IMG/VR virus record: IMGVR_UViG_3300025009_000050
Location: 124,001-188,000 of that record
Length of the DNA: 64,000 nucleotides
Reading direction: 5' to 3' (one strand)
Shown here: positions 1-64,000 of the stretch, one piece after another
Layout of the letters: each line of letters starts with the position of its first letter
Numbering within the stretch: the stretch's first letter is position 1
The notes under the pieces: model-generated
Seen by the model: the letters and a program-made list of their open reading frames with translations, nothing else
Told to the model about the DNA's origin: nothing
Database searches by the model: none
Program-made: the position numbers and the translations under genes

Positions 1-1730
1 TGTGTACTTCTAATAAATCTTCCCCACATGCAATTAGCTTGGCCTGGTACTCCCCATGTAAAATAGTTATCTACATATGGTTCTGCAGTTCCATTATTTA
101 TGGTAGAATTCTTCCAACCAATAATACTAGCCATACGAAATACTATTGTGCCTTGAGAATAACTAAGAATATTGGAGGGAAGATCTAATGAGCTTGAGTA
201 GCGTATAGATTTAGTGAATGATGTTGTGTATGGCTTCTGCTCTAACTGTACATCAGTTAGATAGTACTTTGCTCTATTTGCGTCAGCATAGAAATAAAAA
301 TACTCACTTCCACCAGTGGCACCAGTCGTAAATGTATAACTATGTTTAACCCACTTTCCAATCTCTGGAGTTAAATTATAATTTGTATCCCAAGGTCCAT
401 TAGGATCAAAAATAACAACCCCAGATACCCTATATATTAAGAATGATATAGTGTATGTTGTATTGGCTATAAGAGTAAGAGTATAATATCTATAATCAGT
501 TTGAATCCAAATTCCAACGTCTTGGTATAAACACGTTTTACCATCATTTAGAGTAGTTGTATAGATTGTTGCATTACCCTTTCCTCCAGAAAGATCCCAT
601 CCAGTTAATCCACTAGAAAAGTCTCCGTTATTAATTAGATTCGTAGTTGGCTCTTCTATTGAAATGCCGTCATTATTAATTGTCGTATTAATATTAGTAC
701 ATACATTAACATCTGCGATAGAATTCTGTAACCCATAACAATGCATAGATGTGTCTACATAGACTGGAAATGTTGCGAATACTAAACTTGTATAGAATAA
801 GATATCGTTTCTATAATATCTTACGGTTGTATTTTTAATCTCAATTTTGAATGTATCGGTATCGGCATTACATGTTCCAAAGCTTCCAATGTTTGTACCA
901 TTTTCAAATACGTAAAAAGAACCATTAGTATCTATCGCATAATCTATATCTGTATAAGAGAATGTAGTATGATTACTATTGAACCCAAGCATTTCTGCTC
1001 CAGTGACTCCGTCAACGTATTTAACTTTCCATTGTAATGAAACGTCACCACTGAACTTTTCAGATGAGATAGCCCCTGAATCCCAAGCACCTGTTCCTGC
1101 TGTTTTAGTTAAGCTGTTATCTGTTCCAACCGTAACACCAGTAGCGTTTTGCCATGTTACAGGATGCCATCCAGGATTTGCTGTAATACCTAAACTATTC
1201 ATATAGTGTGTCTTACCACGTGATGTTTCCTGATATTCTCCTTCTACGCTACTATCAAATATTGTATACCAAGTAACTCCATCCCCTGAGACCTCTGTCT
1301 TAGTATTATGGTATGTTCTACCATCATTATAATAATGCCATACTTTAATTAGATCAATATTAAATAGATCACCAAGATCAACCTGCACCCAGAATGGAGT
1401 TGTTGTGGTACCCCAGTATGGAGAGGTAGTAGTTACACCGTCTGTTAGTACTGTATTCCAAGTTGCATCAATTGACGTACCACCTTTACTTAATGCTACA
1501 TTTACTCCGTCATAGTCTATAGCCTGTATTTCTACCCAATGATTAGATGCATTAGAAGTACTTCCATTTAACCAGTCTCTGATGTATCTAATTTTGCTAG
1601 GTATGTACTTCTGTACTGTTCCATCTAGGGGATAATGAGCGACTAACCCGTTAATTATAACAGGCAATCTCTCATTAACCTCACCAGTTATCATTAGATT
1701 ACCATTCTTAAGTCTCCCCAATACTGTCAT
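1..1730 (-). CDS. Lectin-like tail-fibre partner / receptor-binding protein (discoidin-like + ConA/SPRY-like + CBM-like modules); partial, runs off the left edge
   Basis: Not in the ORF track because it has no stop inside the window. I translated about 1730-1320 and the motif-bearing stretches near 640, 200-260 and 1-60 by hand and saw no stop there; the rest was read less carefully. ATG at 1730 is preceded by AGGAGAGG overlapping the TAG of the upstream gene. N-terminus MTVLGRLKNGNLMITGEVNERLPVIINGLVAHYPLD is paralogous to 12136..15063 (RLPVITDGLVAHYPMD). Also contains RYIRDWLNG...HWVEIQA, WVQVDLG...EVSGDGVTW and IEEPTTNL...VQLEQKPYTTSF. Confidence 0.85.
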   Translation of the reverse strand, partial: MTVLGRLKNGNLMITGEVNERLPVIINGLVAHYPLDGTVQKYIPSKIRYIRDWLNGSTSNASNHWVEIQAIDYDGVNVALSKGGTSIDATWNTVLTDGVTTTSPYWGTTTTPFWVQVDLGDLFNIDLIKVWHYYNDGRTYHNTKTEVSGDGVTWYTIFDSSVEGEYQETSRGKTHYMNSLGITANPGWHPVTWQNATGVTVGTDNSLTKTAGTGAWDSGAISSEKFSGDVSLQWKVKYVDGVTGAEMLGFNSNHTTFSYTDIDYAIDTNGSFYVFENGTNIGSFGTCNADTDTFKIEIKNTTVRYYRNDILFYTSLVFATFPVYVDTSMHCYGLQNSIADVNVCTNINTTINNDGISIEEPTTNLINNGDFSSGLTGWDLSGGKGNATIYTTTLNDGKTCLYQDVGIWIQTDYRYYTLTLIANTTYTISFLIYRVSGVVIFDPNGPWDTNYNLTPEIGKWVKHSYTFTTGATGGSEYFYFYADANRAKYYLTDVQLEQKPYTTSFTKSIRYSSSLDLPSNILSYSQGTIVFRMASIIGWKNSTINNGTAEPYVDNYFTWGVPGQANCMWGRFIRST

Positions 1731-1741
1731 ATTATCCTCTC

Positions 1742-4700
1742 CTAAGCTGTATAAATGAAATCAAGACTATCTTCTGTCTCATTAAATTCTATTGAGAACT
1801 TTTGAGTTGACGAATCAGATGCTACTAAGCTTAGCTTATTTTTAATTTTAACTTCTCCATCATTTTCTAATGACATTAACTTATCCCCTATAGCATCGCC
1901 TCCATACATCCATACAAATGCAGAAGCACCTACACCAGTAGAATATTCTGTAGTTCCGTCAGTTCTAAATACCATTTGTCTTGAATTACCATATATCTTG
2001 AATGTAGCGTTGTCTCCATTTTCCCTCAGCCAAGAGTCATTAACTTTATAATTACCTTGTGCAAATACCTGAGACGAAAAGTTAGCTAGAGAGTAGTATC
2101 TTAAAAATGCATCATCAGATGCATATACTCTTGTTATAGTTGTTGTCCCTCTATCACCAGATATAATATTTATCCATCCAGCATTTATATAACCATTAGC
2201 GTCAGTTCTCACAATCTGGTTAGCTACGTTATTTGTCCCTGTAGCTATATGTAACCCGTCAACCATATCCGCATTTAAATTAGTACACATAGTTGTAGAT
2301 GTGATTGTAAGCGGAGCAGTTCCCGATGCTATATTTAGCGTTAGTCTAGAAAATGTAGGAGTTCCCGTAGTAGTAACACTTTGGTCTATATAACTATGGC
2401 TAGCTCCCGTATCAGAAACATGAGACAATGGTGCTGCATCTGTGATGCCATATCCTGATAGTGTAGTAGGATTTGTTCCTGCAGTAACCCTTCCTTTTTC
2501 ATCAACAGTAACAGACCTGTATGTAGAAGCTGCGACTCCTGAGGATGGTAAATCGGACGATTGGATAGCTCCGAATGCGTATGTTGTCGCTGCTGTAGCA
2601 CGAATAACGTGGCCTGCTGTCAAACCTGCTACAGGGTGATTAGTCATGTTAATGAGGCCATGTATTGTTGGAGCAATGCCAGCCTCACTAAGAGTATTGT
2701 TAATCCACGCTGTACCACTCCATTTTAATATCTCTCCTGTAGAGTTTGAAGTGATTGTTGTATTTGAAAGAGCATCTAATGTAGGCATCACATGAACATG
2801 GTCTGAGCGAGAAACTGTTGTAGCTGTGCCAGGTACTGAGGTACCAAGTGCTGTGGCTGAGGTACCAAAGCCTGTAATATCAGCCCAAGCATAATCACCA
2901 CCAGTGGCTGCTGAAGTATGAGTGTGTGCAGGAAGGTTGGCTGCTGTAATACCAGAAACACCACCTGTAGCAGTAAGTATTCCAGGTAAAGATAGGTTAC
3001 CACTTGAATCATATACCATTTCTTTTCTTGCTGCATACCCAGTTTGGATATTAGACATAAATCTAATTACGTAATCAGAAGTAAGCCATAATTCCTCCGT
3101 AGAATAAGGTAAGTTAGAACAAATAGTTGAAGCAGATTCACCAGAACCAATAATTAAGGCTGCTCCTGAGTCAATATAAGCACCTAAGCCATTTGAATCT
3201 GAACCATAAGCTGTTATTAAAGGTCTTGAATAAGAACCATATTTCAGATTAAAACTACCGCTTAAAGTCATTGAACCAGCTATAGTTGTATTACCAGTAG
3301 TTCCATCAACAAAGAGTTTTTGAGTTGTTTCTGCATCTGAGTAGATATAAAAACCTGCTCCATTCTTAAGCTTAACATTTCCTGATCCATCTATTGTAAA
3401 CATATCTAAAGACGTGTCTAAATCATGAATTGTTAATGCACTCGATGAACCTTTATTCTTAATAAATAGTCCGTTACCAGGACCTCTTGAGATTAAAGTC
3501 TGAGCCCATGAACCAGTATCATTATAAATGTCATATGTCCATTTCCCTCTATCTACTGTTATGATGTCTCTAGTATCAGTTATATTGCCTGCTGGAATTA
3601 CACCAGATGCTGGAACAGTTACAGTAGCGAGATCAGCATAGTCGCCTGTAGGTGCTGTCGTTGAGTTAACAACCGCTCCTGATGAGTTTACATAAATGTA
3701 TTGTGTGGTACTAGCAGTAAGTATTCTATTTGTTAGTAAAATGGCGTAACGAACGCCAGCTACATAAGCTGTCCCTGCAGCTATATCTACTGTAAGTGAG
3801 CTAAGACTTGGAGTGACAGCTAATCCTATATATATATAATTATCAAGAAATTCATTCCGTACTGTATTGATTTCAGTTTTAGTATAATATGAGGAATCAT
3901 GGTTATGGGTACACAACTGGGTCGTTCCATGTGCATGTACGTGATCAGAACGAGAAATTGTTGTAGCTGTGCCAGCAGCCGAAGTTCCTAACGCGGCTGC
4001 TGATGCACCGAATCCAGTTATTGAATTGGCTGCATGAGTAGTTAGCATTAATCCTGTCGTTGGATGTACATGATTAGCCAATGCAACAGCACTGCCAGAA
4101 CCATTAGACGCTGTTCCTAGAGCTTGGGAAGTTCCGCCTAAGGCTGTAATGTCTGCCCAAACATAGTCGCCACCAGTGGCTGCTGAAGTGTGGGTGTGTG
4201 CAGGTAAATTCGCTGCTGTTATTCCTAAGAAAGATGTAGCTGTTATTGTTCCTACAGTTGTAATATTACCCGCACTAGTGATTGTAACTTTATCTGCTGT
4301 AGAGTAAAACTTTAAATCAGTAGAACTAGGAGGATTGTATATTTTCCATTGATCTACACTAGCTGATTGAAATTTAATTCCTGATTCATTAGCTGCTGGT
4401 GCGTCAGCTAAAAAATATGAATTAGTAGCTGTTACACTTATCGTCTTGATATCAAGATCTGCATTTATAGACCCTTTAGTTTTTATGTTTCCTCTGGAAA
4501 AAATACCATTAGTCTGTTTATTAGTATCCCCATCAGCCCAAGCATCTGTAACACACAATTCCTTAACGTATAGGGCTTGTGCTGAACTTCCATTAGCTAT
4601 CTTTACAGTAACAGTACTCTGAAGCTGTCCTGCACCTGTGAATGTGGCTGGCAAGGATATGTAGTCAGCCATGGTTAATGGTTCACTTATATATGCAGTA

Positions 4701-5377
4701 CCATCAACGTACAGATTATGTGACACGGCATTCGTCATGTCACCTATCTTAAGCGATTGAGCAACGTAACAGTTATCATATATCTTTACCTTGCGTAGGT
4801 ATGCATCGGCACTTGGATTATGACCATATAAAATTAACCCTTGAACTCCTTCTGCGCCAGTAGTAGTTTCTATTGTCCCAGCATCTATATCTGAGAGTGT
4901 TGTTATAATCTTTACTGGTTTTATAGTCTCAGTACTATGATTATGACCTACATATGAAGCTTCAGTGCCATCAGACTTCTTAAATGAAGCTGCCCTAACT
5001 TCAGCCCAAGTAGGAGTAGTAAATGATCTATATATTTCCCATCTAAAATCAGTATTGTTCCATCTTATATATGGATTAGTTGTACTACCACCAATAAGCA
5101 TGCCGCCTGTAGCTGTACCACTATTTGATAGTATAAAAGTACTATTAGTAGTTCCAGTGTCTGTATTCTGAGCATGAGTGCTATGACCAATGGTATAGTT
5201 GCCACTCACTGTGAGTGTATAAGCACTACTAGCAGTTAGAGTAACATTACCAAGCTTAGTAGTCCCGCTGATTCCCCCTGTCCCTATAGTAACACCATTG
5301 TAAGTACCGCCTAACTTTACATCATTGTTATTTAAGTTTAAGTCACCAAACATTACGGTATATCCAAGATTGGCCAC
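1742..5377 (-). CDS. Tail fibre protein (1211 aa)
   Basis: GTG start overlaps the upstream TAG. Thr/Gly/Ser-rich, with HxH motifs (HTH, RSDHVH, HNH), a KVTVDEKGRVTAG-type fibre repeat (YRSVTVDEKGRVTAGTNPTTLSGYGITDA), LNADMVDGLH, and C-terminal FSIEFNETEDSLDFIYTA. Confidence 0.88.
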   Translation of the reverse strand: MANLGYTVMFGDLNLNNNDVKLGGTYNGVTIGTGGISGTTKLGNVTLTASSAYTLTVSGNYTIGHSTHAQNTDTGTTNSTFILSNSGTATGGMLIGGSTTNPYIRWNNTDFRWEIYRSFTTPTWAEVRAASFKKSDGTEASYVGHNHSTETIKPVKIITTLSDIDAGTIETTTGAEGVQGLILYGHNPSADAYLRKVKIYDNCYVAQSLKIGDMTNAVSHNLYVDGTAYISEPLTMADYISLPATFTGAGQLQSTVTVKIANGSSAQALYVKELCVTDAWADGDTNKQTNGIFSRGNIKTKGSINADLDIKTISVTATNSYFLADAPAANESGIKFQSASVDQWKIYNPPSSTDLKFYSTADKVTITSAGNITTVGTITATSFLGITAANLPAHTHTSAATGGDYVWADITALGGTSQALGTASNGSGSAVALANHVHPTTGLMLTTHAANSITGFGASAAALGTSAAGTATTISRSDHVHAHGTTQLCTHNHDSSYYTKTEINTVRNEFLDNYIYIGLAVTPSLSSLTVDIAAGTAYVAGVRYAILLTNRILTASTTQYIYVNSSGAVVNSTTAPTGDYADLATVTVPASGVIPAGNITDTRDIITVDRGKWTYDIYNDTGSWAQTLISRGPGNGLFIKNKGSSSALTIHDLDTSLDMFTIDGSGNVKLKNGAGFYIYSDAETTQKLFVDGTTGNTTIAGSMTLSGSFNLKYGSYSRPLITAYGSDSNGLGAYIDSGAALIIGSGESASTICSNLPYSTEELWLTSDYVIRFMSNIQTGYAARKEMVYDSSGNLSLPGILTATGGVSGITAANLPAHTHTSAATGGDYAWADITGFGTSATALGTSVPGTATTVSRSDHVHVMPTLDALSNTTITSNSTGEILKWSGTAWINNTLSEAGIAPTIHGLINMTNHPVAGLTAGHVIRATAATTYAFGAIQSSDLPSSGVAASTYRSVTVDEKGRVTAGTNPTTLSGYGITDAAPLSHVSDTGASHSYIDQSVTTTGTPTFSRLTLNIASGTAPLTITSTTMCTNLNADMVDGLHIATGTNNVANQIVRTDANGYINAGWINIISGDRGTTTITRVYASDDAFLRYYSLANFSSQVFAQGNYKVNDSWLRENGDNATFKIYGNSRQMVFRTDGTTEYSTGVGASAFVWMYGGDAIGDKLMSLENDGEVKIKNKLSLVASDSSTQKFSIEFNETEDSLDFIYTA

Positions 5378-8300
5378 TATATCACCTCACTAATTTGACC
5401 CTTGATTAAAACCCTACCATCACTAGTAAATTTCATTCGGTTAGTTGACCCACTAGTTAACTCATACATCGTGTTGATTTCTTCTGGTATCAGCTCTCTA
5501 TTATATAATCTAAAATCATACATCTTACCTTTAAAGAAATCAGTCGGCGTGCTTCCATCCCAGTCTTGTCCAATGGCTAATGGGTTAGGATATATTCTAT
5601 CATTAATCTTGACTGTTAAATCCTGTTGCTTGTCGAGCTGTCCATTAATATACATTGCACAATTCAATTGTGTAGCATTGATATTCTTAATAACAAAACA
5701 AACATAATACCACTGTCCCACTGTTAAAACAGTATTGCCATCGAGTGATGCTCCATCACAGTAAAAGCGTAACTTTTTTATATCCATCAGTATTTGTGGA
5801 TTAAAATCATTGTCTCCAATCGTGCAAATATGAAATGATCCACTTAATGCGTCATCCAGGTTAATCCATACACAAAATGATATTGTATCAAATTGTGGTT
5901 TATACCCTGTGTTTATCCATCCATTGGCACCATTAAATATAGAGCATTGCCCTTCCGGGCCAGATGTATATGTTATGTTATTTTCTGTCCCATGATTTAG
6001 ATTACCTGACCTATCCTTAGCATCCCCATTTAAAGGCCACCATCCGACTAGGCCATCTATAATGCCAACCTCACTGATATCAAGCATATTCATTGTTCCT
6101 GTTTCTTTTAAATTAATAGGCTCACCATCTGTGATATCCTGTATCTTAAAGTTAGTAACATATAGATCTGTGCCCAAACTTCCAGTGCTAGTATACTGGA
6201 ATCCCCAGCACAAATCCCTATAGCAGTTATAAGACGTTCCAGCTACAAAAACACTATAGGTGGTAGTGCATACCTTCCAGATGTCATCAGTTATATTAAA
6301 AGTAGCATATATCTCTTTCCTGCCTTGGAAGTTTGATGGCAGAGTACTGTATTTAGATGCAGATACACTAGTTAGTCCGCCACCACCCCAACCCATTTGA
6401 TTAGAAAAATACATTGCGCCAATACCATTAGAACTTTGCCCTTCTATTATGAATGATATTCTATATTTGCAGCCTTTCTGTAGTATATTAGGATCTATAT
6501 TAAACAAGTTTACCTTTAATCCACCCCATACGGTATTACCACAATCTGGATAGATTAAATTAGGTGGTCTATATATTCTATAACCTCTTGTAGTCAGACT
6601 AACTTGACAATTGGATTGTGTATATGAAGATAATCCATTAGTAAATAAACGATTGATAATTGCGTTATTTGTTTCTTGAGCTATGTTTTCTAATTCATGT
6701 ATCTTCCGAACAAATAGATTCCCCTTATCATCTAGGCTAGCACGTTGTTGATAAAGCTCTTTGATATCATCTGCTGAGAGAGCAGTAGCATATATACGGA
6801 CATCATCAACAATGCCGTTGAACTGATAATTCATGCCATTTGAAGAAGACCCGAATCTCATCGGTGCTACTGAACCGCTGTATGATGTTAAAGAATATTG
6901 CTTAATATACTCACCATTTATATAAACTTTAACAACTGCACCATCCCAACTTGCTGCTAAGTGGTACCAAGTACCTAGAGTCGCTGTAACTGGAGTTTGT
7001 CCTGCTGACCAACCTACTCCAGTTACAGCTCCTATAGTAGCGGTTAAATAATCATTCAGATCGACACCCAACCAGTATTCAGTACTTCCTATAGAATTGT
7101 CGGGGCCTTTGTGTAAGACACATTCGTAATTACTTCCTTCACCTATCTTATTGAACCAAGACGATATTGTTAGTGACGTAGTGCCAGGTACGAAGTTTTC
7201 TATGCCCATGTAGTTATTAGTTCCATTGAACTTATAACATCCGCTACCTATCTTGCTATCGGGTATCCATTGAGGACAGTTAGCATCTAGCATTGTGTGA
7301 TTATTATATCCACTAGAATCATATGCCTTACCGTCTCTTGTCCCTTCTGTGAAAGGAGTTGCATGATCTTTAATCTCTATCTGCAAGTTGACAAGTTTAA
7401 TTGTATCCCCGATTAGAGCGCTACATAGGTCGCTATGTATTATCCATCCTGATGTACTAAATGTTTGAGTATACTCAAAGTAACCGTCATCTCTAGTTAT
7501 CTTATTTAAAGTATTCGTATGGTATGTTGATATACAAGGTACAGTTGTTTTGAAAGGCACATCATTTAAATACAGATATCCGCTAATGGTGTATATAGTA
7601 CCTGTAGTAACTGCTGATGTGAATGTACTACACTGTAGTGCTACTGTTTGTGACGTTGATCCAGATTGTCTATAGCAGGTATGTGTATTCCCATCTCTAC
7701 TATAGGTATAATAGGGAGTATAAGCTGTGATAGTATATTGAGCGTAGTTAATGGTATACTCTTGAAAATCATCAAATGTCCAATGCCCTACTAGTGCTTT
7801 ACTTAGTTCTTTAATCTCTTTGTCTGATAATGCATGGTTGTATACCCGAACATCATCTAGTTTACATAGAGGTCTATAACTAGAGCTGTCTAGATACCCA
7901 GTCGACCATGCAAATAAAGCTATCTTGTCAGGAGCACATTTCATAGTATACGTAACTGTATGTTCTTTGATGCCATCCACCCACAAAGTTATCTGCTTAA
8001 TGTTATCATCGTATCTCATAACTAGATGAGACCATTTATTATATATGTTAGAAGTTCCATAATACTCATTGTATGTTCTACCTGTCCCACTTCCAGTATT
8101 ACATGAAATTCTAAAATCAGTTGATGATATCTGTCTAACTGTTATACCAGCACCATAGTTAGTATTGTGATTATGGTTGGTAACTAAACCATTTGCAGAA
8201 GCTTCAGTCACAGTTACGAACGCCCATGTAGCCATAGTGAAGCTACCAGTCAAGTCAATATTCTCCGTTGTTGCTAAGTACTCAGATGTCTTAACTGTTC

Positions 8301-8436
8301 TCTCATAACACTGTCCAATCTTGCCACTACTACTTTGTACTATACTACTAGCCTGATTATAAGGATACAGATGCCTATTATTGCCACTACTATCTAATGT
8401 ATCCCCATTCAATTTATACCAAGCTACAAGACTCAC
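5377..8436 (-). CDS. Multi-LamG (concanavalin A-like lectin) tail-associated protein (1019 aa)
   Basis: Three LamG-like repeats, each opening with LVAWYKLNGD / LVGHWTFDD / LVGWWPLNGD and closing with LDDVRVYNHALS / VDDVRIYATALS / MYDFRLYNREL. W-H-L..W/Y core strands are present. Confidence 0.88.
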   Translation of the reverse strand: MSLVAWYKLNGDTLDSSGNNRHLYPYNQASSIVQSSSGKIGQCYERTVKTSEYLATTENIDLTGSFTMATWAFVTVTEASANGLVTNHNHNTNYGAGITVRQISSTDFRISCNTGSGTGRTYNEYYGTSNIYNKWSHLVMRYDDNIKQITLWVDGIKEHTVTYTMKCAPDKIALFAWSTGYLDSSSYRPLCKLDDVRVYNHALSDKEIKELSKALVGHWTFDDFQEYTINYAQYTITAYTPYYTYSRDGNTHTCYRQSGSTSQTVALQCSTFTSAVTTGTIYTISGYLYLNDVPFKTTVPCISTYHTNTLNKITRDDGYFEYTQTFSTSGWIIHSDLCSALIGDTIKLVNLQIEIKDHATPFTEGTRDGKAYDSSGYNNHTMLDANCPQWIPDSKIGSGCYKFNGTNNYMGIENFVPGTTSLTISSWFNKIGEGSNYECVLHKGPDNSIGSTEYWLGVDLNDYLTATIGAVTGVGWSAGQTPVTATLGTWYHLAASWDGAVVKVYINGEYIKQYSLTSYSGSVAPMRFGSSSNGMNYQFNGIVDDVRIYATALSADDIKELYQQRASLDDKGNLFVRKIHELENIAQETNNAIINRLFTNGLSSYTQSNCQVSLTTRGYRIYRPPNLIYPDCGNTVWGGLKVNLFNIDPNILQKGCKYRISFIIEGQSSNGIGAMYFSNQMGWGGGGLTSVSASKYSTLPSNFQGRKEIYATFNITDDIWKVCTTTYSVFVAGTSYNCYRDLCWGFQYTSTGSLGTDLYVTNFKIQDITDGEPINLKETGTMNMLDISEVGIIDGLVGWWPLNGDAKDRSGNLNHGTENNITYTSGPEGQCSIFNGANGWINTGYKPQFDTISFCVWINLDDALSGSFHICTIGDNDFNPQILMDIKKLRFYCDGASLDGNTVLTVGQWYYVCFVIKNINATQLNCAMYINGQLDKQQDLTVKINDRIYPNPLAIGQDWDGSTPTDFFKGKMYDFRLYNRELIPEEINTMYELTSGSTNRMKFTSDGRVLIKGQISEVI

Positions 8437-8447
8437 CTAGGCACCTC

Positions 8448-10505
8448 CTATCCAACGAAATTAAAATCTAAGCTGTTAGTTGTAGGGTTATACATCATCT
8501 CAAATTTATTACTTGCATTATACCCACCTTGTGAATATATCTTACCAGTACTATCTACCTGAGCTACTGGAGTGGTATTGTTTAGAAATACAAAGCCTCT
8601 ATTAGTTCCTGAAGCCATTCTTAAGTACATGTTATAATCTGAGGTAGAATCTAATCTACCACCCCATGTAGCATTACCTGATGACGACATATATATTTTG
8701 TAGATATCGTTATCCCAAAACCTTAATCCACGACCATCAGATGGACCAACTTTTACGTCCCCATTGTGAAGAACACTTGCAAATGTTGGACTTGATGTAG
8801 TAGTAACGCTCTGGTCTATATAACTGTGGTCTGCACCAGTACTAGATTTGTGAGTATACGCGGCATTAGCATTATCTGAATTACCACTCAACCAAGTAAT
8901 CTTACCATTAAGATCTATGTTCGCTTTCTCAGTAACGTTATTCATGAAGCTAACGATCTTAGGTGATGTGCCCGATGCAATCTTAGCAGCAATCTCTACC
9001 CATCCACCACGAATCCTAACTCTATCACTAGCTGCGTCATTCTCAGTTGCTATGAGCATAAGACCAGATTCTCCAGTAGTAGCTACTTCATTAACATCTG
9101 CACTATCATAATATCTAATTACACCCTTATCATCTGCTTTGTTTATCCCAGATGAGAATATGATTGAAGATGAAGCTCCAGATACGTTCTGTATATTAAG
9201 TGAAACATCTGTGTCTCCAGCTCCACCACTGACTGTACCATGACCTGTTATAGTAAGCCATCCTGGCATTATCGGAGCACCTGTAAATGGTACGTATGAG
9301 GAATCATGGTTATGAGTACAGAGTAATGCAGAGCCATGTGCATGCACGTGATCAGATCTAACTATAGTAGTTGCAGTACCAGCAGCATTCGCACTCCCTA
9401 TAGCACTTGGAGTAGTGAATGCTTCACGTGAGTGCTTATGGTCTGATCTAGCAAATGATGTTGCAGTGCCTTCAGCTGCACTATCCCCTACAGCAGATGC
9501 ACCAGCTACAGCAGTAGTTATAGCATGTTTATGATCAGATCTAGAGAGTGATGATGCTGTACCGACTGCCGCAGCATCATCAGGAGATATGCTACCAGCT
9601 GCTGCTGTAGAGACATTATGTTTATGGTCACTTCTAGCAAGTGATGTAGCCGTACCTTCTGCAGCAGTCTGTACTAAAATATCACTAGGTGTTCCTGTAG
9701 ATACACTATGAACATGATCTGATCTAGCAAATGATGTAGCAGTACCTACAGCTGCTGTAGTAACTGTAATCTGATTAGCTGCCGCTGTAGTTAAAGCATC
9801 AGAACCACCAGGTAAATGAGCAGATGCATGAGTTGCAGCTGCATAACCACTAAGACTAGTAATAGTAGCATACCTAGCATCACCACGAGTTTGGTTATAA
9901 TAATGGGTGTGATCATCATCATTAAGACCAGACATAGCCCCATGATCGTGCTTATGGATTGTGCAATCAGCAGTAGTTGTAGTGAGTGAAGTCTTCTGCG
10001 TAGAACTTAATATAGTATCAGTACTTATAGTAGCTGAGTTAACTGTTCCAGCTACGAATAAATCTCCCTTACCGGAAACAGATAATCTCCTCACCCATAC
10101 TGGCGTAGCTATGGAAGTGTCTGCGCAAACTTCCAGTAACATAATCATAGAATCGCTAGTAGCATCTGAGTCTCCAATCACTAAACGCTGCTCAGTATTA
10201 CCCTGTGTATTCGCGAATGAGACGTTAGTACTATGCTGTGATGCAAATGAAACGGTCCCAGTACCAGAATTAGGAACTGTTGCTATCCTTCCAACATACC
10301 CATTATCAATGTAACTGAAGTCAAGATAAGAAGTTAGTGAGACCCCACTAGTAACTCCAAGTGTTCCAGTTATGCTTATATTGGTATCTAACTTATCACT
10401 AGTGATATTACCATTAGCAATTTTTGCTGTGGTTACTGCACCGTCATCAATATTAGCAGTCTTGACTTGTTTACTGCGTATATCACTAGAAGCTATTGTA
10501 GTCAT
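8448..10505 (-). CDS. Tail fibre protein with His-rich repeats (685 aa)
   Basis: Five RSDH(V/K)H repeats, an N-terminal IDDGAVTTAKIANGNIT segment, and C-terminal FEMMYNPTTNSLDFNFVG. SD GGAGGTG lies upstream of the next gene. Confidence 0.85.
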   Translation of the reverse strand: MTTIASSDIRSKQVKTANIDDGAVTTAKIANGNITSDKLDTNISITGTLGVTSGVSLTSYLDFSYIDNGYVGRIATVPNSGTGTVSFASQHSTNVSFANTQGNTEQRLVIGDSDATSDSMIMLLEVCADTSIATPVWVRRLSVSGKGDLFVAGTVNSATISTDTILSSTQKTSLTTTTADCTIHKHDHGAMSGLNDDDHTHYYNQTRGDARYATITSLSGYAAATHASAHLPGGSDALTTAAANQITVTTAAVGTATSFARSDHVHSVSTGTPSDILVQTAAEGTATSLARSDHKHNVSTAAAGSISPDDAAAVGTASSLSRSDHKHAITTAVAGASAVGDSAAEGTATSFARSDHKHSREAFTTPSAIGSANAAGTATTIVRSDHVHAHGSALLCTHNHDSSYVPFTGAPIMPGWLTITGHGTVSGGAGDTDVSLNIQNVSGASSSIIFSSGINKADDKGVIRYYDSADVNEVATTGESGLMLIATENDAASDRVRIRGGWVEIAAKIASGTSPKIVSFMNNVTEKANIDLNGKITWLSGNSDNANAAYTHKSSTGADHSYIDQSVTTTSSPTFASVLHNGDVKVGPSDGRGLRFWDNDIYKIYMSSSGNATWGGRLDSTSDYNMYLRMASGTNRGFVFLNNTTPVAQVDSTGKIYSQGGYNASNKFEMMYNPTTNSLDFNFVG
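9290..9740 (-). repeat. Five degenerate tandem RSDH(V/K)H repeats (about 29 aa / 87 nt period)
   Basis: SFARSDHVH, SLARSDHKH, SLSRSDHKH, SFARSDHKH, TIVRSDHVH in the translation. Confidence 0.88.
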
Positions 10506-10516
10506 TTATACACCAC

Positions 10517-12136
10517 CTAACCTAAGTCGTAGTCTAATGCAATAGTGTCTGTAGCAATTGGTGCGGCAACAAATGTTATCGTCGCACTACTCACAGTATA
10601 ATCAGTAGTTAATTTTTGTCTTAGTCCATTCTTATATACTCTAACACTACTTGAATTGAGTGAGTGACCAGATGCTAACGTAAAGGCAACTCTTGCCCCA
10701 TCAGGAGTGTGTCCAACTGCAAATGCGGCATCATAATAGTGTGTGTGTTTCTTAGTTCCTGCTTCATCCCAAGTCTCAACCTTACTATAAGTTATATCCT
10801 GAATAGTAAGTGTTTCAGTTGAATCATAAAAGCTAATCTTATCAGTGTCTATAGTCATACTCTTAGTGCTTCCGTTAGCAGCAGGTACGTCGTTCATTAC
10901 GATCTTAGTTTTATCCCCGTCTTTATAGATCTCCATTCTATTAAATGGATTATGAGATGTTGATGCGATGGTAGCATTAGACTTATCAGACTTGAATATG
11001 ATTACTTTCTTATTAACATTATCAGTGATTATAGGAACAAACTCACGAGCTTCTTTAATATATGCATCTAATATTACCGATACACCAGCAGGGATTGTAA
11101 CTTTAGCTAGCAATATAGCACCCTGACTAGCTACAGGAGACCACTTATTTAAGATTAACGCGTCTTCACTAGGATCGCTTATGACCGCAAGTCCACCAAT
11201 TGTATAGATACCTGCCTCATAATGTCCAGAGATAAATACATAATGTATATATCCAGCAGTAAATGGACTCTCTGGAGTTGTCTCTTGTGTGAAGTTCTTA
11301 TACCCATAATTCTTGATATATAATTTACCATTTGCTACAGTAACTGTTTTACTAGTTAACCCAGCAGTAACCTCGCATCCAGATATTACTCCATACCCGC
11401 CAGCATTAATACTACAATTAAATATATCTGATGCATGATAGCCATCAAGTAGATCTGCATTCAAGTAATCGACTACAGTAGTAGCACAACCAGAGTTTAT
11501 GTCTAATGGTTTGCCAGAAGTTGCGCTACATTTAAACTGTGTAGCCGTGATATATCTTCCGGCAAAGTCACCATTACCATCTCGAACTACTACCTTGCTA
11601 ACCGTATTAGCAGATGTTGCATCAACTGCCCAGGTAGTTGCCGCACTTCCATTAAAGTTATTACCAGTTAGATAACTACCACGAGTTAATGTGTTAGTTG
11701 TATTAGCAGTAATGGTTATGTTGGCAGAACCATCAAAGTTAGTACCGTTGATAGTTACAGTAGATGCTAACTTAGTGGCTGTTGATGCATTGCCTGTTAG
11801 CGGGCCAGTGAACCCTACTGCAGTTATATTGCCAGCAGTTGTGATAGTCACTCTATCAACTGTGCTATAGAACCTTAAGTCATCAGAACTAGCTGGATTG
11901 TATATTTTCCATTTATCAACACCAGCAGCTTGTAACCTAATTCCAGCTTCTTGTATAGCTGGAGCGTCAGCTAAGAAGTACGAATTAGTAGATGTTAAAC
12001 TTAATGTTTTAATATCCTTAGATACATTAAGTACTCCACCTATACTGAAGTCACCAGCTAATGAAGCACTAGTTAAACCTGAATGGAGAGCTAAATACCC
12101 TCCGATAGTGCAACCGCCTCTGAGCTGATCTCCCAT
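10517..12136 (-). CDS. Tail fibre / adaptor protein (539 aa)
   Basis: ATG overlaps the upstream TAA (TAATG). Contains fibre motifs TINGTNFDGSANITI and LNADLLDGYH, and a C-terminal beta-sandwich module VYKNGLRQKLTTDYTVSSATITFVAAP. Confidence 0.8.
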   Translation of the reverse strand: MGDQLRGGCTIGGYLALHSGLTSASLAGDFSIGGVLNVSKDIKTLSLTSTNSYFLADAPAIQEAGIRLQAAGVDKWKIYNPASSDDLRFYSTVDRVTITTAGNITAVGFTGPLTGNASTATKLASTVTINGTNFDGSANITITANTTNTLTRGSYLTGNNFNGSAATTWAVDATSANTVSKVVVRDGNGDFAGRYITATQFKCSATSGKPLDINSGCATTVVDYLNADLLDGYHASDIFNCSINAGGYGVISGCEVTAGLTSKTVTVANGKLYIKNYGYKNFTQETTPESPFTAGYIHYVFISGHYEAGIYTIGGLAVISDPSEDALILNKWSPVASQGAILLAKVTIPAGVSVILDAYIKEAREFVPIITDNVNKKVIIFKSDKSNATIASTSHNPFNRMEIYKDGDKTKIVMNDVPAANGSTKSMTIDTDKISFYDSTETLTIQDITYSKVETWDEAGTKKHTHYYDAAFAVGHTPDGARVAFTLASGHSLNSSSVRVYKNGLRQKLTTDYTVSSATITFVAAPIATDTIALDYDLG

Positions 12137-15063
12137 TAAGTGATCACCTGCCCTGTCATAATAGAACCTTGAACTTGCAGTTTAGACTTCTCATCCATTT
12201 TAGTTTGGTAAATAGCTTTTATCTCATCATCCGTTAACGCTCTAGGAACATAAATTAGATCTTTATAATATGAGTTTGGATACATTCCGCCAAAAGAGCC
12301 CATACCAAAAAAGCTACCATTCCATGATGTTATCCCACCATTGATAGTTATAACATTGCTTTTGGTTTCATCTTTGAAAACATGGAAGGAATTTATAGTT
12401 CCACTAGATCCGCTAAGAACAATAGCATGCATGTGCCATTTCATGCGATCAGCCTCACCTGTATATGGTGTCATTGCACCACCGCCATAAGTCCAACCAC
12501 TGTCTACGTTGTTCTTTACATATGCACAAATATTAGTACCAGAATTAGATGGTCCAAAATTCCATAAGGTGAAAGAAGCATTTGAATAGTAGTTGCCTAT
12601 CTCAAACATATTTGGGTAGGTGGTTTGAGTTGCATCATATGCACTATTTGGCTGAAGGCTTTTCCTCCAAAATAGAAATGTTGCATTATCAGATAAGGTC
12701 AATGGCCACTTAATACTTCCAGCACTTCTAGTCCCGTTGGCAAATGGAGTAGGAAATGAACGTTGTTCTAGTTGCATTTCTGTCACCAAACACTCTAATG
12801 CTCCATCACCAATAAAGCCAACCCCAGCACATAAAGTTGTACCAACAATTTGTCCTACAGTATAGCATAAATACCAACCATCAGATAATACTTGATATAC
12901 TAATGAACCGCCAGTTCCACCACCAAAATGAGCACGTATTCTTTCAGAAACTGTCCCGCCACTAAGCATTTTAATTTTAAAACTTAATGTATAGTAAGTA
13001 TTAGCTAGACAGGTTCTGCAGTCTCTAAATGAAGCATGAGTAGAAGGAGTTCCAGCTATCTTCGTTACCTTAGCTATCTTACTCCTGTTATATCTAGTAG
13101 TATACTCGGCCCAGGATAATGTTCCGTTAGCGTCAACAACATTAATATTAGTTAACTCACTTTGAGGAGAAGCATAAATATTGGTTGTCGCGTTTCCAAC
13201 CCATACTGATCCATCCTCATACACCGTATTAGCTTCAGTAGACGGACTTATTAACTTATACTTATCTTTACTATCGCAACCAAGTGAGAAGTATTTAGCA
13301 TCACTAGGGATCTCATTAGGTTCAGTAACTACTTGAGATGCAATCAGGTTACCAGTAGGAGTAAATTGGAAAGAAGGATTGACAAGTTCTTTTGCTTCTG
13401 ATTCAGATAGTGCTCTATTATAGATTGATAGATTTTTAAATATCGCGTTACTTCTGTTCCAACCCCATCCTAAATATATAATAGGGACATTCGAACTGTT
13501 AGCGGAACCTACTGTAGCAAGAGTTCCAAGCAGAACTCCATCTGCATAGAAAAATTGAGTAGTATTGTCCCAGCTAATTGCTATGTTAATCCACTTATTC
13601 TTTTGTGGAATATAAGCTGGAGACGATGTTACCGATAAACCTCCACTACCTTCATGCATGTAAAATTGACCATTACTATTCAAATATATGCCCCACCATT
13701 TACTGTTATATTGCGCATTAGATATTACGGTTTCACTAATGCCATCTCCTTCTAAATAGTAATCAAAGGCTATCGTAGAATTACTGGATAGTTGAGTCGA
13801 AATACCGAATGTCCCATCTCCTCTACTTCCATTAACATAAGAAGTTGAGAAAGCCTTGTTTTCTATCTGGACAGCCATAATATCAGCCTTTGTTACTCCA
13901 CTAGCGTACAAGTGTCTACCACCACTAGTACCAGTTGACGCTTTCGTTATATATACCCATTTGCCTAATGGAGTGTTTGATGAATTCATAGTTATCTTGT
14001 AAGATGGGTTATTGAGATCCCCCCATTCTATTTGTCCGTAGTGAAGTTTAATCCATATAGAATAAGATATACTTCCTGAAGTGTTTCCTATGTTGCCAGC
14101 AACCCAGCCACCCCAGCCACCACCATAGGTCTCGATTCCTTGCGCTTTTGTTAAGCCTGGGACTGGAGAATCATATACAGGGACAATTTCTACCTTATAG
14201 TTACCTATCCCAAAACGTTCACTCCAATTATTGCCAAAACCACAAACATTGCCAGTGTATCCAATGGCGTAAGACTCCATATTAGAAATTACAATTTGAT
14301 TTATAGTAGCCTCTTCTACTGCTATACCATCATATGTTAGAGTAGTATTGGAGTTAGTTATATTACCCTTACTCTTGCCGAGTGTATATAATATAGCTTC
14401 CTTATGAAATGAGAGTACATTGGAATCGCCCTCTTGGTCGAAGAACAACACTGCTCCACTAAATGACTCATAGATATAGCCGGTTATTTGATTAGTATCA
14501 GATCTACGATAAAATGGAATAGCCCCATTCTGTAATTGATCGATCCCACCATATAGATCAGCGATACCAGCAGATGGATACATTAGACTGTCTGTATATA
14601 TTGGAATATTGGGTTCTATCAATATATCATGGGTAGCATGGGCTGTTGCAGTATATGTTTTAACAAACACATTAGTCCTTGTATCATTACCCTGGGCTAT
14701 CACAGAAACACCAGCATCAACGAACTGTTTTAACTTGTCCATTATATTACTAGAGAAACCCCAGACATAATAGTCACAGATTATCAAATCATACTGAAGT
14801 GCTGTCGCGACATCAACAGTTGTTAAGTCAGTAGAATTAGTGATAGTTGCTCCTTGTGATATAAGCCAATTATACCAATAGTGTGTGCTCTGATAATGGC
14901 CCAACACTTTAATCCCAGCCAGCGATCTAATTTTGTTGAGGGTTTCATCCATAGGATAGTGTGCAACTAGCCCGTCTGTTATAACGGGCAGTCGTGTGTT
15001 TATATCCCCAGATATGCGAAGGTCGCCATCTTTAGTAAGTTCCCCAGCTATGAATTCAGACAT
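12136..15063 (-). CDS. Lectin-like tail-fibre partner protein (LamG-like and CBM-like modules plus a GATase-like alpha/beta insert; 975 aa)
   Basis: RLPVITDGLVAHYPMD start, two EEATTN...Q(I/L)E...(S/P)F..G.R cassettes, and LamG-type WINIAISWD...FKNLSIYNRALS. Confidence 0.82.
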   Translation of the reverse strand: MSEFIAGELTKDGDLRISGDINTRLPVITDGLVAHYPMDETLNKIRSLAGIKVLGHYQSTHYWYNWLISQGATITNSTDLTTVDVATALQYDLIICDYYVWGFSSNIMDKLKQFVDAGVSVIAQGNDTRTNVFVKTYTATAHATHDILIEPNIPIYTDSLMYPSAGIADLYGGIDQLQNGAIPFYRRSDTNQITGYIYESFSGAVLFFDQEGDSNVLSFHKEAILYTLGKSKGNITNSNTTLTYDGIAVEEATINQIVISNMESYAIGYTGNVCGFGNNWSERFGIGNYKVEIVPVYDSPVPGLTKAQGIETYGGGWGGWVAGNIGNTSGSISYSIWIKLHYGQIEWGDLNNPSYKITMNSSNTPLGKWVYITKASTGTSGGRHLYASGVTKADIMAVQIENKAFSTSYVNGSRGDGTFGISTQLSSNSTIAFDYYLEGDGISETVISNAQYNSKWWGIYLNSNGQFYMHEGSGGLSVTSSPAYIPQKNKWINIAISWDNTTQFFYADGVLLGTLATVGSANSSNVPIIYLGWGWNRSNAIFKNLSIYNRALSESEAKELVNPSFQFTPTGNLIASQVVTEPNEIPSDAKYFSLGCDSKDKYKLISPSTEANTVYEDGSVWVGNATTNIYASPQSELTNINVVDANGTLSWAEYTTRYNRSKIAKVTKIAGTPSTHASFRDCRTCLANTYYTLSFKIKMLSGGTVSERIRAHFGGGTGGSLVYQVLSDGWYLCYTVGQIVGTTLCAGVGFIGDGALECLVTEMQLEQRSFPTPFANGTRSAGSIKWPLTLSDNATFLFWRKSLQPNSAYDATQTTYPNMFEIGNYYSNASFTLWNFGPSNSGTNICAYVKNNVDSGWTYGGGAMTPYTGEADRMKWHMHAIVLSGSSGTINSFHVFKDETKSNVITINGGITSWNGSFFGMGSFGGMYPNSYYKDLIYVPRALTDDEIKAIYQTKMDEKSKLQVQGSIMTGQVIT

Positions 15064-15073
15064 ATGAATCCTC

Positions 15074-18000
15074 CTATGTTACGAATACAAACTTAAGTGA
15101 CTGAGTAGTTGCATCCTGTTTAATATCCCAGTTACCAGCCTTATGAACTGTTGCAGTTACTGTGCCAGTTGCTGTTACGCTAGCAGCCGATACTCCATTA
15201 GTAATGGCTGCTGATGAAGCAGTTACAGATGTGGTAGAAGTCACAGCATTAAATGTTACACCGTCAGTTGTCTTAACATTCTGGTCCATCAAGTATACTT
15301 CTGTTGCACCTTGACCAGTGTTAATCGTTTCTATATTCACTAAGTTCCTTGAAGCGTCGATAACAACAGTTGCATTAACTTGGTATCCGTATGGCGCATC
15401 AACACCAGCGTCATCATAAATTCTGAAATGAATTCTGTCATTATCTTCTGGTTCATAAAAATCCAATCCTTCTGGAGTAGCCTTTATAGACATGTCAATG
15501 CCAGTATCAGAGGAACCATTAAAATGAATTACAGGTGTAGTTGAAGCTAATGTTAGTGGCCCGGTTAGTGTTTGACCAGCAAAGGTTGGGGAGCTAGTTG
15601 TCTTAACGTTCTGGTCCATTAAATATAATTCTGTAGCGCCTTGTCCTGTGTCAATAGTTCCACCAACTTTAAGGTTACCTTTGAAGTAACCATGACCACC
15701 AGATAGATTTATATAAGAAGCTAGCGAGTTACCACCAATGAAAGCGATTGAATTAGAAAGTAATGTTTCGTTTCCAGCAACGACTAAGTTACTATCAATC
15801 TGTCTGTGATATATTCCATACTGACCATTTACGCCATCACAGAATATCCAGCCATCCTCTGCGCCCCCTCTAGACACTATAGAAGCGTCGTTCCATGCAC
15901 TAGGAGTATGGCTATACCATGTAGTCTGAGCTACAGGAATATAATTATTGTGATTAGTCGGTAGATCAGAAGCAGTTAGGTCCGCACCAGCAGTTACTAA
16001 GCCTTTAGAATCATAAGTAATCTTACACTTGGTTGCGCCTGTAATAGCAGTGTTTGCAGCCACCTTGGTGGCCAGTCCATCATATACAGCATCACATGAT
16101 GGAGAAGAATTTTGTTCTCCATCAGTTATTGTGCTAGAGATATATGCTAACTGTTTCGGAGTTCCCCAAGTGGTATCTGCTTGCGCTGCCTGGTAATGTC
16201 TAATTTTCATTTCAGACTTATCAAATATTAGAGCGTTAACATTGCCTCCTGATGCATCTATATAGCTATTAAGCACCAACATGTCTTGATAATCTTGGTT
16301 CTCAGTGCCTGTCATACCGCCTAGAGAAGTAAAAACTAATTCTAAGTACCCTTTGGAGGTATTAACTGGTTTTCTATCTCTGTCATCTATATTCTGTAGA
16401 TTGCTATGATAGTGAGTAGATGGAGTAAATGAGCTGGGCTTGCTAGTTAGCTCTCCCCAATCAACATTCCCCCATGCCATAACACCAGCAGTTGAACCTG
16501 CTTTTAAAACCTTTAGATTATTGGTCGTACTAGTTGCTGGGACATGTAAATTACCATCATTTGTTGGGTGAGTATAATTATTTGCACTAGTAGCAATACC
16601 AGACAGCTTCGTACGTTCTGTATCTGTAAAGAATCTATGAGTAGCATCCTCTGTAATAATGCTTGCTGGGTGATTTGCTGGGTGTGTGTATACAGTATCA
16701 GTGAACACAGCACCAGTAGGCACAGCAGTTAATACAGTCAGACTATTTACTGTATCAGCATTGGTAGCTGCGTTAACTTTAATACCTTGAATAGTTGTTG
16801 CACTGTATGTCCATTTACCATTAGCTAAATCATAAGCTGACTTAACAGCAACAGCTGTTGCAGCCAATGTTGTAGAATCACTATCAATTGCACTACTTAA
16901 TTGAACTATACCAGATGCAGTAGTACTAGCAGAAGGAATACTACTAAGTCTAGCCCAAGGAATTATACCAGCAGTAACTGTGCCAGTAGTGTCTACGGTA
17001 AATTTAGCAGATGTATTATCCCATATATTAAAACTACCTTTAACTATAATGTTATCTGTAGTAGCATCGTCACCTAATGTAGTATTACCATTAACTATCA
17101 TGTTACCTTGAACTGTGAAATCACCCTGAACATCACTTTCTTGACTATTCTGTGAAGATGAGAGAAGTACTGACATTGACTTCCCATACATGTTCCCACG
17201 ATTATCAATACTGAAATAAGTGTATGAATCGTCATTCTTATTGATTCTTAATAGAATAACTGTTTGATAAAAACTTACATATACAGTAGCTCCATTTGAT
17301 ATAGAGCTATCAGTATGTCTCTTAATCTTACCAGCATAATAATCTATATCATAATCTATACCTCTAGTATATTGTGTCCCTGTTTTCCCGGATGCTGACC
17401 ATACTTCTTCAGTCATTGCGTCAATCGGATTGTACCCAATGTTACTGAATACATCTCCAATAACAACCGCTATACTATTACGTGCAGTATAAGTGTCTGT
17501 GGTAGGCTTGATCTTGATTGATTCACTGTTTGCAGTAAAGACATTACTACTAGATAGGGTAGGAAATGTATTATGGTCTGAATCATTGTGGGTGTAGGTC
17601 ACTGTCTTGCCTGATATAGATGCTTGAATATCACCACTAGCTGCGAAAGTTAATGTATCATCATTAATATTTGCAGAAGAAGTAGTTCCTCCTACGGTAA
17701 CATTTTTAAAGATATACTGACTAGAACCCTTATCCGAGTTGACTAAACCATTAGCATCGGCAGTAAGACCAGGACTAGTTCCAAGTTTAACACTAAACTC
17801 GGTTGTTAATAATTGTAATCCATTGCTAGCAGTATATGTAGTATTAGTAGAAGATATGGTTATCGTACTACTAGATCTGGATATGGTAGTCGCTCCGCTA
17901 CTCTTAATATCTACGATAGCTCCAGATGTAATACTCACTCCAGTATCAGTATTTGCCTTCAATAGCCAACTTTGATAGTTATCGTATGGGTGGGTATGTG

Positions 18001-19021
18001 TAGGTGCTTTACTATCTAATGCAGTTTGGAGCCCATCTACGTTACTAATAATATGGTTATGACTATCATCTACTACAGTCACAATACCAGTAGCGTCTAT
18101 AGTTATATCTCCACCAGTTTTGATATGACCAAGCGAAACATTAGCAATAACGGTTGGGTGGGTATCTGGAGTATATGGATGTGTATGTGCATCAGACTTT
18201 GCATTCCAAGTACTTATCAAGGTATCCGTTACAAATCTATTACTAGCATCTTGCGTAATAATACTTGGCGAATGGTTAGCTGGATGAGTATAACTGTAAG
18301 TATTAGCTATAGTTATTGCACTAGCAGATCGTGTTATACTGATATTGGAACCATTCTTAAAATCAACTATTGATCCAGTAGTAACATTCTGTCCAGTGCC
18401 TTCTGTGTTTTGCTTTAATATCCAGTTTTGATAATTATCATAAGGGTGGGTGTGCGCATCTGCTTTCGCATTCCATGTAACCTTCTCCGTGTCTGCAACA
18501 AATCTATGAGTAGTATCTTCAGTAATCATAGTAGCTGCGTGAGAAGATGGATGTGTATAAGTATTGGCAATAGTCATAGCTGTTCCGGTTCTTGTAATGC
18601 TAATATTAGAACCATTTTTAAAATCAACTATCGTTCCGGTAATAACATCAGCACCAGTTTCTTCTGTGTTTTGTTTGAGAATCCACTTGACGTAGTTATC
18701 ATACGTTGGTTTGTCAGTAATATTATTCCAGTGGACAGAGGCTTGACCATTAGTTTGAAGATTCGTCTTAGTGTAGTATTGACTTAAATCAACTCCAGTG
18801 ATAGTACCACTAACAGTAAGGTCACCGCTGATAGTAACGTTACCGCTTACTGTTCCACCGGCAGATGCAAACTTATCGTTAATAGCTGATACAATGTCGG
18901 AGACGTTACCAGCCGCTAACGTGCCAGATACAGTTAAGTTACTTGCAAAGGTGGAAGCCTGACTCACGGTCAGACCCCCATTAATCCTTGTGTTATAATC
19001 TATATCTCTATATACAGCCAT
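15074..19021 (-). CDS. Long tail fibre protein with internal repeats (1315 aa)
   Basis: Phage tail-fibre repeat ASTTASGIVQLSSAIDSDSTTLAATAVAVKSAYD (Phage_fiber_2-like), three YDNY..W.LK.NT repeats, KITYDSKGLVTAG, and C-terminal WDIKQDATTQSLKFVFVT. Confidence 0.88.
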   Translation of the reverse strand: MAVYRDIDYNTRINGGLTVSQASTFASNLTVSGTLAAGNVSDIVSAINDKFASAGGTVSGNVTISGDLTVSGTITGVDLSQYYTKTNLQTNGQASVHWNNITDKPTYDNYVKWILKQNTEETGADVITGTIVDFKNGSNISITRTGTAMTIANTYTHPSSHAATMITEDTTHRFVADTEKVTWNAKADAHTHPYDNYQNWILKQNTEGTGQNVTTGSIVDFKNGSNISITRSASAITIANTYSYTHPANHSPSIITQDASNRFVTDTLISTWNAKSDAHTHPYTPDTHPTVIANVSLGHIKTGGDITIDATGIVTVVDDSHNHIISNVDGLQTALDSKAPTHTHPYDNYQSWLLKANTDTGVSITSGAIVDIKSSGATTISRSSSTITISSTNTTYTASNGLQLLTTEFSVKLGTSPGLTADANGLVNSDKGSSQYIFKNVTVGGTTSSANINDDTLTFAASGDIQASISGKTVTYTHNDSDHNTFPTLSSSNVFTANSESIKIKPTTDTYTARNSIAVVIGDVFSNIGYNPIDAMTEEVWSASGKTGTQYTRGIDYDIDYYAGKIKRHTDSSISNGATVYVSFYQTVILLRINKNDDSYTYFSIDNRGNMYGKSMSVLLSSSQNSQESDVQGDFTVQGNMIVNGNTTLGDDATTDNIIVKGSFNIWDNTSAKFTVDTTGTVTAGIIPWARLSSIPSASTTASGIVQLSSAIDSDSTTLAATAVAVKSAYDLANGKWTYSATTIQGIKVNAATNADTVNSLTVLTAVPTGAVFTDTVYTHPANHPASIITEDATHRFFTDTERTKLSGIATSANNYTHPTNDGNLHVPATSTTNNLKVLKAGSTAGVMAWGNVDWGELTSKPSSFTPSTHYHSNLQNIDDRDRKPVNTSKGYLELVFTSLGGMTGTENQDYQDMLVLNSYIDASGGNVNALIFDKSEMKIRHYQAAQADTTWGTPKQLAYISSTITDGEQNSSPSCDAVYDGLATKVAANTAITGATKCKITYDSKGLVTAGADLTASDLPTNHNNYIPVAQTTWYSHTPSAWNDASIVSRGGAEDGWIFCDGVNGQYGIYHRQIDSNLVVAGNETLLSNSIAFIGGNSLASYINLSGGHGYFKGNLKVGGTIDTGQGATELYLMDQNVKTTSSPTFAGQTLTGPLTLASTTPVIHFNGSSDTGIDMSIKATPEGLDFYEPEDNDRIHFRIYDDAGVDAPYGYQVNATVVIDASRNLVNIETINTGQGATEVYLMDQNVKTTDGVTFNAVTSTTSVTASSAAITNGVSAASVTATGTVTATVHKAGNWDIKQDATTQSLKFVFVT
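17830..18770 (-). repeat. Three dispersed YDNY..W.LK.NT...IVD.K...I.R repeats with THP..H linkers
   Basis: YDNYVKWILKQNTEETG, YDNYQNWILKQNTEGTG, YDNYQSWLLKANTDTG. Confidence 0.88.
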
Positions 19022-19033
19022 AGGTTATTCCTC

Positions 19034-22000
19034 CTAGAATACATCGTAAGCTATTAACTCTAAATATTTAATACCAACTGATTTTCCACCAGCAGCATAG
19101 TTACAAGCATCATTTTGTATTCTTACTTTAACATTACAATGATCCCCGCTAGTAAGGCCAGACACTTGGAAGTAAGAACTATATGCATCTCTCTGATCGT
19201 TCACAGCACCATAGGTGTGCGGCATTTTCCACTCGTATACTAATATAGTATCGCTCGCAAGCTCTACCCTCACTCTAGGAGCTATGGTCGCGCTAGCGTC
19301 AGTGTTGGTTATATCATCGCTATAAATAGCATATAGCCTATAGTATCTATTAGCACTGGTTTGCACAGATGGCAATGCGTACCCAAATGGTCCATACGCA
19401 AAAACCATGGTTTCCCATGTTGTACTATCTGTCTGGAACTGTAAGTCACCAGCTATCCCATACAGAGGTCTACGATGAACTATTTCATATTGACCTTGCT
19501 GCTTAACTTTACCGTCTACTAATATACCTCCATCAGATAACATTATCTTATCCAAGGCAGCCAAGTCTTCGTGTGGATGGGTTGCATAATTCAATGATAA
19601 CTTAGATTCCTGAATCTTGGCGTTACTAGCTATGTGTTCATCTATGATGGAGAATGCCTTAATCTTATCAGCTGTTATAGCTCCATTAGCTATATGGCTA
19701 GTCTGTATACCAGTGTGTTTAGGCTCTTGTGAATCCCAAGATTCAATTGCAAAACCAGTATACTTGTCAGCAGCAGGAGCCATGCGCCAATAAGTTGGGT
19801 TAACACCCTTCTCCATAGTAACGTTAGTAACCATAGCAGCACCTTGCTCAAATCTCCATTTCCTATCTCCAATCTCTCCACCTGTACCACCTTCACCATC
19901 AACAGCGTCTGCTCGTCCTTCAAGTGTAGTTTGAAATCTTAATCTATACCTGACAGGAACTTGGTTGTTCGGAATACCTAAATCCTTATCTACTCGGAGT
20001 GAATCATAAGCTCCAGATAGGACCTGTGTACCACGACCAAGATATTTGCGAGCCTTATATGGTGAAATCTTAGCAGTGTACCAAGTAAATAACTCTACTG
20101 GATTCAATGAAGGAGACGCAACAATTTGACTATTCATCTGTAATAACTGCAAGTCTTCAAGCTTAATGACGTCGAAGTTTACACGACCTTGCTGTTGTAC
20201 AAGCTTGATAGTATGTTCTCCTGGTAATAGATCTTGAGAGATCTGTGAGAAGCGCTCTACCTTAGTAGACATTTGTGAGATAGAATGGGTAAGGTTGTTA
20301 TCCAAATAGATATTTACATTACCTAATCCAATGTCAGCAATCCAACCTATATACCAATCGCAACGATAATCGTTAGTAAATGTCCATTGAATCCAAGCAC
20401 CAGTTACATCGCTTTCTGCAACAGATGCATCCATATCGGCAATACCAGTATTGGGATTCCTGTGAGCTATACAAAGTGGTAAACTTGAAAGATCCTCTTG
20501 AACGAACTTATAAACAATGCGTACTTCTTCGCCATCAGCAATTGTAGAATCGGCAGTTCTCCATAAGATGTTGGCCATATAGTCATACACATAGTCGTAA
20601 CCAGTTGTGTCTAATACGGCATAAGGCAGATGGGTTGTTACATTCCTATAACCTACGCCTTTATACAATGTATTTTCATAAGCATTGTACACCGAAACTT
20701 CTCCACGGAGATCGTGACTACCATCTGTACCTGAGTAATATAATCTGTATCTTACTCTTTCTGATGGTCTTGTAGTTGGATTGAGTGGATCTATATTAGT
20801 GATTGAAGGATCGTCAAAACGTTTAGCTGTAGTGCCACCTAGAGTTACGAAAGTTTCACGTTTACTTTCTGAATCCCATATTGTATTTGATGCAAACGTA
20901 TAGCTTCCAACTTTCCAGTCTCCCATTACTTTGATCTGTTTCCACTGGTTAGTTGTATTGTCAAGAGTACTACGTATATATCTAACTCTTTTCGGCCCTT
21001 CGTAGTCACTATTATAGGTCTTCTGGAATGTTATTTGATAACTTGGACCAACAGCCAGAAGTCCATTGAATACTTCTACCCATGCCACATTATCCTCAGA
21101 GATCTCAACCTTTGCGTTATTTACTAATATACCATGATCTATGGTTATATTATTGGCATAGTATACAGCTCCTAAATCGATAGTGAGATTTTGAGAACCC
21201 ACTGGCAATACTACTGTAGAACCATCTGTCTTCTTGACGTTATCAGTTTCACCACTAATCGGTATAGCACTTGGAGTTATTGACGCTACTGGAACCCTAT
21301 CTGAATAAGCAGAATATACTAATCCCTTGACCTCTGGAACTTGATACAGTTTAGTATTATCTTGTTTAAGCCAATAAGGAGTAGCATCTTCGTACAAAGG
21401 TTTACCATAGTCGTGTATTGGTCTCCAAGGATCTATGTTATCATTGTCAACATAAATAAACTTAGGAACTAATTCATCTAATTGCATACGAACCCACTGG
21501 TTCTCTGGACGTGGCCACTTCCAGAAGAAGTCTGCAGACACTACAGAGTCACTGTAGTTACGCTTATTAGGGTGATAATAATATCTCACTTTCAAACAAT
21601 GACGGTATTTAACAGTAACACTATTGCCGCTTGGGATAGCGCTATTGACAGTTCTTGCAATGGTATTATTGACACGATCAATAATATAGTCTGTGTTTTC
21701 AATATATTCTCCAGCTGTCTGCCCAAGAGGATATACGGTAATAGTGTTATAGTTCTTACCATTGGCTATCATAGTAACAGCAGTGGTATCAACTAATACG
21801 GTATTCTCTATCTTCCCAGATGCGGGGATCGTGTCACCCAATCTACTGACCTCGTTTACATCATAGTTGACTACATAATGAACGCCTTCTATATAGATGA
21901 TGCTAACATCAGTAGCCGATATAAGCTGGATACGTCTTTTCTCTTGTCCGGTTATGTCTTTAAAATCAGCTACGTCCTCAGTAAGCTTTAGTGGGATACC

Positions 22001-25000
22001 TTGTTGCAATTCAATCAGTTCTGTATAATACTCACATGCTCCATCAGAATTATTAACAAATTGATATATATCCTGCTCTATCCTAGCGTAAGCATTATAC
22101 ATGCCCATTACAGTTAACTGTGCGTATCCTTGTTTTCCTTGTAATTTACTAGAAGGCCAGAATTCAACACTTGAGAAACTAGTGAGTGTTTTATCAGCAC
22201 CACGAGTCCAATTAGATCTGGTTGGCATCCAATATTCAGCGCCGTACTTATGTGTTATTCCGCTATTATCAAGATATGCATCACCAGTAAATGGGTTTCC
22301 TTCTCCATAAGCATAAATGCCTTCTGGTCCATGTGCAGACGTATACCATTTTTCACCATCAGCAGATACCGCGATGTGGTATGGATTGTGACCAGTCATA
22401 GCCCAGTCTACTACGGTATCTGTAGTAGAATTAATAATAGCTACTGTTCCTTCTCCAGAGCATCCTACGTATATGAAACCATACACAGGATTATAAGCTA
22501 TCGGTCTTGGGCCAGAGCCCACATCAATTCGTTTTTCAATTGTATTAGTAGCTATATTAACAATGAGTACTGTATCGGAGCTATAGTTAGTCACATACAA
22601 TTTACTACCTACGTTTACCATTTGTAACGGGCCTTCATCACAAGAAATAATTTGTATTATATCTAACGTATTAGCGTCAATTACATACAGCTCGTCTGTA
22701 TCAGAGCATGTAGCATACAATGTACTTCCAACTAGCTTTAGATATTTCGGCTTACCGTTAAGATAAGCTGAATTAACCACTATATGATCAGCTACACTAG
22801 CCTTCTGTACCATCTTACCATCATAACAAGCCGCATATACATATTTATCATCGCTAGATATCTCTATACCCATTGGTCTATCAGCAACATGTATATGGCC
22901 TTCAACTAATTTAGTGCCAACATCTATAATAGTAATAAAGTCTGGAGTGTTCTGATCATCCTCATCATCGTTAGACACAAAAACTTTAGTCTTAGCGTTA
23001 TTGATTTTGATATCGAATGGTTTATTCCCTACGTCCTCTATCTTTTCCCACACCAATTCATTAGACCAATTATTTGTATCCCTGATTGTGATATCATTAG
23101 TAGCTCTATTCACAATCCAAACATATCTGTTATCAGTTATAATTATGCCAGATGGATTATAATGATAGAACTTTTGTGTAGTATCAAATGTATCATCCGT
23201 AGCATAAAAGTTATCAGATGAGTTATAGCCCCAGATTCTATTAGCACCTAATGGGTATGTGTGGTAGTGGTGATTGGGTACATATAGTTTAGTGCCATCA
23301 GTACTTATAGACACACCAGATGGGTTAGAGCCAGCTTCTATTCTTTGAATCTCTATGAGTTCACCAGTTTGATAACTAAGGACGGATACCACGCAACGAG
23401 CTGTGCATGTTACATATATGATTGGTTGAGTTGGGTGAGGACACAATGTAGTTGATCCATAGAAGTTTTGTCTTCCTACCTCCATTGCTAACGTCTGAGC
23501 GGAAAGCTTATCTGTCATTGTCTTATCAATGTATGTCATCATGACACCAGTGTCTTTATTCAGAATAGCAATATAACCATCAGTTTCAGAAGCAGAAGAG
23601 AAGCAAATATTCCCATCGGGCAGAGTTCTTAAATCGTGAATAATACCCCTATTGCCATCGTATGGTAGAATACTGAACTTTCTACATGAAGCAAATGGAG
23701 TAGCAAAATCAGCTGGAATCTCGTAGACATAATCAGATACTACGCCACCTACATAGATTTTACTGTAGTCTTGAGAAATCCAAATTGGTTGAGGAATGAC
23801 AGGAATACCACGAACATCAGTTAACATCATAATAGCTACTACTCTCATATTAACTATATCTATCTTATAAACATTATCATCAAGAGAGATAGTTACGTAT
23901 GCATAACCTTTATCGTCACATATTACCTTAGATGGGAATTCACCTACATCAATGACACCAATTCTAGTCCAGTTTGCTGGATCTGAATCTGATGTATCAA
24001 ATACAACCATATCCCATGGAGCACGTTTACGGTCAATGTCATCACCGCATACTACAAGCCTAGCTCCCATAGGAGCATTAGGTAGTAACGAGGTAGCCGA
24101 TTGAGCAGGAGTAAATGCAGCTCCAAATAGGCCACCTTTCCATGATTTCAAATTACGTACTAGATTCCCATCCTTATTAATCACAGTCACAAAGTTATCG
24201 GCATCATTAGGGATTACGCAATGTCCAGTTATGGGATGTACTGCACTCCATTGTGGGTTAAACGATACACGAGTTATATTAGGCCAATTAGGATCACTTA
24301 GATTCTCTGGGTCATACAAATTTAAAGTCCCATCAGGATTAACGTTATACGTATATACAGTATGAGGATTTCTAGTAGGATAGTCAGGCCATCCAGCATA
24401 GTGATATGTGGGGTTAGATACTGCACCACCAGATGATTGAGCACGTCCAAGAAATACTTCGTCCTGATTTAACTGCTTAAGTCCATATCTATCAGATGCC
24501 ATATTAAAGTTACCATTACCAACATAGTTATTAGATGTAACAACACCCATATCTAAGCCTTTAACGCGAAGATACCCTCCGCCTATTAACACTTCACCAG
24601 TCTTATCACTGTGTACGGTGATAGCACCATTATATACATCAATGCCACCTGGGTTAATTGAAACGTTATCAACATAACCATTAAGAGTCTCGTTCCATTG
24701 TTTGATTACGATACCAGATGCTCCACCGCCATGGTCTGCAATAGTTAATTGTCCATCATTGATCACGTTAGCGTTAAGACCTGTACCTGTTAATGCAGGA
24801 TCATATGTCACACCACTATCTGTAGATATATATAGACCAAGGTTGTTAAGGCGGACTACTCTATCGTTATATTCATCGGTATTGTCATATAAGTAAATAG
24901 CATTCGATGTACCGTCAAGGTACACATTACTTGATGCACCTACTGACAAGTTACCAAGTATAGTACCACTAGTAGCTGTAATATCACCATATAGCTTAGC

Positions 25001-28000
25001 CCCAGTTCTATCTACCTTGAAAAACTCTGTTAATACGCTGTATGAATCATAACCCCAGCAAGATATATACCCGCCTGCTGCTTCGTTGTATGTCATTTCA
25101 ACACGAGCAGAATTTCTTGAACCAGCAATAACACTACCTTCACTAATGACAAGGTCTGATCCACTACTAATAAATGAATCAGCCTCTACGACAATACTAC
25201 CCTTAAAATAAGCATCACCAGGATTGATTGTAGTCCCATCGGCACCAATAAACTGTGGTTTGGAACTGATCCAAAACACACTACCAGAAACCCCAACCCC
25301 AGGACCAGCCCAGATACCATCGTTACTAGCATTAATTCTTCCAGATCCAACACCAAATTCTCCACTAGTAGCCTTCACACTTCCTGTTAAGTTAACATTT
25401 CCTGCTTCTAATAAACCATTATCTGAAATCTTGAACCCTGTTCCACCGGATATAAATCCATTTGTTTGTATATGGTGGTCGCCAATTGTCAAGCCACCTA
25501 TGGTTCCTTGATTAGCAGCAATACCTGAGCTATTCAAAATAGTATTACCAGCTTTAAGACCATAGCTAAGTCCGTCATATTTACCAAAGATAACTTCTGC
25601 AGTATCCACATTATATACCGAAATTGTTTCTGCTGTTGGATTAAGTCTTATAACATTATTGACACTATGAAGATCTGTATTCACAACCCAGCTACCAACA
25701 CTACCACTAGTAGCTGTAATCTTTCCAGTCAAATCAACATTAGTAGCAGTTATAGTTCCAGTAGTTGTGGTACCATCAAGTGTAATGTTAGTGCCAATCC
25801 TAATTTTCCCAGTATTATCAAGTACAAGATTAGAAGCTTTTAAGTCAGTTGAACTAATAATCCATCCACCAATATCACCTGCTACTGCCTTAATACCATA
25901 ATTAGTAGTATCATATTTACCTAGTATAGCTTGGGCAGTTGTTCCATTCTTAACCTCTATTCTATCGCTATAGGTTGTTACGTATCCAGCAACAATTGTT
26001 CCTGTGCCAGTCACAGCTATCCCGCTTGTTCCAGCTACTCCTATACCAGAGCTGTTCAATGTTACATTACCGAAAGTAACACTAGTTGATTCAACGGTTA
26101 GTCCTCCAATAGTACCACTAGTAGCTGAGATAGAACCAGAAATAGTAGCACTGCTAGCAGTCAATGTTCCATCAGTACTAACAGAAAACTTCGTACCAAG
26201 GGTAATAGACCCTTGAGTCATGTTAAGTCCAGTACTATCTAATTTAGTAGTACCGGCGAATATACCGTAGCTAGTTCCATTATATCCTAGTGTCACTTGG
26301 AGTATATCTGATGCATTATTCACAACTATTCTATCGTTCTTAACAATTACTTTTCCAGATACGATAGTCCCAGTACCACTTACAGTAAGGCCAGTAGAGT
26401 TGACTGTTATTCCGTTTGTTGAGCTTCCAAAGTATCCAGACGTTGCATTGATTGCACCAGTCACGGTAGCAGAAGTGGCTGTCAAAGCTCCAGCAGAAGT
26501 TACTGCGAATACACCTGAGTTTATACTTATTGAACCCTGATTCATTGTTATTCCACTGCTATTAAGAATAGTGTTCCCAGCTTTAATTCCAAAGTTACCA
26601 GTTGTATATTGGCCAACTATGACTTCTGGGGTAGTACCGTTCAGCACCTTAAGTGTTCCAGTACTGATTGTAATACCATCTATTCCAGTAACGGTAATAC
26701 CAGATGATCCACTGACTGTAATCCCTGTACTACCTAACACTACATTACCACCTGACACAGACATCCCAGTACCTACTGTAAGTGTTCCAGTAGTAATAGT
26801 TGAAGCGTTAATTCCATTACCATCTATTGCAGTTGATCCATCAGTTGTCTGAACAGATATGGCTCCACCTGTAATGGTTAATCCAGTGCTGTCTAACTGG
26901 ACAACTTTAGTTGGAGATATCAGCGCATTGGCAGTTCTTATGTAATTACTAGTAGATGATGATTTAATAGTAACGAGTCCATTATCGCTTGTGAGAGTAT
27001 CAGTACTTAGAGTCCAACCACCTACTGTACCAGCAGTAGCTGTTAGTGTGCCATCACTTGCTACGATGAACTTACCAGAATTAAGATTAATGCTGGCTCC
27101 TGAACCTGTGATTGTTAAGCCTGAACTACTTAATACTGCTGTACCTGAAGTTATTGTTCCGCTTCCAACTACATCTAAACCAGTAGATCCAACACTAATA
27201 CCATCAACACTACCGCCGAAATAACCACTAGTTGCATTGACTGCACCTGTGATGGTTGCACTTGTAGCAGTAAGAATACCTGTATTTGTTACTGTAAATA
27301 CACCACTACCTATGTCTATAGAACCTTGCCCTATTGTAATACCACTTGAATCTAATGTGGTGCTACCAGCTTTTATTCCATACTGGCCTGTGGTATACTG
27401 ACCTATAGTTACTTGGGTTATATTTTCGTTATTATCTACCTTGAGAGTGCCCTCTTTAATCCTAATACCGCCAGCACCTGATACGTAGATACCAGAATCT
27501 CCACTAATAGTTACCCCTGAACTACTTAACACTACATTTCCACCTGATACAGACATAGATCCTGTAACACTTAGCGTACCAGTAGTAATCTTCCCAGCAT
27601 CCAATGAAGCTATCTCAGCACTAGTAACTGATAATCCAAGGCCAGTAATCTTGTTAGTCCAGATACTTCCACCATCACTTGAAATAGAAAGTCCACTACT
27701 GTCAATTCTCACCATGTTAGTGGTGCCATCTATAGTATCTTTATCTTGTACGCTTAATCCATTTGTATCAATAAAGAATCTATTCCCAGTGCCTCCAGCT
27801 TTCGTAGCAATGCTAACTGAGTTAGCATCTATTGTGCCAGCACTTATTACTGAAGCATTAAGACCGTCTGTCGAAATCATAGAAGTTGTGATCGTCTCTG
27901 CTGCTATATTACCATTATTAATTGTCACAGTACCAGTAGGGTCCACTACTGTTAATTTACCGCCAGTGATAATAATCCCCTCAGAAGTAATGAGTACATT

Positions 28001-31000
28001 ATTCTGAGCACCATTCATTTCTTCTGGGTTTCTAGTCCATGCTGTAGCTATATCACCTTCTTCTAATTGGACGCATGTAGCTGAAAATTCTCCAGCACAT
28101 TCATTAAGGTAAACTCTAACCTTAATAAAATTTACAGTCCAGTTAGGAGCTAGTGGAGTAAGAGACATGATTTTCTGTACACGCTCAAATTCACTCTCTA
28201 CAGTGCAACTTCCGACTAATGATATCCTTTCAAACTGGTCTACATCACTAACACCATTATTGTACTGATAATGCAGTTCAACCAATAGTTTGTTAGATGA
28301 GGTTGTTCCCATCACTACGTTTTTCCATTTTACCCAGGCGCTTAGTGCAAGAGTTTTTCCAGCATAATCGTTACTTATTGTCTGCTCGTAACCTCTAGTA
28401 ACTGCTGTAACATCATTAACATAAAAGCATTTTCTGCTCCAACGGAACCCATAAGTACTTGGTCTAGTTGGTTCTGTCCCAATTGCTGTCCAGTTAAGAC
28501 ATGATCCCTCTACATCATTAAAGAAGAAGTCACTATTTTTTAAGACGTTATACCCACCAAAACCTACATTAAGTTTATCAGCACTGATAGAAGTAATCTT
28601 AGAGCTGTTAATAAATAGAGTATCTGCTGTCGCATTAATAGCTTGTATCACTGTGGACTTAAGTATATCTGTACTTATAGAACCTGCAGTAATGACAGCT
28701 GCATCTAAATTTGTTATGACAGCTCCATCAATATATGCTTCTCCAAATCGTGCGTTGATTGCATCAATAACTCCTGCTTTCATTCTGTCGGCATTAATGT
28801 ATCCAGCATTAATCTTTTCAGCACTTAGATCACTTATCTTAGCATTTGTTATTGAAGCATCAGCAATGAGAGCAGTACTAATTTGAGCTGTACCAATCTT
28901 AGCTGTGGTGATTGCTGCGTCCTTAATGTTAGCTGTATCGATCTGAGCTGTGCCTACTTTAGCAGTAGTTATGGCCGCATCAGCTATCTGTGCTGTTCCG
29001 ATAGTAGCATCTGCTATATTAGCATTAGTTATTGTTGCTAATGCAATTTTTGCACTAGTGATAGTAGCATCGGCTATGTTAGCAGAAGTGATTGTTGAGA
29101 AAGCTATATTTGCATTGGTAATTGTGGCATCAGCTATTTGAGCATTAGTGATTGTAGCGAGCTGTATATTAGCGGCTGTTATGGTAGCATTAGCGATATT
29201 GGCGCTAGTAATAGTGGCAAGCGCTATGTTAGCACTTGTTATGGTAGCATTGGCGATATTAGCATTTGTGATTGTAGCATCCGCTATGTGTGCACTAGTA
29301 ATAGCCGCATCAGCAATATTAGCAGACGTAATAGCAGCAATTCCTATAATAGCTGAATCCGCAGTTATCGTGCCAGCAGCCAACATATTGGCAGTAATAC
29401 TTCCTGCCTCAATTCTACCTGCACCCAAATATCCAGTTGTAATCTTTCCGGCATCTAAGCTAACAACATGAGCATTTGTTATTGAAGCATCAGCAATTAA
29501 TGCTGATGTTATAGATGCATTTTGTATGTTGGATGTCATTATAGTTGCTGTTGCTATTTGCGCATTGGTTATAGCTCCATTAGCAATGTTCGCTGTATTT
29601 ATTGCTGCATTTGATATGTGGGCATTAATTATTGCAGCATCCTGAATATTGGCAGTACCAATAGCTGCTGTTGCTATTTGTGCGGAAGTAATAGTAGCCA
29701 GTGCTATATTGGCCGAAGTTATGGTAGCACTAGCAATTTGTGCGGAAGTAATAGTCGCATTCCTGATTACAGCCCCATCTATGGTTGCTGTACCGAGATT
29801 AGCGTTAATTGCATCTACAACATTAGTCTGAATCCTATCAGCTGATATATCTCCAGCTGTAATATGACTAGCATTTAGATCACCTATATGAGCCTGATCT
29901 ATTACTGCACTACCTATATTCGCGTTAATAGCATCAACTACGCTTGCACTGATTGCGTTAGCATTAATAACACCAGCATTTATCTGCTCAACAGTCAAAC
30001 TTTGTACGTATGCATTAATAGCTTGTATTATATTAGCCTGAATCCTACCGGCTGCTATATCGCCAGCAACTATATGACTAGCATTCAAGTCTCCAATTCT
30101 AGCATCATTGATCGTTAACCCAGAGTTACATGAATCATTTATAGCTTGGATAACGATATCCTTAATATTGCTCACCAAAAGTGGTGCTATCTTTTCAGGA
30201 TCTATTATAGAATCTGGATTAGCGTTAATGGCATCTATCACAGAATCAACAATTGTAGCGTAATTAATAGTACCAGTAATGTTTTCCCCAGGTATTGATA
30301 TACCCTCAAGAGTATAAGAATGATTAACTGTGTTTACTGTTATTTTGCCGAAGCTTCCAACTCTAGTATACGTACCAGCAACTTCGGATATTTGCGGATT
30401 CTTGTCATAGTAATTACCCACTAAAGACAAGTTACGATACAGTTTGAGTGCATTACTATTAATACCGTAATCCTCTGTCACAGCATAAAAAGCATCATAG
30501 CTACAAAGTATAGCTACTGATTGTGCATAATCGAAATATGACTGAGCCACTTCTTGTGTCTGATTATGGTCTATAGTCGCTACACCAAATATCTTGGTGC
30601 CTAAGTTATTACGATATGTGATTAAGCTCTTTGCGTATTCAATTGAATTGATATACGCATTCACTGATGTAGTATCAACTGCTATATTTTCATGAAGATA
30701 TATATCTCTTTTATCAATCAGTGAATTAGTATAGTCAGGATTGTATTGTGCATTGTAGGCACTTCCGAATGTATCTACAGCATGAGTAGATTGTACAAAT
30801 GCTGACAGTTCACGACTATGCAAGAAATTGATAATATCATTTTGACGAGCTCTTGACACTCCAAAATCATATCCAAAGTTGTATAAGAATACGCCATCAA
30901 CACCAAGAACATCCCATGCAGATATCTTAGTTTCTATTTGAGTTAGGTTAAAGTTAGATGTAATAACGCCTACATCAATATATCCATATAATTTAATATC

Positions 31001-31402
31001 GCGGCTCGCTCTAATGTAGGCAATCAACTCTTTAAAATTATTGTAATCTGGATTAGCTGAGTTCTCCAAGTTGGGTCCGAATACTACATGGTCATAGTAT
31101 AAGAATTCGTTAGCCGCTTGTGCCTTTGAAACAGCTCCATTGAATATGATAGGATTACCAAGAAATATACATACGGAGGGAGTTTTCAGTGCCTTAGAGC
31201 TTTCAAGACTAGCTATCCTATCCCTTACTGTCAAGCTGCTTCCTTGTGGTGTCTTGCCTAATGTTTGTTCTATAGAAATAACTACGTCCTGGAGATCATT
31301 TATGTGCTCAGCATCTACCCAATCTCCAGTAGTATCTTCCATACCGGGAATAGCATTCTGTTTCCTAGTAAAATTGTCTAGGTCATCTGGATAATTAGCC
31401 AT
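19034..31402 (-). CDS. Giant tail / host-recognition protein (4122 aa): GH/spherulin-like TIM barrel, pentapeptide-like repeats, CBM, Gly/Thr beta-rich shaft, YVTN beta-propellers, discoidin-like domain
   Basis: Single uninterrupted ORF with ATG and AGGTG/GAGG SD. A(N/Q)IA.ATIT 10-mers; NVLKNSDF...VQLEEGDIATAW CBM cassette; many YVTN-type blades (LYVTNYSSDTVLIVNIATNTIEKRIDVGSGPRPIAY); TIDLGAVY...VEISEDNVAW...RYIR. Confidence 0.85.
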   Translation of the reverse strand: MANYPDDLDNFTRKQNAIPGMEDTTGDWVDAEHINDLQDVVISIEQTLGKTPQGSSLTVRDRIASLESSKALKTPSVCIFLGNPIIFNGAVSKAQAANEFLYYDHVVFGPNLENSANPDYNNFKELIAYIRASRDIKLYGYIDVGVITSNFNLTQIETKISAWDVLGVDGVFLYNFGYDFGVSRARQNDIINFLHSRELSAFVQSTHAVDTFGSAYNAQYNPDYTNSLIDKRDIYLHENIAVDTTSVNAYINSIEYAKSLITYRNNLGTKIFGVATIDHNQTQEVAQSYFDYAQSVAILCSYDAFYAVTEDYGINSNALKLYRNLSLVGNYYDKNPQISEVAGTYTRVGSFGKITVNTVNHSYTLEGISIPGENITGTINYATIVDSVIDAINANPDSIIDPEKIAPLLVSNIKDIVIQAINDSCNSGLTINDARIGDLNASHIVAGDIAAGRIQANIIQAINAYVQSLTVEQINAGVINANAISASVVDAINANIGSAVIDQAHIGDLNASHITAGDISADRIQTNVVDAINANLGTATIDGAVIRNATITSAQIASATITSANIALATITSAQIATAAIGTANIQDAAIINAHISNAAINTANIANGAITNAQIATATIMTSNIQNASITSALIADASITNAHVVSLDAGKITTGYLGAGRIEAGSITANMLAAGTITADSAIIGIAAITSANIADAAITSAHIADATITNANIANATITSANIALATITSANIANATITAANIQLATITNAQIADATITNANIAFSTITSANIADATITSAKIALATITNANIADATIGTAQIADAAITTAKVGTAQIDTANIKDAAITTAKIGTAQISTALIADASITNAKISDLSAEKINAGYINADRMKAGVIDAINARFGEAYIDGAVITNLDAAVITAGSISTDILKSTVIQAINATADTLFINSSKITSISADKLNVGFGGYNVLKNSDFFFNDVEGSCLNWTAIGTEPTRPSTYGFRWSRKCFYVNDVTAVTRGYEQTISNDYAGKTLALSAWVKWKNVVMGTTSSNKLLVELHYQYNNGVSDVDQFERISLVGSCTVESEFERVQKIMSLTPLAPNWTVNFIKVRVYLNECAGEFSATCVQLEEGDIATAWTRNPEEMNGAQNNVLITSEGIIITGGKLTVVDPTGTVTINNGNIAAETITTSMISTDGLNASVISAGTIDANSVSIATKAGGTGNRFFIDTNGLSVQDKDTIDGTTNMVRIDSSGLSISSDGGSIWTNKITGLGLSVTSAEIASLDAGKITTGTLSVTGSMSVSGGNVVLSSSGVTISGDSGIYVSGAGGIRIKEGTLKVDNNENITQVTIGQYTTGQYGIKAGSTTLDSSGITIGQGSIDIGSGVFTVTNTGILTATSATITGAVNATSGYFGGSVDGISVGSTGLDVVGSGTITSGTAVLSSSGLTITGSGASINLNSGKFIVASDGTLTATAGTVGGWTLSTDTLTSDNGLVTIKSSSTSNYIRTANALISPTKVVQLDSTGLTITGGAISVQTTDGSTAIDGNGINASTITTGTLTVGTGMSVSGGNVVLGSTGITVSGSSGITVTGIDGITISTGTLKVLNGTTPEVIVGQYTTGNFGIKAGNTILNSSGITMNQGSISINSGVFAVTSAGALTATSATVTGAINATSGYFGSSTNGITVNSTGLTVSGTGTIVSGKVIVKNDRIVVNNASDILQVTLGYNGTSYGIFAGTTKLDSTGLNMTQGSITLGTKFSVSTDGTLTASSATISGSISATSGTIGGLTVESTSVTFGNVTLNSSGIGVAGTSGIAVTGTGTIVAGYVTTYSDRIEVKNGTTAQAILGKYDTTNYGIKAVAGDIGGWIISSTDLKASNLVLDNTGKIRIGTNITLDGTTTTGTITATNVDLTGKITATSGSVGSWVVNTDLHSVNNVIRLNPTAETISVYNVDTAEVIFGKYDGLSYGLKAGNTILNSSGIAANQGTIGGLTIGDHHIQTNGFISGGTGFKISDNGLLEAGNVNLTGSVKATSGEFGVGSGRINASNDGIWAGPGVGVSGSVFWISSKPQFIGADGTTINPGDAYFKGSIVVEADSFISSGSDLVISEGSVIAGSRNSARVEMTYNEAAGGYISCWGYDSYSVLTEFFKVDRTGAKLYGDITATSGTILGNLSVGASSNVYLDGTSNAIYLYDNTDEYNDRVVRLNNLGLYISTDSGVTYDPALTGTGLNANVINDGQLTIADHGGGASGIVIKQWNETLNGYVDNVSINPGGIDVYNGAITVHSDKTGEVLIGGGYLRVKGLDMGVVTSNNYVGNGNFNMASDRYGLKQLNQDEVFLGRAQSSGGAVSNPTYHYAGWPDYPTRNPHTVYTYNVNPDGTLNLYDPENLSDPNWPNITRVSFNPQWSAVHPITGHCVIPNDADNFVTVINKDGNLVRNLKSWKGGLFGAAFTPAQSATSLLPNAPMGARLVVCGDDIDRKRAPWDMVVFDTSDSDPANWTRIGVIDVGEFPSKVICDDKGYAYVTISLDDNVYKIDIVNMRVVAIMMLTDVRGIPVIPQPIWISQDYSKIYVGGVVSDYVYEIPADFATPFASCRKFSILPYDGNRGIIHDLRTLPDGNICFSSASETDGYIAILNKDTGVMMTYIDKTMTDKLSAQTLAMEVGRQNFYGSTTLCPHPTQPIIYVTCTARCVVSVLSYQTGELIEIQRIEAGSNPSGVSISTDGTKLYVPNHHYHTYPLGANRIWGYNSSDNFYATDDTFDTTQKFYHYNPSGIIITDNRYVWIVNRATNDITIRDTNNWSNELVWEKIEDVGNKPFDIKINNAKTKVFVSNDDEDDQNTPDFITIIDVGTKLVEGHIHVADRPMGIEISSDDKYVYAACYDGKMVQKASVADHIVVNSAYLNGKPKYLKLVGSTLYATCSDTDELYVIDANTLDIIQIISCDEGPLQMVNVGSKLYVTNYSSDTVLIVNIATNTIEKRIDVGSGPRPIAYNPVYGFIYVGCSGEGTVAIINSTTDTVVDWAMTGHNPYHIAVSADGEKWYTSAHGPEGIYAYGEGNPFTGDAYLDNSGITHKYGAEYWMPTRSNWTRGADKTLTSFSSVEFWPSSKLQGKQGYAQLTVMGMYNAYARIEQDIYQFVNNSDGACEYYTELIELQQGIPLKLTEDVADFKDITGQEKRRIQLISATDVSIIYIEGVHYVVNYDVNEVSRLGDTIPASGKIENTVLVDTTAVTMIANGKNYNTITVYPLGQTAGEYIENTDYIIDRVNNTIARTVNSAIPSGNSVTVKYRHCLKVRYYYHPNKRNYSDSVVSADFFWKWPRPENQWVRMQLDELVPKFIYVDNDNIDPWRPIHDYGKPLYEDATPYWLKQDNTKLYQVPEVKGLVYSAYSDRVPVASITPSAIPISGETDNVKKTDGSTVVLPVGSQNLTIDLGAVYYANNITIDHGILVNNAKVEISEDNVAWVEVFNGLLAVGPSYQITFQKTYNSDYEGPKRVRYIRSTLDNTTNQWKQIKVMGDWKVGSYTFASNTIWDSESKRETFVTLGGTTAKRFDDPSITNIDPLNPTTRPSERVRYRLYYSGTDGSHDLRGEVSVYNAYENTLYKGVGYRNVTTHLPYAVLDTTGYDYVYDYMANILWRTADSTIADGEEVRIVYKFVQEDLSSLPLCIAHRNPNTGIADMDASVAESDVTGAWIQWTFTNDYRCDWYIGWIADIGLGNVNIYLDNNLTHSISQMSTKVERFSQISQDLLPGEHTIKLVQQQGRVNFDVIKLEDLQLLQMNSQIVASPSLNPVELFTWYTAKISPYKARKYLGRGTQVLSGAYDSLRVDKDLGIPNNQVPVRYRLRFQTTLEGRADAVDGEGGTGGEIGDRKWRFEQGAAMVTNVTMEKGVNPTYWRMAPAADKYTGFAIESWDSQEPKHTGIQTSHIANGAITADKIKAFSIIDEHIASNAKIQESKLSLNYATHPHEDLAALDKIMLSDGGILVDGKVKQQGQYEIVHRRPLYGIAGDLQFQTDSTTWETMVFAYGPFGYALPSVQTSANRYYRLYAIYSDDITNTDASATIAPRVRVELASDTILVYEWKMPHTYGAVNDQRDAYSSYFQVSGLTSGDHCNVKVRIQNDACNYAAGGKSVGIKYLELIAYDVF
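28850..30100 (-). repeat. Degenerate 30-nt / 10-aa tandem coding repeat (A[NQ]IA[DNL]ATITS)
   Basis: Many consecutive units such as ANIANATITS, AQIADATITN and ANIALATITS in the translation. Periodic gctatattagc / gtagcatc motifs are visible in the DNA. Confidence 0.9.
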
Positions 31403-31415
31403 TGAATCTCACCTC

Positions 31416-31607
31416 TTATATTTTACTCCTAGGTATTATACCATATCTACCGTCATATGCTTTAAATTTGCGTTCATCATCATTCCAGTATTCTAGAATA
31501 AAATGAGTCGTATCCGAATCCTGTAGGTATGACCAACATATTTCTGTCTTATTGGTTTCTGCATTGTATTTATATGTTAAGCCAAGAGGTGTATTGACTG
31601 GAATCAT
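31416..31607 (-). CDS. Small hypothetical protein (63 aa)
   Basis: Fills the gap between two large genes on the same strand; ATG preceded by GGAGAGAG. Confidence 0.7.
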   Translation of the reverse strand: MIPVNTPLGLTYKYNAETNKTEICWSYLQDSDTTHFILEYWNDDERKFKAYDGRYGIIPRSKI

Positions 31608-31621
31608 ATTGTCTCTCTCCT

Positions 31622-34600
31622 CTATACATACTCAATTATTGGGAAGGTTCCGTACGGTAAGTACTTACCAACCATTTCCTTAATCTGCGAGTCGGTCATC
31701 GGTGCTCTTCCGTTATCGCCATCTAACAATCTTTTTGGTATTTTAATTATTATTACTCCATTACTTTGGTATGCTAATCCATCCCACGATCCTATATCCC
31801 AATAGTGTTGCGCAAGTGGTTGAGTTTGATATATTTTACTATTAGTAATAGTACTCTTTATTCCTCCGCCTCTAGTTCTTGTATCCATGACCATGACATC
31901 ATCTACGGTTGCATTCTCACGTATTTGTATGATAGCTAGTAACAATACCCTAGGTTCGACAGAGCATATAGAACTAAATAGTTCACTAGAGAAGGTATGT
32001 CTTACTGTCCATTTGCTTATCTCTCTTCCGTCAACTTCGTATGGTAAAAGATATATATAGATTGATTTGTTTATTATTTCTGATGTGGGGATGAGTGAAT
32101 TAATTACTAAGTTATCTTTGACAAGCGGATACCTAGTTACGTGGCCTTCTGAAGGATTAAGGTCTAGATACCAAAACTCATTACCATCCCAGTAGCCTTT
32201 GTACGTATAAAAGTTTTCCTCATAAAAATAATCAGCATATATCTCATCAGTATAGTCTATTTCTTCTGCTACTATTATGATACCGTTACAAGTATCTATA
32301 TCCAATATAGTTAGCTCATCTTCCTCGCAATATCTATATGTAGCATATATGTTATTGCCATGTTGTCTTATCATAGTAACTGAACCATTTTCGTAATCAA
32401 TTGAATACTCATTGGAACTCAAAGGTGTGTATCCACTATTAGGTGTATACTCTAGTATTATTGGAAGTGGAATACTCAACCAGTTAGTATGATCACTAGT
32501 AAAATGAGTATTATCACTAGTGATTAACTTCTCTCTGAACATAGGATTGTTAGAATACTTTCTACGAATTAGCTTTATAGGAGTTAGATCGTCAACCTTT
32601 AAACCACCATTATTAATTTTAACTTTATGATTATCGATATATACTGTCTTATCGTCGTTCACACTTATAAATGGAATAGCAGGATTAAAATGTTGTCTTT
32701 CATATTCTGGAATCTTGTATACACATTTCTCAGGAGTAGTTGTGCGATTACCGTCAGAATAGAAATCACGATTAAACTTGCTAAACCTACCATTAACTCT
32801 GAGAAACCAGCAATCTCTCTCATCTTCTGTACTAGGATAATCCACATATATGTTACCGTTATTATTTTGCTTAACAGAGAATGTTCTCTTAGACGCCCTC
32901 AAGGTATAGTAATCTGTCCAAGCATGTATGAATATATTCTCTAACTCGTCCATTGTGAATAAGTAATTATACGCTATCTTGTTTTCTCCGCTTAAATCAT
33001 AGATATATTCACCAGTATTCCTATTGTAGAAAGCAATGTTAACTGGAGATACAGACTCTTCTTGAACTCCATTAACTACTTTACCCAACCATAGTTTATA
33101 AAATATCCTATTAGGATTATTCCATATCGTTCCACTTGGCGTTCCAGGCAGAACAGATCTGAGACTGCTAAGAACAACCTTACCGTCTACTTTGCTGATA
33201 GAGTCTATTTTAGTATATGAGGTGTTACCCCATACATAACGATAGTTTCCTACGTTGTCCCACTCATATGTGTATGGTGTTATAGACCACGTAAACTCAA
33301 CGTTAGGATGAAAAATAGTTATATCCGTATCTACCATGTCACTACTGGTAAAGTCTAAATCATTGTTTCCAGGTACTAAGGAGTAAGCCCATAATTTTAC
33401 TGAGCCATTATTAGACTCGGTCATTCGTATATTATCTTGGATAGTAGTGAAAACATTATTACTATATATGCTTGGCGTTACAATAAATGTTCCAACACCA
33501 TTATGATATTTGTGTGGCATATATGGAAGCATAGCTTCTCTACATGTAGTTGATATTATCTTACGGGCAACTATGGTGGTAGATGATTGATCAATAGCTC
33601 CGACTTCATATATTGTTCTTCCATTTTGTATATATTCTTGTGAAAATAGGTTGTCTATATGAATAGCCTGATCTATTAATTGAGGAGTCTTAATCCAAAT
33701 GTCCTCAGATAAGGCAAGTAAAGTATTAATACAGAACTTGGTCGATACTTCATTGCTCACACTAATAGATCTCATTATTCCGCAATTAGATATTAATAAT
33801 GTTCCATTCCCTATCTTCCTATAAGCAATACCAATATCGTTAACATCATCGCTCCAAATAACAATAGGTGTCCAAGTTTCATTGCTGGGTATGTTTATAT
33901 ATGCACCTACGTATCCATTGTTAGAATAGCCGATATCAATTCTATTATTATCGCCAATTGGTATATTGTGATATCTATTAAAATATTTTGAGTTAGGAGT
34001 AACGGCTTTCAAATATCCAGTAGATGTTGATGTAGTGTCAAATGTTACGGACGTGTCATTTCCTTGTGGCCAGTTCCTTAAATTAAGAGCTCCTGGACCG
34101 CTAGAACAACTATCTATCCATACCTTACCGCCGTTCTTAATGTAATACATTAGCTCATGACCATAATAAGTTAAGTCTAATGGACCGTAGCCTGTTATGA
34201 TAATAATATCATATAGCTTTAATACGTCTGCTGGCTGACTTATGTCTACATACCAGTACCTATAGTCTGCTGTATTAGTTGGGGAATAAGGATTGTTGAA
34301 GGTAACGTAACTAGGAACTAACTGGGAGTTAGCTATATTTTGAAGGCATTGTCCAACTGATTCATAGGATGAATCATGGTAGGCGTTATTATAATACACA
34401 CCTATATTCATTCCTGTAGGATTTTCTGTATTATAATTTACGTTGAGATTAGCTTCGACTTGATACCTAAAGGTTTGTATTGGTCTATCTGCAGAATCTT
34501 TAACTATGACTTGACTAGGAGCATACACTCTATATTTATCAGCGTTACCTACTTGTTCAACATAATATACTTTGTTATTTAGTTCTGGTAACCATTCTCC

Positions 34601-35353
34601 ATCTCCGTCTGTAGGGTTTAAAGCTAATTCCTTTAAATCTTCAAATTCACCTTTATCTAACTTACCAAAGAACAATGAAGCATTAAGAATTTCTGTTGTA
34701 GATGCAATATCATCATTATACTTTTGATATGTTATTGTATAGGTCTCATTATCTGTATTCCTAAAATTAGTGTATATCTCAATTTGGAATTCATTCTCCA
34801 TACCATCTTGAACTGGTATTAGTATAACCTTGTATTTATGAGTAATTGATAACTCGACCCCATCTGATCTACCTATAGATATCTTATTGCCTATATACAC
34901 TAGCTTCTTAGTTTTGTCTATTGTTCCATTGCTAAGCTCATATGTAGGGATTGTAACATAGCCTCCATTGTATGGCAATAGCTCACTAATCCCGTCTATA
35001 TTAAAATTTTGAGTAGTTACAGACTTATAATATAGTGGTTGAGGCTCATAATTATAATTCTCAATTAATGAGAATTCATCAGTGATTTCTATATTGTCAG
35101 ATGTGAATTCAGTTTCTCCATTACAGTATAGAAGGAAGCTAGCATCAGGACGAGCTAAAAAGTTTATAGTTTCTCCATTACTAACATTCTCAGGGATTTG
35201 TCCCGAATAGTCCTCTATTATGATATTAGCTTGTGGTGATATAGAGGGCGAATGAACGTAGGCAAGATTAACAGCACTTGGAGGTACCTTCTTGCCTACG
35301 CGTAATGAATATACTCCAGGAGATAATTCTTCTTTATAGGGTATTGTCTTCAT
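31622..35353 (-). CDS. Large virion structural (baseplate-associated) protein (1243 aa)
   Basis: In the baseplate operon, Tyr/Asn-rich beta-type composition. C-terminal DTRTRGGG...WDIGSWDG...IIIKIP region resembles large-phage structural proteins (from recall, not searched). Confidence 0.7.
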   Translation of the reverse strand: MKTIPYKEELSPGVYSLRVGKKVPPSAVNLAYVHSPSISPQANIIIEDYSGQIPENVSNGETINFLARPDASFLLYCNGETEFTSDNIEITDEFSLIENYNYEPQPLYYKSVTTQNFNIDGISELLPYNGGYVTIPTYELSNGTIDKTKKLVYIGNKISIGRSDGVELSITHKYKVILIPVQDGMENEFQIEIYTNFRNTDNETYTITYQKYNDDIASTTEILNASLFFGKLDKGEFEDLKELALNPTDGDGEWLPELNNKVYYVEQVGNADKYRVYAPSQVIVKDSADRPIQTFRYQVEANLNVNYNTENPTGMNIGVYYNNAYHDSSYESVGQCLQNIANSQLVPSYVTFNNPYSPTNTADYRYWYVDISQPADVLKLYDIIIITGYGPLDLTYYGHELMYYIKNGGKVWIDSCSSGPGALNLRNWPQGNDTSVTFDTTSTSTGYLKAVTPNSKYFNRYHNIPIGDNNRIDIGYSNNGYVGAYINIPSNETWTPIVIWSDDVNDIGIAYRKIGNGTLLISNCGIMRSISVSNEVSTKFCINTLLALSEDIWIKTPQLIDQAIHIDNLFSQEYIQNGRTIYEVGAIDQSSTTIVARKIISTTCREAMLPYMPHKYHNGVGTFIVTPSIYSNNVFTTIQDNIRMTESNNGSVKLWAYSLVPGNNDLDFTSSDMVDTDITIFHPNVEFTWSITPYTYEWDNVGNYRYVWGNTSYTKIDSISKVDGKVVLSSLRSVLPGTPSGTIWNNPNRIFYKLWLGKVVNGVQEESVSPVNIAFYNRNTGEYIYDLSGENKIAYNYLFTMDELENIFIHAWTDYYTLRASKRTFSVKQNNNGNIYVDYPSTEDERDCWFLRVNGRFSKFNRDFYSDGNRTTTPEKCVYKIPEYERQHFNPAIPFISVNDDKTVYIDNHKVKINNGGLKVDDLTPIKLIRRKYSNNPMFREKLITSDNTHFTSDHTNWLSIPLPIILEYTPNSGYTPLSSNEYSIDYENGSVTMIRQHGNNIYATYRYCEEDELTILDIDTCNGIIIVAEEIDYTDEIYADYFYEENFYTYKGYWDGNEFWYLDLNPSEGHVTRYPLVKDNLVINSLIPTSEIINKSIYIYLLPYEVDGREISKWTVRHTFSSELFSSICSVEPRVLLLAIIQIRENATVDDVMVMDTRTRGGGIKSTITNSKIYQTQPLAQHYWDIGSWDGLAYQSNGVIIIKIPKRLLDGDNGRAPMTDSQIKEMVGKYLPYGTFPIIEYV

Positions 35354-35362
35354 GTATTACCC

Positions 35363-38300
35363 TCACATTCCATATTCATTAATAGTCATTAACCTTATTT
35401 TGATTTCTGTTCCAAGACCACTAATAGAATCGTATATTGTTATCTTGTTATACGTTGCGTCTGGAAGTTCTTCATGACTTATCTTAGGCGCTGTATACAT
35501 GTAGATATGCCTACCAGCTACACTATTGGTTGAATAAGATGAGCCTGTGTTCTTTAGCTCAACGGTATCTCCAACAATGTATTTAATAAGTCCTCCAGTG
35601 ATCCGATTACCAGATACAAGTGCTATCTTATTCATAGACAGCTCTAAGTCTACATTATTAGTAGGATTACCGTGTTTATCAACTGTTTCTATTATGATAG
35701 TAGACATATCTACTCCATTACACAATAGATTACTTGGGCTTAGATTTACTCTGAAATGACTTAATTCGCTTAAGTCATTTGTTATATACATGAATCCATT
35801 ATGATTAGGATTATAGAGTGGGTTTAGCTCTGCTGTGTTCGCTAGAGAGTAATTGAGAGAGTTTTTCTCGTAAGTTATAGTGAGTGGTTCGCCTGTATTC
35901 TGACCTAGGCGAATATATGCGGCTCCATATTTTCCGTTAGAATCCCATATATAACAGTCTCTCAACTGGTATATAACCTTTAACCTCTTTCCTTTTAATG
36001 CTTCAGCCTCATCGGAAGTTAATGTCATTGTTACTTCACTACCATTTATGGACAAGGGATCTCCTATTATACTGTTCTTATCATTATACACTACTGTTCT
36101 AAACTTGTCAACCTCTAGATCAGAAAAAGTTAAAATAATCTTATTGGTTCCATCACTGATGAATTCCTCTGTATTATATGTTGTATATTCACCAGTTGTT
36201 TCATCAGAAAAAGATACCTTGCGTAGTGGAGTACCATCTTGTTTCTGTATCACTAAGGGTGCTCTTTGTTGAGGAGCTGGATTAATAGCTACGAATGACC
36301 CATCGAAGGTTTCATTTATGTTCCCCTCAAATCCACATTTCATAGTCATAAGATTGGAATCAAAGTCTAATGTAGTAGAGGTGTATATACTACTGATGGT
36401 CTCTGTGGAGGGAGCGTACTTAAACATTACTAAGTCATCTAGGATACAGTTACAGTTATCTCCGAGTGAGTTTCTAGAATTTCCAATACATAATGATTTC
36501 GTCTTATGTGTGCCATCGCTGTTCCTACCATCAAATAACGATATAGACATGGGGCTACTGCTATGAATATCGTTAACATACATGTTGACATTACCAGTTA
36601 AATTATTCCATGTCACAGCTAAATGGTTCCACGCACTCAGTGAATCTGAGAAAGTATAGGAGATATCCTGTAATAATGAGTCATTCATAGAAACAAACTT
36701 TATTGATCCATTCTCATATTTAAGAACAATATAATTACTCGCGTCTTCCCATACTTCAAAGAATACAGGACTGGATGTCATAGCCCCATCCATTGTTGTA
36801 TTAGACTTAAACCATAATGATATTCCACCAGGATTAGAATAATTGTAATGCATGGGATAAGTTATGATAGCATTTTCATGGTCGGTATTAGCACCCTTCT
36901 CATATCTTCCATCCACATAACTAATATCGCTAGACAAAGGCATATGTTCATCACCAATAATAATTATTTCTGGTTCTGCATACATAAAGTATCTTTGCTT
37001 GTTAATATAATAGAACCCATTATGTACCTGAGGTAACCAATTGTCCTTAGGGTTTAGGTTGTTGAGCGTACCAACTACATTGCCATCTTTAATGTATGTC
37101 TTAACCCAAATGTTGTTACTGTCTACTATATATACTAAGGTGTCTGTATTTATATTGTCTGGAATTTCAATATCAGGTATAGCTTCTATCATGTCGTTGC
37201 CAGAAGATACCTTCTTACCGCTACAAGTTACTACATTACTAACCCATATATCGTTCTGTATTATAGGTTCTGTGTAATCGCAAGAGAATACTACGTTAGC
37301 ATACCTATAATCTGTATACTTATATGAGATATAATACTTTGCTTCGGCTGCTGGTTTCCTTTCATTTAACGACCAATCGATGTAATTTCCGTTCTGAGTA
37401 TAATCGATATCCTTTATATAGTCTACGAATAACGGATCTGATACATAGGGCGAATCATATACTCCGTCTATACTGGTAATAAAGTTATTCGGAAGAACAT
37501 CGGTGTCTCCAGAACCTCTAGTCATAAGATGCATTATCTCTAATGTGTTATCAAATTTTACAATTGTCAGAGTATGTGGTAGTCTTGGTGAGTCACCATT
37601 GACTATGTCATCAGAAATGGTAAAGTTATTGCACCTGACACTACCTTCTACTATTTCCAACACATATGGTTGATTTGATAATATAGCTTCTGGGTCTAGT
37701 TCAGGTAGAATTATACCATTCAAGACATAGTTGTTCTTTATAGAATTGGCATTGACAAATGCTCCTTGTATTATTTTAGACTCAGATACCCATGGGGTAG
37801 GAGCAGCTGCTGTTGGAGCGTATATCTTCGCACAGATATTGTCTCCTTCAAGACTTGAAACCATATTCCACGTAGATGGATTACCGCTTGGTGTGTCAGT
37901 ACTTAAACTATTCCAAAATATATCTATTACTCTATCATCTTCATTCACATTTCCTTCTATAGGATAGCCTGGACTGTCCCATCCCATTTCTAAAAAGTAC
38001 TTATACAACTTATTTCCATTCATTATCACATTAGAGTTACCTGGGCAGATAAAGTAAGTATACATTGGTATCTCACTGGTAAGTGGATATACTACTGACG
38101 CTGCTCCGTATTGATAAAATCTCTTATTCTGCGAGTTGCTTGTTTCAGAACAGTATATCCTCAAGGAATCCGTTTGACTTAGTGTAGTTGATTCGCCAGA
38201 TCCATATCCTTTGCTATTCCAATAAAGGGTTACATAAGGTAATCCTGTCCTATTTATGTGCGTGTACGCAGGATACAAACTTCTTCCAGCCACACACTCT

Positions 38301-39742
38301 TGTTCTAACCCTTGAGGTATTGTGAGTTTACCATCGTGATGTGGCTGGTTGTCTGAACTAGCAAGTACCAATATATCAACCAAATTAACTAATTCTTTAT
38401 CGCCAGTATTATTTGAATCCACAGAAGATGTATCACCAGGTATTATCACATTCTCTTCATAAGTTGACTTACAGCGTAATTCAAATTCACTTACGTATGG
38501 TGTTGGATATGAGGATGAGCTTCTAGACAATATAGCCTTAATCTTAATCGGTACTGTTATAGGATTGCTAGCCATTTGAGTAATATCAGCCCAATTACTT
38601 GCTCCTTGATATGGAAGTCCACTGTAATAATCAACCCACTGCCCATCGATACTAGCTAGTATTTGATATCTGACTTTCATATTCTCTGTAATATTACCGT
38701 GAATATCATTATTGACAGTTCCGCTCCAATCTATAGTCCGATACTTTTCCCATACTGTGAGATTTTCAGGAGTGATAGCATTAGATACTACTTCTCCATA
38801 CGAGCTTCCTTCCTTTAATCTTATCTGATTAGTGTCATCTTGCGTATATGGTGCACTTAGGATTGTCCAAACACTACCATTATTTGAAGATTGAGTTTGA
38901 ACATATATCCTAGTACTACTAGGAGTAGTAGTAGTGTAAATTATATCTGTATATTCTTTAAATGATGGACCGAATCTAAACGTAGCAAAGTACTTACCAG
39001 TATTCGTATGATTAGCAACGTTGCCCGAATTAAGTTCGAACCTAGATACTTCAGGAGTAAGAAGATTATCAGAACTAGCTAAATGTATCTTAGCCTTTAT
39101 TCTATTCTTACTTGAATATGATGACGATGTAGCAGATACTGTCCATTGGTTGCCGGTAACATGTGTGTATACTGGCGTACATAGTTCCCAATTTGACCAT
39201 ACGGATTCATCTATATATAGAGTGCTTTCGTCATCGTAAGCTGCACTAGTTTCGACAGATATATCTGTAACAACACAAACGAAGTTACTTATGTTTATAG
39301 AGTTCGTATCCGTGTTCGTTATTTCAACTTCGTATTGAGCATAAGAACTTGTATATGATGATAAATCATACGAGGCTCCAGTTGTCATAGGCACAGTTAC
39401 AACATCAGTATTAACAACAGAACCATTAACTAGCTTCTTGACAGTAACTTGAGCGGTGCCAGATGCAGTATTATAATTTAAAATTATATTTCTAGCTGCA
39501 ACACTTAGAGTGGCTTTTGCGTTAAGGACGCTGGTCGAACCACCAACCCAATTGTCACTATATATTATGTTGCTACTATTGTAGAGATAAGTAGCAGTTG
39601 GTAATATAGTATTTAGAACTATATTAACAGACCCATTTAATACATTACCAGTATTGAATATATTAGTTATGTATTGACCAGAGTAAGCAGAGGTGACTCC
39701 GAAATATGAAGTTCCGTATATATTCTTGCCATATTGTGCCAT
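35363..39742 (-). CDS. Large virion structural protein with LamG-like and Ig-like domains (1459 aa)
   Basis: LamG-like GGISLWFK...WNHLAVTW...ILDDLVMF near 36400-36850. C-terminal invasin/Big_1-like segment LSPSNLLCNGVDMSTIIIETVDKHGNP. Confidence 0.75.
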   Translation of the reverse strand: MAQYGKNIYGTSYFGVTSAYSGQYITNIFNTGNVLNGSVNIVLNTILPTATYLYNSSNIIYSDNWVGGSTSVLNAKATLSVAARNIILNYNTASGTAQVTVKKLVNGSVVNTDVVTVPMTTGASYDLSSYTSSYAQYEVEITNTDTNSINISNFVCVVTDISVETSAAYDDESTLYIDESVWSNWELCTPVYTHVTGNQWTVSATSSSYSSKNRIKAKIHLASSDNLLTPEVSRFELNSGNVANHTNTGKYFATFRFGPSFKEYTDIIYTTTTPSSTRIYVQTQSSNNGSVWTILSAPYTQDDTNQIRLKEGSSYGEVVSNAITPENLTVWEKYRTIDWSGTVNNDIHGNITENMKVRYQILASIDGQWVDYYSGLPYQGASNWADITQMASNPITVPIKIKAILSRSSSSYPTPYVSEFELRCKSTYEENVIIPGDTSSVDSNNTGDKELVNLVDILVLASSDNQPHHDGKLTIPQGLEQECVAGRSLYPAYTHINRTGLPYVTLYWNSKGYGSGESTTLSQTDSLRIYCSETSNSQNKRFYQYGAASVVYPLTSEIPMYTYFICPGNSNVIMNGNKLYKYFLEMGWDSPGYPIEGNVNEDDRVIDIFWNSLSTDTPSGNPSTWNMVSSLEGDNICAKIYAPTAAAPTPWVSESKIIQGAFVNANSIKNNYVLNGIILPELDPEAILSNQPYVLEIVEGSVRCNNFTISDDIVNGDSPRLPHTLTIVKFDNTLEIMHLMTRGSGDTDVLPNNFITSIDGVYDSPYVSDPLFVDYIKDIDYTQNGNYIDWSLNERKPAAEAKYYISYKYTDYRYANVVFSCDYTEPIIQNDIWVSNVVTCSGKKVSSGNDMIEAIPDIEIPDNINTDTLVYIVDSNNIWVKTYIKDGNVVGTLNNLNPKDNWLPQVHNGFYYINKQRYFMYAEPEIIIIGDEHMPLSSDISYVDGRYEKGANTDHENAIITYPMHYNYSNPGGISLWFKSNTTMDGAMTSSPVFFEVWEDASNYIVLKYENGSIKFVSMNDSLLQDISYTFSDSLSAWNHLAVTWNNLTGNVNMYVNDIHSSSPMSISLFDGRNSDGTHKTKSLCIGNSRNSLGDNCNCILDDLVMFKYAPSTETISSIYTSTTLDFDSNLMTMKCGFEGNINETFDGSFVAINPAPQQRAPLVIQKQDGTPLRKVSFSDETTGEYTTYNTEEFISDGTNKIILTFSDLEVDKFRTVVYNDKNSIIGDPLSINGSEVTMTLTSDEAEALKGKRLKVIYQLRDCYIWDSNGKYGAAYIRLGQNTGEPLTITYEKNSLNYSLANTAELNPLYNPNHNGFMYITNDLSELSHFRVNLSPSNLLCNGVDMSTIIIETVDKHGNPTNNVDLELSMNKIALVSGNRITGGLIKYIVGDTVELKNTGSSYSTNSVAGRHIYMYTAPKISHEELPDATYNKITIYDSISGLGTEIKIRLMTINEYGM

Positions 39743-39747
39743 CTAAC

Positions 39748-41031
39748 TTATCTCCTTCTTAGTTCTAATTTTAAATCAGCGACTTCAAGACGTAGGTTGT
39801 TATTAGTATTTTCTAAGTTTATTAACCTTTCCATCAAACTATCTACCGATGGGGTTATGCTATTAAATAAATCCTCTGTATTCTTTTGTCTGCTTATTAT
39901 ACTGGAGAGCTTATTATTCATTCCATCAATTAAAGTTGAAAGCTTCTCTTGTTGTAAATTGTCTATGTTCAGTCTATCTCGAAGTTGTTTACCAATTATA
40001 CTATCAACCTTTACGGTTTTACAATGTTCTGAAGGACTTACAAACATGTCTCCGCACACCTCAAGATTACAGGCTAAACACCTATCACAATATGAATCGT
40101 GTTCACACTCATAACACTTCTCTAAACTACTTCTATTATAACTACGGAATATACTAGATTTGTCTAAGTTAATACCCGTATGAATGCTACCCATTTTATA
40201 GTCTTCTGTTCCTCTGTTTCTGTCGTAAGTATAGAACCTAAGGCATGGATATATGTCTCCATTAGGAGTTATCCCAATTGATTTATGTCCAGCTCCACAT
40301 GTCTTATCTGGGTTGATGTAAGGTGGTAAACCAAGATAATGACTAAGTGGATCGAAAGTAAAAGACTTCCCAGACCTATGAAGCCCATACATATAGTCAC
40401 TTATCATCCTCAACTGTCTTTGATATTCCTTAACTTCCTTCTCTGACCAGGTAGTTTCTTGTACGCATTGTGTCTTAATGTTATTAATACCATACTTATT
40501 ATGATAAAATATGACACTTTCAGCTAAGTACTTAACGTTATCTGGTTGTATCGTTATGCGAACAGAATAGTTAATTGATGGTCGAGCAACCTTTGGTAGG
40601 TTGACATCGACCATATCAAATGAATCTTTACCGTTAGCCATTGGTCTGTTCTTATTCTGCACCTTAGCAATACCGTCGATACTAAATTGGATATCGTCTA
40701 TTTCTTCTATTACATCTATCATATCGTCTGTTAATAATGTTAGGTTAGTAGACATACCAATTTTACATTGCTTCCCAGTTTCTTCTTCCTTAGATCTTAT
40801 ATATGGGATAATATGTTTGATAACATCAAAGTTTAGTAGTGGTTCCCCACCAAATAGTTCCACTAGCAGTTTATTGCTACCAGAAGTAAATAGCATATCT
40901 ACAGAAGACTTAGCTAAGTTTAAGGTCATAACACTGCTAGCCTTACTCTGCTCATAGCAATAAACACAACGCAGATTGCAATTCTCTGTAAGCATTAAAT
41001 ATATACAATCTATCTTTGTATTAGATAACAC
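39748..41031 (-). CDS. Radical SAM / SPASM domain protein (427 aa)
   Basis: CxxxCxxC (NCNLRCVYC, 40957-40980), FGGEPLL, STN.TLL, FSIDG..KVQNKNR. SPASM cysteines CGAG...GDIYPC...CYEC...CDRCLAC...C...C. GTG start with GGAGG SD. Confidence 0.95.
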   Translation of the reverse strand: MLSNTKIDCIYLMLTENCNLRCVYCYEQSKASSVMTLNLAKSSVDMLFTSGSNKLLVELFGGEPLLNFDVIKHIIPYIRSKEEETGKQCKIGMSTNLTLLTDDMIDVIEEIDDIQFSIDGIAKVQNKNRPMANGKDSFDMVDVNLPKVARPSINYSVRITIQPDNVKYLAESVIFYHNKYGINNIKTQCVQETTWSEKEVKEYQRQLRMISDYMYGLHRSGKSFTFDPLSHYLGLPPYINPDKTCGAGHKSIGITPNGDIYPCLRFYTYDRNRGTEDYKMGSIHTGINLDKSSIFRSYNRSSLEKCYECEHDSYCDRCLACNLEVCGDMFVSPSEHCKTVKVDSIIGKQLRDRLNIDNLQQEKLSTLIDGMNNKLSSIISRQKNTEDLFNSITPSVDSLMERLINLENTNNNLRLEVADLKLELRRR

Positions 41032-41038
41032 AATGATT

Positions 41039-41043
41039 CCTCC
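41039..41043 (-). promoter_or_regulatory. Shine-Dalgarno GGAGG for the radical SAM gene, abutting the TAG of the upstream Cys-tail gene
   Basis: The minus strand reads TAGGGAGGAATCATTGTG, consistent with translational coupling. Similar GGAGG/GAGGTG sites precede most genes in the window. Confidence 0.8.
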
Positions 41044-43149
41044 CTATTCGCTATAAGAGTGATTTCCACAATGTCCATAGCATCCACAATAATATGTGTT
41101 GGCTGAAGTTTGCACCCAATCACTAGCTACTTCATTTCCATCTACTGAGCGAATACGATACTGATAGTAACCTAGCTCGTTAATAGTATGAGTATAAGAC
41201 GTTGCTTTACTCATACTACCATTATTATATTCTCTAGTGATAGACAAATTATTTATAGCCATACCCCAAGTTCCACTACTTTGCCAGTATCTTGGTACGA
41301 CAATAAATTTGGCTACCACACTACTAGTTATTGTGGTATTAAAAGAATAAGTAGTATCGTATTGGGATGCAGTTATATAAGTACTAGTTGGTAACCAATT
41401 ATTTGTCTCTTCGTTATAATACACTATCATCCATTCGAGACCAAGAGTTCCAGAAGACACGTAGAATCCACATGATATATTGGTGACTCCAGAAAGCATA
41501 TCGAATGTTACAGGGTTTTCATAGAACCAACGATTGCTATCATAATAGTAGTAACATTGAGAGCCCAAATACCATGTAATAGCTTTAGTTTCGATAACAG
41601 GAGATCCACCGAGTCCATTCCATACTACTTTATTATTAAGTTTATAATTTAACTCGTAGTGGTCAAGAAGATTACTGGCTTGTGGAGATAAAGGATACAT
41701 AGAGTCCGTCTTATTTCCGAACTTATCTATAGTACATATATTGACATATCCATTCCATGTTACATCCCACTCATGAGATATCTCATAATAGGCTTTTCCT
41801 GTATTGCTAATAATAGTATACAACCAGTAGTCAGTTCCATTTGAATACCATACCTCATAAGCAGCAACATCTTTTGAATAGCTTGGATACCAGCTATATT
41901 CAAGATTAGGATTAGTAGATGTTGCTGCTATCCAGCTAACATCTATTGTATTGTCTGATTGAGAAGAGGAGCTAGAACTAATAGAGCCTGGAGGGTTAAG
42001 AGATAGATAAGTAAAGTACGGTAGTTGCCTCATCGATGGAGCTACAGGAGCTATATCAACGATACTAACAAGTTTCTCTTGTAATTCAATAAGATGATCA
42101 ACGTTTATAACAGTAGTTCCACCTTGTTTAATGTAAGAGGAATTCCAGGTTGTGTTGTCTTCATTTATAGAAATACTTTTAATAGCTGATGCTATCTCTA
42201 TAAAATCAGTATCCCTGATGTTATTAACTTGATTACCTGTTATAGATGTTGTTATAACAGGTAATCCGTATTTAGGAAGCATGTTGTTTATTGCATCACG
42301 AAGTTCAGTTATTTCTGAAGACCTAATTGTACCACGTCGTCTTGTAGGGGTAGTTATCACAGGTTCGTCATGAGTTATAATATTTATTGATGATAGTATT
42401 GGAGTTATACTATCATCAATAGTTGTTAAAGTAGCTCTTACCTGAATACGATCAAAATTGTTATCTGGACTATGGATATATCCTGTGTAAGGTATACTGA
42501 CCCAGTCACTCCAAGAATTATTTCTACTCGTTCTAGCTTCTATTGTACAAGTAGTGCCTGTTGGAATATATGCTAACCAGCTAATTCTTACATTACTAGA
42601 ATTCATAGAGGTATACGTATTCGATGTATATGTTCCATTAGTGTAATATCCTTCTCTATAAAATGGACCCCACCTGATATGATCTATCCATGCGTAATCA
42701 GTTTTTCCATAATTGTTATATTTAAAGTAGCCTATAAATATATAATCATTAGTTATACCGTCATTTAATGTTACAGTCTCTTCTTTCCAATCAGATGAAG
42801 AACCAGTGTATAAAATATTGTTTCCTGCGCCTTTGACATACATATATCCATCTAGTGTTTGGCGTTGAGTTTTATATTTGAATATAAGTTTGCCACCTGC
42901 TGGTATATTTAAAGTTCTATAGACAAAGTTATCGGTAGAATAGTATGGCGCAGAATTAATAAGGAATGAATCATTACTTATATCCCAATTATAGTAGCCT
43001 CCATGTGTAAGCCACTCACCAAACGAACTGCAATCCCATTGTTCGTACCATTCTGTAGAATGCCTACTCAGCTTGGCTGAAACAGCATCAACTGTTAAGT
43101 TCGTGATGTCAGCATTTATTCTGAAATCAGAAACTCCGAAATAAGCCAT
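41044..43149 (-). CDS. Virion-type protein with beta-sandwich/FN3-like modules and Cys/His-rich C-terminal tail (701 aa)
   Basis: TIRSSEITELRDAIN and DHLIELQEKL helices, FN3-like YQYRIRSVDG..SDWV, and terminus YYCGCYGHCGNHSYSE. Confidence 0.75.
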   Translation of the reverse strand: MAYFGVSDFRINADITNLTVDAVSAKLSRHSTEWYEQWDCSSFGEWLTHGGYYNWDISNDSFLINSAPYYSTDNFVYRTLNIPAGGKLIFKYKTQRQTLDGYMYVKGAGNNILYTGSSSDWKEETVTLNDGITNDYIFIGYFKYNNYGKTDYAWIDHIRWGPFYREGYYTNGTYTSNTYTSMNSSNVRISWLAYIPTGTTCTIEARTSRNNSWSDWVSIPYTGYIHSPDNNFDRIQVRATLTTIDDSITPILSSINIITHDEPVITTPTRRRGTIRSSEITELRDAINNMLPKYGLPVITTSITGNQVNNIRDTDFIEIASAIKSISINEDNTTWNSSYIKQGGTTVINVDHLIELQEKLVSIVDIAPVAPSMRQLPYFTYLSLNPPGSISSSSSSQSDNTIDVSWIAATSTNPNLEYSWYPSYSKDVAAYEVWYSNGTDYWLYTIISNTGKAYYEISHEWDVTWNGYVNICTIDKFGNKTDSMYPLSPQASNLLDHYELNYKLNNKVVWNGLGGSPVIETKAITWYLGSQCYYYYDSNRWFYENPVTFDMLSGVTNISCGFYVSSGTLGLEWMIVYYNEETNNWLPTSTYITASQYDTTYSFNTTITSSVVAKFIVVPRYWQSSGTWGMAINNLSITREYNNGSMSKATSYTHTINELGYYQYRIRSVDGNEVASDWVQTSANTYYCGCYGHCGNHSYSE

Positions 43150-43161
43150 TATTTAACCCTC

Positions 43162-44247
43162 CTAGTCATCATATACTGAAGTATGAGAAGGCATTATAAT
43201 TATACTATCTATATATAGATAACCCACTGCTGCGTTATGACGCCATACACCGAAATAGAATCTATTAAGGTTATCTGATGTTGGTGTGTGATCAAATGTT
43301 ATATATAACATTTCATAATTACCAGGGTTCTCAAAGTCTTTAGCATATATATTTCTAACGTTTTGTTCTAAAACGTTTCCAACTGATAACTGGCATACCA
43401 TTGCTTCTGCATCTGGAGGATCAGTTATTTTTATTCTAAATCCTACTACAAATTTACCATATCGTAATTTCTGATATCCACCAGTAGGTCCAATTATCAT
43501 AAATTCATTTGTAGTACCACTCTTAACAGAGTATCCAGAGTATGCTTTATCATCACTAACTTTGGTAGAACTTATCCCTTCGATATGGTCTTGTGCATCC
43601 CATTCTCCATATAACCCACCAAAGAACTTATTATCAAGATATAAGTCACCAGTTATCGGATAACTTGTTCCTGCTGTACGTGGGAATTGTGCATCAATAG
43701 AATCTTTAATCGTTCTATTGTCTGTACTAGACATTTTTATGTCAGTAGCCATTAAAGAACTATTGGTAACGCCAAGTTCTATAGCTGTTTTTGGTAATAG
43801 TCCCTGTACTTCACTTGCTAAATCAACTTTAGATGGTGAAGCAGTTCCACCAAGATGCTTATGGGCATACAATGTATCTCTAGCAGAATCATACGTCCAT
43901 CCCACACTATTAGCTGTAATATACCTAATGTCATAGTCCTTATCCTCTAAGTTTTCTATACGAGCCTTTACTGTTTTAAAGTCACCTTGCGGCATTATAC
44001 CTAACGTTCTTTCAACACATAACATAGCTTCCTGTAAAACATTTATATGTGCAGCCATTATATAGGTGGTATAATCTGTTTCAGGATTCATATCTGTATT
44101 TTCATGTTGTTCTCCAATAGTATATACTAAGTTAGCATTGTCAGCAGAAGGAAAACGCAAGTCTGTAACAGCAGCGACAGGGTATCTTGAATCTATTTGT
44201 GCTGGATATTGTGTCTTAGTTAAGTCAGAATATAAAGTATTTGCCAT
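43162..44247 (-). CDS. Baseplate-attached protein with C-terminal carbohydrate-binding-like beta-sandwich (361 aa)
   Basis: N-terminal AAHINVLQEAMLCVERTLGIMPQG motif is shared with the 4122-aa protein. C-terminal GP..YQKL.YGKF.VGFRIK...YIDSIII. Confidence 0.7.
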   Translation of the reverse strand: MANTLYSDLTKTQYPAQIDSRYPVAAVTDLRFPSADNANLVYTIGEQHENTDMNPETDYTTYIMAAHINVLQEAMLCVERTLGIMPQGDFKTVKARIENLEDKDYDIRYITANSVGWTYDSARDTLYAHKHLGGTASPSKVDLASEVQGLLPKTAIELGVTNSSLMATDIKMSSTDNRTIKDSIDAQFPRTAGTSYPITGDLYLDNKFFGGLYGEWDAQDHIEGISSTKVSDDKAYSGYSVKSGTTNEFMIIGPTGGYQKLRYGKFVVGFRIKITDPPDAEAMVCQLSVGNVLEQNVRNIYAKDFENPGNYEMLYITFDHTPTSDNLNRFYFGVWRHNAAVGYLYIDSIIIMPSHTSVYDD

Positions 44248-44248
44248 C

Positions 44249-45892
44249 TTATATCACTCCTACGTTGAGTTTTAAACTATTACCGCTCACTACACAGTTG
44301 TTCATTTCGCCATTTCTCCAGTCACTATCATTGTCAATGATTTGTTGAAAGTCTCCATAACTAAGCTCTACATGATTGTTAACAACTTCAGTGTTTTCTT
44401 TAGTGATATGTATCAATGGAAAAGGACCAGAGTCATTTGAAAGGTCATCTGTTCTCTCGAATAATAATCCTGAATTAAGAGTAGTAGTGTGTTCAATATC
44501 AGATGTGTCTTTCCAGCCAACAGTAATAGAATTCAGTAATGGAGTGTCGTTAGTATCATTTTCCATTGTTACTATAACTTTAAGATATGGTCTAGGAGTT
44601 ATTCCATCAACACTTGGACTCATTATTTTATTACTATTAACTACCTCAAGGGTTGTAGACATACTTTCTACTGTGTCCCAGGATATGATGGGCCATTGAT
44701 TATACTCACGTTTCCCATTGATAACTATGTTATCCTGTAGATCTATGTTCTCTGCGGCCACTATGGTGTACTTGAACTCCTCGACATTGGGGGTGTTCTC
44801 TATCTTGGTTCCCTTTGCCAATATCCTATAGCTGAAAGTGTGCTCTGGATACCTCACTTCACTGCTATCAATAGCAGCTTGTGCTTGAACGTAGTATTCA
44901 AATTCTTGTTCACTACTTTCATTCTTAGGCGAATTGACGTATAAGTCAAGGCCACAACCTACTCCACTCTGGAAGTCTTCATCCACCCATCCTTCAGTAG
45001 AAGCATTCCAAACATGTGGTAAGTAATCAAATCCTAACTTTGTATGCTCAAGAGACCTCCAATATGCTTTATCCCAACTCATGTTATCCCATGTATTAGC
45101 AATCTGATCATTTATTATTCTTGCATATTTCTTAAGCTTGTCACTAGCACTACCGTCCTCGTTAAGTAGTGAGTCACGAAATGCTATATCACATAATTCC
45201 TTTATCTCAACATCGCTAGTACCCAAGAGTCCAGTAATACCATTCTTTAGTCCTACTAAAGTAGGACCACCACGTAATAAGAATACGTTCTTTAACCTGT
45301 CTCTATATCTTTGATTATCTTCTTTAAATAATCTTGGAGTACCTAATAATAATCCAATTTCATCAAAAGAGTTCCAGATATGATGGATTGCAAATTCGCT
45401 AATGTATAATCCTCCATCATCATCTTCTCCATCATATGCATCAACGTGTAAATATTCAAATTCTATTGAACAATCACTTGGTCTACGGATGTAACATATG
45501 CCTGTATCATAATCAACCATACAGAAATCAGTATTACCAAGATAGAAGTCTTCATAGCTCGTCACTTCTTTTACATCAAATGGTTCGTATATGTTAGTGT
45601 CATTATCTTTATATTTAGCTCTGAAAGATAACTTCTTCCAACCATCAAGCAAGATAGGATATAGATCTGTTTTCCATACATAGTCTATCTTGCTTATATC
45701 AGCAGTATCTAGATATTGACTATTAATCATATCGAGTATATATTCTTCTACTTGCTCAAACTCTAATCCAGGTGAGTTAATGAATTGTGTACCTAATGAA
45801 TTCTCATTGGTTCTCATTGTCATCCAGCTAGGAAGATATCTGAGCATCTTCTTCGTTACATTACTTAAAGGAAAACTATCGTTATATGACAT
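44249..45892 (-). CDS. Putative baseplate wedge protein (547 aa)
   Basis: Directly downstream of the J-like gene. Motif FDEIGLLLGTPRLFKEDNQRYRDRL...RGGPTLVGLKNGI resembles wedge (tail protein I / gp7-like) subunits. Confidence 0.65.
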   Translation of the reverse strand: MSYNDSFPLSNVTKKMLRYLPSWMTMRTNENSLGTQFINSPGLEFEQVEEYILDMINSQYLDTADISKIDYVWKTDLYPILLDGWKKLSFRAKYKDNDTNIYEPFDVKEVTSYEDFYLGNTDFCMVDYDTGICYIRRPSDCSIEFEYLHVDAYDGEDDDGGLYISEFAIHHIWNSFDEIGLLLGTPRLFKEDNQRYRDRLKNVFLLRGGPTLVGLKNGITGLLGTSDVEIKELCDIAFRDSLLNEDGSASDKLKKYARIINDQIANTWDNMSWDKAYWRSLEHTKLGFDYLPHVWNASTEGWVDEDFQSGVGCGLDLYVNSPKNESSEQEFEYYVQAQAAIDSSEVRYPEHTFSYRILAKGTKIENTPNVEEFKYTIVAAENIDLQDNIVINGKREYNQWPIISWDTVESMSTTLEVVNSNKIMSPSVDGITPRPYLKVIVTMENDTNDTPLLNSITVGWKDTSDIEHTTTLNSGLLFERTDDLSNDSGPFPLIHITKENTEVVNNHVELSYGDFQQIIDNDSDWRNGEMNNCVVSGNSLKLNVGVI

Positions 45893-45903
45893 CAGAAACC
45901 CTC

Positions 45904-46710
45904 CTACTTGATAATAACATTTCCTGGAGTTATCTTTTCATCCCACATTGAATAGTAAGTTGCAAGATATGTTTTCTTATTATTTATCTTAAATTCTAAA
46001 ACTTCTCCATTTATGATTTTGTCACTCACACTAAGTGCCTTACTCATAATTACATTGATAGATAATGCTTCTCCCATGGATATATTATCTATATAATACT
46101 TGATTGCTGAACGTGCAGAATAAGATAGACTACTTGCCTCCACGGAGCTTACACTTGGATGCATAACTAATTTCACACTAACATCAACAGTCGTGATATT
46201 CGGTTTCATAGCAACTGCTTTTATACCGTATGCTTTCTCTCTGTCTAACACTGCTTGTACTGAGTTTATAATAGTATCAGAGGTATTAGGATCGTCTACC
46301 ATTACATATACAGAAAAACTTCCTATCCCATATGTGTAAGGAACTAATACTACGTCTTTGACATCTGCTACTGATAGACTTTTTAGTCTAATAGTAGTCT
46401 CGTTAGCTCCTGCTGAAGAATACACTTGTTGACTAATCAAGTATCTATAATTGTCATCTGTATCTCCACTCTTGCGTGGACAGTTTAACATAGCCCCCAT
46501 CAAGTCTAAAAACTTACCAGATGCCGTGCTTATGTATGCCATAGATATGTATCTGTCAAGAGTGGTATAACATTCTTCTAGCTCTTCATTTATTATGTCA
46601 AGAAAGGTTCTTGCTATTGTTCCAGGAGAAAAGTCTGTTATATCAGTATTGTTAGCTAAAGCATCCATCATTCTTTGCATTCTTACTTTCTTATTAGAGT
46701 ACACTATCAT
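45904..46710 (-). CDS. Baseplate J-like wedge protein, short form (268 aa)
   Basis: ITDFSPGTIART...ISTASGKFLDLMG...R...DTDDNYR...GSFSVYV. ATGA overlap with the upstream gene. Confidence 0.8.
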   Translation of the reverse strand: MIVYSNKKVRMQRMMDALANNTDITDFSPGTIARTFLDIINEELEECYTTLDRYISMAYISTASGKFLDLMGAMLNCPRKSGDTDDNYRYLISQQVYSSAGANETTIRLKSLSVADVKDVVLVPYTYGIGSFSVYVMVDDPNTSDTIINSVQAVLDREKAYGIKAVAMKPNITTVDVSVKLVMHPSVSSVEASSLSYSARSAIKYYIDNISMGEALSINVIMSKALSVSDKIINGEVLEFKINNKKTYLATYYSMWDEKITPGNVIIK

Positions 46711-47285
46711 ACTACACCAAACTCCTTAATCCCATCTTCATATCCAAACGAAGCATATAACGTAATAGTATATGGATTAGATATGCGTATGAAATATATT
46801 ATGTTATTAGAATCAACTGGTACAGACCTTATATTCGCATCTTTAGGATTAATAAAACCATCATATGTTAGTGACTTTAATATATTGTATGAACCAATGT
46901 CAGCATTAGCCCTTGTATTCTGTTCGCCAATCAAATCTTCAAGATTAGCTCCGATAGTAGGATGGTGATACCAATCTGGATTTTGTGTCTTTATCCTGTT
47001 GTACACGACTTGTTTAAACCAGCTTATGTCTGATATTAATGCTATATCCTTCATTTCCTTCAACACTTGATTACCATTATCGTCAATACCACAATCTACA
47101 TAAATCTTATTCCCCTCATCATCAACTCGGCAAGGCGTAGTAATGATATCTCCTTCAACTGAGACAAATGTGCCGATACATCCATTTATCAAACAAGCTT
47201 GCCCTTCTTTGGCGTCAATAGGAACGTAATGAGTATCATCTTCAGAGCAGATAACTTTCCCAGCGCGTATATCAAAGTCTCTCAT
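46707..47285 (-). CDS. gp25-like / DUF2634-like baseplate wedge (sheath-initiator) protein (192 aa)
   Basis: KQVVYNRIKTQNPDWYHHPTIGANLEDLIG...ILKSLTYDG. Position next to the J-like gene; TAATG overlap. Confidence 0.75.
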   Translation of the reverse strand: MRDFDIRAGKVICSEDDTHYVPIDAKEGQACLINGCIGTFVSVEGDIITTPCRVDDEGNKIYVDCGIDDNGNQVLKEMKDIALISDISWFKQVVYNRIKTQNPDWYHHPTIGANLEDLIGEQNTRANADIGSYNILKSLTYDGFINPKDANIRSVPVDSNNIIYFIRISNPYTITLYASFGYEDGIKEFGVV

Positions 47286-47827
47286 TATTCATCACCATCC
47301 GGTAGTGGTAATCCTAATCCACTGATTATATTCTTTATGTCTGTACTATACTTAACAGGATTATTGTCCTTAAGATATGGAGGCAATAGGATTTGAACAT
47401 GTTCCCATCCCTTTGCAGTTTTTACTTCATAATCACACATTAACTTAAAATTACGTGGACTTGTACTAACTCCAAGAGGAGCAATACCGCACCATTCATA
47501 TATTGAGGGATTGAATTTCCATGAGTTCCATATAAGTCCATCTGGATTAGTCAGTAGATTAACTCGATTGCCAAATACATTTACCTTAGGGGAGAAGATG
47601 TTAGCAGACTGTGCAGTAGGGTCTAGTCTTATTCCAATGGTTTCGCCAACGAAAGAGTCTATGCAGCCGTCATCACATATCCTAACTACTGAATTGTTAT
47701 CCCAGTGATGAATTCCTACTTCTTCTTTCTGGAAATATTCAATCGTATCTCTATCACTAACATCTATATGCCCATTATCAATGTTGTCTAACTTCCTCTT
47801 ATATAAGCTTTTGCTAGGTCCTTGCAT
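47285..47827 (-). CDS. Hypothetical baseplate protein, possibly the beta-helical half of the central spike (180 aa)
   Basis: Short beta-strand repeats EVGIHH...SVVRICDDGCIDSFVG...GIRLD; lies between the OB-fold-like gene and gp25-like gene. Confidence 0.5.
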   Translation of the reverse strand: MQGPSKSLYKRKLDNIDNGHIDVSDRDTIEYFQKEEVGIHHWDNNSVVRICDDGCIDSFVGETIGIRLDPTAQSANIFSPKVNVFGNRVNLLTNPDGLIWNSWKFNPSIYEWCGIAPLGVSTSPRNFKLMCDYEVKTAKGWEHVQILLPPYLKDNNPVKYSTDIKNIISGLGLPLPDGDE

Positions 47828-47829
47828 AA

Positions 47830-48201
47830 TTATCCTCCAATACGTCCTAGATATTTAGGTACTTGTGGTCCATGGTGCACCTTAAGATCTTCTTTTTCTT
47901 TCTTCTCTGTGAATATTGTTGTGATGATTGGTGTTGTAGGGCTATTAAAAGTTACCCATACTTCAGTGCCAACGTTAAGAGCTACTAATTTAGTTCCACG
48001 TCCATGATCCTCAACTGGAACATCATAAAACATTACCGGAACACCAGAGTTTGGTTCCATCATATTTATTGCAGCCAGTTTCTTTATATAATCATAATGA
48101 AGTACTACACCTGGTCCTCCATTATTATTATGTTTCATAGAAGGATCTACCAATTTGTCATATATAGCTCTTCCAAGCGGATTCATGTGTTGCTTAAGCA
48201 T
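47830..48201 (-). CDS. Putative spike (gpV/gp5) OB-fold-like protein (123 aa)
   Basis: GVVLHYD...DVPV...LNVGTEVWVTF...PIIT pattern typical of gpV N-terminal OB folds, in the expected position. Confidence 0.55.
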   Translation of the reverse strand: MLKQHMNPLGRAIYDKLVDPSMKHNNNGGPGVVLHYDYIKKLAAINMMEPNSGVPVMFYDVPVEDHGRGTKLVALNVGTEVWVTFNSPTTPIITTIFTEKKEKEDLKVHHGPQVPKYLGRIGG

Positions 48202-48213
48202 ATTAGATCCCTC

Positions 48214-48885
48214 CTAATAATTCCACGTTCTGCCCGGTCCAAAATCAATGTGAACGAATCCAGAGCCAACCTCTATCCCACCAAATCCATATGCTCTAGC
48301 AGCATTAGCTAAGTCTTCAGCTACCTTTCCACTATATGAAGCATCCACAGCTCCACCAGCTAGATGCATACTCCATGGAGCTGCATTCTTTATCGAGTCA
48401 TTATACGCTCTTGACCTAAAGCCAGAGCTTATCTTAAAAGTATTCCATCCGAGGTACGCAACAAAACTAGTTAGATATTGTGCGTATGCAGGGTGGAAAT
48501 TGTTCCACCCTGCAAAAACATTATCGCTACTCTTAAATATACTAGTGTCTAGGCTGACGTAACCAGAGAAGTTTGAGGACATACACTTCTTAATAAATGC
48601 CACTTGACTTCCTGTAACTATCTGTACCTTCCCTATACCACGTGGATTAGTAAAGCCAGATATAGTACTAGCAGCAGCCGCTTCAGAAGTAGGAAGATTA
48701 GAGTTATCACTATCTTCAGAGCTTCCACTATTCTCTTGAACATTTCCATTTACGTTTTGGATATACTTCCAGTAGTTTAATAAAGACAATGAGTACTTAG
48801 AGTCAGCAAGTTCTTGATTACGATTAAGGGTTTCTTGAGGAGTTGAGTCCCCAGTTAAATAAGCTAATATGTCTAAATAGGACAT
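48214..48885 (-). CDS. Peptidase M15A-family Zn peptidoglycan peptidase (223 aa)
   Basis: ISSGFRS...SMHLAGGAVD (SxHxxGxAxD) and GFVHIDFG in the C-terminal ~110 aa. Confidence 0.9.
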   Translation of the reverse strand: MSYLDILAYLTGDSTPQETLNRNQELADSKYSLSLLNYWKYIQNVNGNVQENSGSSEDSDNSNLPTSEAAAASTISGFTNPRGIGKVQIVTGSQVAFIKKCMSSNFSGYVSLDTSIFKSSDNVFAGWNNFHPAYAQYLTSFVAYLGWNTFKISSGFRSRAYNDSIKNAAPWSMHLAGGAVDASYSGKVAEDLANAARAYGFGGIEVGSGFVHIDFGPGRTWNY

Positions 48886-48896
48886 GCAATCTCCTC

Positions 48897-51800
48897 CTAC
48901 ATATGATCTTCAGTATTGTGAGAAAACTTGTAGTCATCTCCGGTTAGTTCATTAAACAACCGTGGTATTCCAGAACCAGCACCCTTACCTTTGCCTTCCC
49001 AGAATAAATCCATTTTGCTTGGCTTATCTCCAATTACACACCCTTGATGGCCATTAAGTCCTGCAACAAGATTCTTGCCATGCGATCTGAGTGGTACAAC
49101 AATAATGGCTTGTCTATTCCTCTTCTGTCTTTTATAGGCTTCGAATATGCTATCAGCAAGAATCGTCAATCCAACTTCAGCTATTGTAGCGATGCCAAAT
49201 GGTGACAATGCCAGCCTAGCCACCATTGCTATGGATCTTCCAGAAAAAGCTAAAGCCCTACCCGTCTTTGCTGTTTGTAAGAATGTTTTCATCTTATCAT
49301 AGCCTTCAACTACATTTCCATACTTGCCGCTATAAGCAGCACTTCTTAATGATCTATTTATTTTAACATTCTTAAAGTACTCATATACTTTAGACCAATT
49401 CTTCTCCATCTTATATATATCTGCTCCCTCAGCCATAATATCATTAAGAACCCAATTATTCCCTGTAGCTTTCACAAGCATTTCAAGTCCTAACTCACCG
49501 AAGCTACTAGTTGTTCTTCTAGCAAATGCACCAAGTGAACTACCAGTTAGTTTCCTCCAAGCTCCTATTGCTGCCCAGTGTCCAGCAATATTAGCTGTAC
49601 TACCAGCTACGATTGTAGATGCCCAGTTAACATAATTTAAGAACATCTTATCATCTACTATTACGATAGCATCTGGACATATATTAGTAACAAATCCTGT
49701 ATCGTGACTTAGATGGTGAACGACTTGCTTCACGCCACACATGCCATGCATTTCATTTACTTCATCAGCAATATAACACATATCATGCGGCTTTATGGAT
49801 GGGTCTCCAATTACAGTAAGCTCTCCCTTATACATGTCCTTAACGAAGTCACGTAGTGTTTGTGCTGCAGCTGTATTGGCAAATCTCTTAGCATTTGTAT
49901 CCCCAAAATTGAAATAAGAATGTTCAAGGAAGTCTACATTAATTACGGCTGTTTTCTGCTTTTCTGGGTATATATCCTCGTCTGCATGTACGACCATAGA
50001 TGATTTAGGCACTCCACTCTTTGTCTTATACGAGGCTATAACGTTAGTGTAGACTCCTTCTTCTGAAGCTTTAATATTATTAGCTATAATATCACACCAA
50101 CTAAAGTATGTATGTATTTGGCAGAGTGGTTTACTAATCATCTCAGTAGCTGTTCGATCATATTTCTTATTGACCGGGTCCCATTTGTAGTTCCAAGCAT
50201 ATCTATCACATATTGGCCAGTGTGGTCTACCATAGAATAGCGTACTTCTAAACTCCATCGGTACCACGGTGGCTATATAGTCAGGGAATGCTACCGCTAA
50301 TGTTTGTGCTACGTCCCATACAGTTTTACCGAATAAAGGTACTACTATATTATCCTCATCACCTTTAGGGAATGGTACTCCCCAATGAAGATACCATCCC
50401 TGGTATAAATCATTCTTTGCATCTTCAGTTAAACTATCCTGTGCTACCAACGAATAAGGGTCCCAGATCCATTGACTATGGACACCAGTACCAGTTGAAG
50501 TATATATATTAGCAGCTATCTCACCTAGTTTTTCATCCCTTTTCCATGGCAATAGCGAATCTAATTTACCTTCTGGAAATGGAAAATCACGGGGATTACC
50601 AAAGTGAGTTATGCCAAGTGGGTTTTCTGGCCTATCAAATAAATTCCATAACCATTGCTTATCAGGTTCTTTCTGGTTTATCACCTGTTCTATCCAATTC
50701 CATACCGGATTGTTGTGTCTTGCCATAAGATAACATAGAGTACTTCTAGCCTCACTGTTCATATGAGAGCCGTCATTCAGTTTGTCTGGTTCTCCACCAA
50801 TCTGGTTGCATAACTCAAGACCGTCACCTTGAGCTACTATTTCAATAATATCTCCACCAGAATCAAGTTCTGTTATAGAGCCATTAAACATTATAGGTAG
50901 AGCTTGAGCATTAGATCCATATCCCATTCTTAAATGTATCCTAGCTCCTGTTTGTAGGTATAACGCAGACACATATTCCTTCCTGGCGTCAATCAATGAT
51001 TGATGATTGAATTGACCAAAGAATAGCTCATTCCATTCATACTTCTGATCGTACTTAGGATATTCAAGATTCATATCATATCTAGTCAAGTTATCATATA
51101 CATTAGTCATCCTAATGACACAAGTATCAGCGGCTATCTTCCTAGACTTGATTATGTCTATAGATTGAATAGAGTTAAATCCGTAGAAGTTATCCCACAG
51201 TTTAATCCAACTAACCCAACGACCTTCATCTATGAGTAGCATTTGGAATGATGGGAACGCTCTGAGTAGTCTTCCTCTGTGATCAGTTTCTAGCATGTCA
51301 GTAAATGAATCTCTAACTATCTTATTGTTATCAATCTGCGGTTCATGTGGACTAAAATTAATTTTAGTTGGTGAATTAGCTGCAGACATCTTTCCTTCTG
51401 TTTGATCTTCAACTTCAGATGGATAATCTGCATGGACTCCAGTTGTAGGAGGAGTATATTTCGTACCAAGCATTTCAGATCTAGTAGAACTAGAACCAGC
51501 CGATTTAAACTTCTCATACCATTTCTTAACCTTTGTGTAATAATCCCATGAACTTGGAGCGGTCAAATCATCTACATTTCCTTTGTTGTAAGCAACTACA
51601 GCCCAACCATATATATCTTCAGAATACTTAGGATTCTTTAATTTAGTTACTGCTATTATCTTTTCTATATAATATTTAGTACATACGTGAATATTATATT
51701 TCCAATCCCATGCTATTCTTCTAGCAGTTTCCAAGGTTAAACCATGTTGATCTAGCATATATTGTCCAAGTCCTACAGCAGATGAACCCTCTTCGTTCCA

Positions 51801-54800
51801 ATATGGCTTTTTATTTATAAATTGTAACCAAGATCTACTTTCTTGTGTTATGATAGCTTTCATCCATAATACAGCTGGCTCTTTAAGCATATCAGTACCT
51901 GTTAGCAAATGATCTACTTCTGATTCAATTGCTCTAGCAACAGCTTCCTCGTCTGGATTAACACCAATATGACTAGCAAAGTACTCTCCTTCTTCCTCGT
52001 GTCCTTTAAACCATCTATTTATTTCATTTTCAGTTGGTGAATAATTTATCATTGATTTATTACTTACATTCGGTTCGCTAACAGCCCTGTATTGCATAAT
52101 ATCAACATTAATCGCACTTTCACTTGAATCCCCATTTATCTTAACTGGAGGCTTTTCATCGGCATCAATATTAGATATATCATTCTTATATTGCTCTTGC
52201 TTTGCCTTCCCATATTTCTTATTAAGCTCTAGGTCTTCTTTAATCTTAGCCTCTGAGTACTTCTTTAGTTCATCACTCACTTTATATAATGGTTGATATG
52301 TTTCATTCTCATTAAGAGTAAGACTTGTAGGTACTCTGAGAGATGCTGTTCCTATCCTACATTTTATATCCATACCAGCTTTCTTCTCATCCTTCTCCTG
52401 TTCTTCCTTGTTTATCATATCACGCAAGTCTTTTCTGAGTGTATGCGGAGTATATATGAAGAAATCAGGATCAACAAACTTACCTGCTGACCAACCAGCC
52501 TCCTGAGGAAAGATATAGTTTATATTCGCTTTAGTAGTAAAGGTCTTAAGCTCGTCCCATGTAGGAAGTTCTAAGTCTGGATATACTTCAATATTTTTAA
52601 GTCTTTCTTCAACTATAACTTCTTCCATGCCGTAGAAAGATTTTACATTATTGAGATTGACTCCTTCTCCAGTGTTTAATGACTTCAGTCTTTCAGACCT
52701 ACGCTGAGTTTTATCAAAGCCAATCAGAGTAAGCACTATTTCATATCTATCTGGGAAACCACGTACGGTATTCACTGTTACATTTTCTACTAGTGTATAT
52801 CGAACTCCGAATAAATTTACTATTGGGTTATTAATCCCAAGATATCCACACACCATACCGAACTTGTAATCCCTAGTATATCTCTCAGCATCCCTGATCA
52901 TTTTAACAAGGTTCTTAACTGGCTCCTTACCTACCGAAGTCATGCTTATTTGTATGTAGGCATCCTGAGAGCCTAAATATTGATGAGTAGAGGCTTCACA
53001 TTGTTGTATCTGCATTGAACTAATTATATTTTCTAGACCAACATGGATGGATTCCACAACGAGACCCTTTATTCGTAACTCATCCATTAAAATGTTTTCT
53101 TCTGCGTTCTCAATCCTTTGTTGTCGTTGTTTCAAGTCATCTAATTTCTCAGCAAAATCATCTTGCTGAGTTTCATATCTATCTGCAATTGTATCTAATA
53201 GATGTTTGTCTTCTACATCAATCACATACCAACCATTTGATGGTTCGCCATAACCGTTAGCCTTCAGTAACTCAATATTTTGGTATGCGGTAATATTTAC
53301 ACGATACCTGCGTTTAGTATAATACATGGGATCACGTTTTACATATACTCCTGGAGCTTGGAATCTAATATCTTCCATCTTAGAATCTTGTATTCCAGTC
53401 AATTCATCTACTGAGACATCTTTGATTACTCCACTTGGCCAAGTCTCAGCTATCTTCTCGTATGCTTCTTGTTGCATAAATGCTTCTTCGCATCCTTCTC
53501 CATCACTATTAATCTTACTCCAAAGAGTATTAGAATCTGGGTATGTCATATCAAGCTTGCTCTTAGACTTTAGTAGCTCAGCTACCTCTTGTTTAATCTG
53601 CATCAAGTTAGATTCATTAGCTAATCTAAAAACTAAATCAGTACTACTGCCGTCTAATGGCTTAAGGTATATTCTATCTGCAGATCGCTCATTCATTGGC
53701 CCTTGGCAATACCACCTGAATAGTGGCCAACAGAAGGAGTCATAGAAGTCGTCCGTATAAGGCATATATGCTTGATGGTCAAACTTTAACATAGTTATAT
53801 TAACAACTATACAATCAGGGAATCCTGGTACAGTTTGAGCAGTCATATTGACTAATGTTACAGATTCTACCCCATGTACTTCTTCAAGGTAATCATTTTG
53901 GATAGGAACGAATGGGCTCTTCTTGAATTGAGATACTAGAGGTCTTAAGCCATTTACGTAGAATGTTGAACCATCGTTACCCTTAACTGGATAACCATTA
54001 ATATAGTCTTTATTATGGAAGAACAGTTCAACTTGTACTGCTATATCAGAGAACCCTGTCTTAGTTTGGATACTGCTCTTACTGCGTAATACAGGTACTT
54101 TATTGATCTTAGACTGTCTTGTTACTGTTATAGCCTGTGGAGGTATAGCTAATTCTACATCTCCTATTAGCATATAGCCAGGAGGTCTATTATCGCGCGG
54201 CATACGCTCATTCTCCATAGGTTCAACGAGATTTAGATTAGAGTTATAACCGACTTGTGGTCTATAATTTATGCTTGTTACGGTGGGATCTACTACTTCA
54301 GGTTTCCTCTTTTTATGAGTAGTCCATGATGATACGGAGACATGCCCGCTATTCATATTCATTACATCGCCAAGATTACTCTCGATCAAGCTTCTATTCA
54401 CATTCACAGAATTATACTCATCTGTGTATACTACGGCAAGTCTACGATTATAAATGTCTGTAGCAAATACTATTTCACCATCAGTCTTACTTAATACAGA
54501 TAAATCTAAGACTACAATACTACCCTCTTCTAGTATGCTTTTTGTAAACTCTTTAGCTTTTTCACCAATAGCACGTGCCTCATCTAAACTAAGGCCCTCA
54601 GTTATTGAGTAAGCGCTGGAATGAGTCTCTTGATACTGGTTACCAGATGTTTCAGGACAATTCACTCCTATGAAGCGCACATTAAAAGATGTATCTTCTG
54701 GTTCTAAGCCACATGCTTCGATAGTATCTCCGTCAATAACCCTAATTACCGAAGCTCTCATTATGTGATTCTGTAGCGTATCTATTGTAGGTTTATCCTC

Positions 54801-54815
54801 ATAATAAAGAGCCAT
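48897..54815 (-). CDS. Baseplate hub-like protein fused to an N-terminal thermonuclease (SNase) domain and a central SLT lytic transglycosylase
   Basis: SNase motifs VIDGDT, VRFIGVNCPE, DIYNRRLAVVY. SLT motifs AIITQES, AVGLGQ, AVVAYNKG. Hub-like ADTCVIRMTN...RIHLRMGYGS...FNGSITE. Start placed at ATG 54815 (TAATG overlap, GGGAGG upstream) rather than the track's TTG at 54830. Confidence 0.82.
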   Translation of the reverse strand: MALYYEDKPTIDTLQNHIMRASVIRVIDGDTIEACGLEPEDTSFNVRFIGVNCPETSGNQYQETHSSAYSITEGLSLDEARAIGEKAKEFTKSILEEGSIVVLDLSVLSKTDGEIVFATDIYNRRLAVVYTDEYNSVNVNRSLIESNLGDVMNMNSGHVSVSSWTTHKKRKPEVVDPTVTSINYRPQVGYNSNLNLVEPMENERMPRDNRPPGYMLIGDVELAIPPQAITVTRQSKINKVPVLRSKSSIQTKTGFSDIAVQVELFFHNKDYINGYPVKGNDGSTFYVNGLRPLVSQFKKSPFVPIQNDYLEEVHGVESVTLVNMTAQTVPGFPDCIVVNITMLKFDHQAYMPYTDDFYDSFCWPLFRWYCQGPMNERSADRIYLKPLDGSSTDLVFRLANESNLMQIKQEVAELLKSKSKLDMTYPDSNTLWSKINSDGEGCEEAFMQQEAYEKIAETWPSGVIKDVSVDELTGIQDSKMEDIRFQAPGVYVKRDPMYYTKRRYRVNITAYQNIELLKANGYGEPSNGWYVIDVEDKHLLDTIADRYETQQDDFAEKLDDLKQRQQRIENAEENILMDELRIKGLVVESIHVGLENIISSMQIQQCEASTHQYLGSQDAYIQISMTSVGKEPVKNLVKMIRDAERYTRDYKFGMVCGYLGINNPIVNLFGVRYTLVENVTVNTVRGFPDRYEIVLTLIGFDKTQRRSERLKSLNTGEGVNLNNVKSFYGMEEVIVEERLKNIEVYPDLELPTWDELKTFTTKANINYIFPQEAGWSAGKFVDPDFFIYTPHTLRKDLRDMINKEEQEKDEKKAGMDIKCRIGTASLRVPTSLTLNENETYQPLYKVSDELKKYSEAKIKEDLELNKKYGKAKQEQYKNDISNIDADEKPPVKINGDSSESAINVDIMQYRAVSEPNVSNKSMINYSPTENEINRWFKGHEEEGEYFASHIGVNPDEEAVARAIESEVDHLLTGTDMLKEPAVLWMKAIITQESRSWLQFINKKPYWNEEGSSAVGLGQYMLDQHGLTLETARRIAWDWKYNIHVCTKYYIEKIIAVTKLKNPKYSEDIYGWAVVAYNKGNVDDLTAPSSWDYYTKVKKWYEKFKSAGSSSTRSEMLGTKYTPPTTGVHADYPSEVEDQTEGKMSAANSPTKINFSPHEPQIDNNKIVRDSFTDMLETDHRGRLLRAFPSFQMLLIDEGRWVSWIKLWDNFYGFNSIQSIDIIKSRKIAADTCVIRMTNVYDNLTRYDMNLEYPKYDQKYEWNELFFGQFNHQSLIDARKEYVSALYLQTGARIHLRMGYGSNAQALPIMFNGSITELDSGGDIIEIVAQGDGLELCNQIGGEPDKLNDGSHMNSEARSTLCYLMARHNNPVWNWIEQVINQKEPDKQWLWNLFDRPENPLGITHFGNPRDFPFPEGKLDSLLPWKRDEKLGEIAANIYTSTGTGVHSQWIWDPYSLVAQDSLTEDAKNDLYQGWYLHWGVPFPKGDEDNIVVPLFGKTVWDVAQTLAVAFPDYIATVVPMEFRSTLFYGRPHWPICDRYAWNYKWDPVNKKYDRTATEMISKPLCQIHTYFSWCDIIANNIKASEEGVYTNVIASYKTKSGVPKSSMVVHADEDIYPEKQKTAVINVDFLEHSYFNFGDTNAKRFANTAAAQTLRDFVKDMYKGELTVIGDPSIKPHDMCYIADEVNEMHGMCGVKQVVHHLSHDTGFVTNICPDAIVIVDDKMFLNYVNWASTIVAGSTANIAGHWAAIGAWRKLTGSSLGAFARRTTSSFGELGLEMLVKATGNNWVLNDIMAEGADIYKMEKNWSKVYEYFKNVKINRSLRSAAYSGKYGNVVEGYDKMKTFLQTAKTGRALAFSGRSIAMVARLALSPFGIATIAEVGLTILADSIFEAYKRQKRNRQAIIVVPLRSHGKNLVAGLNGHQGCVIGDKPSKMDLFWEGKGKGAGSGIPRLFNELTGDDYKFSHNTEDHM

Positions 54816-55099
54816 TATCTTCCCTCCCAATTAGCTAACTCTATATACATAATCGATTCATCAATATATTCAACATAAACATCGGCCCTAAATAGTTTCT
54901 TAGGAGTATTGTCTATAGGTTTGAATGGACCTAGCGTACTCATTAAGTTGTATAATTTAGGACCGATAGTATTGCTATCTGCTGGTTGTGGATTAGAATA
55001 TGTGTGAACATATTTCCCATCTACCCTTGCAGCTATATCCCACCTATCATAATCAGAATAGGATACACCTATTAACTTTCCACTAGATCTTATGATCAT
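54815..55099 (-). CDS. Small hypothetical protein (94 aa)
   Basis: GGAGG SD at 55108-55112; its TAA overlaps the ATG of the hub gene. Confidence 0.75.
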   Translation of the reverse strand: MIIRSSGKLIGVSYSDYDRWDIAARVDGKYVHTYSNPQPADSNTIGPKLYNLMSTLGPFKPIDNTPKKLFRADVYVEYIDESIMYIELANWEGR

Positions 55100-55111
55100 T
55101 CACGTATCCTC

Positions 55112-58100
55112 CTAGAATGCTTGGCCCTTGGTCAAGGCATTAGTTACAACGCTTTGCACCCACATATTATCTATCCTCTGAGTGTTATCATTAGACGTAA
55201 TATTCATATTCATATTAACTGGCATTGCAGATGATATCTGTCCTTGTACTAATTGTCCGATCTGCTCATTAGACAAGCCATTAGCATCCCTAGCTCTAAT
55301 CATAACCTGTAGGTTTTCGTAACCTTCTCCACTCTGTGTTATCCTAGCTACTGGTCCTCCAGGAGAAGCATCAGGAGTAGGTATATAACCACCGCCATCT
55401 ATGGGTGGAGCTTGGTCCGGCTGAGGCATCATGTCTTTAGGTAGAGGGTCTGCAAACATATTACCTACCATCATTAGTCCTGCAAATGCTCCAGCTCCCC
55501 ATCCTGCACCAGCTAATTTAGAGCCACCAGCGACATGTTCAACATCCCTGAATATATTTCGCATTGTTTGTTCGCCAACAGTAACCATGTCCGGCCTAGT
55601 TCTCTGGTCAGCATAGGCACTATTTAGAACCATATTAGATGAAGCCCTCTCATCTAATGCCCACTTGGTTCGTTGTTCAGCACGTTCAAATGCCTTTCTC
55701 TCTAGTTCCTCAGCCTTCTGCTCACCGTGCAATATCCTCCATACGTTTGTTACTGAGGAGGTTGGTGCTTCTCCAGAAAGGTTTCCATTTAACACATCGA
55801 CCAGGGTGTTAAGATTTTTAATCCCTGAACTTACGCCCATTCTATTTGTTGCGCTGTGTATTACCCCTTCTAGATCTCCACCCATAACAGTCTTTAGATC
55901 ATTGACAGCGCCAAACCCTTCATACACAGTAGCGATCTGACGAACTGCAAATTTAGAACTACCCTTTATTCCTCCACTATAGGCTTGTCTGCGGTACTCT
56001 TCCATGTCTGTAGCGTCTACATCCATAGCTCCTACTATCTTCGCATGTTCAATGAAGGTTTCTCTATCTCCACGAATCATTGCATTGACCATTTCGGATG
56101 AAGAACTTATTCTCTTATCAAGTAGCTTATTCCTCTCTGCTTCTTGTCCTGCAGAATCTATTCCAGCCCATTCATCAATTGTTTTTGCTAGATGATCATC
56201 AAGTGCAGATTTCGAGAAGTGTTTAGACGAGATAGAAGACTGTGTTACCAATTCACCGAGGGCTGTTACAGCTTGTGCTTTCTTCAAGTCAAACGACTGA
56301 GGATTTATTCTCATAGCAATCTCTGCCATCTTACGCATTGAAGTAGCTACGTTCGAAGAGTAACCAATATATGAGCGGCCAAGTCTTGCTTCTAATTCGG
56401 CTCTTGCGACGCTTCCTACGGTTTGTAGCTCTGCCTTTGGTAGATCTATATTTTCACCCGTATAAGCCTTCACCCAATCTCCGTATGATGCACTGCTACT
56501 CTTTCTATTGTCTGCTTCATATAGCTTAGATACTAATTCATCATAGAACTGTCTTCTAGGTTCTATCTCTCTTATATGCGCTGCTATTTCACCTATTGCA
56601 CCTGTGCCAGACCGTAGTTGAGATTCAATCTGCCATCTGGTTTTGCCTTTGAAGTGTGCAAGCAGAGTGGACATAAAATCACCATCGTTGTCTGCTGCAT
56701 AAGCTACGGCATCACCAACAGTTACTTGAATTGCATGAGGAGCTAGCCTATCTAATGCCTCGTTAACTCTGAGCCAGGTAGGTTCTATAGACCTTAAGCC
56801 TTCTGTAGGATAACGACCTACTATACCAGGCAGACCTTTAACTCCATACTTCTCCTGAAGTTCTCTAGTGTCTCCGAGTGCTAATTCTTCTAATAGCTCA
56901 GGAACACCTTTCTTCATACCCTTAGTCATTTCTCTTAATCTACCAAGGGATATTTCAGCAGTAGCTGCTGCTTTCTTTTGTCCAGGAGAGAATGTTTGAA
57001 CTAAGAATTGTCCGCTATGTTGGAGTCTAGCAGATTCTATACTGTTATAAACAAGACCTTTAGAATCGCTGACACCTCTGATGTTTACGTTGGTGAAATG
57101 ATCCATTGCCTTTTGTAGGCTTGTGCTTGCTTCTTTCCCTGTTAGGTCAAGCGTAGCTATGTCTTGGAGCGTTCTAATCACTCTACCACTTGCTGCTAAT
57201 AATTCATTAGCCTGTGGCATTTGAGCAACCCCTAGTTTCCTAGGCTGTCCTATAGGTAGAAAGACTTTATTGATTATATTATCACCAGCAGTTACATAGA
57301 ACGGTAACTCAAATACCGCTCCACCACGGGACAATATTTTCTCTGCCTTCTTTGGAGTAAGAGCTCCAGGTTCTCCAGAATGTACTTGGTTATTAGCTAT
57401 CTTCTCTATGTCGTCATACCACGTACCGGTATAGTCGATATCACTCTTGACATCTCCAGAACGTAGGAATCTTTTAAATGATGATAATGATACTCTGCCT
57501 TCTCCAGTTTCTCCTATAGGAGTCTGAGAATGTATTACTGTGTCTCTACTGTCTATCATTCCAGTTAGACTATTAATTGACCTTTCATACTTTCTTAACT
57601 GTGACTTTACTTCCTTCTTCCCAGCTTCTATGCGTCCATTTTCGCTAAGCTTGTCTGCAACTGCGCCATCTAATAGATCTACTCCAGCTTGTTCTCTAAC
57701 CATCTTCTCGTATTCTTTAGCTGTTGCAGTTAACCCATTAAGTCGAAACATGCCTATTTCCTTGGGTCCTATCTTGTATATACCACCCTCACTACCTACT
57801 GCTTTGAACCATGGTTCAATAGGTTGTGCTCCTACATTCTCATAACCAGTCATTATATTACCAACACCAGCAACATTAATTAATAACTTGTCCGTTAAGT
57901 TGCTTCCTATAATGTCACTTACTTTATCAAGCACTTGCGTCTTGAATAGCTTGTGATCTATTACTTGGTTCTTAGGATTATTGATCATCACAAGCATTTT
58001 ATTCTTGCTTCCTGGTACGTCTTCAAACTTGAACCCGCTATTGCCGAAGAAGTTATTGAGAACTTTGATTACATCATCTTCTACTTTGTTTCTTACTAGA

Positions 58101-61100
58101 TTCTTTGTAGTAATCTGATTCTGTACTTCATTAACCATAGCCCTTACTTGGCTACTTATGATGTCTCCATGTCCGCCGTGCTTGAGTGCTTGCGAGCCCA
58201 TTACAAGATGAAGCTTATCGGCCTCTGCTCCGAACAAACTGTTCCATCTATCGTTCTCAACCAGAGTCAAAGTCATCTTATCACCGCTAGAGGTTATAAG
58301 TTTAAGACCATTTGCTGCTGGTAGTGTTCTTTCTACTGAAACTTTATATTTGTTTTCTCCAAGTTTCGTTATAGCATTTACTACACCAGGCTGTTTCTTA
58401 TTATACCTTGCATCTCCCTGAAGTACGCCGAAAGTATTACCTTCGCCATCTACTATCTTAGACTCTACCAATTGACCAATGGTGAATGGCTTTTCAGAGG
58501 GAGCGATAGTATAAGGGTCGCCCTTCTCTATCGAAGCTAGTATCTCCTTATTAATGTCACTAACTACATACTCGTTAACCATCTTCATCTTGAGAAGATC
58601 ATTAGCTATATCGCCACGCATAAATGCTCTGGCGTCATACGTCGATTCTACTAATCCGGTTAAAGGAGCTCCAGTCCTCTCAGCCTCAGCAATCATCTTC
58701 TGTACTTGGTTATCATCCATGTAAGCTGTCTTAACAGTAACCCATGGTGCTAAGTTATTACCTGTGACTCCATATCTAGCTTTCCCTGCTTCAGTCATGA
58801 GTAGGGGGTTAGCTAGTTCACTATACTTCGTTCTAAGTGCTTCTGCTGATTTAGGGTGGAATGGATGGATATTCTCTGCCTGTGTCATCCTCATTGTTGC
58901 TGCAGATGAATGGTATCCAAATGGAATGAACTGACGTATGTCATTGACACTACGACTGATTCTTCCATTCTTACCAGTAAACTGAGCTTCCTTGAGTGTG
59001 TGAGGATTTAATACGTCATTTATAACATCGATAGGAGTACCAAGTTTTACACTTAATCTCTCTGCAATGGTTCTATTCAGGTTTACAGAGTCAGTTAAGT
59101 TCAAACCTGAGATGTCCTTCCCAGCTAGGAATTCTTTTATTCCTTCAAAGTAGATTACTTCACTACGCTGTCTTATACTAGCATGACTTAGGTTGCGTAT
59201 CTTCCTAGTATCCATTACTTCATCGGAGTCAAGGAAATTGGCACCAGATAAGTCTTTAAGTACTTTGTTCTGAGCCCAGTTGACAAGTGCCTGTGCTTGT
59301 GCATAGTCTCCTTTCAACATTGCTTCTTTAACTCGTTTAGATATACCAACCTGAGATTGTAGAATCTTATCGAAGCTTGTTTCAACACCAATGTTCTTAC
59401 CATCAAGTGTGAAGTCCATCTGGTTAATTCTCATAACCCTACCAACAGTAAGAATCCTTCTTTCATCCACCAATGGGATGTTAACCTTAACTACATCGCT
59501 ATTATTCATTATCTGTTCTACTGTCTGCTTACCTACTGTTGCTGCTTTCTTCTCATCATATAGAGCAAAGATAAAACCCTTATTGTCAGGTGATGACAAT
59601 ATAGTCCCATCTATATTTGCATCTGTAAGATACCTTGATAGTAGCTTCTTTATTGGTTCTTCTGCTTTCCTATTAAGCCCGAATAAAGGCCCTAGTCTTT
59701 TTAGTGGAGAAAGCTGTTCATGAATAATAGCATTATGCGCTTCTAACATCTTAGCAAACTCTTGGTTTGCCGCTAGGTTAGGAACAAAAGCTTTATCTAT
59801 CTTCTGCCATGCACTACTACCACGTCTTTGTCCTTCATCTAGCGCATGATTAGCTACCAACCGCATTTGATCAGGGGTAAGCTTTTCCCATATGCCTCCA
59901 TTATTGGCATCAACATGGGCAACCTTATATGACAAGAACTCATTAGCTAAGTTCTTAGCTTGTATGTCGTCTATCTTCATACCAGAAACAATATCATTAG
60001 CTATCCTAGTCCTATCAAAAAGCTTTGCTGCTATTTGCTTAAGTACAAAGTTACTTTCTCTCGGACCTTGCTTCTGGATCTCTGATAGTCTTAGAAAGTT
60101 AGTAACTTCAGTACGATCTAATATATGCTTACCACCTAACTTATTTATTAGCACTGGTAGTTCGATTTTGTCGATGGGTCTTTTGGTGATTTGCCTTAGC
60201 TGTGACACTATACCTTTATAACTACCAAGATTAAGAACTATATTATCTGATAGTTGTAACATTCTATTGTTAGTTGTAGTCTTAATAACTTTCTTAGCTG
60301 GACTAATCCCACCAGTAGCTTTACGTAAGTCAGGTATTTGGACCCTACCTTCCATTATGTCTTGTAGGGCAGTAAGGGCAAAGTCCTTCTGTACTCCTTT
60401 AAGACTTTGGAATGTTCCGCTACTAATGACAGCATTAATCATTCCTCTCTCAGCTCTTAGCCTATCTTGCATATAGTAGAAGTTTCTAGCTTGTTGCTCA
60501 GAATTGAATAGATCTTTAAATTGTCCCTTAGTTAAATCATCCATAGAAGCTCTATTGACTCCAGCTTTATCAATTGCATCAAGAGCTCTCATGTATCTCT
60601 CCGCTCTTACATGGCCTCCATCGGTATCAAAGATTCTATAATATGCACGTAGAGCTCTGTCCTTCATTCTCTCTGTCCTAGTTTCTTCACCACTGACACC
60701 AGTAATATGTTCAGCATTATATGGTACTAAATGAGAGAATATACTACGTATACTATCGAACCCAGTACCACTAATATTCTCAGGTCTAACAAAGGTATGG
60801 TATAATCCTTCATCTACATTACGTAGGGTTAATGCCCATCCACCATGTTCAAAACCTTCAAGAGCGCCCTTCTCTATCTGCTTAAAGCTATGAATTCTGT
60901 ACTCGGTATTCTTATATAGGTTCCCACTAGATATAGGCTTATCGGGGTTGTCTGAGTAAGCATCTATGAATTTGCCTGTATCATCAAGTTTATATATCCC
61001 ATCGTACTTATTCTTTTCATAAGGACTTAATCCGGAAATTGAGAATAGACTACTATCAGACTTTATTGTCTTGTTGTCTATAGCAAGTACTCCACCACTT

Positions 61101-62470
61101 ATAGCATTCCAGTCTAATGATATGCTAGCCCCAGCTGCTATTCTTCTAGCACTAGCTATCTTACTATTAATATTACCTCCAATGGAGTTGAGTAACATAG
61201 GTACTGCTTCAGCATCTCCACCAGCAAAGTGTTCAATTCTATTATTGAAGGCATTAGACAATACCTCTAATGTAGTTAGACCTTGTTTCCCTCTTATCCC
61301 ACCACTTAATGTCTTGTAGTGTTCCCTCATTTTCTTGTCACCAATTAGCGGTGCTATCTGTCCGATAGGGTCATGATATGCAAGGTCAATAAGTCTATTA
61401 ACATCCAACGCTCTATGAGTACTATTAATGATATGTAGGTTCTTCATTAGGGTTTCAATGCTACTACTAATAGGACTCTGTGGTCCAAGAGCAGTCCTAG
61501 TCTGATTAAAGTATTCCATCATGGCAGGGATATCGTGTTCTAAGAAGTTATACCCCATGAGGTTACCGCCATTCTTAGCTATGTTCTCTACATGATGATT
61601 TATAGCTTTAATCATGCCATCAAGATAGCTACCTGAGTTTCCATTGCCATATAAATTTTTTAAGCCATTTCTCATCTGTGAAGTGTATGCTTTCAAATTA
61701 GTAAATGTAGATCTGTCTGGTAACTCAGATGGTGACTTAAGCTTATCTTTATTGACAAGTCTTACATCTCCTATGCCTGGGATTGTCTCTGTCTTAAATA
61801 CCTCAGAATCTTGATACCTCATTAACCACCACAGTGTACGTCTATGATCATCTGTTAATCCAGCCATTCCTGTGCTCTCTACTTGTTTGATTAAATTTTT
61901 TAGTTCTACCTTCTGCTTTTCATCTACGAAGCCAGCTAATGTCATAGTATTCATTTTATCTAGCATTGGAGAGCCACTCTTGAGGCCATTGAACTGCCAA
62001 CTAGACAAACCTACCTCAGTCATAGCAAATAGATTCATGCTCTGATTCTTTGCAAGTGGACTGACACCGAGGTTTTCAATATCTAAGCTTAAGTGAGTCA
62101 TGCCTACATTTTTAACCATGTTCTCCCATGCGGTTATTGTTCTTTGCGCTCTAGTAGCTCCCCTGGTATTTATGTAATTAAACACACTAGTGCTTGGGTT
62201 ACTAAGTACCCCATTTATTTCAGCGTTTAGTGCCCTACTAACTTTAGATCTCTCTACTACGCCACCAATGTTTCTAGGTGCACCAATGAAGTCTGGGATA
62301 TTCTTAGAACGTATTATCTGTTCTTTAGTCGGTTCTGAATTAGGGTCGTAGTAATTCCTACCTGAACCACCAAAGTTCATAAGAACTTTTGGAGTACCTA
62401 TACTATTAATAATACCTTTCTGTTCCAATACACTAGGTATACTAAAGAGTTCGCTATCATTAAACTTCAT
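55112..62470 (-). CDS. Single-chain two-barrel (double-psi beta-barrel) DNA-dependent RNA polymerase with N-terminal DEDDh 3'-5' exonuclease; probable virion RNAP (2452 aa)
   Basis: RpoB-like, in order: IPFGYHSSA..MRMTQA, VKTAYMD...TYDARAFM, GLKLITSSGDK. RpoC-like, in order: RLQHSGQF, IVGRYPT, AIQVTVGDAVAYAADNDGDFM, ALGELVTQSSISSKH. Exonuclease: LDIE, GYNFLEHD, HFAGGD. Confidence 0.88.
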   Translation of the reverse strand: MKFNDSELFSIPSVLEQKGIINSIGTPKVLMNFGGSGRNYYDPNSEPTKEQIIRSKNIPDFIGAPRNIGGVVERSKVSRALNAEINGVLSNPSTSVFNYINTRGATRAQRTITAWENMVKNVGMTHLSLDIENLGVSPLAKNQSMNLFAMTEVGLSSWQFNGLKSGSPMLDKMNTMTLAGFVDEKQKVELKNLIKQVESTGMAGLTDDHRRTLWWLMRYQDSEVFKTETIPGIGDVRLVNKDKLKSPSELPDRSTFTNLKAYTSQMRNGLKNLYGNGNSGSYLDGMIKAINHHVENIAKNGGNLMGYNFLEHDIPAMMEYFNQTRTALGPQSPISSSIETLMKNLHIINSTHRALDVNRLIDLAYHDPIGQIAPLIGDKKMREHYKTLSGGIRGKQGLTTLEVLSNAFNNRIEHFAGGDAEAVPMLLNSIGGNINSKIASARRIAAGASISLDWNAISGGVLAIDNKTIKSDSSLFSISGLSPYEKNKYDGIYKLDDTGKFIDAYSDNPDKPISSGNLYKNTEYRIHSFKQIEKGALEGFEHGGWALTLRNVDEGLYHTFVRPENISGTGFDSIRSIFSHLVPYNAEHITGVSGEETRTERMKDRALRAYYRIFDTDGGHVRAERYMRALDAIDKAGVNRASMDDLTKGQFKDLFNSEQQARNFYYMQDRLRAERGMINAVISSGTFQSLKGVQKDFALTALQDIMEGRVQIPDLRKATGGISPAKKVIKTTTNNRMLQLSDNIVLNLGSYKGIVSQLRQITKRPIDKIELPVLINKLGGKHILDRTEVTNFLRLSEIQKQGPRESNFVLKQIAAKLFDRTRIANDIVSGMKIDDIQAKNLANEFLSYKVAHVDANNGGIWEKLTPDQMRLVANHALDEGQRRGSSAWQKIDKAFVPNLAANQEFAKMLEAHNAIIHEQLSPLKRLGPLFGLNRKAEEPIKKLLSRYLTDANIDGTILSSPDNKGFIFALYDEKKAATVGKQTVEQIMNNSDVVKVNIPLVDERRILTVGRVMRINQMDFTLDGKNIGVETSFDKILQSQVGISKRVKEAMLKGDYAQAQALVNWAQNKVLKDLSGANFLDSDEVMDTRKIRNLSHASIRQRSEVIYFEGIKEFLAGKDISGLNLTDSVNLNRTIAERLSVKLGTPIDVINDVLNPHTLKEAQFTGKNGRISRSVNDIRQFIPFGYHSSAATMRMTQAENIHPFHPKSAEALRTKYSELANPLLMTEAGKARYGVTGNNLAPWVTVKTAYMDDNQVQKMIAEAERTGAPLTGLVESTYDARAFMRGDIANDLLKMKMVNEYVVSDINKEILASIEKGDPYTIAPSEKPFTIGQLVESKIVDGEGNTFGVLQGDARYNKKQPGVVNAITKLGENKYKVSVERTLPAANGLKLITSSGDKMTLTLVENDRWNSLFGAEADKLHLVMGSQALKHGGHGDIISSQVRAMVNEVQNQITTKNLVRNKVEDDVIKVLNNFFGNSGFKFEDVPGSKNKMLVMINNPKNQVIDHKLFKTQVLDKVSDIIGSNLTDKLLINVAGVGNIMTGYENVGAQPIEPWFKAVGSEGGIYKIGPKEIGMFRLNGLTATAKEYEKMVREQAGVDLLDGAVADKLSENGRIEAGKKEVKSQLRKYERSINSLTGMIDSRDTVIHSQTPIGETGEGRVSLSSFKRFLRSGDVKSDIDYTGTWYDDIEKIANNQVHSGEPGALTPKKAEKILSRGGAVFELPFYVTAGDNIINKVFLPIGQPRKLGVAQMPQANELLAASGRVIRTLQDIATLDLTGKEASTSLQKAMDHFTNVNIRGVSDSKGLVYNSIESARLQHSGQFLVQTFSPGQKKAAATAEISLGRLREMTKGMKKGVPELLEELALGDTRELQEKYGVKGLPGIVGRYPTEGLRSIEPTWLRVNEALDRLAPHAIQVTVGDAVAYAADNDGDFMSTLLAHFKGKTRWQIESQLRSGTGAIGEIAAHIREIEPRRQFYDELVSKLYEADNRKSSSASYGDWVKAYTGENIDLPKAELQTVGSVARAELEARLGRSYIGYSSNVATSMRKMAEIAMRINPQSFDLKKAQAVTALGELVTQSSISSKHFSKSALDDHLAKTIDEWAGIDSAGQEAERNKLLDKRISSSSEMVNAMIRGDRETFIEHAKIVGAMDVDATDMEEYRRQAYSGGIKGSSKFAVRQIATVYEGFGAVNDLKTVMGGDLEGVIHSATNRMGVSSGIKNLNTLVDVLNGNLSGEAPTSSVTNVWRILHGEQKAEELERKAFERAEQRTKWALDERASSNMVLNSAYADQRTRPDMVTVGEQTMRNIFRDVEHVAGGSKLAGAGWGAGAFAGLMMVGNMFADPLPKDMMPQPDQAPPIDGGGYIPTPDASPGGPVARITQSGEGYENLQVMIRARDANGLSNEQIGQLVQGQISSAMPVNMNMNITSNDNTQRIDNMWVQSVVTNALTKGQAF

Positions 62471-62482
62471 TGGTGTCCCACC

Positions 62483-64000
62483 TTAAACATTGATTATATT
62501 TCCAGGATCTCTATTCATAACATTGATTATCTCATTGGTTCTATCCTTGTCTATTGATACATTAACATTCATTGAATGGGCTTCCGCAGCTGGACCATGA
62601 GATATTTGCACATCTATATCAGACAGTCCCGCTCCACGTAGTACTTGACTTAGCCTAGTTTGTATACTTCCTATGTAACTACTAGGCTTGAAGGGATCTA
62701 CATCAGGAGCAGCTTCAGCATATGCCTCATCATCGGGCCAGTATCCGAATTCAGACATATCTAGTGCTTCGTTCTTTATTACCTTGAGTTTAATGTCCTC
62801 CAAACTTACGTTAGCTTTCCAGCCTTCCCAGTTAGCAGTTGGGAGATAATGACCACGGAAGTAATCAGTGATACCGACCTTCTCATTTTGTTCCATTCCC
62901 CATCTTGCCTGGTATAGTCTACGTTGGTTCTTAGGAACTAGACTGAGAATTTCCTTCCTCTCACTTTGGTCTGCGCTCATGAAGTACTGATAAAATTCTC
63001 TATCCTTCTTAGGTAAGGCACGATATATGTTTACCATATCTCCAAGTGGATCAACGCCATATAATGTTGACTTCGCTTGTAGATTGTAGTATAGAGCTTG
63101 GATTGCATCAGGACCTAGTTGAGTGAGTCTTCTATCCTCGTCTATAGCAGTTAGCTCTCTATTGATATCTTTAAGCTTAGACTTGTTCAGGTCTGTATCA
63201 AGTTGTCCATCAACATCTTGTAACTTAAGCCATCTCTTAAGTGACTTAAGGGTGTTTCTCCTAGCCTTATTAATTCTTCCGCGCTTAGTCTCATCAGCAA
63301 TTATATCCTCTACATCTACGCCTTCTGTAGCTATAGCTTGCTTTCTAGCTTTCTCGTAGAGTCCCTTATATTTAACGTACTTGAGCATATCGAAGTATTC
63401 GTTGATCTCACGTTCTTTACGACGACGCTTGGGTATCCATACTTCACCTGATGAGTCTGTAGTCTCCCCAAGTACACGAGCTGTTGATAAGCCACCAGCA
63501 GTTACAGCACCGGTAAATGTGCCAAGCTTTCTACCGAGTACATTAGAGCCGAATAGCCTACCTAGTACTGCACCATATAAAGCAGCAATTGGTGGTGACT
63601 TGGCAGCGAATGCCTCTAGTGTTGGCTTCATAATTCCGCTCCAGGGATCGTACCATGGTTGCCATGCTTTACCGTGTACTTCCGTACGCTTATACATTTC
63701 AAGCGGAGATCTCACTTGTAAGAACTTTGTATGGAAAGCTGTATCAAGGTGAGCAAACCATTCCCACCACTTACCTACTGTTATCTCCTCAGGATAGAAT
63801 CTAGCGTTAACTCCAACAGCGCTGAAATCAGTCTCCTTCTCAGTAACCTGATCTCCAACTGTTCTGAGTAATTTAGCTTGTAGTGGACCACCTTCTGGAG
63901 TATATACTACGGCATGCATGGTGCTCAGTACGTCCTTCCGGACTCTATTAAGCGGGTCCTTGTCTATACCTATCTGTACTTTAGCTCCAGGGTATATTAT
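62483..64000 (-). CDS. C-terminal part of a large tape-measure-like / ejection protein; partial, open to the right edge
   Basis: The frame stays open from 63919 to 64000 (IIYPGAKVQIGIDKDPLNRVRKDVLST precedes the track's MHAVVY). Helical, charged composition with an Ala/Gly hydrophobic stretch (IAALYGAVLGRLFGS...GTFTGAVTAGGL). Confidence 0.6.
   Translation of the reverse strand: MIYPGAKVQIGIDKDPLNRVRKDVLSTMHAVVYTPEGGPLQAKLLRTVGDQVTEKETDFSAVGVNARFYPEEITVGKWWEWFAHLDTAFHTKFLQVRSPLEMYKRTEVHGKAWQPWYDPWSGIMKPTLEAFAAKSPPIAALYGAVLGRLFGSNVLGRKLGTFTGAVTAGGLSTARVLGETTDSSGEVWIPKRRRKEREINEYFDMLKYVKYKGLYEKARKQAIATEGVDVEDIIADETKRGRINKARRNTLKSLKRWLKLQDVDGQLDTDLNKSKLKDINRELTAIDEDRRLTQLGPDAIQALYYNLQAKSTLYGVDPLGDMVNIYRALPKKDREFYQYFMSADQSERKEILSLVPKNQRRLYQARWGMEQNEKVGITDYFRGHYLPTANWEGWKANVSLEDIKLKVIKNEALDMSEFGYWPDDEAYAEAAPDVDPFKPSSYIGSIQTRLSQVLRGAGLSDIDVQISHGPAAEAHSMNVNVSIDKDRTNEIINVMNRDPGNIINV

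What the first reader, a model, noticed from the sequence alone, without database searches (positions are those of the whole stretch)
1..19021. Three tandem fibre + lectin-partner gene pairs with a conserved C-terminal docking-like motif
Seen: three otherwise divergent fibres end with the same short motif: WDIKQDATTQSLKFVFVT (15074-15135), FEMMYNPTTNSLDFNFVG (8448-8505) and FSIEFNETEDSLDFIYTA (1742-1800). Each is immediately followed by a gene beginning with an LVA(H/W)Y(P/K)(L/M)(D/N) lectin module (12136..15063, 5377..8436, 1..1730). Inference: a modular fibre-plus-adhesin system analogous to T-even gp37/gp38, triplicated to give at least three receptor specificities, with the terminal motif as the adhesin-binding site.
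Basis: partly seen in the sequence, partly recalled or inferred. Interest (0 to 1): 0.62.

Follow-up and report, generated by a model that had tools for sequence, protein, structure and literature searches.

The report
Tail-fibre end tag pairs with lectin genes
Three tail-fibre genes of a 244-kb Bacillus-type jumbo phage end in the same ~17-residue tag and are each followed by a large lectin-domain (LamG) gene; the same tag-plus-lectin pairing recurs in dozens of unrelated phages, so it is most likely a portable joint that plugs lectin-type host-recognition proteins onto fibre ends.

Summary
In the whole 244,052-bp genome the motif occurs only three times, always as the last 18 residues of a fibre protein. 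Each tagged gene is followed after 10-11 nt by a gene with an LVA(H/W)Y start; the fibre's stop codon lies inside the next gene's ribosome-binding site.

The pairing is conserved elsewhere:
- KVP40-like Vibrio phages have it.
- Metagenomic contigs and an SPbeta-like context have it.
- Of 35 IMG/VR loci with the tag at an exact C-terminus, 29 have a LamG domain starting just downstream, against 2 of 49 control windows.

Only the junction is conserved; the rest of both proteins differs between lineages. A predicted complex of fibre 2 tip and LamG 2 gave weak support (0.43 against 0.14 for the best control). Published particle proteomics of a Vibrio phage detects a protein matching the LamG orthologue by size and gene order.

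So docking is well supported, and the gp37/gp38 analogy holds only as a working principle. The partners are unrelated to gp38 and about 1,000 aa long. Two of the three are followed by another fibre gene whose start overlaps their stop, so they may be connectors rather than end adhesins. I found no description of this tag in the literature.

The parts
15074..19021 (-). Fibre 1 (1315 aa) with a Phage_fiber_2 repeat and HxH-type repeats; carries the tag at its C-terminus
15077..15130 (-). Tag 1: WDIKQDATTQSLKFVFVT (variant with SLKF)
   Evidence: the same variant in L092 (HWTIEEDAVTGSLKFIYS) precedes a homologous partner N-terminus
12136..15063 (-). LamG partner 1 (975 aa): class A N-terminal module (residues 1-40, hairpin-INTRLP-GLVAHYPMD), ThuA-like domain about 42-235, Laminin_G_3 at 426-556
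10517..12136 (-).
8448..10505 (-). Fibre 2 (685 aa) with SDHxH repeats and a C-terminal module that is internal in the fibres of Xanthomonas phage RTH11 and Alteromonas AD45 phages
8451..8504 (-). Tag 2: FEMMYNPTTNSLDFNFVG (fits the consensus YNxTxxS[LI]DFxF)
5377..8436 (-). LamG partner 2 (1019 aa), class B: the LamG domain starts at residue 1-3; three Laminin_G_3 domains (window 7762-8436, 6748-7335, 5467-6051)
1742..5377 (-). Fibre 3 (1211 aa); N-terminus VANLGYTVMFGDLNL resembles that of the gene after the LamG gene in KVP40-like phages; its start overlaps the stop of LamG 2 (TAGTG)
1745..1798 (-). Tag 3: FSIEFNETEDSLDFIYTA
1..1730 (-). LamG partner 3, 5' part (full gene 1088 aa, continues 1,536 nt beyond the window start): class A N-terminal module, discoidin domain 46-175, Laminin_G_3 at 566-671; last gene of the cluster
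19034..31402 (-). Giant 4122-aa protein directly upstream of fibre 1, joined by the same stop/ribosome-binding-site overlap (TAGGAGG); probably part of the same appendage

Best explanation
The last ~17 residues of each fibre form a portable C-terminal docking tag. The consensus from many phages is x-[MLI]-x-Y-N-x-T-x-x-S-[LI]-D-F-x-F-x-stop, which looks like a beta-hairpin. The N-terminus of the protein encoded immediately downstream binds this tag. That partner N-terminus comes in two forms. In class B (LamG 2) a LamG/ConA-like jelly-roll domain starts at residue 1-3. In class A (LamG 1 and LamG 3) there is a ~45-residue module: hairpin, [ED/NT]RLP, then GLVAHYPLD. Translation is coupled, because the fibre's stop codon lies inside the partner's ribosome-binding site. 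The result is a fibre rod carrying a large multi-domain carbohydrate-binding-type protein at its distal end. This phage has three such joints with three different partners (ThuA-like plus LamG; three LamG domains; discoidin plus LamG). Shown here: the motif, the gene linkage and its conservation, and the LamG fold. Inferred: physical docking, presence in this phage's virion, and glycan or host binding.
For: - Uniqueness: the motif and the LVAxY start each occur only at these three junctions in the 244-kb genome.
- Coupling: the stop codon sits in the ribosome-binding site.
- KVP40-like Vibrio phages ValKK3, F86 and D480 have a tail fibre ending ...YNSTSESIDFIFS*, followed after 11 nt by MSLIAWYPL..., which is 50% identical to LamG 2 residues 1-225.
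- Metagenomic fibres ending in the tag are followed by class A or class B partners.
- Reverse test: IMG/VR loci with close N-terminal LamG relatives have a tagged ORF 9-17 nt upstream.
- Forward test: 43 pattern hits gave 35 with the tag at an exact C-terminus. Of these, 29 have a LamG domain beginning within 1.3 kb downstream, one more has a class A partner and two are truncated. Controls gave 2 of 49 (Fisher p = 2e-14, redundancy not removed).
- Fibres that share fibre 2's module but end in an S74 chaperone have no LamG gene nearby.
- An alignment of 19 tagged fibre ends is conserved only in the last ~17 residues.
- Predicted complex of three fibre 2 C-termini with LamG 2 residues 1-225: ipSAE 0.43 against 0.14 for the best of three controls, runs agree in at least 86% of contacts, partner pLDDT at least 88, verdict 'weak support'. 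The mark was reached by 58 of 80 solved complexes and 2 of 110 mismatched pairs, but scores of 0.60 or under came from only 7 of those 80.
- Particle mass spectrometry of Schizotequatrovirus 6E351A lists a 59-kDa tail fibre protein and the adjacent 122-kDa 'virion structural protein' at similar counts (PMC12028318 Table S4). These match the 58.0-kDa tagged fibre and 121.7-kDa LamG protein of sister phage D480.
- LamG 2 residues 1-225 fold as a ConA-like jelly roll (pLDDT 84.6).
Against: - No direct binding data exist, and the complex score is only a weak pass, obtained with my own alignments in a 3:1 set-up unlike the tool's calibration.
- No interface was returned, so which residues touch is unknown.
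- The class A N-terminal module was modelled at low confidence.
- Exceptions exist. L059, L062 and L088 carry the tag without a detected LamG gene just downstream. P0093 is a class A-like protein with no fibre gene upstream.
- Many sampled loci are related to each other, so the counts overstate independence.
- The proteomic link rests on size and gene order, not on sequence identity to 6E351A.
Confidence: 0.7

Rival explanations
1. Connector model, a refinement rather than a denial of docking. The LamG proteins are nodes, not end-pieces. Their N-terminus takes the tagged fibre and their conserved C-terminus (hairpin plus [IVF]-x-E-[VI]) takes the N-terminus of the next fibre. The cluster giant, fibre 1, LamG 1, the 539-aa fibre, fibre 2, LamG 2, fibre 3, LamG 3 would then build one or two long, serially linked or branched appendages. 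Only LamG 3 would be terminal.
For: - The stops of LamG 1 and LamG 2 overlap the starts of the next fibre genes (TAATG, TAGTG).
- In many other loci the gene after the partner begins MA[KNQ]LGxTxx[FN]GxLxV (after class B) or MADxLRGGSTxGG (after class A). Fibre 3 and the 539-aa fibre follow this rule.
- Partner C-termini share a hairpin plus xE[VI] ending across lineages.
- LamG 3 lacks this ending and is followed by a 213-nt gap and a different kind of gene.
Against: - Gene order alone is weak evidence, and cassettes can simply be stacked.
- In several loci the next gene is a small non-fibre protein.
- In this phage the E-V and Q-V-I-T codons also form the next gene's ribosome-binding site (GAGGTGAT, AGGTGATC), which could explain part of the C-terminal conservation here.
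Confidence: 0.35
2. Assembly-chaperone or transient-cap model. The downstream protein recognises the tag only to fold or trimerise the fibre, as T4 gp38 and Tfa proteins do, and is not kept in the virion.
For: - The tagged fibres lack an S74 intramolecular chaperone, and no Tfa gene was found.
- Untagged relatives of fibre 2's module do end in S74 domains, so something else must help the tagged fibres fold.
- Tight translational coupling would fit a chaperone.
Against: - The partners are 975-1088 aa with several lectin or carbohydrate-binding-type domains, which is unlike known fibre chaperones.
- The Vibrio-phage orthologue, matched by size and synteny, is found in purified particles at counts similar to the tagged fibre.
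Confidence: 0.08
3. No contact. The tag is simply the terminal strand of a common fibre-end fold, and the LamG gene travels with it by shared descent of a cassette.
For: - Many sampled loci are related large phages.
- The tag looks like a generic beta-hairpin, and similar W-x-I...L-x-F hairpins occur inside fibres.
Against: - The regions upstream of the tag and downstream of the partner N-terminus are unrelated between lineages, while the junction is kept.
- The pairing spans T4-like vibriophages, Bacillus-type jumbo phages, a YomF_N (SPbeta-like) context and phages that appear to recode a stop codon.
- The complex prediction beats its controls.
Confidence: 0.12

Closest known systems
T-even gp37 / gp38 adhesin (T2, T6, S16 type)
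   Same: A receptor-binding protein is encoded directly downstream of the distal fibre gene and attaches to the fibre's C-terminal tip. The junction is conserved while the binding parts are mosaic.
   Different: The partners are not gp38 homologues (no Pfam or PHROG hit). They are about four times larger and built of LamG, discoidin and ThuA-like domains. The fibre tips are not gp37-like. Stoichiometry is unknown. Two partners are followed by further fibre genes.
T4 long-tail-fibre serial joints (gp34-gp35-gp36-gp37)
   Same: Consecutive genes encode consecutive fibre segments joined end to end. From memory, the tagged protein of KVP40-like phages has a gp36-like N-terminus (MAELRSTTAIGGKLVWHGGN).
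   Different: Here one side of the joint is a globular lectin-fold protein instead of another trimeric rod. The tag sequence has no counterpart that I know of in T4 gp36.
Branched receptor-binding systems with conserved anchor modules (CBA120 TSP1-4, G7C gp63.1/gp66, DT57C LtfA/LtfB, phiKp24)
   Same: Several different receptor-binding proteins in one virion are plugged together through short conserved docking modules, with the specificity domains exchanged by recombination.
   Different: In those systems the docking modules are N-terminal domains of tailspikes or fibres. Here the conserved element is a ~17-residue C-terminal tag, and the docked protein is LamG-based. No sequence relation was found.
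Laminin_G_3 (PF13385) ConA-like lectin domains
   Same: LamG 2 has three domains above the Pfam threshold (E = 1.7e-56), and the other two partners have one each. The predicted fold is a ConA-like jelly roll.
   Different: The family is generic. Most members, including LamG repeats in giant-virus proteins found by the same profile, have no tagged fibre upstream.

Membership tests
T-even gp38 adhesin system | The partner protein belongs to the gp38 adhesin family | tested here: not met
   Pfam and PHROG scans of all three partners return only Laminin_G_3, F5_F8_type_C, Sialidase N-terminal and Pentaxin-type hits, with no gp38 family. Sequence searches of two partners against the PDB found no gp38.
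T-even gp38 adhesin system | The adhesin gene lies immediately downstream of the distal fibre gene | tested here: met
   Gaps of 10-11 nt with a stop/ribosome-binding-site overlap at all three pairs.
T-even gp38 adhesin system | The adhesin binds the C-terminal tip of the trimeric fibre | tested here: inconclusive
   Predicted complex ipSAE 0.43 against 0.14 for the best control, verdict 'weak support', no interface given.
Laminin_G_3 / ConA-like lectin superfamily | Profile match above the curated threshold | tested here: met
   LamG 2: 191 bits, three stretches. LamG 1: 44.1 bits. LamG 3: 40.3 bits. The cut-off is 27.6 bits.
Laminin_G_3 / ConA-like lectin superfamily | Jelly-roll beta-sandwich fold | tested here: met
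   AlphaFold2 model of LamG 2 residues 1-225 has pLDDT 84.6 and pTM 0.86. Foldseek top hits are lectin-like jelly-roll subdomains (E about 1e-10, TM 0.55-0.65, 10-19% identity). This is fold likeness only.
Laminin_G_3 / ConA-like lectin superfamily | Carbohydrate or other ligand binding | not testable with these tools
Tail-fibre chaperones (Tfa / Caudo_TAP; intramolecular Peptidase_S74) | A chaperone domain at the fibre C-terminus or in the downstream gene | tested here: not met
   No S74 or TAP hit in any window fibre or partner. S74 is present in untagged relatives of fibre 2's module.
Tag-plus-LamG junction cassette (defined here) | C-terminal YNxTxxS[LI]DFxF-type tag within 0-6 residues of the stop, followed by a gene with a class A or class B N-terminus | tested here: met
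   Fibre 2 fits the consensus exactly. Fibres 1 and 3 are variants, each with matching relatives elsewhere (L092 for fibre 1).

The most novel reading that the evidence does not exclude
Tailed phages of very different lineages share a two-sided set of connectors. One is a C-terminal fibre tag that plugs into the N-terminus of a LamG-type protein. The other is a C-terminal hairpin-xE[VI] tag on that protein, which takes the MA.LG.T / MAD.LRGG N-terminus of the next fibre. Together they would allow rods and lectin nodes to be chained or branched at will. In this jumbo phage, about 11,000 residues of fibre proteins would then form one or two long, multi-lectin appendages.
Probability: 0.3. Interest if true: 0.75.

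Novelty: new variant of a known kind. Interest (0 to 1): 0.58.

Why it matters
Host range of phages is set by modular receptor-binding proteins, and knowing the joints is what makes them predictable and exchangeable. A short sequence tag that reliably marks 'a LamG-type protein docks here' would have three uses:
- It would improve annotation of the many 'hypothetical' or 'virion structural' proteins next to fibre genes. These include the recombination hotspot at 195-205 kb in broad-host-range Schizotequatroviruses (PMC12028318), which by position appears to include this cassette.
- It would explain how large phages carry several binding specificities.
- It would give a defined, testable interface for structural work on fibre assembly.

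Tried and rejected
- Megablast of window 1-19021 against the phage collection found no match. tblastn of LamG 1 also found none.
- Read-through or frameshift fusion of fibre and partner was rejected. The partner start is 13-14 nt from the first base of the fibre's stop codon, so it is out of frame, and each partner has its own strong ribosome-binding site.
- A first, tight regular expression for internal copies of the tag found none. Looser hairpins of similar flavour do occur inside fibres (WKIYNPASSDDLRFY in the 539-aa fibre and fibre 3), so the tag is a specialised form of a common fibre hairpin.
- The single-sequence locus search with LamG 2 residues 1-225 found only one distant standalone LamG gene with no fibre upstream. 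The alignment-based search was needed.
- The AlphaFold2 model of LamG 3 residues 1-360 was poor (mean pLDDT 47). Only the discoidin domain was confident, so it says nothing about the class A module.
- PDB sequence searches with fibre 2, LamG 1 and the tag alignment gave nothing or chance-level hits.
- Covariation between tag variants and partner N-terminus variants (SLKF with INTRLP, in the window and in L092) was considered. I dropped it as evidence because the two pairs are homologous and L042 breaks the pattern.
- Literature searches found no description of the tag or of a LamG-fibre pairing.
- Cognate against non-cognate complex predictions could not be run because only one job was allowed.
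- The reads tools were not used. No alternative genetic code was named; in-frame stops in related loci were read as X.
Full report
**Context.** The window is bases 124001-188000 of a single 244,052-bp contig. All large genes lie on the - strand and GC content is about 38%. Baseplate-type genes lie at 43-47 kb. A baseplate-region protein has its best relatives (32-34% identity over 95% of its length) in the Bacillus jumbo myophages Edson, vB_BceM_WH1 and KLEB27-3, and more distantly in 0305phi8-36. Ribosome-binding sites are of the strong GGAGG type. This is therefore a jumbo myovirus of the 0305phi8-36-like lineage, probably infecting a Bacillota host. No close DNA relative is in the phage collection.

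**Gene map of the finding.** In transcription order on the - strand:
- a giant 4122-aa protein (19034-31402)
- fibre 1 (15074-19021, 1315 aa)
- LamG 1 (12136-15063, 975 aa)
- an untagged 539-aa fibre (10517-12136)
- fibre 2 (8448-10505, 685 aa)
- LamG 2 (5377-8436, 1019 aa)
- fibre 3 (1742-5377, 1211 aa)
- LamG 3 (from 1730, running off the window; 1088 aa in full)

The three fibres end in WDIKQDATTQSLKFVFVT, FEMMYNPTTNSLDFNFVG and FSIEFNETEDSLDFIYTA. In all six-frame ORFs of the whole genome the motif occurs only there, always two residues before the stop. The LVAxY(P/K)(L/M)(D/N) start occurs only in the three downstream genes. The fibre stop codon is part of the next gene's ribosome-binding site (acaTAGGAGGattcatATG, ggaTAGGAGGtgcctagGTG, gctTAGGAGaggataatATG). 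The reading frames differ, so this is coupled translation of two proteins, not read-through. Upstream of the last ~17 residues the three fibre ends hardly align.

**The pairing is conserved elsewhere.** LamG 2 residues 1-225 are 50% identical to the N-terminus of a 'virion structural protein' of KVP40-like Vibrio phages. In ValKK3, F86 and D480 that gene starts MSLIAWYPL.... It lies 11 nt after a 'tail fiber protein' that ends ...ASIVYNSTSESIDFIFS...ATIEYNSTSKSIDFIFA or ...ASIEYNSTTNSIDFIFA.

A word search with the end of fibre 2 found many metagenomic fibres ending in the same tag. Those looked up are followed by partner genes:
- L006 and L007 are followed by class A partners (M..RL..x.x.I.GEVNERLP....GL.AHYPLD).
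- L008 is followed by a class B partner (MSIIAWYPLDGN).
- L090, in a YomF_N context, and L092 are further class A examples. L092 repeats the SLKF variant of fibre 1 together with an INTRLP partner like LamG 1.
- One class A-like protein (P0093, on a 558-kb contig) has no fibre gene upstream.

**Association tests.**
- Reverse direction: profiles of the two partner N-terminus classes were used to fetch IMG/VR loci. Wherever a close relative has the domain at the protein's N-terminus, the upstream ORF ends in the tag with a gap of 9-17 nt. Distant internal LamG repeats, for example in giant-virus proteins, do not show this.
- Forward direction: a DNA pattern for YNxTxxS[LI]DFxF gave 43 loci. Eight are chance hits, with 14-54 residues still to the stop. 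In the other 35 the tag lies 0-2 residues from the stop.
- Of these 35, 29 have a class B LamG domain within 1.3 kb downstream, mostly from profile position 1. One more has a class A partner, two are cut by the contig end, and three show none.
- Control windows from the same loci gave 2 of 49 hits, both inside multi-LamG partners. Fisher p = 2e-14, with redundancy not removed; about 30 of the loci are distinct.
- Fibres that share fibre 2's module but end in an S74 chaperone (Xanthomonas phage RTH11, Alteromonas phage AD45-P1) have no LamG gene within 8 kb.
- Several other loci also carry two tagged fibres (L024, L030, L074), so multiple cassettes per genome are not unique to this phage.

**Only the junction is conserved.** In an alignment of 19 tagged fibre ends, the invariant or near-invariant positions are the Y, N, F and F of the tag. 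The preceding 100 residues belong to several unrelated modules. Partner proteins likewise differ after their first domain. This is the signature of a selected interface in a mosaic system.

**What the partners are.**
- LamG 2 has three Laminin_G_3 domains (E = 1.7e-56). Its first domain models confidently (pLDDT 84.6) as a ConA-like jelly roll. The Foldseek hits are to lectin-like jelly-roll subdomains of various proteins at 10-19% identity. This is shared fold only, and nothing toxin-like is present.
- LamG 1 has the class A module, a ThuA-like alpha/beta domain (Atlas structural TM 0.69) and one LamG domain.
- LamG 3 has the class A module, a discoidin domain and one LamG domain.
- In class A the LVAHYPLD strand is part of a ~45-residue N-terminal module that is widespread in metagenomic proteins. 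It is not the start of an adjacent LamG domain.

**Does it dock?** A complex of three copies of the fibre 2 end (120 aa) with LamG 2 residues 1-225 scored ipSAE 0.43, against 0.14 for the best of three controls. The runs agreed in at least 86% of contacts and the partner's pLDDT was at least 88. The tool's verdict was 'weak support'. The mark was reached by 58 of 80 solved complexes and 2 of 110 mismatched pairs, but scores of 0.60 or under came from only 7 of those 80. No interface was returned. Given the strong prior from comparative genomics, I take this as modest positive evidence.

Published particle proteomics of Schizotequatrovirus 6E351A lists a 59-kDa tail fibre protein (49 and 77 counts in the two replicates) and the adjacent 122-kDa virion structural protein (52 and 52) (PMC12028318 Table S4). 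In sister phage D480 the tagged fibre is 58.0 kDa and the LamG protein 121.7 kDa, in the same gene order. The orthologue is therefore very probably a virion component, which argues against a purely chaperone role.

**A further layer.**
- The stops of LamG 1 and LamG 2 overlap the starts of the next fibre genes (TAATG, TAGTG).
- Across loci, the gene after the partner often starts MA[KNQ]LGxTxx[FN]GxLxV (after class B; fibre 3 is VANLGYTVMFGDLNL and ValKK3 ORF348 is MAKLGPTNIFGALNV). After class A it often starts MADxLRGGSTxGG (the 539-aa fibre is MGDQLRGGCTIGG).
- Partner C-termini share a hairpin plus xE[VI] ending.
- LamG 3 lacks that ending and closes the cluster.
- The LamG proteins may therefore be connectors in a serial or branched appendage rather than simple end adhesins.
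- This rests on gene order and terminal motifs only. In this phage the terminal codons also serve as the next gene's ribosome-binding site.

**Comparison and novelty.** The working principle resembles T2/S16 gp37-gp38 and the T4 fibre joints, but membership in those families fails. No gp38, Tfa or S74 family was detected, and no solved relative was found by sequence. Literature searches found no description of the tag or of a LamG-fibre pairing. I rate it a new variant of a known kind, namely modular receptor-binding-protein attachment, with a well-defined and widely distributed sequence signature.

**Limits.** There is no binding experiment, no interface and no cognate-against-non-cognate test. 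The sampled loci are partly related to each other. The stoichiometry, the ligands and the overall architecture of the appendage remain inferred.

Noticed in passing
window 10517-12136 (-): An untagged 539-aa fibre gene sits between pair 1 and pair 2. Its residues about 40-110 are homologous to residues about 300-380 of fibre 3 (TNSYFLADAPA...WKIYNP...DL[RK]FYST). Its N-terminus MGDQLRGGCTIGG matches the N-termini of genes that follow class A partners in other phages.
   Followed up: partly
L010-12, L018, L022, L025, L046, L048, L057, L060, L067, L080, L082, L083 (TAG only); L027, L049, L053, L055, L061, L071 (TGA only): In many related IMG/VR loci the LamG gene that follows a tagged fibre is interrupted by in-frame stops of one kind only, TAG or TGA. 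This suggests phages that recode a stop codon and also carry the cassette. The stops were read as X and no alternative code was assumed.
   Followed up: partly
window 19034-31402 (-): A 4122-aa ORF lies directly upstream of fibre 1, joined by the same TAGGAGG stop/ribosome-binding-site overlap. It has only weak Pfam hints (beta-propeller lactonase-like at 2748-2815, pentapeptide repeat). It is probably a giant appendage protein of the kind seen in the 0305phi8-36 lineage.
   Followed up: partly
window 39748-41031 (-): A 427-aa radical SAM domain protein (phrog_1802, E = 8e-40) is embedded among the baseplate and fibre structural genes.
   Followed up: no
window 5377-5400 and 12136-12160 (-): The last codons of LamG 2 (S-E-V-I = AGT GAG GTG ATA) and of LamG 1 (Q-V-I-T = CAG GTG ATC ACT) also form the Bacillus-type ribosome-binding site (GAGGTGAT, AGGTGATC) of the overlapping next gene. 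The same bases therefore carry both a protein motif and a translation signal.
   Followed up: partly
genome 118939-122250, just outside the window (L089): After a 213-nt gap, two paralogous genes (710 and 388 aa) follow LamG 3. They have similar N-termini (LSYWDGLKYVNPTVKTRDSSGNWV and IKYYDGAFHKEAPVKIRDIAGNWV) and similar C-termini, and their function is unknown.
   Followed up: no
L024, L030 and L074: Other large phage contigs also carry two tagged fibres, each with its own downstream partner, so repeated cassettes within one genome recur.
   Followed up: partly
L003 (ValKK3), L004 (F86), L093 (D480): The tag-plus-LamG cassette of Schizotequatroviruses lies at about 199-204 kb in D480. By position this falls in the 195-205 kb recombination hotspot reported for 6E351A in PMC12028318. 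That paper does not discuss the LamG protein as a receptor-binding candidate.
   Followed up: partly

Follow-up and report, generated by a model that had tools for sequence, protein, structure and literature searches.

Does the radical SAM (rSAM)/SPASM enzyme encoded within the tail/baseplate operon of a large groundwater phage act on the structural-type protein encoded just before it? The 64-kb stretch of phage DNA analyzed here (the window) carries a complete rSAM/SPASM gene directly after a gene for a 701-residue protein whose last residues form a Cys-x-Cys-Tyr-Gly-x-Cys motif. The initial annotation proposed that the phage may cross-link or metallate the tip of a structural protein. Our analysis supports this interpretation. 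A second, distantly related phage keeps both the enzyme and the tail, which suggests that phages may chemically staple their own virion proteins the way bacteria staple small antibiotic peptides. The pairing of enzyme and tail is well supported, whereas the role of the tail as substrate, the chemistry, and the virion location are inferred.

The gene anatomy was examined first. Both genes are on the minus strand. The 701-aa ORF spans 41044-43149 and ends in ...SANTYYCGCYGHCGNHSYSE. The 16 tail residues, YYCGCYGHCGNHSYSE, are encoded at 41047-41094, and the conserved core C-x-C-Y-G-x-C (residues 688-694) is encoded at 41068-41088. The rSAM ORF spans 39748-41031 and encodes 427 aa from a GTG start. 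The junction (41032-41046) consists of the TAG stop (41044-41046), a GGAGGA Shine-Dalgarno sequence (41038-41043) that directly abuts the TAG, and a 6-nt spacer; the two ORFs happen to be in the same frame. The initial annotation noted the abutment of the Shine-Dalgarno sequence and the stop codon. The abutment is genuine, but it is not specific to this gene pair because 13 of the 21 genes in the window end in TAG, and most of those TAGs are followed directly by GGAGG or a near variant. It therefore shows operon-wide coupling rather than a special link, and carries no specific weight. The tail has 3 Cys in 7 residues. Among the 21 real genes of the window, the only stretches with at least 3 Cys in 8 residues are this tail and the CX3CX2C and SPASM motifs of the rSAM itself. 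We roughly estimate that, at about 0.9% Cys, 3 Cys in 7 residues would be expected about 0.3 times per 25,000 residues anywhere, and about 1e-3 times at a terminus of a gene adjacent to the rSAM. No standalone Cys-rich precursor, RRE protein, protease, or transporter is present in the 64-kb window.

The genomic context places the 701-aa gene in a variable slot between conserved baseplate genes and conserved giant structural genes. Upstream (43162-45892, minus strand) are genes for a 361-aa protein and a 547-aa baseplate/virion protein, and further upstream lie baseplate wedge genes (45904-47285); PHROG hits in this region are phrog_21059, phrog_6, phrog_1160, and phrog_975. These upstream genes are 45-55% identical to genes of the loci designated L093 and L094, L093 being the locus of the closest rSAM homologue, and 28-34% identical to those of Bacillus phage Edson. 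Downstream (35363-39742, minus strand) is a gene for a 1459-aa virion-type protein (DUF4815; PHROG 'virion structural protein') whose N terminus is 45% identical to the gene after the L093 rSAM. Its internal CIGNSRNSLGDNCNC patch is not a credible substrate; in Edson the corresponding positions are not Cys, and the segment contains an IG...DD motif. The slot is defined by synteny with Bacillus phages Edson and KLEB27-3, where the slot gene is annotated 'structural protein, FN3 domain'. The 701-aa protein itself has no Pfam or PHROG family, and the ESM Atlas gave FN3/MAM-like leads only. Profile comparison to the Bacillus phage slot proteins with hhalign gave a probability of 19%, so homology to a proven virion protein was not detectable, and the structure could not be modeled (pLDDT 42). 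Its position in the baseplate operon, between genes whose relatives are virion proteins verified by MS, supports a structural role.

The class of the enzyme was determined by profile, sequence, and structure comparisons. The protein hits Radical_SAM (PF04055; 46.8 bits against a cutoff of 29.5), Fer4_12, and SPASM (PF13186; 21.9 bits against a cutoff of 21.5). [quoted passage not shown] The SPASM region (40021-40299, minus strand) contains seven cysteines in the expected pattern of C-x(9-17)-G-x4-C, a gap, CX2CX5CX(2-3)C, a gap, and C. They are assigned to two auxiliary clusters, AC1 (C245, C263, and C318) and AC2 (C306, C309, C315, and C337), following CteB C344/C362/C413 and C400/C403/C409/C432 (PMC10177961). 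All ten cluster cysteines are thus present. The best NCBIfam match is the PapB ranthipeptide maturase model (215.8 bits), followed by SCIFF and CXXX-repeat maturases. The best PDB sequence hit is CteB (E 1.5e-37), and the AF2 model (pLDDT 81.9) best matches CteB (PDB 5WGG; TM 0.72, rmsd 2.8 Å). Anaerobic sulfatase maturases (anSME) are much weaker matches by model (TIGR03942; 67.1 bits against a cutoff of 349) and by sequence (E 7e-6), and are second by fold (TM 0.64). These data group the enzyme with thioether peptide maturases and not with sulfatase maturases. However, it scores below every curated family cutoff, so its chemistry is not assignable by membership.

The enzyme has no N-terminal leader-binding domain. 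It starts only 17 residues before its first cluster Cys and aligns only from CteB residue 97. It has an extra C-terminal helical extension (residues ~334-426; 39751-40032, minus strand) with predicted helices at 334-380, 396-409, and 411-426, for which the aligned core of CteB has no counterpart. The extension is shared with the L093 rSAM, where the alignment runs to residue 406. Alignments also run through this region in several rSAMs that lack the N-terminal domain (P0084, P0018, and P0003), and heptad-like C termini appear at three other loci (L013, L016, and L017). The extension may dock the enzyme on its substrate in place of an RRE.

The idea that enzyme and tail belong together was tested by searching for homologues of the 701-aa protein. 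An exhaustive HMMER search of 1.84 billion representatives found one true homologue, P0122 (E 4e-28; 28% identity), which sits in the same baseplate synteny in another phage, at L093. P0122 ends in CSCYGYCDFSIY (...SANLYTCSCYGYCDFSIY) and is followed immediately by a 419-aa rSAM that is the nearest relative of the window enzyme (36% identity, E 3e-94; a 100/99 sister pair in the tree). This junction reads TAG TAG AGGAGG...ATG, with tandem stops. The surrounding baseplate genes are 41-55% identical, while the 701/624 pair is only 25-28% identical. Yet the tail, conserved as CSCYGYC in P0122, is the single most conserved 14-residue window of the alignment (9/14 against a mean of 3.5), and all three tail Cys are kept compared to 2 of the 5 other Cys. 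The syntenic Bacillus jumbo phages Edson, KLEB27-3, and 0305phi8-36 have a different protein in the slot, with no Cys tail and no rSAM. No other coding-frame Cys cluster exists in the window, apart from the enzyme's own motifs, or in L093/L094. Only two independent lineages carry the tail-plus-enzyme pair, so the co-conservation rests on one comparison.

The survey was then broadened to other viral rSAMs. Of 74 IMG/VR loci with a recognized homologous rSAM, 58 have a same-strand gene within three genes that carries at least 4 Cys in 12 residues. Among near genes the rate is 67/381, compared to 20/488 for far or opposite-strand genes. Several of the loci we inspected lie next to tail-fiber or baseplate genes. 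The second-best rSAM match, at L013, neighbors a protein with repeats such as DCGCYGDC. Most phage neighbors have 13-82 Cys, whereas the tail in the window has only 3, so this locus is the weakest member of the general pattern.

The explanation we favor, with somewhat better than even confidence and in the absence of any experimental datum, is that the enzyme is a phage-encoded, leader-domain-less relative of the thioether-forming RiPP maturases PapB and CteB, and that its substrate is the C-terminal tail (C-x-C-Y-G-x-C plus 5-7 more residues) of the 701-aa protein. In this model, during late infection in the reducing and probably anoxic host cytoplasm, the enzyme cleaves SAM reductively, binds a tail cysteine on its open auxiliary cluster, abstracts a hydrogen from a nearby residue, and forms up to three intramolecular sulfur-to-carbon (thioether) links. 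PapB links Cys to the carbon adjacent to a carboxylate lying C-terminal to the Cys, including the C-terminal residue of the peptide (PMC12373016), and the substrate Cys binds auxiliary cluster 1 (PMC10177961). By analogy, the likely acceptors are carbons next to a carboxylate that lies C-terminal to the Cys: Glu701 and the free C terminus in the window protein, and an Asp and the C-terminal Tyr in the homologue. The product would be a small, redox- and protease-resistant knot at the exposed C-terminal tip of a peripheral baseplate or fiber protein, a disulfide substitute that survives anoxic, reducing habitats and serves stability or receptor contact. The model does not explain how an enzyme lacking the RRE that PapB and CteB use to bind their substrates would recognize a folded 701-aa protein.

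Other explanations are less likely. The same pairing could hold with a different chemistry, such as aromatic cyclophane (C-C) links on the conserved Tyr/His residues, formylglycine-type oxidation of Cys, or intermolecular links between subunits. The tail is rich in Tyr and His, Tyr686, Tyr691, and Gly692 are conserved, and there are weaker but real hits to the cyclophane-forming maturases YhhB, XyeB, and DynA (about 62 bits) and to anSME. However, thioether maturases score far higher, the three Cys are the invariant feature of the tail, the anSME substrate motif C/S-x-P/A-x-R is absent, and the neighbors of homologues are defined by Cys repeats rather than aromatic repeats. An equally unlikely alternative is that the tail is an enzyme-independent metal-binding, Fe-S-binding, or disulfide motif of an oligomeric fiber tip, and that the rSAM acts on a host protein or on a peptide or cofactor encoded outside the window, where about 180 kb of the 244-kb genome lies. 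The Cys/His/Tyr-rich composition suits metal binding, phage fiber and tail-tip proteins such as T4 fibers and lambda gpL probably bind Fe, Zn, or Fe-S, and the tail has fewer Cys than typical Cys-repeat neighbors. On the other hand, tail and rSAM are gained and lost together and are adjacent in both lineages, a Cys-rich candidate partner lies near the rSAM in most viral loci surveyed, and His is not conserved, because GHC aligns with GYC and NH aligns with FS. Metal binding and modification are not mutually exclusive.

It is doubtful that the 701-aa protein is a giant carrier or 'leader' from which the ~15-residue tail is cleaved and released as a small RiPP (toxin, signal, or anti-defense peptide). 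The motif does resemble stand-alone 80-aa precursor peptides carrying two CxCxGxCGSNY repeats next to related rSAMs at four loci (L131, L143, L154, and L164), and the enzyme family normally makes secreted peptides. However, no protease or exporter lies in the window or in L093-L095, the gene sits inside a tightly coupled baseplate/fiber operon in a slot filled by structural proteins in relatives, and the region just before the tail (SAN-Y) is conserved as part of the preceding domain. Least likely is a coincidence in which the rSAM is a selfish or auxiliary 'moron' inserted at a permissive junction and the tail is neutral sequence. The generic stop/Shine-Dalgarno junction and the variability of the slot compared to Bacillus phages are compatible with this idea, but it is disfavored by the recurrence of the same pair in the same order in a phage whose slot protein has diverged to 28% identity, with the tail as its most conserved segment, and by the low estimated chance of a 3-Cys cluster at the terminus of a neighbor.

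A broader and more speculative possibility, which we consider unlikely but not excluded, is that phages of anoxic habitats (groundwater, sediment, and gut) routinely use their own rSAM maturases to install irreversible thioether 'staples' in Cys-motif modules of tail-fiber and baseplate proteins, a virion-hardening or receptor-binding chemistry that replaces disulfides where these cannot survive. The window would then show its minimal form, a single CxCYGxC unit at the free C terminus of a baseplate-peripheral protein, recognized without an RRE through the C-terminal helical extension of the enzyme. The links might even join subunits into a covalently locked fiber tip. rSAM/SPASM maturases are known as makers of small secreted peptides (RiPPs) and of a few enzyme cofactor sites. 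If a phage uses one to cross-link the tip of its own tail or baseplate protein, RiPP chemistry would extend to large structural proteins and to viruses, the many 'orphan' rSAM genes beside Cys-repeat proteins in phage genomes would be explained, and a redox-proof alternative to disulfides would be suggested for extracellular particles in anoxic environments. The modification could also be a determinant of virion stability or host recognition, and an RRE-independent enzyme that recognizes a short C-terminal tag on a folded protein would be a useful protein-stapling tool.

Among the closest known systems, the best-scoring curated family is PapB/freyrasin (NCBIfam NF047865). The window enzyme matches the whole 330-position model, and PapB is likewise an rSAM with two auxiliary clusters. 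The regiochemistry of PapB (PMC12373016) fits a Cys motif placed 5-7 residues from a free C terminus whose only carboxylates lie downstream. However, the score is below the 340-bit cutoff, as is that of the L093 homologue (202.2 bits). The tail CGCYGHCGNHSYSE has no CX3D motif and no Asp, and its only carboxylates are Glu701 and the C terminus, whereas the homologue has C-D and a C-terminal Tyr. The candidate substrate is a 701-aa phage structural-type protein rather than a short leader-core peptide, and the enzyme is encoded in a phage tail operon. Substrate recognition by PapB is attributed to an RRE (PMC12373016), and its first cluster Cys is at C119 (PMC10177961). CteB and the SCIFF maturases (TIGR03974) share an identical cluster-cysteine pattern with the window enzyme, and two related phage loci (L003 and L040) carry SCIFF-like CQxSCQ tails on large glycine-rich-domain proteins. 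The window enzyme scores 160 bits against a cutoff of 425, lacks CteB residues 1-96, which probably correspond to the leader-binding domain, falls in a separate clade, and has no SCIFF peptide ORF in the window. A canonical RiPP cluster has a short precursor with a leader, a fused or separate RRE, and a leader protease and/or exporter; the bacterial homologue P0002 has a 55-aa ORF and ABC transporters, in contrast to the window. The CXXX-repeat peptide/rSAM system (TIGR04115 and TIGR04119) also pairs an rSAM/SPASM with a Cys-repeat target and dominates the phage loci found here, with 100-830-aa CX3C-repeat proteins beside the enzyme. The window enzyme scores 154.9 bits against a cutoff of 350 for TIGR04115 and lies outside that well-supported clade, and its neighbor has a single C-x-C-x3-C unit rather than tens of CXXX repeats. 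QhpD/QhpC and anSME appear to offer precedents for SPASM rSAMs that act on proteins rather than free peptides, with QhpD probably making Cys-to-Asp/Glu thioethers in the amine dehydrogenase gamma subunit and anSME acting on folded or unfolded sulfatases. Their similarity to the window enzyme is much weaker (135 bits against a cutoff of 453 for QhpD), their substrates and motifs differ, and neither is viral or structural. The HK97 capsid isopeptide chainmail shares the concept of post-translational covalent cross-links that harden a phage particle. HK97 cross-linking is autocatalytic, involves Lys-Asn isopeptide bonds, and occurs in the capsid, whereas here a dedicated radical enzyme would act on a C-terminal Cys motif of a tail or baseplate protein.

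The region lies in one long minus-strand operon of very large genes. The window comes from the 244-kb viral contig IMGVR_UViG_3300025009_000050, which is found in groundwater metagenomes and, at low depth, in soil metagenomes. A near-identity DNA search against GenBank phages found nothing, and single-sequence locus searches returned only the source contig. The operon encodes giant structural proteins of up to 4122 aa (19034-31402). The 2452-aa (55112-62470) and 478-aa (62483-63919) proteins contain no cysteine at all, whereas the 1019-aa protein (5377-8436) has 23 dispersed Cys. The 701-aa ORF (41044-43149) ends ...SANTYYCGCYGHCGNHSYSE. Its TAG stop is followed directly by GGAGGA, a 6-nt spacer, and the GTG start of a 427-aa ORF (39748-41031) that hits Radical_SAM, Fer4_12, and SPASM. 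The upstream genes hit baseplate PHROGs, namely the wedge subunit phrog_6, baseplate phrog_1160 and phrog_975, and the virion protein phrog_21059. The downstream 1459-aa protein hits a 'virion structural protein' PHROG and DUF4815.

These data confirm the initial annotation of a radical SAM/SPASM gene directly following a 701-aa protein with an unusual C-terminal tail, with one correction. The initial annotation pointed to the abutment of the Shine-Dalgarno sequence (SD) and the upstream stop codon, but this arrangement is a property of the whole operon and says nothing specific about this gene pair. Across the gene junctions of the window (1742-63919), 13 of 21 genes stop at TAG, and most of those TAGs are followed directly by GGAGG or a near variant that serves as the SD of the next gene. 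This looks like systematic stop/SD overlap, implying tight translational coupling along a >60-kb structural operon. The two ORFs happen to be in frame, and stop-codon readthrough or recoding that would fuse them was considered. Readthrough was rejected because TAG is the normal stop of 13 of the 21 genes, and the homologous junction in L093, a contig carrying a related gene pair, has two tandem TAGs.

The composition of the tail was compared with the 21 real proteins of the window (about 25,000 residues, about 0.9% Cys). The only stretches with at least 3 Cys in 8 residues are this tail and the enzyme's own cluster motifs, and all other such stretches lie in noncoding frames. No small Cys-rich ORF, RRE protein, protease, or exporter is present in the window. 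The CNC patch of the downstream 1459-aa protein was considered as a substrate and rejected because its Cys are not conserved at the corresponding positions in Bacillus phage Edson.

The enzyme was scored against the NCBIfam models. The PapB ranthipeptide maturase model ranks first (215.8 bits, full model coverage), followed by the SCIFF maturase at 160 bits and the CXXX-repeat target maturase at 154.9 bits. All are below their curated cutoffs. Anaerobic sulfatase maturase (anSME) scores only 67 bits. The closest solved structure by sequence is the thioether synthase CteB (5WGG, E 1.5e-37), compared to E 7e-6 for anSME. An AlphaFold model built on 18 homologues (pLDDT 81.9) again matches CteB best (TM 0.72, rmsd 2.8 A), ahead of anSME (TM 0.64). 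Based on the CteB ligand list (PMC10177961), all cluster ligands are present: C18/C22/C25 for the RS cluster, C245/C263/C318 for AC1, and C306/C309/C315/C337 for AC2. There are two differences from CteB. The protein starts only 17 residues before its first cluster Cys and aligns with CteB from residue 97; therefore, it has no N-terminal domain. In PapB, substrate recognition is attributed to an RRE that binds the leader (PMC12373016). The enzyme also has a ~90-residue C-terminal extension that is predicted as long helices (334-380, 396-409, and 411-426).

Word-indexed protein searches with the 701-aa protein and with its homologue P0122 found only the queries themselves. Pfam at E<=1 gave nothing for the 701-aa protein, and the ESM Atlas hits scored below 0.9 and are leads only. 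An AF2 model of its C-terminal 197 residues, computed without an alignment, was unusable (pLDDT 41.8). An exhaustive HMMER search of 1.84 billion representatives found twelve hits, and only one is a true homologue. This protein, P0122 (624 aa, E 4e-28), ends ...ESANLYTCSCYGYCDFSIY. The gene order on its contigs (L093-L095) is sheath-initiator-like, Baseplate_J, 566 aa, 365 aa, P0122, a 419-aa rSAM, and then a homologue of the window's 1459-aa protein, which matches the window. The rSAMs are 36% identical (E 3e-94) including the helical extension. This is higher than any other homologue (33% or less), and the two form a 100/99-supported pair in a careful ML tree. A metagenome scan with the two-rSAM alignment found no closer relative, and the best full-length hit was 30% identical.

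The window 701-aa protein (41044-43149) and P0122 (L093 6437-8311) are the fastest-evolving genes of the block. They are only 25-28% identical, compared to 41-55% for the flanking baseplate genes, and the 701-aa protein has a ~100-residue insertion (about residues 507-640) that P0122 lacks. This behavior is typical of host-range determinants. Even so, the tail window SANTYYCGCYGHCG / SANLYTCSCYGYCD is the most conserved 14-column segment of the 553 aligned columns, with 9 identities against a mean of 3.5 and a next-best of 7. All three tail Cys are conserved, compared to 2 of the 5 other Cys. In L093 and L094, the tail is again the only Cys cluster outside the enzyme. The 90% clusters of P0122 and of the rSAMs show no variation in the tail, and contigs from four other runs showed no differences across the region; population-level selection could therefore not be assessed.

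More distant syntenic relatives tell the converse story. The Bacillus jumbo phages Edson, vB_BauM_KLEB27-3, and 0305phi8-36 share 24-38% identity in the shared structural genes. The slot in Edson and KLEB27-3 holds an unrelated ~730-aa protein that is annotated in KLEB27-3 as 'structural protein, FN3 domain'. Profile-profile comparison of the window protein with these slot proteins was not significant. These phages have no Cys tail and no rSAM anywhere in their genomes. Thus, tail and enzyme are present together or absent together, although only two lineages carry the pair.

A profile scan of IMG/VR returned 80 loci with homologous rSAM/SPASM genes, and an rSAM was recognized by our filter in 74 of them. 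In 58 of those 74, a same-strand gene within three genes has at least 4 Cys in 12 residues. The rate is 67/381 among near genes compared to 20/488 among far or opposite-strand ORFs. These partners are not small peptides but proteins of about 100-830 aa. Some have CX3C arrays of 13-82 Cys and carry glycine-rich domains (PF12810/PF21722), and others have CxxC or CxC arrays. Others have SCIFF-like C-terminal tails (...SCQVSCQASCQIACQNCQ) on 520-570-aa proteins in ~257-kb phages with five rSAM paralogues. In this jumbo-phage family (ENA contigs L003-L005, 7488-18949), the five paralogues lie in one cassette, interleaved with a 572-aa glycine-rich-domain protein ending in a SCIFF-like tail (CKTSCQVSCQASCQIACQNCQYDTCHNQNC) and a 405-aa protein with internal CX3C repeats. 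The family was considered as close kin of the window phage and rejected because only the rSAM matches.

In several of the loci inspected (L009, L010, L012, L013, L016, L017, and L045), the cassettes sit among tail-fibre, baseplate, or lysis genes. In L009 (5857-7137), an rSAM/SPASM enzyme has a CxxC-repeat segment (CIECEVCV...CSSCYTCQKCVTCQ) fused to its own N terminus. It follows 254-aa and 105-aa CxxC-repeat proteins and a tail-fibre-like gene, and it lies upstream (three ORFs apart) of a terminase-like gene. In L016 (3670-8311), the gene order is a tail-fibre-like gene, an rSAM, a 294-aa CDCxxRT-repeat protein (51 Cys), a second rSAM-like gene, and then what look by eye like lysin and holin genes. 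The first rSAM ends in a heptad-like helix resembling the C terminus of the window enzyme. A cellular counterpart of the 'large protein plus many maturases' theme is found in a bacterial chromosome cluster (L088/L089, GCA_002402315.1 contig, with spore gene YunB nearby), which holds six or more tandem rSAM/SPASM paralogues plus a secreted 569-aa protein with an N-terminal patch CDCCCACGCDYCLCECQCECVAHC.

In the tree, the large gut-phage set belongs to the named CXXX-repeat family, and the window/L093 pair is a separate lineage. The second-best rSAM match (L013, 32% identity) neighbors a 364-aa protein built of units such as DCSCNSDCADGCGSD. One unit reads CGCYGDC compared to CGCYGHC in the window. 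Stand-alone 80-aa acidic peptides ending in two CxCxGxCGSNY repeats lie directly after a 360-377-aa rSAM/SPASM in nonviral metagenome contigs (L131, L143, L154, and L164). A conserved upstream block in these contigs encodes ~400-aa, ~396-aa, ~944-aa, and ~200-aa proteins of unknown role. The peptide motif resembles the window tail (CGCYGHCGNHSY), and no NCBIfam model matches the peptide. Thus, the window is a minimal, single-unit member of a broad theme. By Cys count it is also the weakest member, which is why the P0122 comparison matters.

The best-supported reading is that the enzyme modifies the tail. In the absence of experimental data, homology suggests that the most likely chemistry is thioether formation from Cys sulfur to carbon. 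PapB binds the substrate Cys at auxiliary cluster 1 (PMC10177961) and links the sulfur to the carbon adjacent to a carboxylate located C-terminal to the Cys, including the peptide's own C-terminal residue (PMC12373016). Both tails place the three Cys 5-7 residues from the free C terminus, and both have carboxylates only downstream of the Cys. These are Glu701 plus the terminus in the window and Asp plus the terminal Tyr in P0122. This arrangement is consistent with a PapB-like acceptor rule but does not prove it. The conserved C-terminal helices of the enzyme are a candidate element for docking onto the 701-aa protein without an RRE. A virion location for this protein is inferred from synteny alone, and a redox-insensitive staple would make sense for extracellular particles in anoxic groundwater.

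Other readings of the locus were weighed against this one. The enzyme may carry out a different chemistry on the same tail, the tail may be an enzyme-independent metal or Fe-S site with the rSAM acting elsewhere, or the tail may be cleaved off and released as a small RiPP. The sequence data do not resolve these three possibilities. A coincidental juxtaposition of tail and enzyme is disfavored by the P0122 comparison and the synteny with the Bacillus phages.

Literature searches found no description of rSAM-modified phage structural proteins, although coverage of subscription journals was incomplete, and one cyanophage paper merely lists an rSAM maturase as an 'antibiotic synthesis gene'. RiPP-type rSAM chemistry is known, and what appears to be new is its inferred application to a large phage tail or baseplate protein. 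If the wider pattern were confirmed experimentally, it could amount to a new class of virion modification. The enzyme fails the cutoff of every curated family tested, and the system lacks the defining parts of a RiPP cluster in the window. It probably works like a PapB/CteB-type maturase but is not a member of any named family.

What the first reader, a model, noticed from the sequence alone, without database searches (positions are those of the whole stretch)
48214..64000. Possible co-ejected enzyme package: tape-measure-like protein, exonuclease-RNAP, nuclease-SLT-hub and M15 peptidase
Seen: consecutive coupled genes encode two peptidoglycan-cutting activities (SLT glycan cleavage and M15 peptide cleavage), two or three nuclease domains and an RNAP. 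Each giant protein has Gly/Ala-rich hydrophobic segments near its C-terminus: RNAP GAGWGAGAFAGLMMVGNMF (~55455-55520); hub WASTIVAGSTANIAGHWAAIGAW (~49550-49630) and MVARLALSPFGIATIAEVGLTIL (~49150-49230); upstream protein IAALYGAVLGRLFG. Inference: together they may form a wall-penetrating, membrane-spanning ejection conduit that delivers a membrane-tethered transcription machine.
Basis: inference. Interest (0 to 1): 0.68.

Follow-up and report, generated by a model that had tools for sequence, protein, structure and literature searches.

The report
Tail-gene giant protein carrying an RNA polymerase
In a 244-kb jumbo phage related to Bacillus phage 0305phi8-36, the giant gene just upstream of the baseplate hub encodes one 2,452-residue chain holding a 3'-5' exonuclease, a complete fused beta/beta'-type RNA polymerase and a conserved membrane-anchor-like tail, so the phage probably injects its own transcription enzyme through its contractile tail.

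Summary
The observation largely holds. Five tightly packed minus-strand genes lie in the tail/baseplate operon of a jumbo myovirus related to Bacillus phages 0305phi8-36, KLEB27-3 and WH1.

The 2,452-aa protein (55112-62470) gave no Pfam, PHROG or PDB sequence hit. Profiles and two AlphaFold models show these parts:
- a DEDDh exonuclease (about residues 60-450);
- a full RNAP beta-like module (about 910-1600; VIA Z 15-17 to beta/Rpb2 chains only);
- a beta'-like module (about 1600-2260; AADNDGD motif; Foldseek and VIA hits all RNAP);
- a Gly/Ala-rich hydrophobic helix, present in all 56 relatives;
- a conserved C-terminal domain.

The hub carries a staphylococcal-type nuclease, a probable but unproven SLT domain, and two conserved hydrophobic segments. 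The 223-aa gene is an M15 peptidase. A third nuclease, in the upstream protein, is not supported.

No other RNAP was found in the genome. Homologues are annotated as virion proteins.

A tail-tape-fused virion RNAP is already known from Thermus phage P23-45. This one differs in four ways: it sits in a contractile-tail jumbo phage, it is of the cellular/phiKZ beta-beta' type, it is fused to an exonuclease, and the metallopeptidase is a separate gene. Ejection and membrane tethering remain inference.

The parts
62483..64000 (-). C-terminal 505 residues of a 1,991-aa protein (P0008; the gene continues beyond the window to genome 192458). It is the candidate tape measure / ejection protein. It has an N-terminal hydrophobic helix and two Gly-rich hydrophobic segments (residues 1620-1665), followed by a conserved WIPxRRRKEREI motif.
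   Evidence: Homologues include 0305phi8-36 gp145 and WH1 gp096 (virion structural proteins) and KLEB27-3 gp031+gp033. Length is steady at 1,930-2,024 aa across relatives. No Pfam or PHROG hit.
55112..62470 (-). P0001, 2,452 aa: one chain holding exonuclease, beta-like and beta'-like RNAP modules, a hydrophobic helix and a C-terminal domain.
   Evidence: The family comprises 56 full-length (>2,000 aa) relatives at 50% clustering, 2,110-2,759 aa long. Members are unnamed or called 'structural protein' in databases.
61121..62293 (-). DEDDh (DnaQ-like) 3'-5' exonuclease domain, P0001 residues about 60-450. Conserved acidic and histidine residues: D130, E132, D313, H414, D419.
   Evidence: invariant or nearly invariant columns; profile against PDB, E 6e-8 to TREX-like, PolC, PolB and ExoI exonucleases.
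57671..59743 (-). RNAP beta (second-largest subunit)-like module, P0001 residues about 910-1600. It includes the beta double-psi barrel motif G1388-x-K1390-x5-G1396-x-K1398 (window 58277-58309).
   Evidence: AlphaFold model pLDDT 81. Foldseek top 50 are all beta/Rpb2 chains, best E 9e-11, TM 0.40. VIA wide search: the nine best are all beta-type chains at Z 15.1-17.2, and the next unrelated chain is at Z 7.1. Profile hit to Pol IV/V subunit 2 at the GxK motif, E 0.007.
55691..57670 (-). RNAP beta' (largest subunit)-like module, P0001 residues about 1600-2260. It carries GRYPT (1885-1889) and the metal-binding motif A-A-D1927-N-D1929-G-D1931 (window 56678-56692).
   Evidence: AlphaFold model pLDDT 81.5, pTM 0.80. 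Foldseek: at least 393 hits at E<=1e-3, top 50 all beta' chains. VIA: Z 10-12 to Rpb1/beta' over 250-466 residues. Unbiased search: all 16 chains with Z>=8 are two-barrel RNAPs. Profile against PDB: best hit phiKZ nvRNAP gp55, E 1.3e-5. D, D, D and P1888 are invariant in the family.
55451..55516 (-). Gly/Ala-rich uncharged hydrophobic helix, P0001 residues 2319-2340 (LAGAGWGAGAFAGLMMVGNMFA): a candidate membrane anchor.
   Evidence: Present in 56 of 56 relatives. Median uncharged run is 22 residues. Net flank charge is higher on the N-side in 46 relatives and on the C-side in 6.
55115..55363 (-). Conserved C-terminal domain of P0001 (residues 2370-2452). It is shared with slot proteins that lack the RNAP: 0305phi8-36 gp146 and a 752-aa exonuclease-only protein.
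   Evidence: PMC2147016 notes that the last 60 residues are conserved in gp146 relatives.
54815..55099 (-). 94-aa ORF of unknown function between the RNAP gene and the hub. Its stop overlaps the likely ATG of the hub.
   Evidence: It is absent at this position in KLEB27-3 and L008.
48897..54830 (-). Baseplate hub, 1,977 aa as read; the likely true start is the ATG at 54815. Parts: SNase domain (residues 24-156 = 54363-54761); SLT-like stretch (residues about 985-1090 = 51561-51878); two conserved hydrophobic segments (49557-49625 and 49137-49235).
   Evidence: Homologous to 0305phi8-36 gp147 'baseplate hub' and KLEB27-3 gp035. PHROG 20474, E 2e-216. SNase. SLT lead. Hydrophobic segments conserved in hubs of 6 other phages, KD up to 2.3.
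48214..48885 (-). 223-aa protein with a C-terminal M15 (VanY/MepK-like) zinc peptidase domain (residues 132-221 = 48223-48492). The H-x6-D and H ligands are visible in SMHLAGGAVD and VHID.
   Evidence: Pfam PF08291, E 1.7e-9, and PF05951. NCBIfam MepK, E 8.6e-10. PHROG 894 endolysin.

Best explanation
What it is. The region is the tail-lumen and baseplate-hub part of the structural operon of a contractile-tailed jumbo phage. Its centrepiece is a virion-borne RNA polymerase. One chain holds, in order:
- a DEDDh 3'-5' exonuclease;
- a complete beta-like module;
- a complete beta'-like module of the cellular/phiKZ type;
- a single conserved hydrophobic helix;
- a small C-terminal domain shared with RNAP-less proteins that occupy the same slot in related phages.

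Most likely mechanism. The steps below are inferred unless marked.
1. The protein is made late and built into the tail next to the hub through its C-terminal module. Gene position and virion annotation of homologues are shown. Its location inside the particle is inferred.
2. On sheath contraction, the hub-borne SLT-like domain and the M15 peptidase open the thick Gram-positive wall.
3. The hydrophobic segments of the hub, the upstream 2-kaa protein and P0001 insert into the membrane.
4. The N-terminal 2,300 residues of P0001 reach the cytoplasm, refold and transcribe the first genes of the entering DNA, possibly while anchored at the entry pore.
5. The exonuclease, the older and more widespread cargo of this slot, acts on nucleic acid ends. 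Whether it attacks host nucleic acid, processes phage DNA ends or trims RNA 3' ends is unknown.
For: Domain identity:
- Exonuclease: profile E 6e-8, and the DEDDh residues are invariant.
- Beta module: Foldseek E 9e-11; VIA Z 15-17 exclusively to beta/Rpb2 chains, including AR9 and phiKZ nvRNAP; GxKx5GxK motif.
- Beta' module: profile E 1.3e-5 to phiKZ gp55; at least 393 Foldseek hits; VIA Z 10-12; every chain with Z>=8 in an unbiased search is a two-barrel RNAP; NRxPT...DxDGD is invariant.

Purifying selection: catalytic residues are kept across 56 relatives that share only about 17-30% identity.

Tail context: the operon order is sheath, tubes, chaperone-like genes, about 2,000-aa protein, this gene, hub, baseplate J. 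That order is conserved in KLEB27-3, 0305phi8-36, a 241-kb contig and a 126-kb contig.

Virion association of homologues: 0305phi8-36 gp145, gp146 and gp147 are annotated as found by mass spectrometry. KLEB27-3 gp034 is 'structural protein'. WH1 gp094-096 are 'virion structural protein'.

Need for packaging: the gene sits in the late structural operon, and no other RNAP was detected in the 244-kb genome by PF00623, PF05183, PF00940, the family profile or 0305phi8-36 gp99.

Either/or pattern: 0305phi8-36 has a separate YonO-like gp99 and no slot RNAP. KLEB27-3 and this phage have the slot RNAP and no gp99.

Anchor: the hydrophobic helix is conserved in 56 of 56 relatives, with an N-side positive charge bias in 46 against 6.

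Precedent: P23-45 gp96 is a tape-measure-fused virion RNAP with transmembrane and metallopeptidase domains, shown to transcribe pre-early genes (PMC10770324).
Against: - There are no proteomic, structural or transcription data for this phage. Virion presence is borrowed from annotations of homologues, and the one with stated mass-spectrometry support (0305phi8-36 gp146) lacks the RNAP part.
- The hydrophobic helix is Gly/Ala-rich and only moderately hydrophobic. In this phage the KD 19-residue mean is 1.15, below the classical 1.6 threshold. It could be an oligomerisation or tube-lumen contact element.
- A folded 1,350-residue polymerase cannot fit in a tail-tube lumen, so storage in an extended form and later refolding must be assumed.
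- No repeated phage-specific promoter motif was found by simple k-mer counting. Sigma-70-like sites in the presumptive early region are not enriched (84 found against 74 +/- 8 in shuffles). The enzyme's templates are therefore unknown.
- RNAP absence elsewhere in the genome rests on profile searches that can miss divergent enzymes. Pfam also missed this one.
Confidence: 0.6

Rival explanations
1. P0001 is first of all the tail tape measure (length ruler), as annotated for its positional counterpart 0305phi8-36 gp146. The enzyme domains are passengers. This does not exclude delivery of an RNAP; it is the P23-45 situation.
For: It occupies the same slot as the gene called 'hypothetical tape measure protein' in 0305phi8-36 (PMC2147016). 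Family length is narrow, with most members at 2,200-2,500 aa. It has a C-terminal hydrophobic segment, as many tape measures do.
Against: Nearly the whole chain is taken up by globular enzyme folds, leaving no long helical tape. In a related 180-kb phage contig the same slot holds only a 752-aa exonuclease-plus-anchor protein. The gene upstream keeps about 1,930-2,024 aa in all relatives and has the Gly-rich hydrophobic pair typical of tape measures.
Confidence: 0.2
2. P0001 is a virion RNAP stored in the capsid, like N4 vRNAP or the phiKZ inner-body RNAP, and not in the tail. It is ejected with the DNA, and its gene merely lies in the tail operon.
For: The known virion RNAPs of N4 and phiKZ are head-packaged (own knowledge; the review PMC7598289 was listed but not read). 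A folded polymerase does not fit in a tube lumen.
Against: The gene is conserved between the tail chaperone-like genes and the hub in every relative examined. The C-terminal module is shared by all slot proteins whatever their cargo.
Confidence: 0.12
3. The hydrophobic segments are not membrane-spanning. They are buried or oligomerisation helices that hold the proteins in the tail-tip complex, and the RNAP, if ejected, is soluble in the cytoplasm.
For: Hydropathy in this phage is low (1.15 for P0001) and the segment has a Gly/Ala-rich, GxxxG-like composition. No transmembrane predictor was available.
Against: Position and length (median uncharged run 22 residues) are conserved in 56 of 56 relatives. 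Several relatives reach KD 1.6-1.95. The flank-charge bias follows the positive-inside rule. Hub segments reach KD 2.2-2.3 in relatives.
Confidence: 0.3
4. P0001 is a non-virion enzyme, for example a late-gene RNAP or a primase-like RNA synthase for replication, co-expressed with structural genes and not packaged.
For: No direct virion evidence exists for this phage. Two-barrel enzymes can also act as RNA-dependent polymerases (QDE-1 and RDR2 are among the structural matches).
Against: Homologues are annotated as structural proteins. The shared C-terminal module with the mass-spectrometry-detected gp146 points the same way. An enzyme made only with late structural genes could not start the phage's own transcription unless it is carried over in the particle.
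Confidence: 0.08

Closest known systems
Thermus phage P23-45 gp96, tail-tape-measure-fused virion RNAP (Chaban et al. 2024, PMC10770324)
   Same: It is a giant tail-operon protein of the virion containing a two-barrel RNAP with a DxDGD motif plus a membrane segment. It has the same proposed role: transcription of the first genes at the DNA entry pore. A peptidoglycan metallopeptidase belongs to the package.
   Different: - P23-45 is a siphovirus with an 84-kb-class genome and a 5,002-aa true tape measure (genome size from own knowledge).
- Its RNAP is N-terminal, 'flat', and groups with YonO/crAss-type single-subunit enzymes.
- Here the phage is a contractile-tailed jumbo phage, and the RNAP lies in the C-terminal two-thirds of the chain.
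- The beta-like module matches cellular/phiKZ beta at Z 15-17, but gp96 only at Z about 6 over the barrel.
- An N-terminal DEDDh exonuclease is present here.
- The metallopeptidase is a separate gene here.
- No second (non-virion) RNAP was found here.
phiKZ / AR9 (PBS1-like) jumbo-phage multisubunit RNAPs
   Same: They are the best sequence-profile hit (phiKZ gp55, E 1.3e-5) and among the best structural matches for both modules: AR9 and phiKZ nvRNAP at Z 16.7-17.1 for beta and 9.4 for beta'. They are jumbo-phage enzymes of the beta/beta' type, some of them virion-packaged.
   Different: Those enzymes are split into four or five separate polypeptides and are head-packaged (own knowledge). They are not encoded in the tail operon. 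Here beta and beta' are fused in one chain of about 1,350 residues with an exonuclease and an anchor.
crAss-like phage phi14:2 gp66 and N4 vRNAP (virion RNAPs embedded in giant proteins)
   Same: The polymerase is part of a giant (>2,000 aa) virion protein delivered to the cell to start transcription.
   Different: gp66 matches only weakly (Z 5.7-5.9) and belongs to the YonO/RdRP-like clade. N4 vRNAP is T7-like and not two-barrel (own knowledge). Both are podoviruses.
0305phi8-36 gp146 ('hypothetical tape measure protein') and gp99 (YonO-like RNAP)
   Same: gp146 is the positional counterpart. It shares the exonuclease motifs, the hydrophobic segment and the C-terminal domain, and it was detected in virions.
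   Different: gp146 has a long coiled-coil-like N-terminal half and no RNAP module. That phage instead encodes a separate, non-structural YonO-like RNAP, gp99, which this genome lacks.

Membership tests
Two-barrel (double-psi beta-barrel) RNA polymerases, beta/beta' (multisubunit-derived) type | beta'-type barrel with NRxPT...NADFDGD-like metal-binding loop | tested here: met
   GRYPT at 1885-1889 and AADNDGD at 1925-1931. P1888, D1927, D1929 and D1931 are invariant in 54 aligned relatives. They align to NRAPTLH...NADFDGD of bacterial beta' and phiKZ gp55.
Two-barrel (double-psi beta-barrel) RNA polymerases, beta/beta' (multisubunit-derived) type | beta-type barrel supplying two basic residues (GDKxxxRHGNKG-like) | tested here: met
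   G1388-x-K1390-x5-G1396-x-K1398 is conserved as GxKx5Gx[KR]xT. It aligns to GDKFSSMHGQKG of Pol IV/V subunit 2, E 0.007.
Two-barrel (double-psi beta-barrel) RNA polymerases, beta/beta' (multisubunit-derived) type | Overall fold of the second-largest and largest subunits beyond the barrels | tested here: met
   Beta: 300-509 residues aligned along chains, for example to residues 29-1304 of bacterial beta; Z 15.1-17.2, next unrelated chain Z 7.1; Foldseek TM 0.40. Beta': 250-466 residues aligned along Rpb1/beta', Z 10-12.
Two-barrel (double-psi beta-barrel) RNA polymerases, beta/beta' (multisubunit-derived) type | Template-dependent RNA synthesis | not testable with these tools
   Needs an in vitro assay.
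Tape-measure-fused virion RNAP (P23-45 gp96 kind) | The RNAP is part of the protein that sets tail length | tested here: inconclusive
   It is the positional counterpart of the gene annotated as tape measure in 0305phi8-36. However, the slot protein ranges from 752 to 2,759 aa, and the upstream roughly 2,000-aa gene is the steadier ruler candidate.
Tape-measure-fused virion RNAP (P23-45 gp96 kind) | Specific homology of the polymerase to gp96/gp64 | tested here: not met
   gp96 scores only Z 5.8-7.2, restricted to the barrels. Cellular-type subunits score 10-17. It was not among the 60 best profile hits shown.
Tape-measure-fused virion RNAP (P23-45 gp96 kind) | Membrane segment and metallopeptidase domain in the same chain | tested here: inconclusive
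   A hydrophobic helix is present and conserved. There is no peptidase domain in P0001. An M15 peptidase is encoded two genes downstream.
Tape-measure-fused virion RNAP (P23-45 gp96 kind) | Presence in virions and transcription of pre-early genes | not testable with these tools
   Only annotations of homologues are available.
DEDDh (DnaQ-like) 3'-5' exonucleases | Exo I DxE, Exo II NxxxD, Exo III HxxxxD motifs and profile similarity | tested here: met
   D130, E132, N308, D313, H414 and D419 are invariant or at least 90% conserved. Profile E is 6e-8 to 1e-3 to TREX-like, PolC, PolB and ExoI exonuclease domains.
Lytic transglycosylase SLT (GH23), in the hub | Catalytic E-S, GLxQ and AYNxG motifs, and a match to the family model | tested here: inconclusive
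   Motifs lie at 996-997, 1020-1023 and 1080-1084 in the right order. 25 of 30 nearest named Atlas clusters carry PF01464. There was no Pfam, NCBIfam or PDB sequence hit, and the catalytic Glu is absent in KLEB27-3.
Peptidase M15 (VanY/MepK-like) | Match above Pfam gathering score; H-x6-D...H zinc ligands | tested here: met
   PF08291 scores 38.2 bits against a cut-off of 23.2. SMHLAGGAVD and VHID are visible in the sequence.
Staphylococcal nuclease (SNase) fold, in the hub N-terminus | Match above Pfam gathering score | tested here: met
   PF00565 scores 26.7-30.9 bits against a cut-off of 21. NCBIfam EcnA E 1.6e-12, below that model's equivalog cut-off. By my reading of the sequence, the Asp-40-equivalent Ca ligand reads Asn (RFIGVNCPE), so activity is uncertain.
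T4 gp27-like baseplate hub | Homology to an established hub, and position before the baseplate wedge genes | tested here: met
   tblastn E 3e-56 to 0305phi8-36 gp147 and 6e-145 to KLEB27-3 gp035. The gp27 domain of gp147 was shown in PMC2147016. Baseplate J-like genes follow.

The most novel reading that the evidence does not exclude
A lineage of Bacillota jumbo myoviruses has, independently of P23-45, attached a complete single-chain beta-beta' RNA polymerase of the phiKZ/cellular type, together with a DEDDh exonuclease, to a modular C-terminal 'tail-slot anchor'. The same slot carries different nucleic-acid enzymes in different phages: exonuclease alone, exonuclease plus coiled coil, or exonuclease plus RNAP. 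The contractile tail therefore acts as a delivery device for exchangeable enzyme cargo. In this phage it delivers the only RNAP the genome encodes, which would make at least the onset of infection independent of host RNAP.
Probability: 0.35. Interest if true: 0.85.

Novelty: new variant of a known kind. Interest (0 to 1): 0.72.

Why it matters
It would be the second known case, and apparently an independent one, of a virion RNA polymerase built into a tail-lumen protein. It would be the first in contractile-tailed jumbo phages of Gram-positive hosts.

The enzyme is one of the most compact complete beta+beta' polymerases: about 1,350 residues in one chain. That makes it attractive for structural and mechanistic work on minimal two-barrel RNAPs.

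The family has at least 56 full-length sequence clusters at 50% identity and 11 IMG/VR loci on contigs up to 264 kb. It is currently labelled 'hypothetical' or 'structural protein' and is invisible to Pfam and PHROGs, so this transcription strategy is overlooked in surveys.

The exchangeable cargo in one conserved tail slot gives a direct handle on how large folded enzymes are stored in and ejected from phage tails. The fused exonuclease raises a new question about what a 3'-5' exonuclease does at the moment of DNA entry.

Tried and rejected
Searches that came back blank or weak:
- Single-sequence searches of P0001 were blank in Pfam, PHROGs, PDB phmmer and the word-indexed protein search. Only the exhaustive HMMER search gave relatives.
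- The search for related loci with the single protein found nothing in IMG/VR.
- The broad alignment A1 was too divergent for pattern scans.
- A closer sub-alignment found 11 IMG/VR loci and none in 185,579 species genomes. The latter is a weak negative, as only two peptide patterns were used.

Ideas tested and not supported:
- An SNase-like third nuclease in the upstream protein.
- The upstream protein as a recognisable tape measure family. No Pfam, PHROG or Atlas hit.
- A second RNAP in the genome, by PF05183, PF00623, PF00940, the family profile and 0305phi8-36 gp99. None was found. The PF00940 control rang nowhere, so that one search is uninformative.

Promoter hunt:
- k-mer counts over 112 upstream regions gave only Shine-Dalgarno words such as TAAGGAGGTG.
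- The sigma-70-type scan showed no enrichment.
- One 63-nt element with four copies at genome 227.1-229.1 kb was seen but not followed up.

Literature: one search, on phage names, was unproductive.

I did not try another route, and read laying was not used.
- Complex prediction was not used. Which parts of the hub and P0001 touch is unknown, and no binding claim rests on it.

Full report
CONTEXT
The window is bases 124001-188000 of a 244,052-bp virus record judged complete. All genes of the finding lie on the minus strand in one tightly packed operon, with gaps of 11-12 nt or overlaps.

Protein searches against phage records place the phage with Bacillus jumbo myoviruses 0305phi8-36, vB_BauM_KLEB27-3, vB_BceM_WH1 and Edson, and with Moorella phage MTATph1. 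The long Shine-Dalgarno words (TAAGGAGGTG) upstream of genes fit a Bacillota host.

The gene order, read in the direction of transcription, is:
- sheath;
- two or three tube paralogues;
- chaperone-like genes;
- a 1,991-aa protein (P0008, which runs out of the window);
- the 2,452-aa protein (P0001);
- a 94-aa ORF;
- the 1,977-aa hub (P0002);
- the 223-aa M15 peptidase (P0003);
- baseplate wedge genes.
It is the same in KLEB27-3, 0305phi8-36, a 241-kb contig and a 126-kb contig.

THE 2,452-AA PROTEIN
Single-sequence scans were blank (Pfam, PHROGs, PDB). An exhaustive HMMER search found 88 relatives at E<=1e-3. Of these, 55 are longer than 2,000 aa (2,110-2,759 aa); with P0001 they make the 56-member family analysed here. 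None has a functional name in any source.

In their alignment two sets of catalytic residues stand out, although overall identity is only about 17-30%:
- D130, E132, N308, D313, H414 and D419;
- K1390, R1886, P1888, D1927, D1929, G1930 and D1931.

A profile of residues 60-720 matches DnaQ-like 3'-5' exonucleases in the PDB: TREX-like, PolC, family-B polymerase exonuclease domains and ExoI, with E from 6e-8. The N-terminal domain is therefore a DEDDh exonuclease with a complete active site.

A profile of residues 1330-2300 matches only the largest subunits of RNA polymerases. The best hit is phiKZ non-virion RNAP gp55 at E 1.3e-5, followed by bacterial beta' and eukaryotic and archaeal Rpb1. 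The alignment covers the SGR, NRxPT and NADFDGD motifs.

An AlphaFold model of this part (pLDDT 81.5, pTM 0.80) gave:
- at least 393 Foldseek matches at E<=1e-3, the top 50 all beta' chains;
- VIA Z 10-12 over 250-466 aligned residues along Rpb1/beta';
- in a search of 48,161 representative chains that does not depend on Foldseek, all 16 chains with Z>=8 being two-barrel RNAPs. The single-chain enzymes RDR2 and QDE-1 aligned across both barrels.

A second model, of residues 700-1620 (pLDDT 81), matched the second-largest subunit:
- Foldseek top 50 all beta/Rpb2, best E 9e-11, TM 0.40;
- in the unbiased search, the nine best chains all beta-type subunits at Z 15.1-17.2, with 300-509 residues aligned along almost the whole beta chain. 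These were plastid, bacterial, Pol I and III, vaccinia, ASFV, Pol IV, and the AR9 and phiKZ phage enzymes. The next, unrelated chain scored 7.1.

The beta barrel motif GxKx5GxK is conserved and aligns to GDKFSSMHGQKG of Pol IV/V subunit 2.

P0001 thus contains a complete beta module (about 910-1600) fused to a complete beta' module (about 1600-2260). It is closer to the cellular/phiKZ type than to the YonO, crAss or P23-45 type, which match only at the barrels with Z 5.7-7.2.

THE C-TERMINAL MODULE
Residues 2319-2340 form an uncharged Gly/Ala-rich hydrophobic stretch:
- Every one of the 56 relatives has such a stretch, with a median of 22 uncharged residues, about 109 residues from the C-terminus.
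- It is the hydropathy maximum of the whole protein in 52 of 56.
- Net charge of the 15-residue flanks is higher on the N-side in 46 relatives and on the C-side in 6. For a membrane helix, this predicts that the enzyme part faces the cytoplasm.
- Hydropathy is moderate: 1.15 here, and up to 1.95 in relatives.

The last 80 residues are a conserved domain also found in slot proteins without an RNAP:
- 0305phi8-36 gp146 has a coiled-coil-like N-terminal half, exonuclease motifs and the anchor, but no RNAP.
- On a 180-kb contig, a 752-aa protein with only a DNA_pol_A_exo1 exonuclease and the anchor sits in the same slot, before a 2,370-aa hub with SLT and M23 domains.

The slot therefore carries exchangeable cargo on a common anchor, and the exonuclease is the commonest cargo.

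NEIGHBOURS
Hub. It is homologous to 0305phi8-36 gp147, whose T4 gp27-like domain was shown by Hardies et al. (PMC2147016).
- It starts with an SNase domain. Pfam is above cut-off. NCBIfam EcnA gives E 1.6e-12, below that model's curated cut-off.
- The SLT call is probable but unproven. The E-S, GLGQ and AYNKG motifs are in the right order, and 25 of 30 nearest named Atlas clusters are SLT. No family model or PDB sequence matched.
- Two C-terminal hydrophobic segments are conserved in the hubs of six other phages, with hydropathy up to 2.3, and are followed by a conserved PL..GK...AG.NGH motif.

P0003. It is an M15 peptidase with intact zinc ligands. It could be a tail-associated lysin, or less likely the endolysin.

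P0008. It has an N-terminal hydrophobic helix and a conserved pair of Gly-rich hydrophobic segments. Its length is steady at 1,930-2,024 aa, and it is split by inserted genes in KLEB27-3 and in the 180-kb contig. This makes it at least as good a tape-measure candidate as P0001. The supposed SNase-like fold in P0008 is not supported.

IS THE POLYMERASE DELIVERED?
Evidence shown here:
- The gene lies in the late structural operon next to the hub.
- Homologues are annotated as virion proteins.
- The genome shows no other RNAP by five different queries.
- Among four related genomes, the slot RNAP and a separate YonO-like RNAP (0305phi8-36 gp99) are mutually exclusive. MTATph1 has neither.

Inferred:
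- storage in or at the tail;
- ejection ahead of the DNA;
- refolding in the cell;
- anchoring at the pore;
- transcription of the first genes.

The precedent is strong. P23-45 gp96 is a tape-measure-fused virion RNAP with membrane and metallopeptidase domains that transcribes pre-early genes. Their supplementary files, as far as they are held as text, do not mention KLEB27-3, its protein accession or 0305phi8-36. No paper in the searchable library describes this family as a polymerase.

VERDICT
- The thing itself is a new variant of a known kind: a tail-slot virion RNAP of the beta-beta' type fused to an exonuclease, in jumbo myoviruses of Gram-positive hosts. It most likely arose independently of the P23-45 fusion.
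- Domain identity: about 0.95. Virion association: about 0.8. Ejection and early transcription: about 0.6. Membrane tethering: about 0.4.

LIMITS
- Both fold jobs went on P0001, so the hub SLT stretch, the P0001 C-terminal domain and P0008 were not modelled.
- No transmembrane predictor was available; hydropathy and charge counts are my own scripts.
No reads were laid.

Noticed in passing
L011:10001-12259 (JGI contig of 180,252 bp) and L002:11582-19195 (0305phi8-36 ORF146): The slot immediately upstream of the hub holds different cargo on the same C-terminal anchor. One case is a 752-aa protein with only a 3'-5' exonuclease. Another is a 2,537-aa coiled-coil plus exonuclease protein. The third is the exonuclease-RNAP fusion.
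   Followed up: partly
Genome-level: own genome, OM634661.1, EF583821.1, OR602862.1: The slot RNAP and a separate YonO-like RNAP (0305phi8-36 gp99) are mutually exclusive in the four genomes checked. MTATph1 shows neither.
   Followed up: partly
L001:8725-9360 (KLEB27-3 gp032); L009:8660-9997; L003:14335-15822: Mobile genes repeatedly hit this operon. One gene splits the P0008 homologue in KLEB27-3. An HNH endonuclease gene sits between the P0008-like gene and the RNAP gene in a 126-kb contig. A transposase lies in the slot region of MTATph1.
   Followed up: no
Outside the window: genome 227,079-229,088 (+ strand), = L012:10079-12088: There are four copies of a 63-nt element with core TAACTAGTAAGTGT, followed by a TATAAT-like hexamer and GGTATGTGT. 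They cluster in the presumptive early region and may be promoters or operators.
   Followed up: partly
window 54815-54830: The hub ORF as listed starts at a TTG. Gene callers start it at the ATG six codons in (window 54815), which overlaps the stop of the 94-aa ORF. This suggests translational coupling.
   Followed up: no
window 3-43149, minus strand: A run of very large ORFs lies downstream of the baseplate genes: 576+, 1,211, 1,019, 685, 539, 975, 1,315, 4,122, 1,243, 1,459, 427 and 701 aa. The 4,122-aa protein (19034-31402) has a lactonase-type beta-propeller and a weak pentapeptide-repeat hit. The 1,315-aa protein has a phage tail fibre repeat. These are probably fibres, like the 'curly fibres' of 0305phi8-36.
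   Followed up: partly
P0001 residues 450-910 (window 59741-61120): The stretch between the exonuclease and the beta-like module has conserved residues (D604, R608, F614, R670, E674) but no assigned fold. Only a small helical domain in it resembled clamp-loader C-terminal domains, at Z about 7, which is not meaningful.
   Followed up: no
Genome intergenic regions outside the window: tRNA T-arm-like words (GGTTCGATTCC, three copies) in intergenic DNA suggest that the phage carries tRNA genes. None lies in the window.
   Followed up: no

Follow-up and report, generated by a model that had tools for sequence, protein, structure and literature searches.

The window analysed here is a 64,000-nt stretch of the uncultured groundwater virus IMGVR_UViG_3300025009_000050 (244-kb genome; positions 124,001 to 188,000 of that record), and all coordinates below are positions within it. 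Its minus strand, on which all the genes mapped below lie, carries one uninterrupted open frame at 48897..54830. The hub gene within it occupies 48897..54815 (-) and encodes 1972 amino acids plus a stop codon. Its ATG at 54815 follows a GGGAGG ribosome-binding site (54823..54828) by 7 nt and shares one base with the TAA of an upstream 94-aa ORF; the open frame and the position of GGGAGG confirm the gene limits given in the original prediction. The protein matches PHROG 20474 (E 2e-216), and tblastn detects relatives in Bacillus phages KLEB27-3, Edson, and WH1 (33% identity), Moorella phage MTATph1 (30%), and Bacillus phage 0305phi8-36, of whose gp147 (29%) it is the orthologue. We collected 83 homologues, the nearest of which (P0001 and P0002) are 40% identical.

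The N-terminus is a staphylococcal nuclease (SNase) domain with an OB-fold (residues 16-173, 54297..54770), supported by Pfam, a PDB profile search, and residue mapping. PF00565 covers residues 45-150 at 26.7 bits against a gathering score of 21, and scores 31.4 bits for the hub in a search of the phage's own genome. A profile of eight hub N-termini matches staphylococcal nuclease PDB chains at E ~1e-11 over nuclease residues 9-111. HMMER alignments place D28 and D30 of VIDGDT (54723-54740) at nuclease D19 and D21; R47, N52, C53, and E55 of VRFIGVNCPE (54651-54680) at R35, D40, T41, and E43; and D120, Y122, and R124 of DIYNRRLAVVY (54426-54458) at D83, Y85, and R87. The domain had been predicted at about 54370-54760, limits that enclose all three motifs, and with its catalytic residues in place; both statements hold.

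The hub SNase shares PF00565 and all of D21, R35, E43, Y85, and R87 with Staphylococcus aureus thermonuclease (Nuc) and small phage SNases. It differs from Nuc in having Asn for D40, Cys for T41, and an E43-D83 interval longer by ~25 residues, in lacking a recognisable Y113, Y115, or C-terminal helix, and in being fused to a 1972-aa structural protein rather than secreted. The residues that occupy positions 113 and 115 by our own alignment to the nuclease numbering are both Asn. The D40 position is N, D, or Q among the hub clade; of 120 short SNases that stand alone, 18 have Asn there. Because of these substitutions (D40 to Asn, T41 to Cys, Y113 and Y115 to Asn), activity or metal preference could differ from that of staphylococcal nuclease. 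The Ca2+ dependence named in the original prediction is therefore presumptive for the hub enzyme, whose D40 metal ligand is Asn; at least one SNase homologue, MAG_5040 from Mycoplasma, prefers Mg2+ (PMC3585158). The same genome also encodes a separate 109-aa SNase that shares the VNCPE motif.

A Pro-rich linker (residues 174-205, 54201..54296), which has no modelled structure and is not conserved among homologues, leads into a tandem tail-tube-fold module formed by family core blocks A and B (residues 206-707, 52695..54200), identified by AlphaFold2 and a conservation map. Its model, m395e429edc88, is mostly above pLDDT 85, with low values in the first modelled residues near the linker. The module matches Haloferax virus HFTV1 tail chain 9fkb_BA (VIA Z 15.1) and the duplicated tube proteins T5 pb6 and P74-26 (Z ~11), trimeric proteins that likewise hold two tandem tube folds (Z 11-15 overall). 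Taken singly, its domains match chains of tube-initiator type from phi812, PVC, phiCD508, and pyocin R2, and are alike in fold to the tube initiators of phi812, PVC, Afp, and pyocin R2. Unlike in those proteins, the ring module here belongs to the hub chain, and a helical insertion of ~170 residues (~residues 401-573, 53097-53615) splits it. On this model, a trimer of tandem tube folds would give a six-fold-like ring. The module, lying between the SNase and transglycosylase domains, was absent from the original prediction.

Residues 831-1109 (51489..52325) adopt a GH23 lytic transglycosylase/goose-lysozyme fold, as judged by VIA, Foldseek, and motifs. The motifs are TQES with catalytic E992 (51840-51842, within 51828-51848), GLGQ (residues 1015-1018, within 51756-51776), and AYN (residues 1075-1077, within 51579-51599), all inside the ~51540-51880 interval originally assigned to an SLT domain. 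The AlphaFold2 model of the region (mostly pLDDT >85) aligns with MltF, MltC, MltE, Slt70, phiKZ gp144, and goose-type lysozymes at VIA Z 10-13, Foldseek gives probability 1.0, and SLT clusters take 55 of 100 Atlas feature matches, which together bear out that assignment. A Pfam search of the hub protein returned no SLT match even at E<=1, and a 16-sequence profile matched EtgA, a lytic transglycosylase, only weakly (E 0.44). A Ser/Thr/Pro low-complexity linker (residues 1110-1181, 51273..51488; pLDDT <50 in both models) follows.

Family core block C (residues 1182-1724, 49644..51272) is a complete baseplate hub of the gp27/P2 gpD/Mu gp44/VgrG type. Modelled residues 1135-1972 match hub proteins in their entirety (Foldseek E 2e-13 to 1e-8), and VIA alignments of ~300-320 residues span the full targets, with Z of 22.1 for Milano, 20.2 for Mu gp44, 19.3 for the pyocin R2 hub, ~17 for VgrG, and 15.8 for T4 gp27. 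The suggestion that the C-terminal region is hub-like is thereby upheld. Beyond the hub lies a helical region (residues 1725-1900, 49116..49643) with long helices by DSSP and low pLDDT. It includes a strongly hydrophobic, membrane-span-like stretch (residues 1860-1893, 49137-49238; Kyte-Doolittle 19-residue window maximum 1.74) that might have a membrane role. A conserved beta segment (residues ~1901-1945, 48981..49115), present in the family consensus and modelled at pLDDT 81-95 (model residues 761-800), lies C-terminal to it.

Gene order around the hub is shared with 0305phi8-36, KLEB27-3, and the P0002 contig. Upstream, the 94-aa ORF (54818..55099) has a counterpart at the same place beside the hub of P0002, the closest relative (38% identical, E 4e-17), and no family or fold match was found for it. 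It separates the hub from a 2452-aa gene (55112..62470) that is in the tape-measure position by location and size only; Pfam and PHROG searches gave no match, and the gene is syntenic with 0305phi8-36 gp146, a 'hypothetical tape measure protein' of 2537 aa, and with KLEB27-3 gp034. Downstream, a 123-aa protein (47830..48201) is weakly assigned as a homologue of 0305phi8-36 gp148, which is annotated as a P2 gpV-like spike, by a full-length collinear BLASTP match (E 8e-4, 21% identity). Two baseplate genes within 45904..47285 (-), with PHROG matches 975 and 6, are a weakly assigned gp25/gpW-like sheath initiator (46707-47285; weak PF10934) and Baseplate_J (45904-46710; PF04865, E 1.6e-10). An additional cell-wall enzyme adjoins the hub gene, a 223-aa protein whose C-terminal part is a Peptidase_M15 domain (48214..48885; PF08291 above cut-off at E 1.7e-9, PHROG 894).

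Comparison across the family suggests that the nuclease is under selection. Most of the 83 members share a homologous SNase-like N-terminal domain (~30% identity), which looks ancestral in the hub family; the full DGDT..R..[D/N]xPE motif is retained in 29 of 72. A set of 1.84 billion cluster representatives supplied 23 further giant homologues (1900-2950 aa) whose N-terminus is an SNase, and D19, D21, R35, E43, and R87 are invariant in all 23. The query itself keeps D21, R35, E43, and R87, so its domain is not the decayed OB scaffold that had been named as one of the outcomes that would undo the prediction. Seventeen relatives carry an extra nuclease module, either SNase (PF00565, 68 bits) or Endonuclea_NS_2 (PF13930, 68-85 bits), and its place varies: C-terminal, between the two tube domains, within the N-region, or ahead of the hub. 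The N-terminal SNase site is degenerate in all 17, a pattern that represents only 3-4 independent contrasts. Within one tight clade, C-terminal modules interchange between the SNase and Endonuclea_NS_2 folds. Because two unrelated nuclease folds recur where the N-terminal site is degenerate, selection appears, on the sequences compared, to act on nuclease activity rather than on the fold.

Nuclease modules also share three slots with peptidoglycan hydrolases. In the N-terminal slot, P0003, which is sister to the query's clade, has M23, 0305phi8-36 has SLT, and P0055 has Amidase_2; the middle slot holds GH23 in the query and glucosaminidase in P0003; and the C-terminal slot of relatives holds M23, lysozyme-like, NlpC/P60+M23, or VanY domains. 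P0083 places an SNase directly between SLT and M23 (within residues 769-1232).

The combination of SNase and hub is widespread in this phage family and was already recorded in 2007, when an SNase domain was described on the 0305phi8-36 gp147 homologue of BtI1, a prophage-like element of Bacillus thuringiensis israelensis, with the remark that it was 'not obvious why' (Hardies, Thomas & Serwer 2007, PMC2147016). The original view that such a fusion is uncharacterised stands, but the architecture had been recorded and left unexplained. The literature searched yielded no report of a phage nuclease borne by the virion or tail. Compared by published description, the BtI1 protein resembles this hub in its SNase, there only an annotation remark, and the present hub additionally has the internal GH23. 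New here are the family-wide recurrence, the invariance in 23 giant homologues, the second nucleases where the N-terminal site has decayed, and the slot-sharing. The orthologous core of gp147 (29% identity over residues 212-1718, same gene order) likewise bears peptidoglycan-degrading modules, with an N-terminal SLT and C-terminal NlpC/P60 and M23, and has no nuclease; here the SNase takes the N-terminal slot, the transglycosylase lies inside the chain, and no enzyme occupies the C-terminus. The cell-puncturing device of T4 (gp27-gp5) and the hubs of Mu (gp44) and P2 (gpD) have the hub fold in common (Z 15.8-20) and a wall-cutting enzyme at the tail tip. In contrast to these systems, it is the hub chain here, not the spike, that bears the enzymes; the chain also includes a tandem tube-fold ring ahead of the hub, and its nuclease has no counterpart in them.

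We propose, with about even confidence, that this protein is the central baseplate hub of a jumbo phage with a contractile tail, belonging to the 0305phi8-36 lineage, that it carries an active nuclease on the tail tip, and that this nuclease acts at the cell envelope. The host lineage is in keeping: cultured relatives infect Bacillus and Moorella, and those in metagenome-assembled genomes come mostly from Bacillota. We infer from sequence that the SNase is catalytically active. The single 1972-aa chain, presumably a trimer, combines a tube-like adaptor ring, a gp27/gpD-type hub, and a hydrophobic C-terminal tail, with the N-terminal SNase and internal GH23 tethered to this scaffold through flexible linkers. 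Travelling alongside wall hydrolases, the nuclease would work extracytoplasmically as the phage approaches and penetrates the cell, either on the surface or inside the wall, while the transglycosylase and the neighbouring M15 peptidase would open the peptidoglycan. Its likely substrate would be envelope- or matrix-associated nucleic acid (eDNA or RNA), and a need for divalent metal, classically Ca2+, would silence it in the cytoplasm during virion assembly. Two functions were put forward originally, degradation of biofilm eDNA and delivery into the cell; slot-sharing with peptidoglycan hydrolases favours extracytoplasmic action, as those enzymes must work outside the membrane. Against this, the 0305phi8-36 gp147 record has no virion mass spectrometry flag although its neighbours are flagged, and only three copies per virion, possibly buried in the baseplate before contraction, would make a poor matrix digester.

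A different destination, which we consider rather unlikely, is the host cytoplasm: the nuclease would enter ahead of or with the genome, like nuclease effectors of other contractile injection systems. It would there attack the DNA or RNA of the host, for immediate shut-off or nucleotide supply, or else the DNA of resident competitors (plasmids, other phages). The hub is structurally homologous to VgrG, and T6SS Rhs/PAAR/'evolved' VgrG nucleases, T7SS EsaD/EssD and YeeF, and MAC Pne1 also couple a non-specific nuclease to a VgrG/gp27-type puncturing apparatus. PF13930 of the relatives is the toxin domain of T6SS RhsA, T7SS EsaD/EssD and YeeF, and the phage-tail-like MAC effector Pne1, typical injected toxins, which points towards delivery into the cell; the C-terminal swaps within a clade are cassette-like, as in polymorphic toxins, and the hydrophobic C-terminal segment could enter a membrane. 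Those effectors, however, are delivered to the target cytoplasm and paired with immunity proteins, whereas this domain is SNase-type and N-terminal, occupies slots shared with wall hydrolases (being flanked by two in P0083), and rides on an infectious phage in which no immunity gene was found, the conserved 94-aa ORF being without a match. A non-specific nuclease would also endanger the incoming phage genome, the hub of known systems remains in the envelope, and classical SNase chemistry needs ~millimolar Ca2+, which is missing from the cytoplasm.

Two further readings set nuclease activity aside, and we consider both improbable. The domain might in practice bind or cleave wall or lipoteichoic acid, phosphodiester polyanions of Gram-positive envelopes, should its host have them, in which case it would belong functionally with the wall-degrading modules it swaps with. 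Exchange with peptidoglycan hydrolases in all three slots fits this, as do the strictly kept phosphate/metal site (D21, R35, E43, R87) alongside loss, in our own alignment, of the nucleobase-contacting Y113 and Y115. The infection of Bacillota by relatives also fits, and glycerophosphodiesterase domains are known from staphylococcal phage baseplates. We know of no SNase-family member that acts on teichoic acids, however, and the replacement PF13930 modules are beta-beta-alpha-metal nucleases, a nucleic-acid-specialised fold whose sole property in common with SNase is non-specific DNA/RNA hydrolysis. Just as improbably, the SNase fold could do no more than link the tube-like ring to the wedges as an OB-fold adaptor, located where LysM domains sit on tube-initiator proteins, with catalysis incidental. 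Many family members keep the N-terminal domain despite loss of D19, D21, or E43, which implies that the fold is valuable apart from catalysis, and the homologous tube-fold protein of pyocin R2 has ~127 extra N-terminal residues (6u5b_g aligned from residue 128). Yet the catalytic residues are invariant in the 23 giant homologues and the query's clade at ~30% overall identity, the N-terminal site has decayed in all 17 members found to have another nuclease module, and M23, SLT, or amidase replaces the domain outright in close relatives, which a load-bearing adaptor would not tolerate.

We identify the hub protein, the 1972-aa product of a minus-strand ORF (48897..54830, likely start ATG at 54815), as a divergent hub of the gp147 family that carries a staphylococcal nuclease-like (SNase) domain, a known but uncharacterised kind of protein. 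It matches PHROG 20474 with an E-value of 2e-216, is 29% identical to its orthologue, gp147 of Bacillus phage 0305phi8-36, and has nearest database proteins that are only 40% identical; megablast of its gene against 50,697 phage records gave no match, and relatives exist at the protein level only. Gp147 was placed in the T4 gp27/P2 gpD family in 2007 by Hardies, Thomas and Serwer, who also described its reshuffled terminal domains (PMC2147016). The original prediction treated a nuclease on a hub as something not characterised, and we likewise found no characterisation; the SNase-on-hub architecture itself, however, was already recorded in the 2007 paper (PMC2147016), and the hub protein alone is therefore no surprise. 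What is new, as far as we could find, is the conservation and replacement of nuclease modules across the family.

The domain architecture described here, in which the relative placement of modules was read from homologues, is almost certainly correct. Residues 206-707 model confidently as two tandem tail-tube-fold domains with a helical insertion of ~170 residues between the two halves, a module absent from the original prediction. By VIA this tube module scores Z 15.1 against the Haloferax virus HFTV1 tail chain and ~11 against the duplicated tube proteins of T5 and P74-26, and each half also matches tube-initiator-type chains (phi812, PVC, phiCD508 and pyocin R2). For the transglycosylase (SLT) region, PF01464 gave no Pfam match at E<=1, and a 16-sequence family profile searched against the PDB returned EtgA alone, at E 0.44. 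Its GH23 identity was therefore settled by fold comparison: the model of residues 831-1109 reaches VIA Z 10-13 against MltF, MltC, MltE, Slt70, Cj0843, phiKZ gp144 and g-type lysozymes, with a Foldseek probability of 1.0. The GH23 motifs are present (E992-S993, GLGQ at 1015-1018 and AYN at 1075-1077) on this goose-lysozyme/SLT fold, and of 16 aligned relatives most retain the catalytic Glu, three (P0010-P0012) having lost it. Residues 1182-1724 form a complete hub fold that spans whole reference proteins, with VIA Z scores of 22.1 to Milano, 20.2 to Mu gp44, 19.3 to pyocin R2, ~17 to VgrG and 15.8 to T4 gp27, alignments covering 300-320 residues of 316-366-residue targets, and Foldseek E-values down to 2e-13. 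The SNase domain, the SLT domain and the gp27/gpD-like C-terminal hub originally predicted are all found, and the reading built on them is supported. After the hub, the model continues with long low-confidence helices and then a conserved beta segment. A strongly hydrophobic, membrane-span-like stretch at residues 1860-1893 (window 49137-49238, minus strand) lies in a helical C-terminal region conserved in most of the hub family, and may serve in membrane insertion or channel formation.

Whole-protein phmmer against the PDB gave noise only, and the domains needed separate searches. The SNase domain (residues 16-173) matches PF00565 at 26.7 bits in Pfam, where the gathering score is 21, and at 31.4 bits in a six-frame search of the virus's own genome. 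Its single-sequence PDB matches are marginal (E 0.015), and a profile of eight hub N-termini retrieves dozens of staphylococcal nuclease chains at E ~1e-11 over nuclease residues 9-111. In staphylococcal nuclease numbering, D28/D30 align with D19/D21, R47 with R35, E55 with E43, Y122 with Y85 and R124 with R87; the first reading of the sequence had already mapped D19/D21, R35, E43, R87 and the Asn at D40 correctly, as judged from HMMER alignments and motif positions. At the Ca2+-ligand positions, D21 is kept (D30), D40 is replaced by Asn (N52) and T41, a main-chain ligand, by Cys (C53). On our own alignment to textbook nuclease numbering, Y113 and Y115 are both Asn, and the last nuclease helix is unrecognisable. 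A search against 1.84 billion cluster representatives placed 23 additional giant homologues (>1500 aa) with an N-terminal SNase among its best 150 matches, and D19, D21, R35, E43 and R87 are invariant in all 23. Within this hub clade N, D or Q is found at the D40 position, and 18 of the 120 short free SNases (15%) on the same search list have Asn there. Judged from sequence, the N-terminal domain of the hub is likely to be an active nuclease.

We collected 83 homologues (1400-3260 aa, mostly on contigs of 20-270 kb), among which the hub protein groups in the tree with P0001 and P0002, the latter its closest relative. Three core blocks (query residues ~210-380, 560-800 and 1160-1940) are common to 73-83 of the 83, and variable slots lie at the N-terminus, between the tube module and the hub, and at the C-terminus, with a further variable insertion between the tube domains. 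Related giants occur in Bacillus phages KLEB27-3, Edson and WH1 and in Moorella phage MTATph1, and the proteins of cultured relatives bear GenBank names such as 'putative baseplate protein', 'virion structural protein' (the WH1 homologue) and 'endolysin'. The hosts of cultured relatives are Bacillus and Moorella; relatives in metagenome-assembled genomes are mostly assigned to Bacillota, the binning of phage contigs being unreliable. In the 0305phi8-36 record (EF583821), the note 'identified as virion protein by mass spectrometry' is attached to gp145, gp146 and gp151-155 on either side of gp147, which alone among the large proteins of its stretch lacks it.

N-terminal SNase domains were called with a non-iterated 8-sequence profile, a motif scan and a separate MAFFT alignment; E-values of an iterated SNase HMM were discarded because that model drifted onto the whole 300-350-residue N-region of large homologues. 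The profile detects the domain in many homologues, and the scan finds the full DGDT..R..[D/N]xPE motif in 29 of 72 N-regions. Intact SNase copies are carried by KLEB27-3 gp035 (equivalent region at residues ~140-330) and MTATph1 CDS0032. In homologues of ~3000 aa, an insertion of ~130-155 residues splits the domain between the E43 and D83 regions (e.g. P0028 residues 117-375). This distribution suggests that the N-terminal SNase is probably ancestral in the hub family. The virus also encodes a free-standing 109-aa SNase outside the window (C1:78592-78921), which shares the VNCPE motif, with Asn at D40 and Cys at T41, with the hub domain. We rejected a recent intragenomic transfer from it, since the two are 44% identical over 45 residues only and the N-terminal domain is so widespread. 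A metallophosphoesterase-like ORF directly follows the free-standing gene. The phage GBSV1 nuclease was set aside as a relative, at 10% identity by its authors' figures.

Seventeen homologues carry an additional nuclease module, either SNase or Endonuclea_NS_2 (PF13930): P0033, P0036, P0039, P0040, P0043, P0044, P0046, P0055, P0059, P0060, P0063, P0064, P0066, P0069, P0070, P0073 and P0074. The extra SNase modules are C-terminal or precede the hub; the extra PF13930 modules are C-terminal, lie between the two tube domains or fall within the N-region. All 17 have a degenerate N-terminal SNase site, for example with DGDT changed to TGNG or with Lys at E43, and inside one tight clade of the hub-core tree the C-terminal module alternates between two unrelated nuclease folds. 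As that tree holds only 3-4 independent contrasts between an intact N-terminal SNase and an extra nuclease, their mutual exclusivity is a pattern to which no significance can be attached. In other members the three variable slots are taken by peptidoglycan hydrolases: the N-terminal slot by M23 in P0003, which is sister to the query's clade, by SLT in 0305phi8-36 and by Amidase_2 in P0055; the middle slot by glucosaminidase or SLT; and the C-terminal slot by M23, lysozyme-like, NlpC/P60+M23 or VanY modules. In P0083, a distant relative, SLT, SNase and M23 modules follow one another within a single slot (residues 769-1232).

We propose that the hub bears an active tail-tip nuclease that acts at the cell envelope, a reading that we hold to be about evenly balanced between right and wrong. 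Flexible linkers (residues 174-205, ~708-830 and 1110-1181) would connect the SNase and the transglycosylase to the hub scaffold, presumably a trimer. Nuclease activity would be a selected property of the N-terminal domain, as is suggested both by strict conservation of the catalytic set at ~30% overall identity and by the second nuclease, sometimes of another fold, found in the 17 members whose N-terminal site has decayed. Because the nuclease modules can be exchanged for enzymes whose work requires access to peptidoglycan, it is simplest to suppose that both kinds act in one compartment; the nuclease would then work beyond the cytoplasmic membrane, at the cell surface or wall, as the phage approaches and penetrates, with nucleic acid of the envelope or matrix as its likely substrate. 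A need for a divalent metal would stop the enzyme from harming replicating phage DNA during virion assembly. The metal could be Ca2+ or another, considering that D40 is Asn and that the Mycoplasma SNase homologue MAG_5040 prefers Mg2+ (PMC3585158).

The translocation of this nuclease into the host cytoplasm as an injected effector seems unlikely to us. Such an effector would suit a hub that is a VgrG homologue with a hydrophobic C-terminal segment, and a family whose PF13930 module also serves as the toxin domain in RhsA, EsaD/EssD, YeeF and the MAC effector Pne1. Its usual layout, however, pairs a C-terminal toxin with an adjacent immunity gene, whereas the hub nuclease is N-terminal, and no immunity partner was recognised beside the hub gene, where the downstream genes encode an M15 peptidase and baseplate proteins and the upstream 94-aa ORF belongs to no recognisable family. 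The incoming phage genome would itself be at risk, and the slots are shared with peptidoglycan hydrolases. That sharing would fit a teichoic-acid phosphodiesterase or binder, as would the missing base-contacting tyrosines; we nonetheless consider this quite improbable, as it misfits the beta-beta-alpha-metal nucleases of relatives. A purely structural OB-fold would account for the decayed domain that some members retain, but the catalytic residues are invariant and the domain is replaced outright by M23, SLT or amidase modules, and we consider this explanation, too, quite improbable.

A wider extension of the envelope-acting nuclease is offered tentatively, since we think it rather more likely to fail than to hold. 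Non-specific nucleases, or phosphodiesterases in general, may be an unrecognised class of virion-borne penetration enzymes of a large jumbo myophage lineage, swapping with peptidoglycan hydrolases in three slots of the hub. They would be so strongly selected that loss of one module through decay goes along with gain of another of an unrelated fold; their substrate would be a phosphodiester polymer of the envelope, either teichoic acid or eDNA of the surface or matrix, and would form a true barrier to infection. To our knowledge, the substrates of virion-associated enzymes described to date are polysaccharides and peptidoglycan. The literature searched yielded no paper on a virion- or tail-associated phage nuclease and nothing relevant on KLEB27-3 or MTATph1, and a tail-tip nuclease has stood in annotations since 2007 without ever being explained. 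Catalytic conservation across divergent giants and recurrent nuclease modules of two folds in hydrolase slots now make the question testable, and cultured Bacillus and Moorella phages with an intact copy (KLEB27-3, MTATph1) make it directly so. If the nuclease matters for infection, cell-surface nucleic acid would be a barrier that phages must cut; if injection should instead prove true, phages would deliver nucleases in the manner of secretion systems. In either case there are consequences for how phages behave in eDNA-rich biofilms and for how jumbo-phage giants named 'endolysin' or 'baseplate' are annotated.

The virus record containing the window (244,052 bp, of which the window covers bases 124001-188000) is rated complete and was matched at full word share in 2014 groundwater metagenomes. 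Very large structural genes follow one another in an unbroken series on the window's minus strand. The hub gene follows the tape measure and precedes the spike, gp25/gpW and gpJ genes, a position that fits a gp27/gpD-type hub, and the same gene order is found in 0305phi8-36, KLEB27-3 and the P0002 contig. Upstream, a 2452-aa gene occupies the tape-measure position; downstream lie genes for an M15-peptidase protein, a weak homologue of 0305phi8-36 gp148 (gpV-like), a gp25/gpW-like protein and Baseplate_J. The M15-peptidase protein (223 aa, 48214-48885, minus strand), with its Peptidase_M15 domain at the C-terminus, lies between the hub and the gpV-like gene; at the corresponding position 0305phi8-36 lacks a gene and KLEB27-3 instead encodes a structural protein that is lytic-transglycosylase-like.

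The hub ATG at 54815 is preceded by GGGAGG 7 nt upstream and overlaps the 94-aa ORF (54818-55099, minus strand) that separates the hub gene from the tape-measure-sized gene, the A of the ATG being the last base of that ORF's TAA. The ORF is conserved in position beside the P0002 hub, with 38% identity (L014:8706-9011), and gave no family or fold match in Pfam, PHROG or fold searches, which leaves it unsupported as a recognisable chaperone or inhibitor; any role for it in chaperoning assembly, or in partnering or inhibiting the hub enzymes, is pure speculation. The neighbouring giant tail proteins gave no useful host clue. Several further structural ORFs of 1000-1500 aa are almost without annotation, and the tail/fibre region includes a 4122-aa ORF (19034-31402, minus strand) with weak Pfam matches only, to a lactonase-type beta-propeller and pentapeptide repeats.
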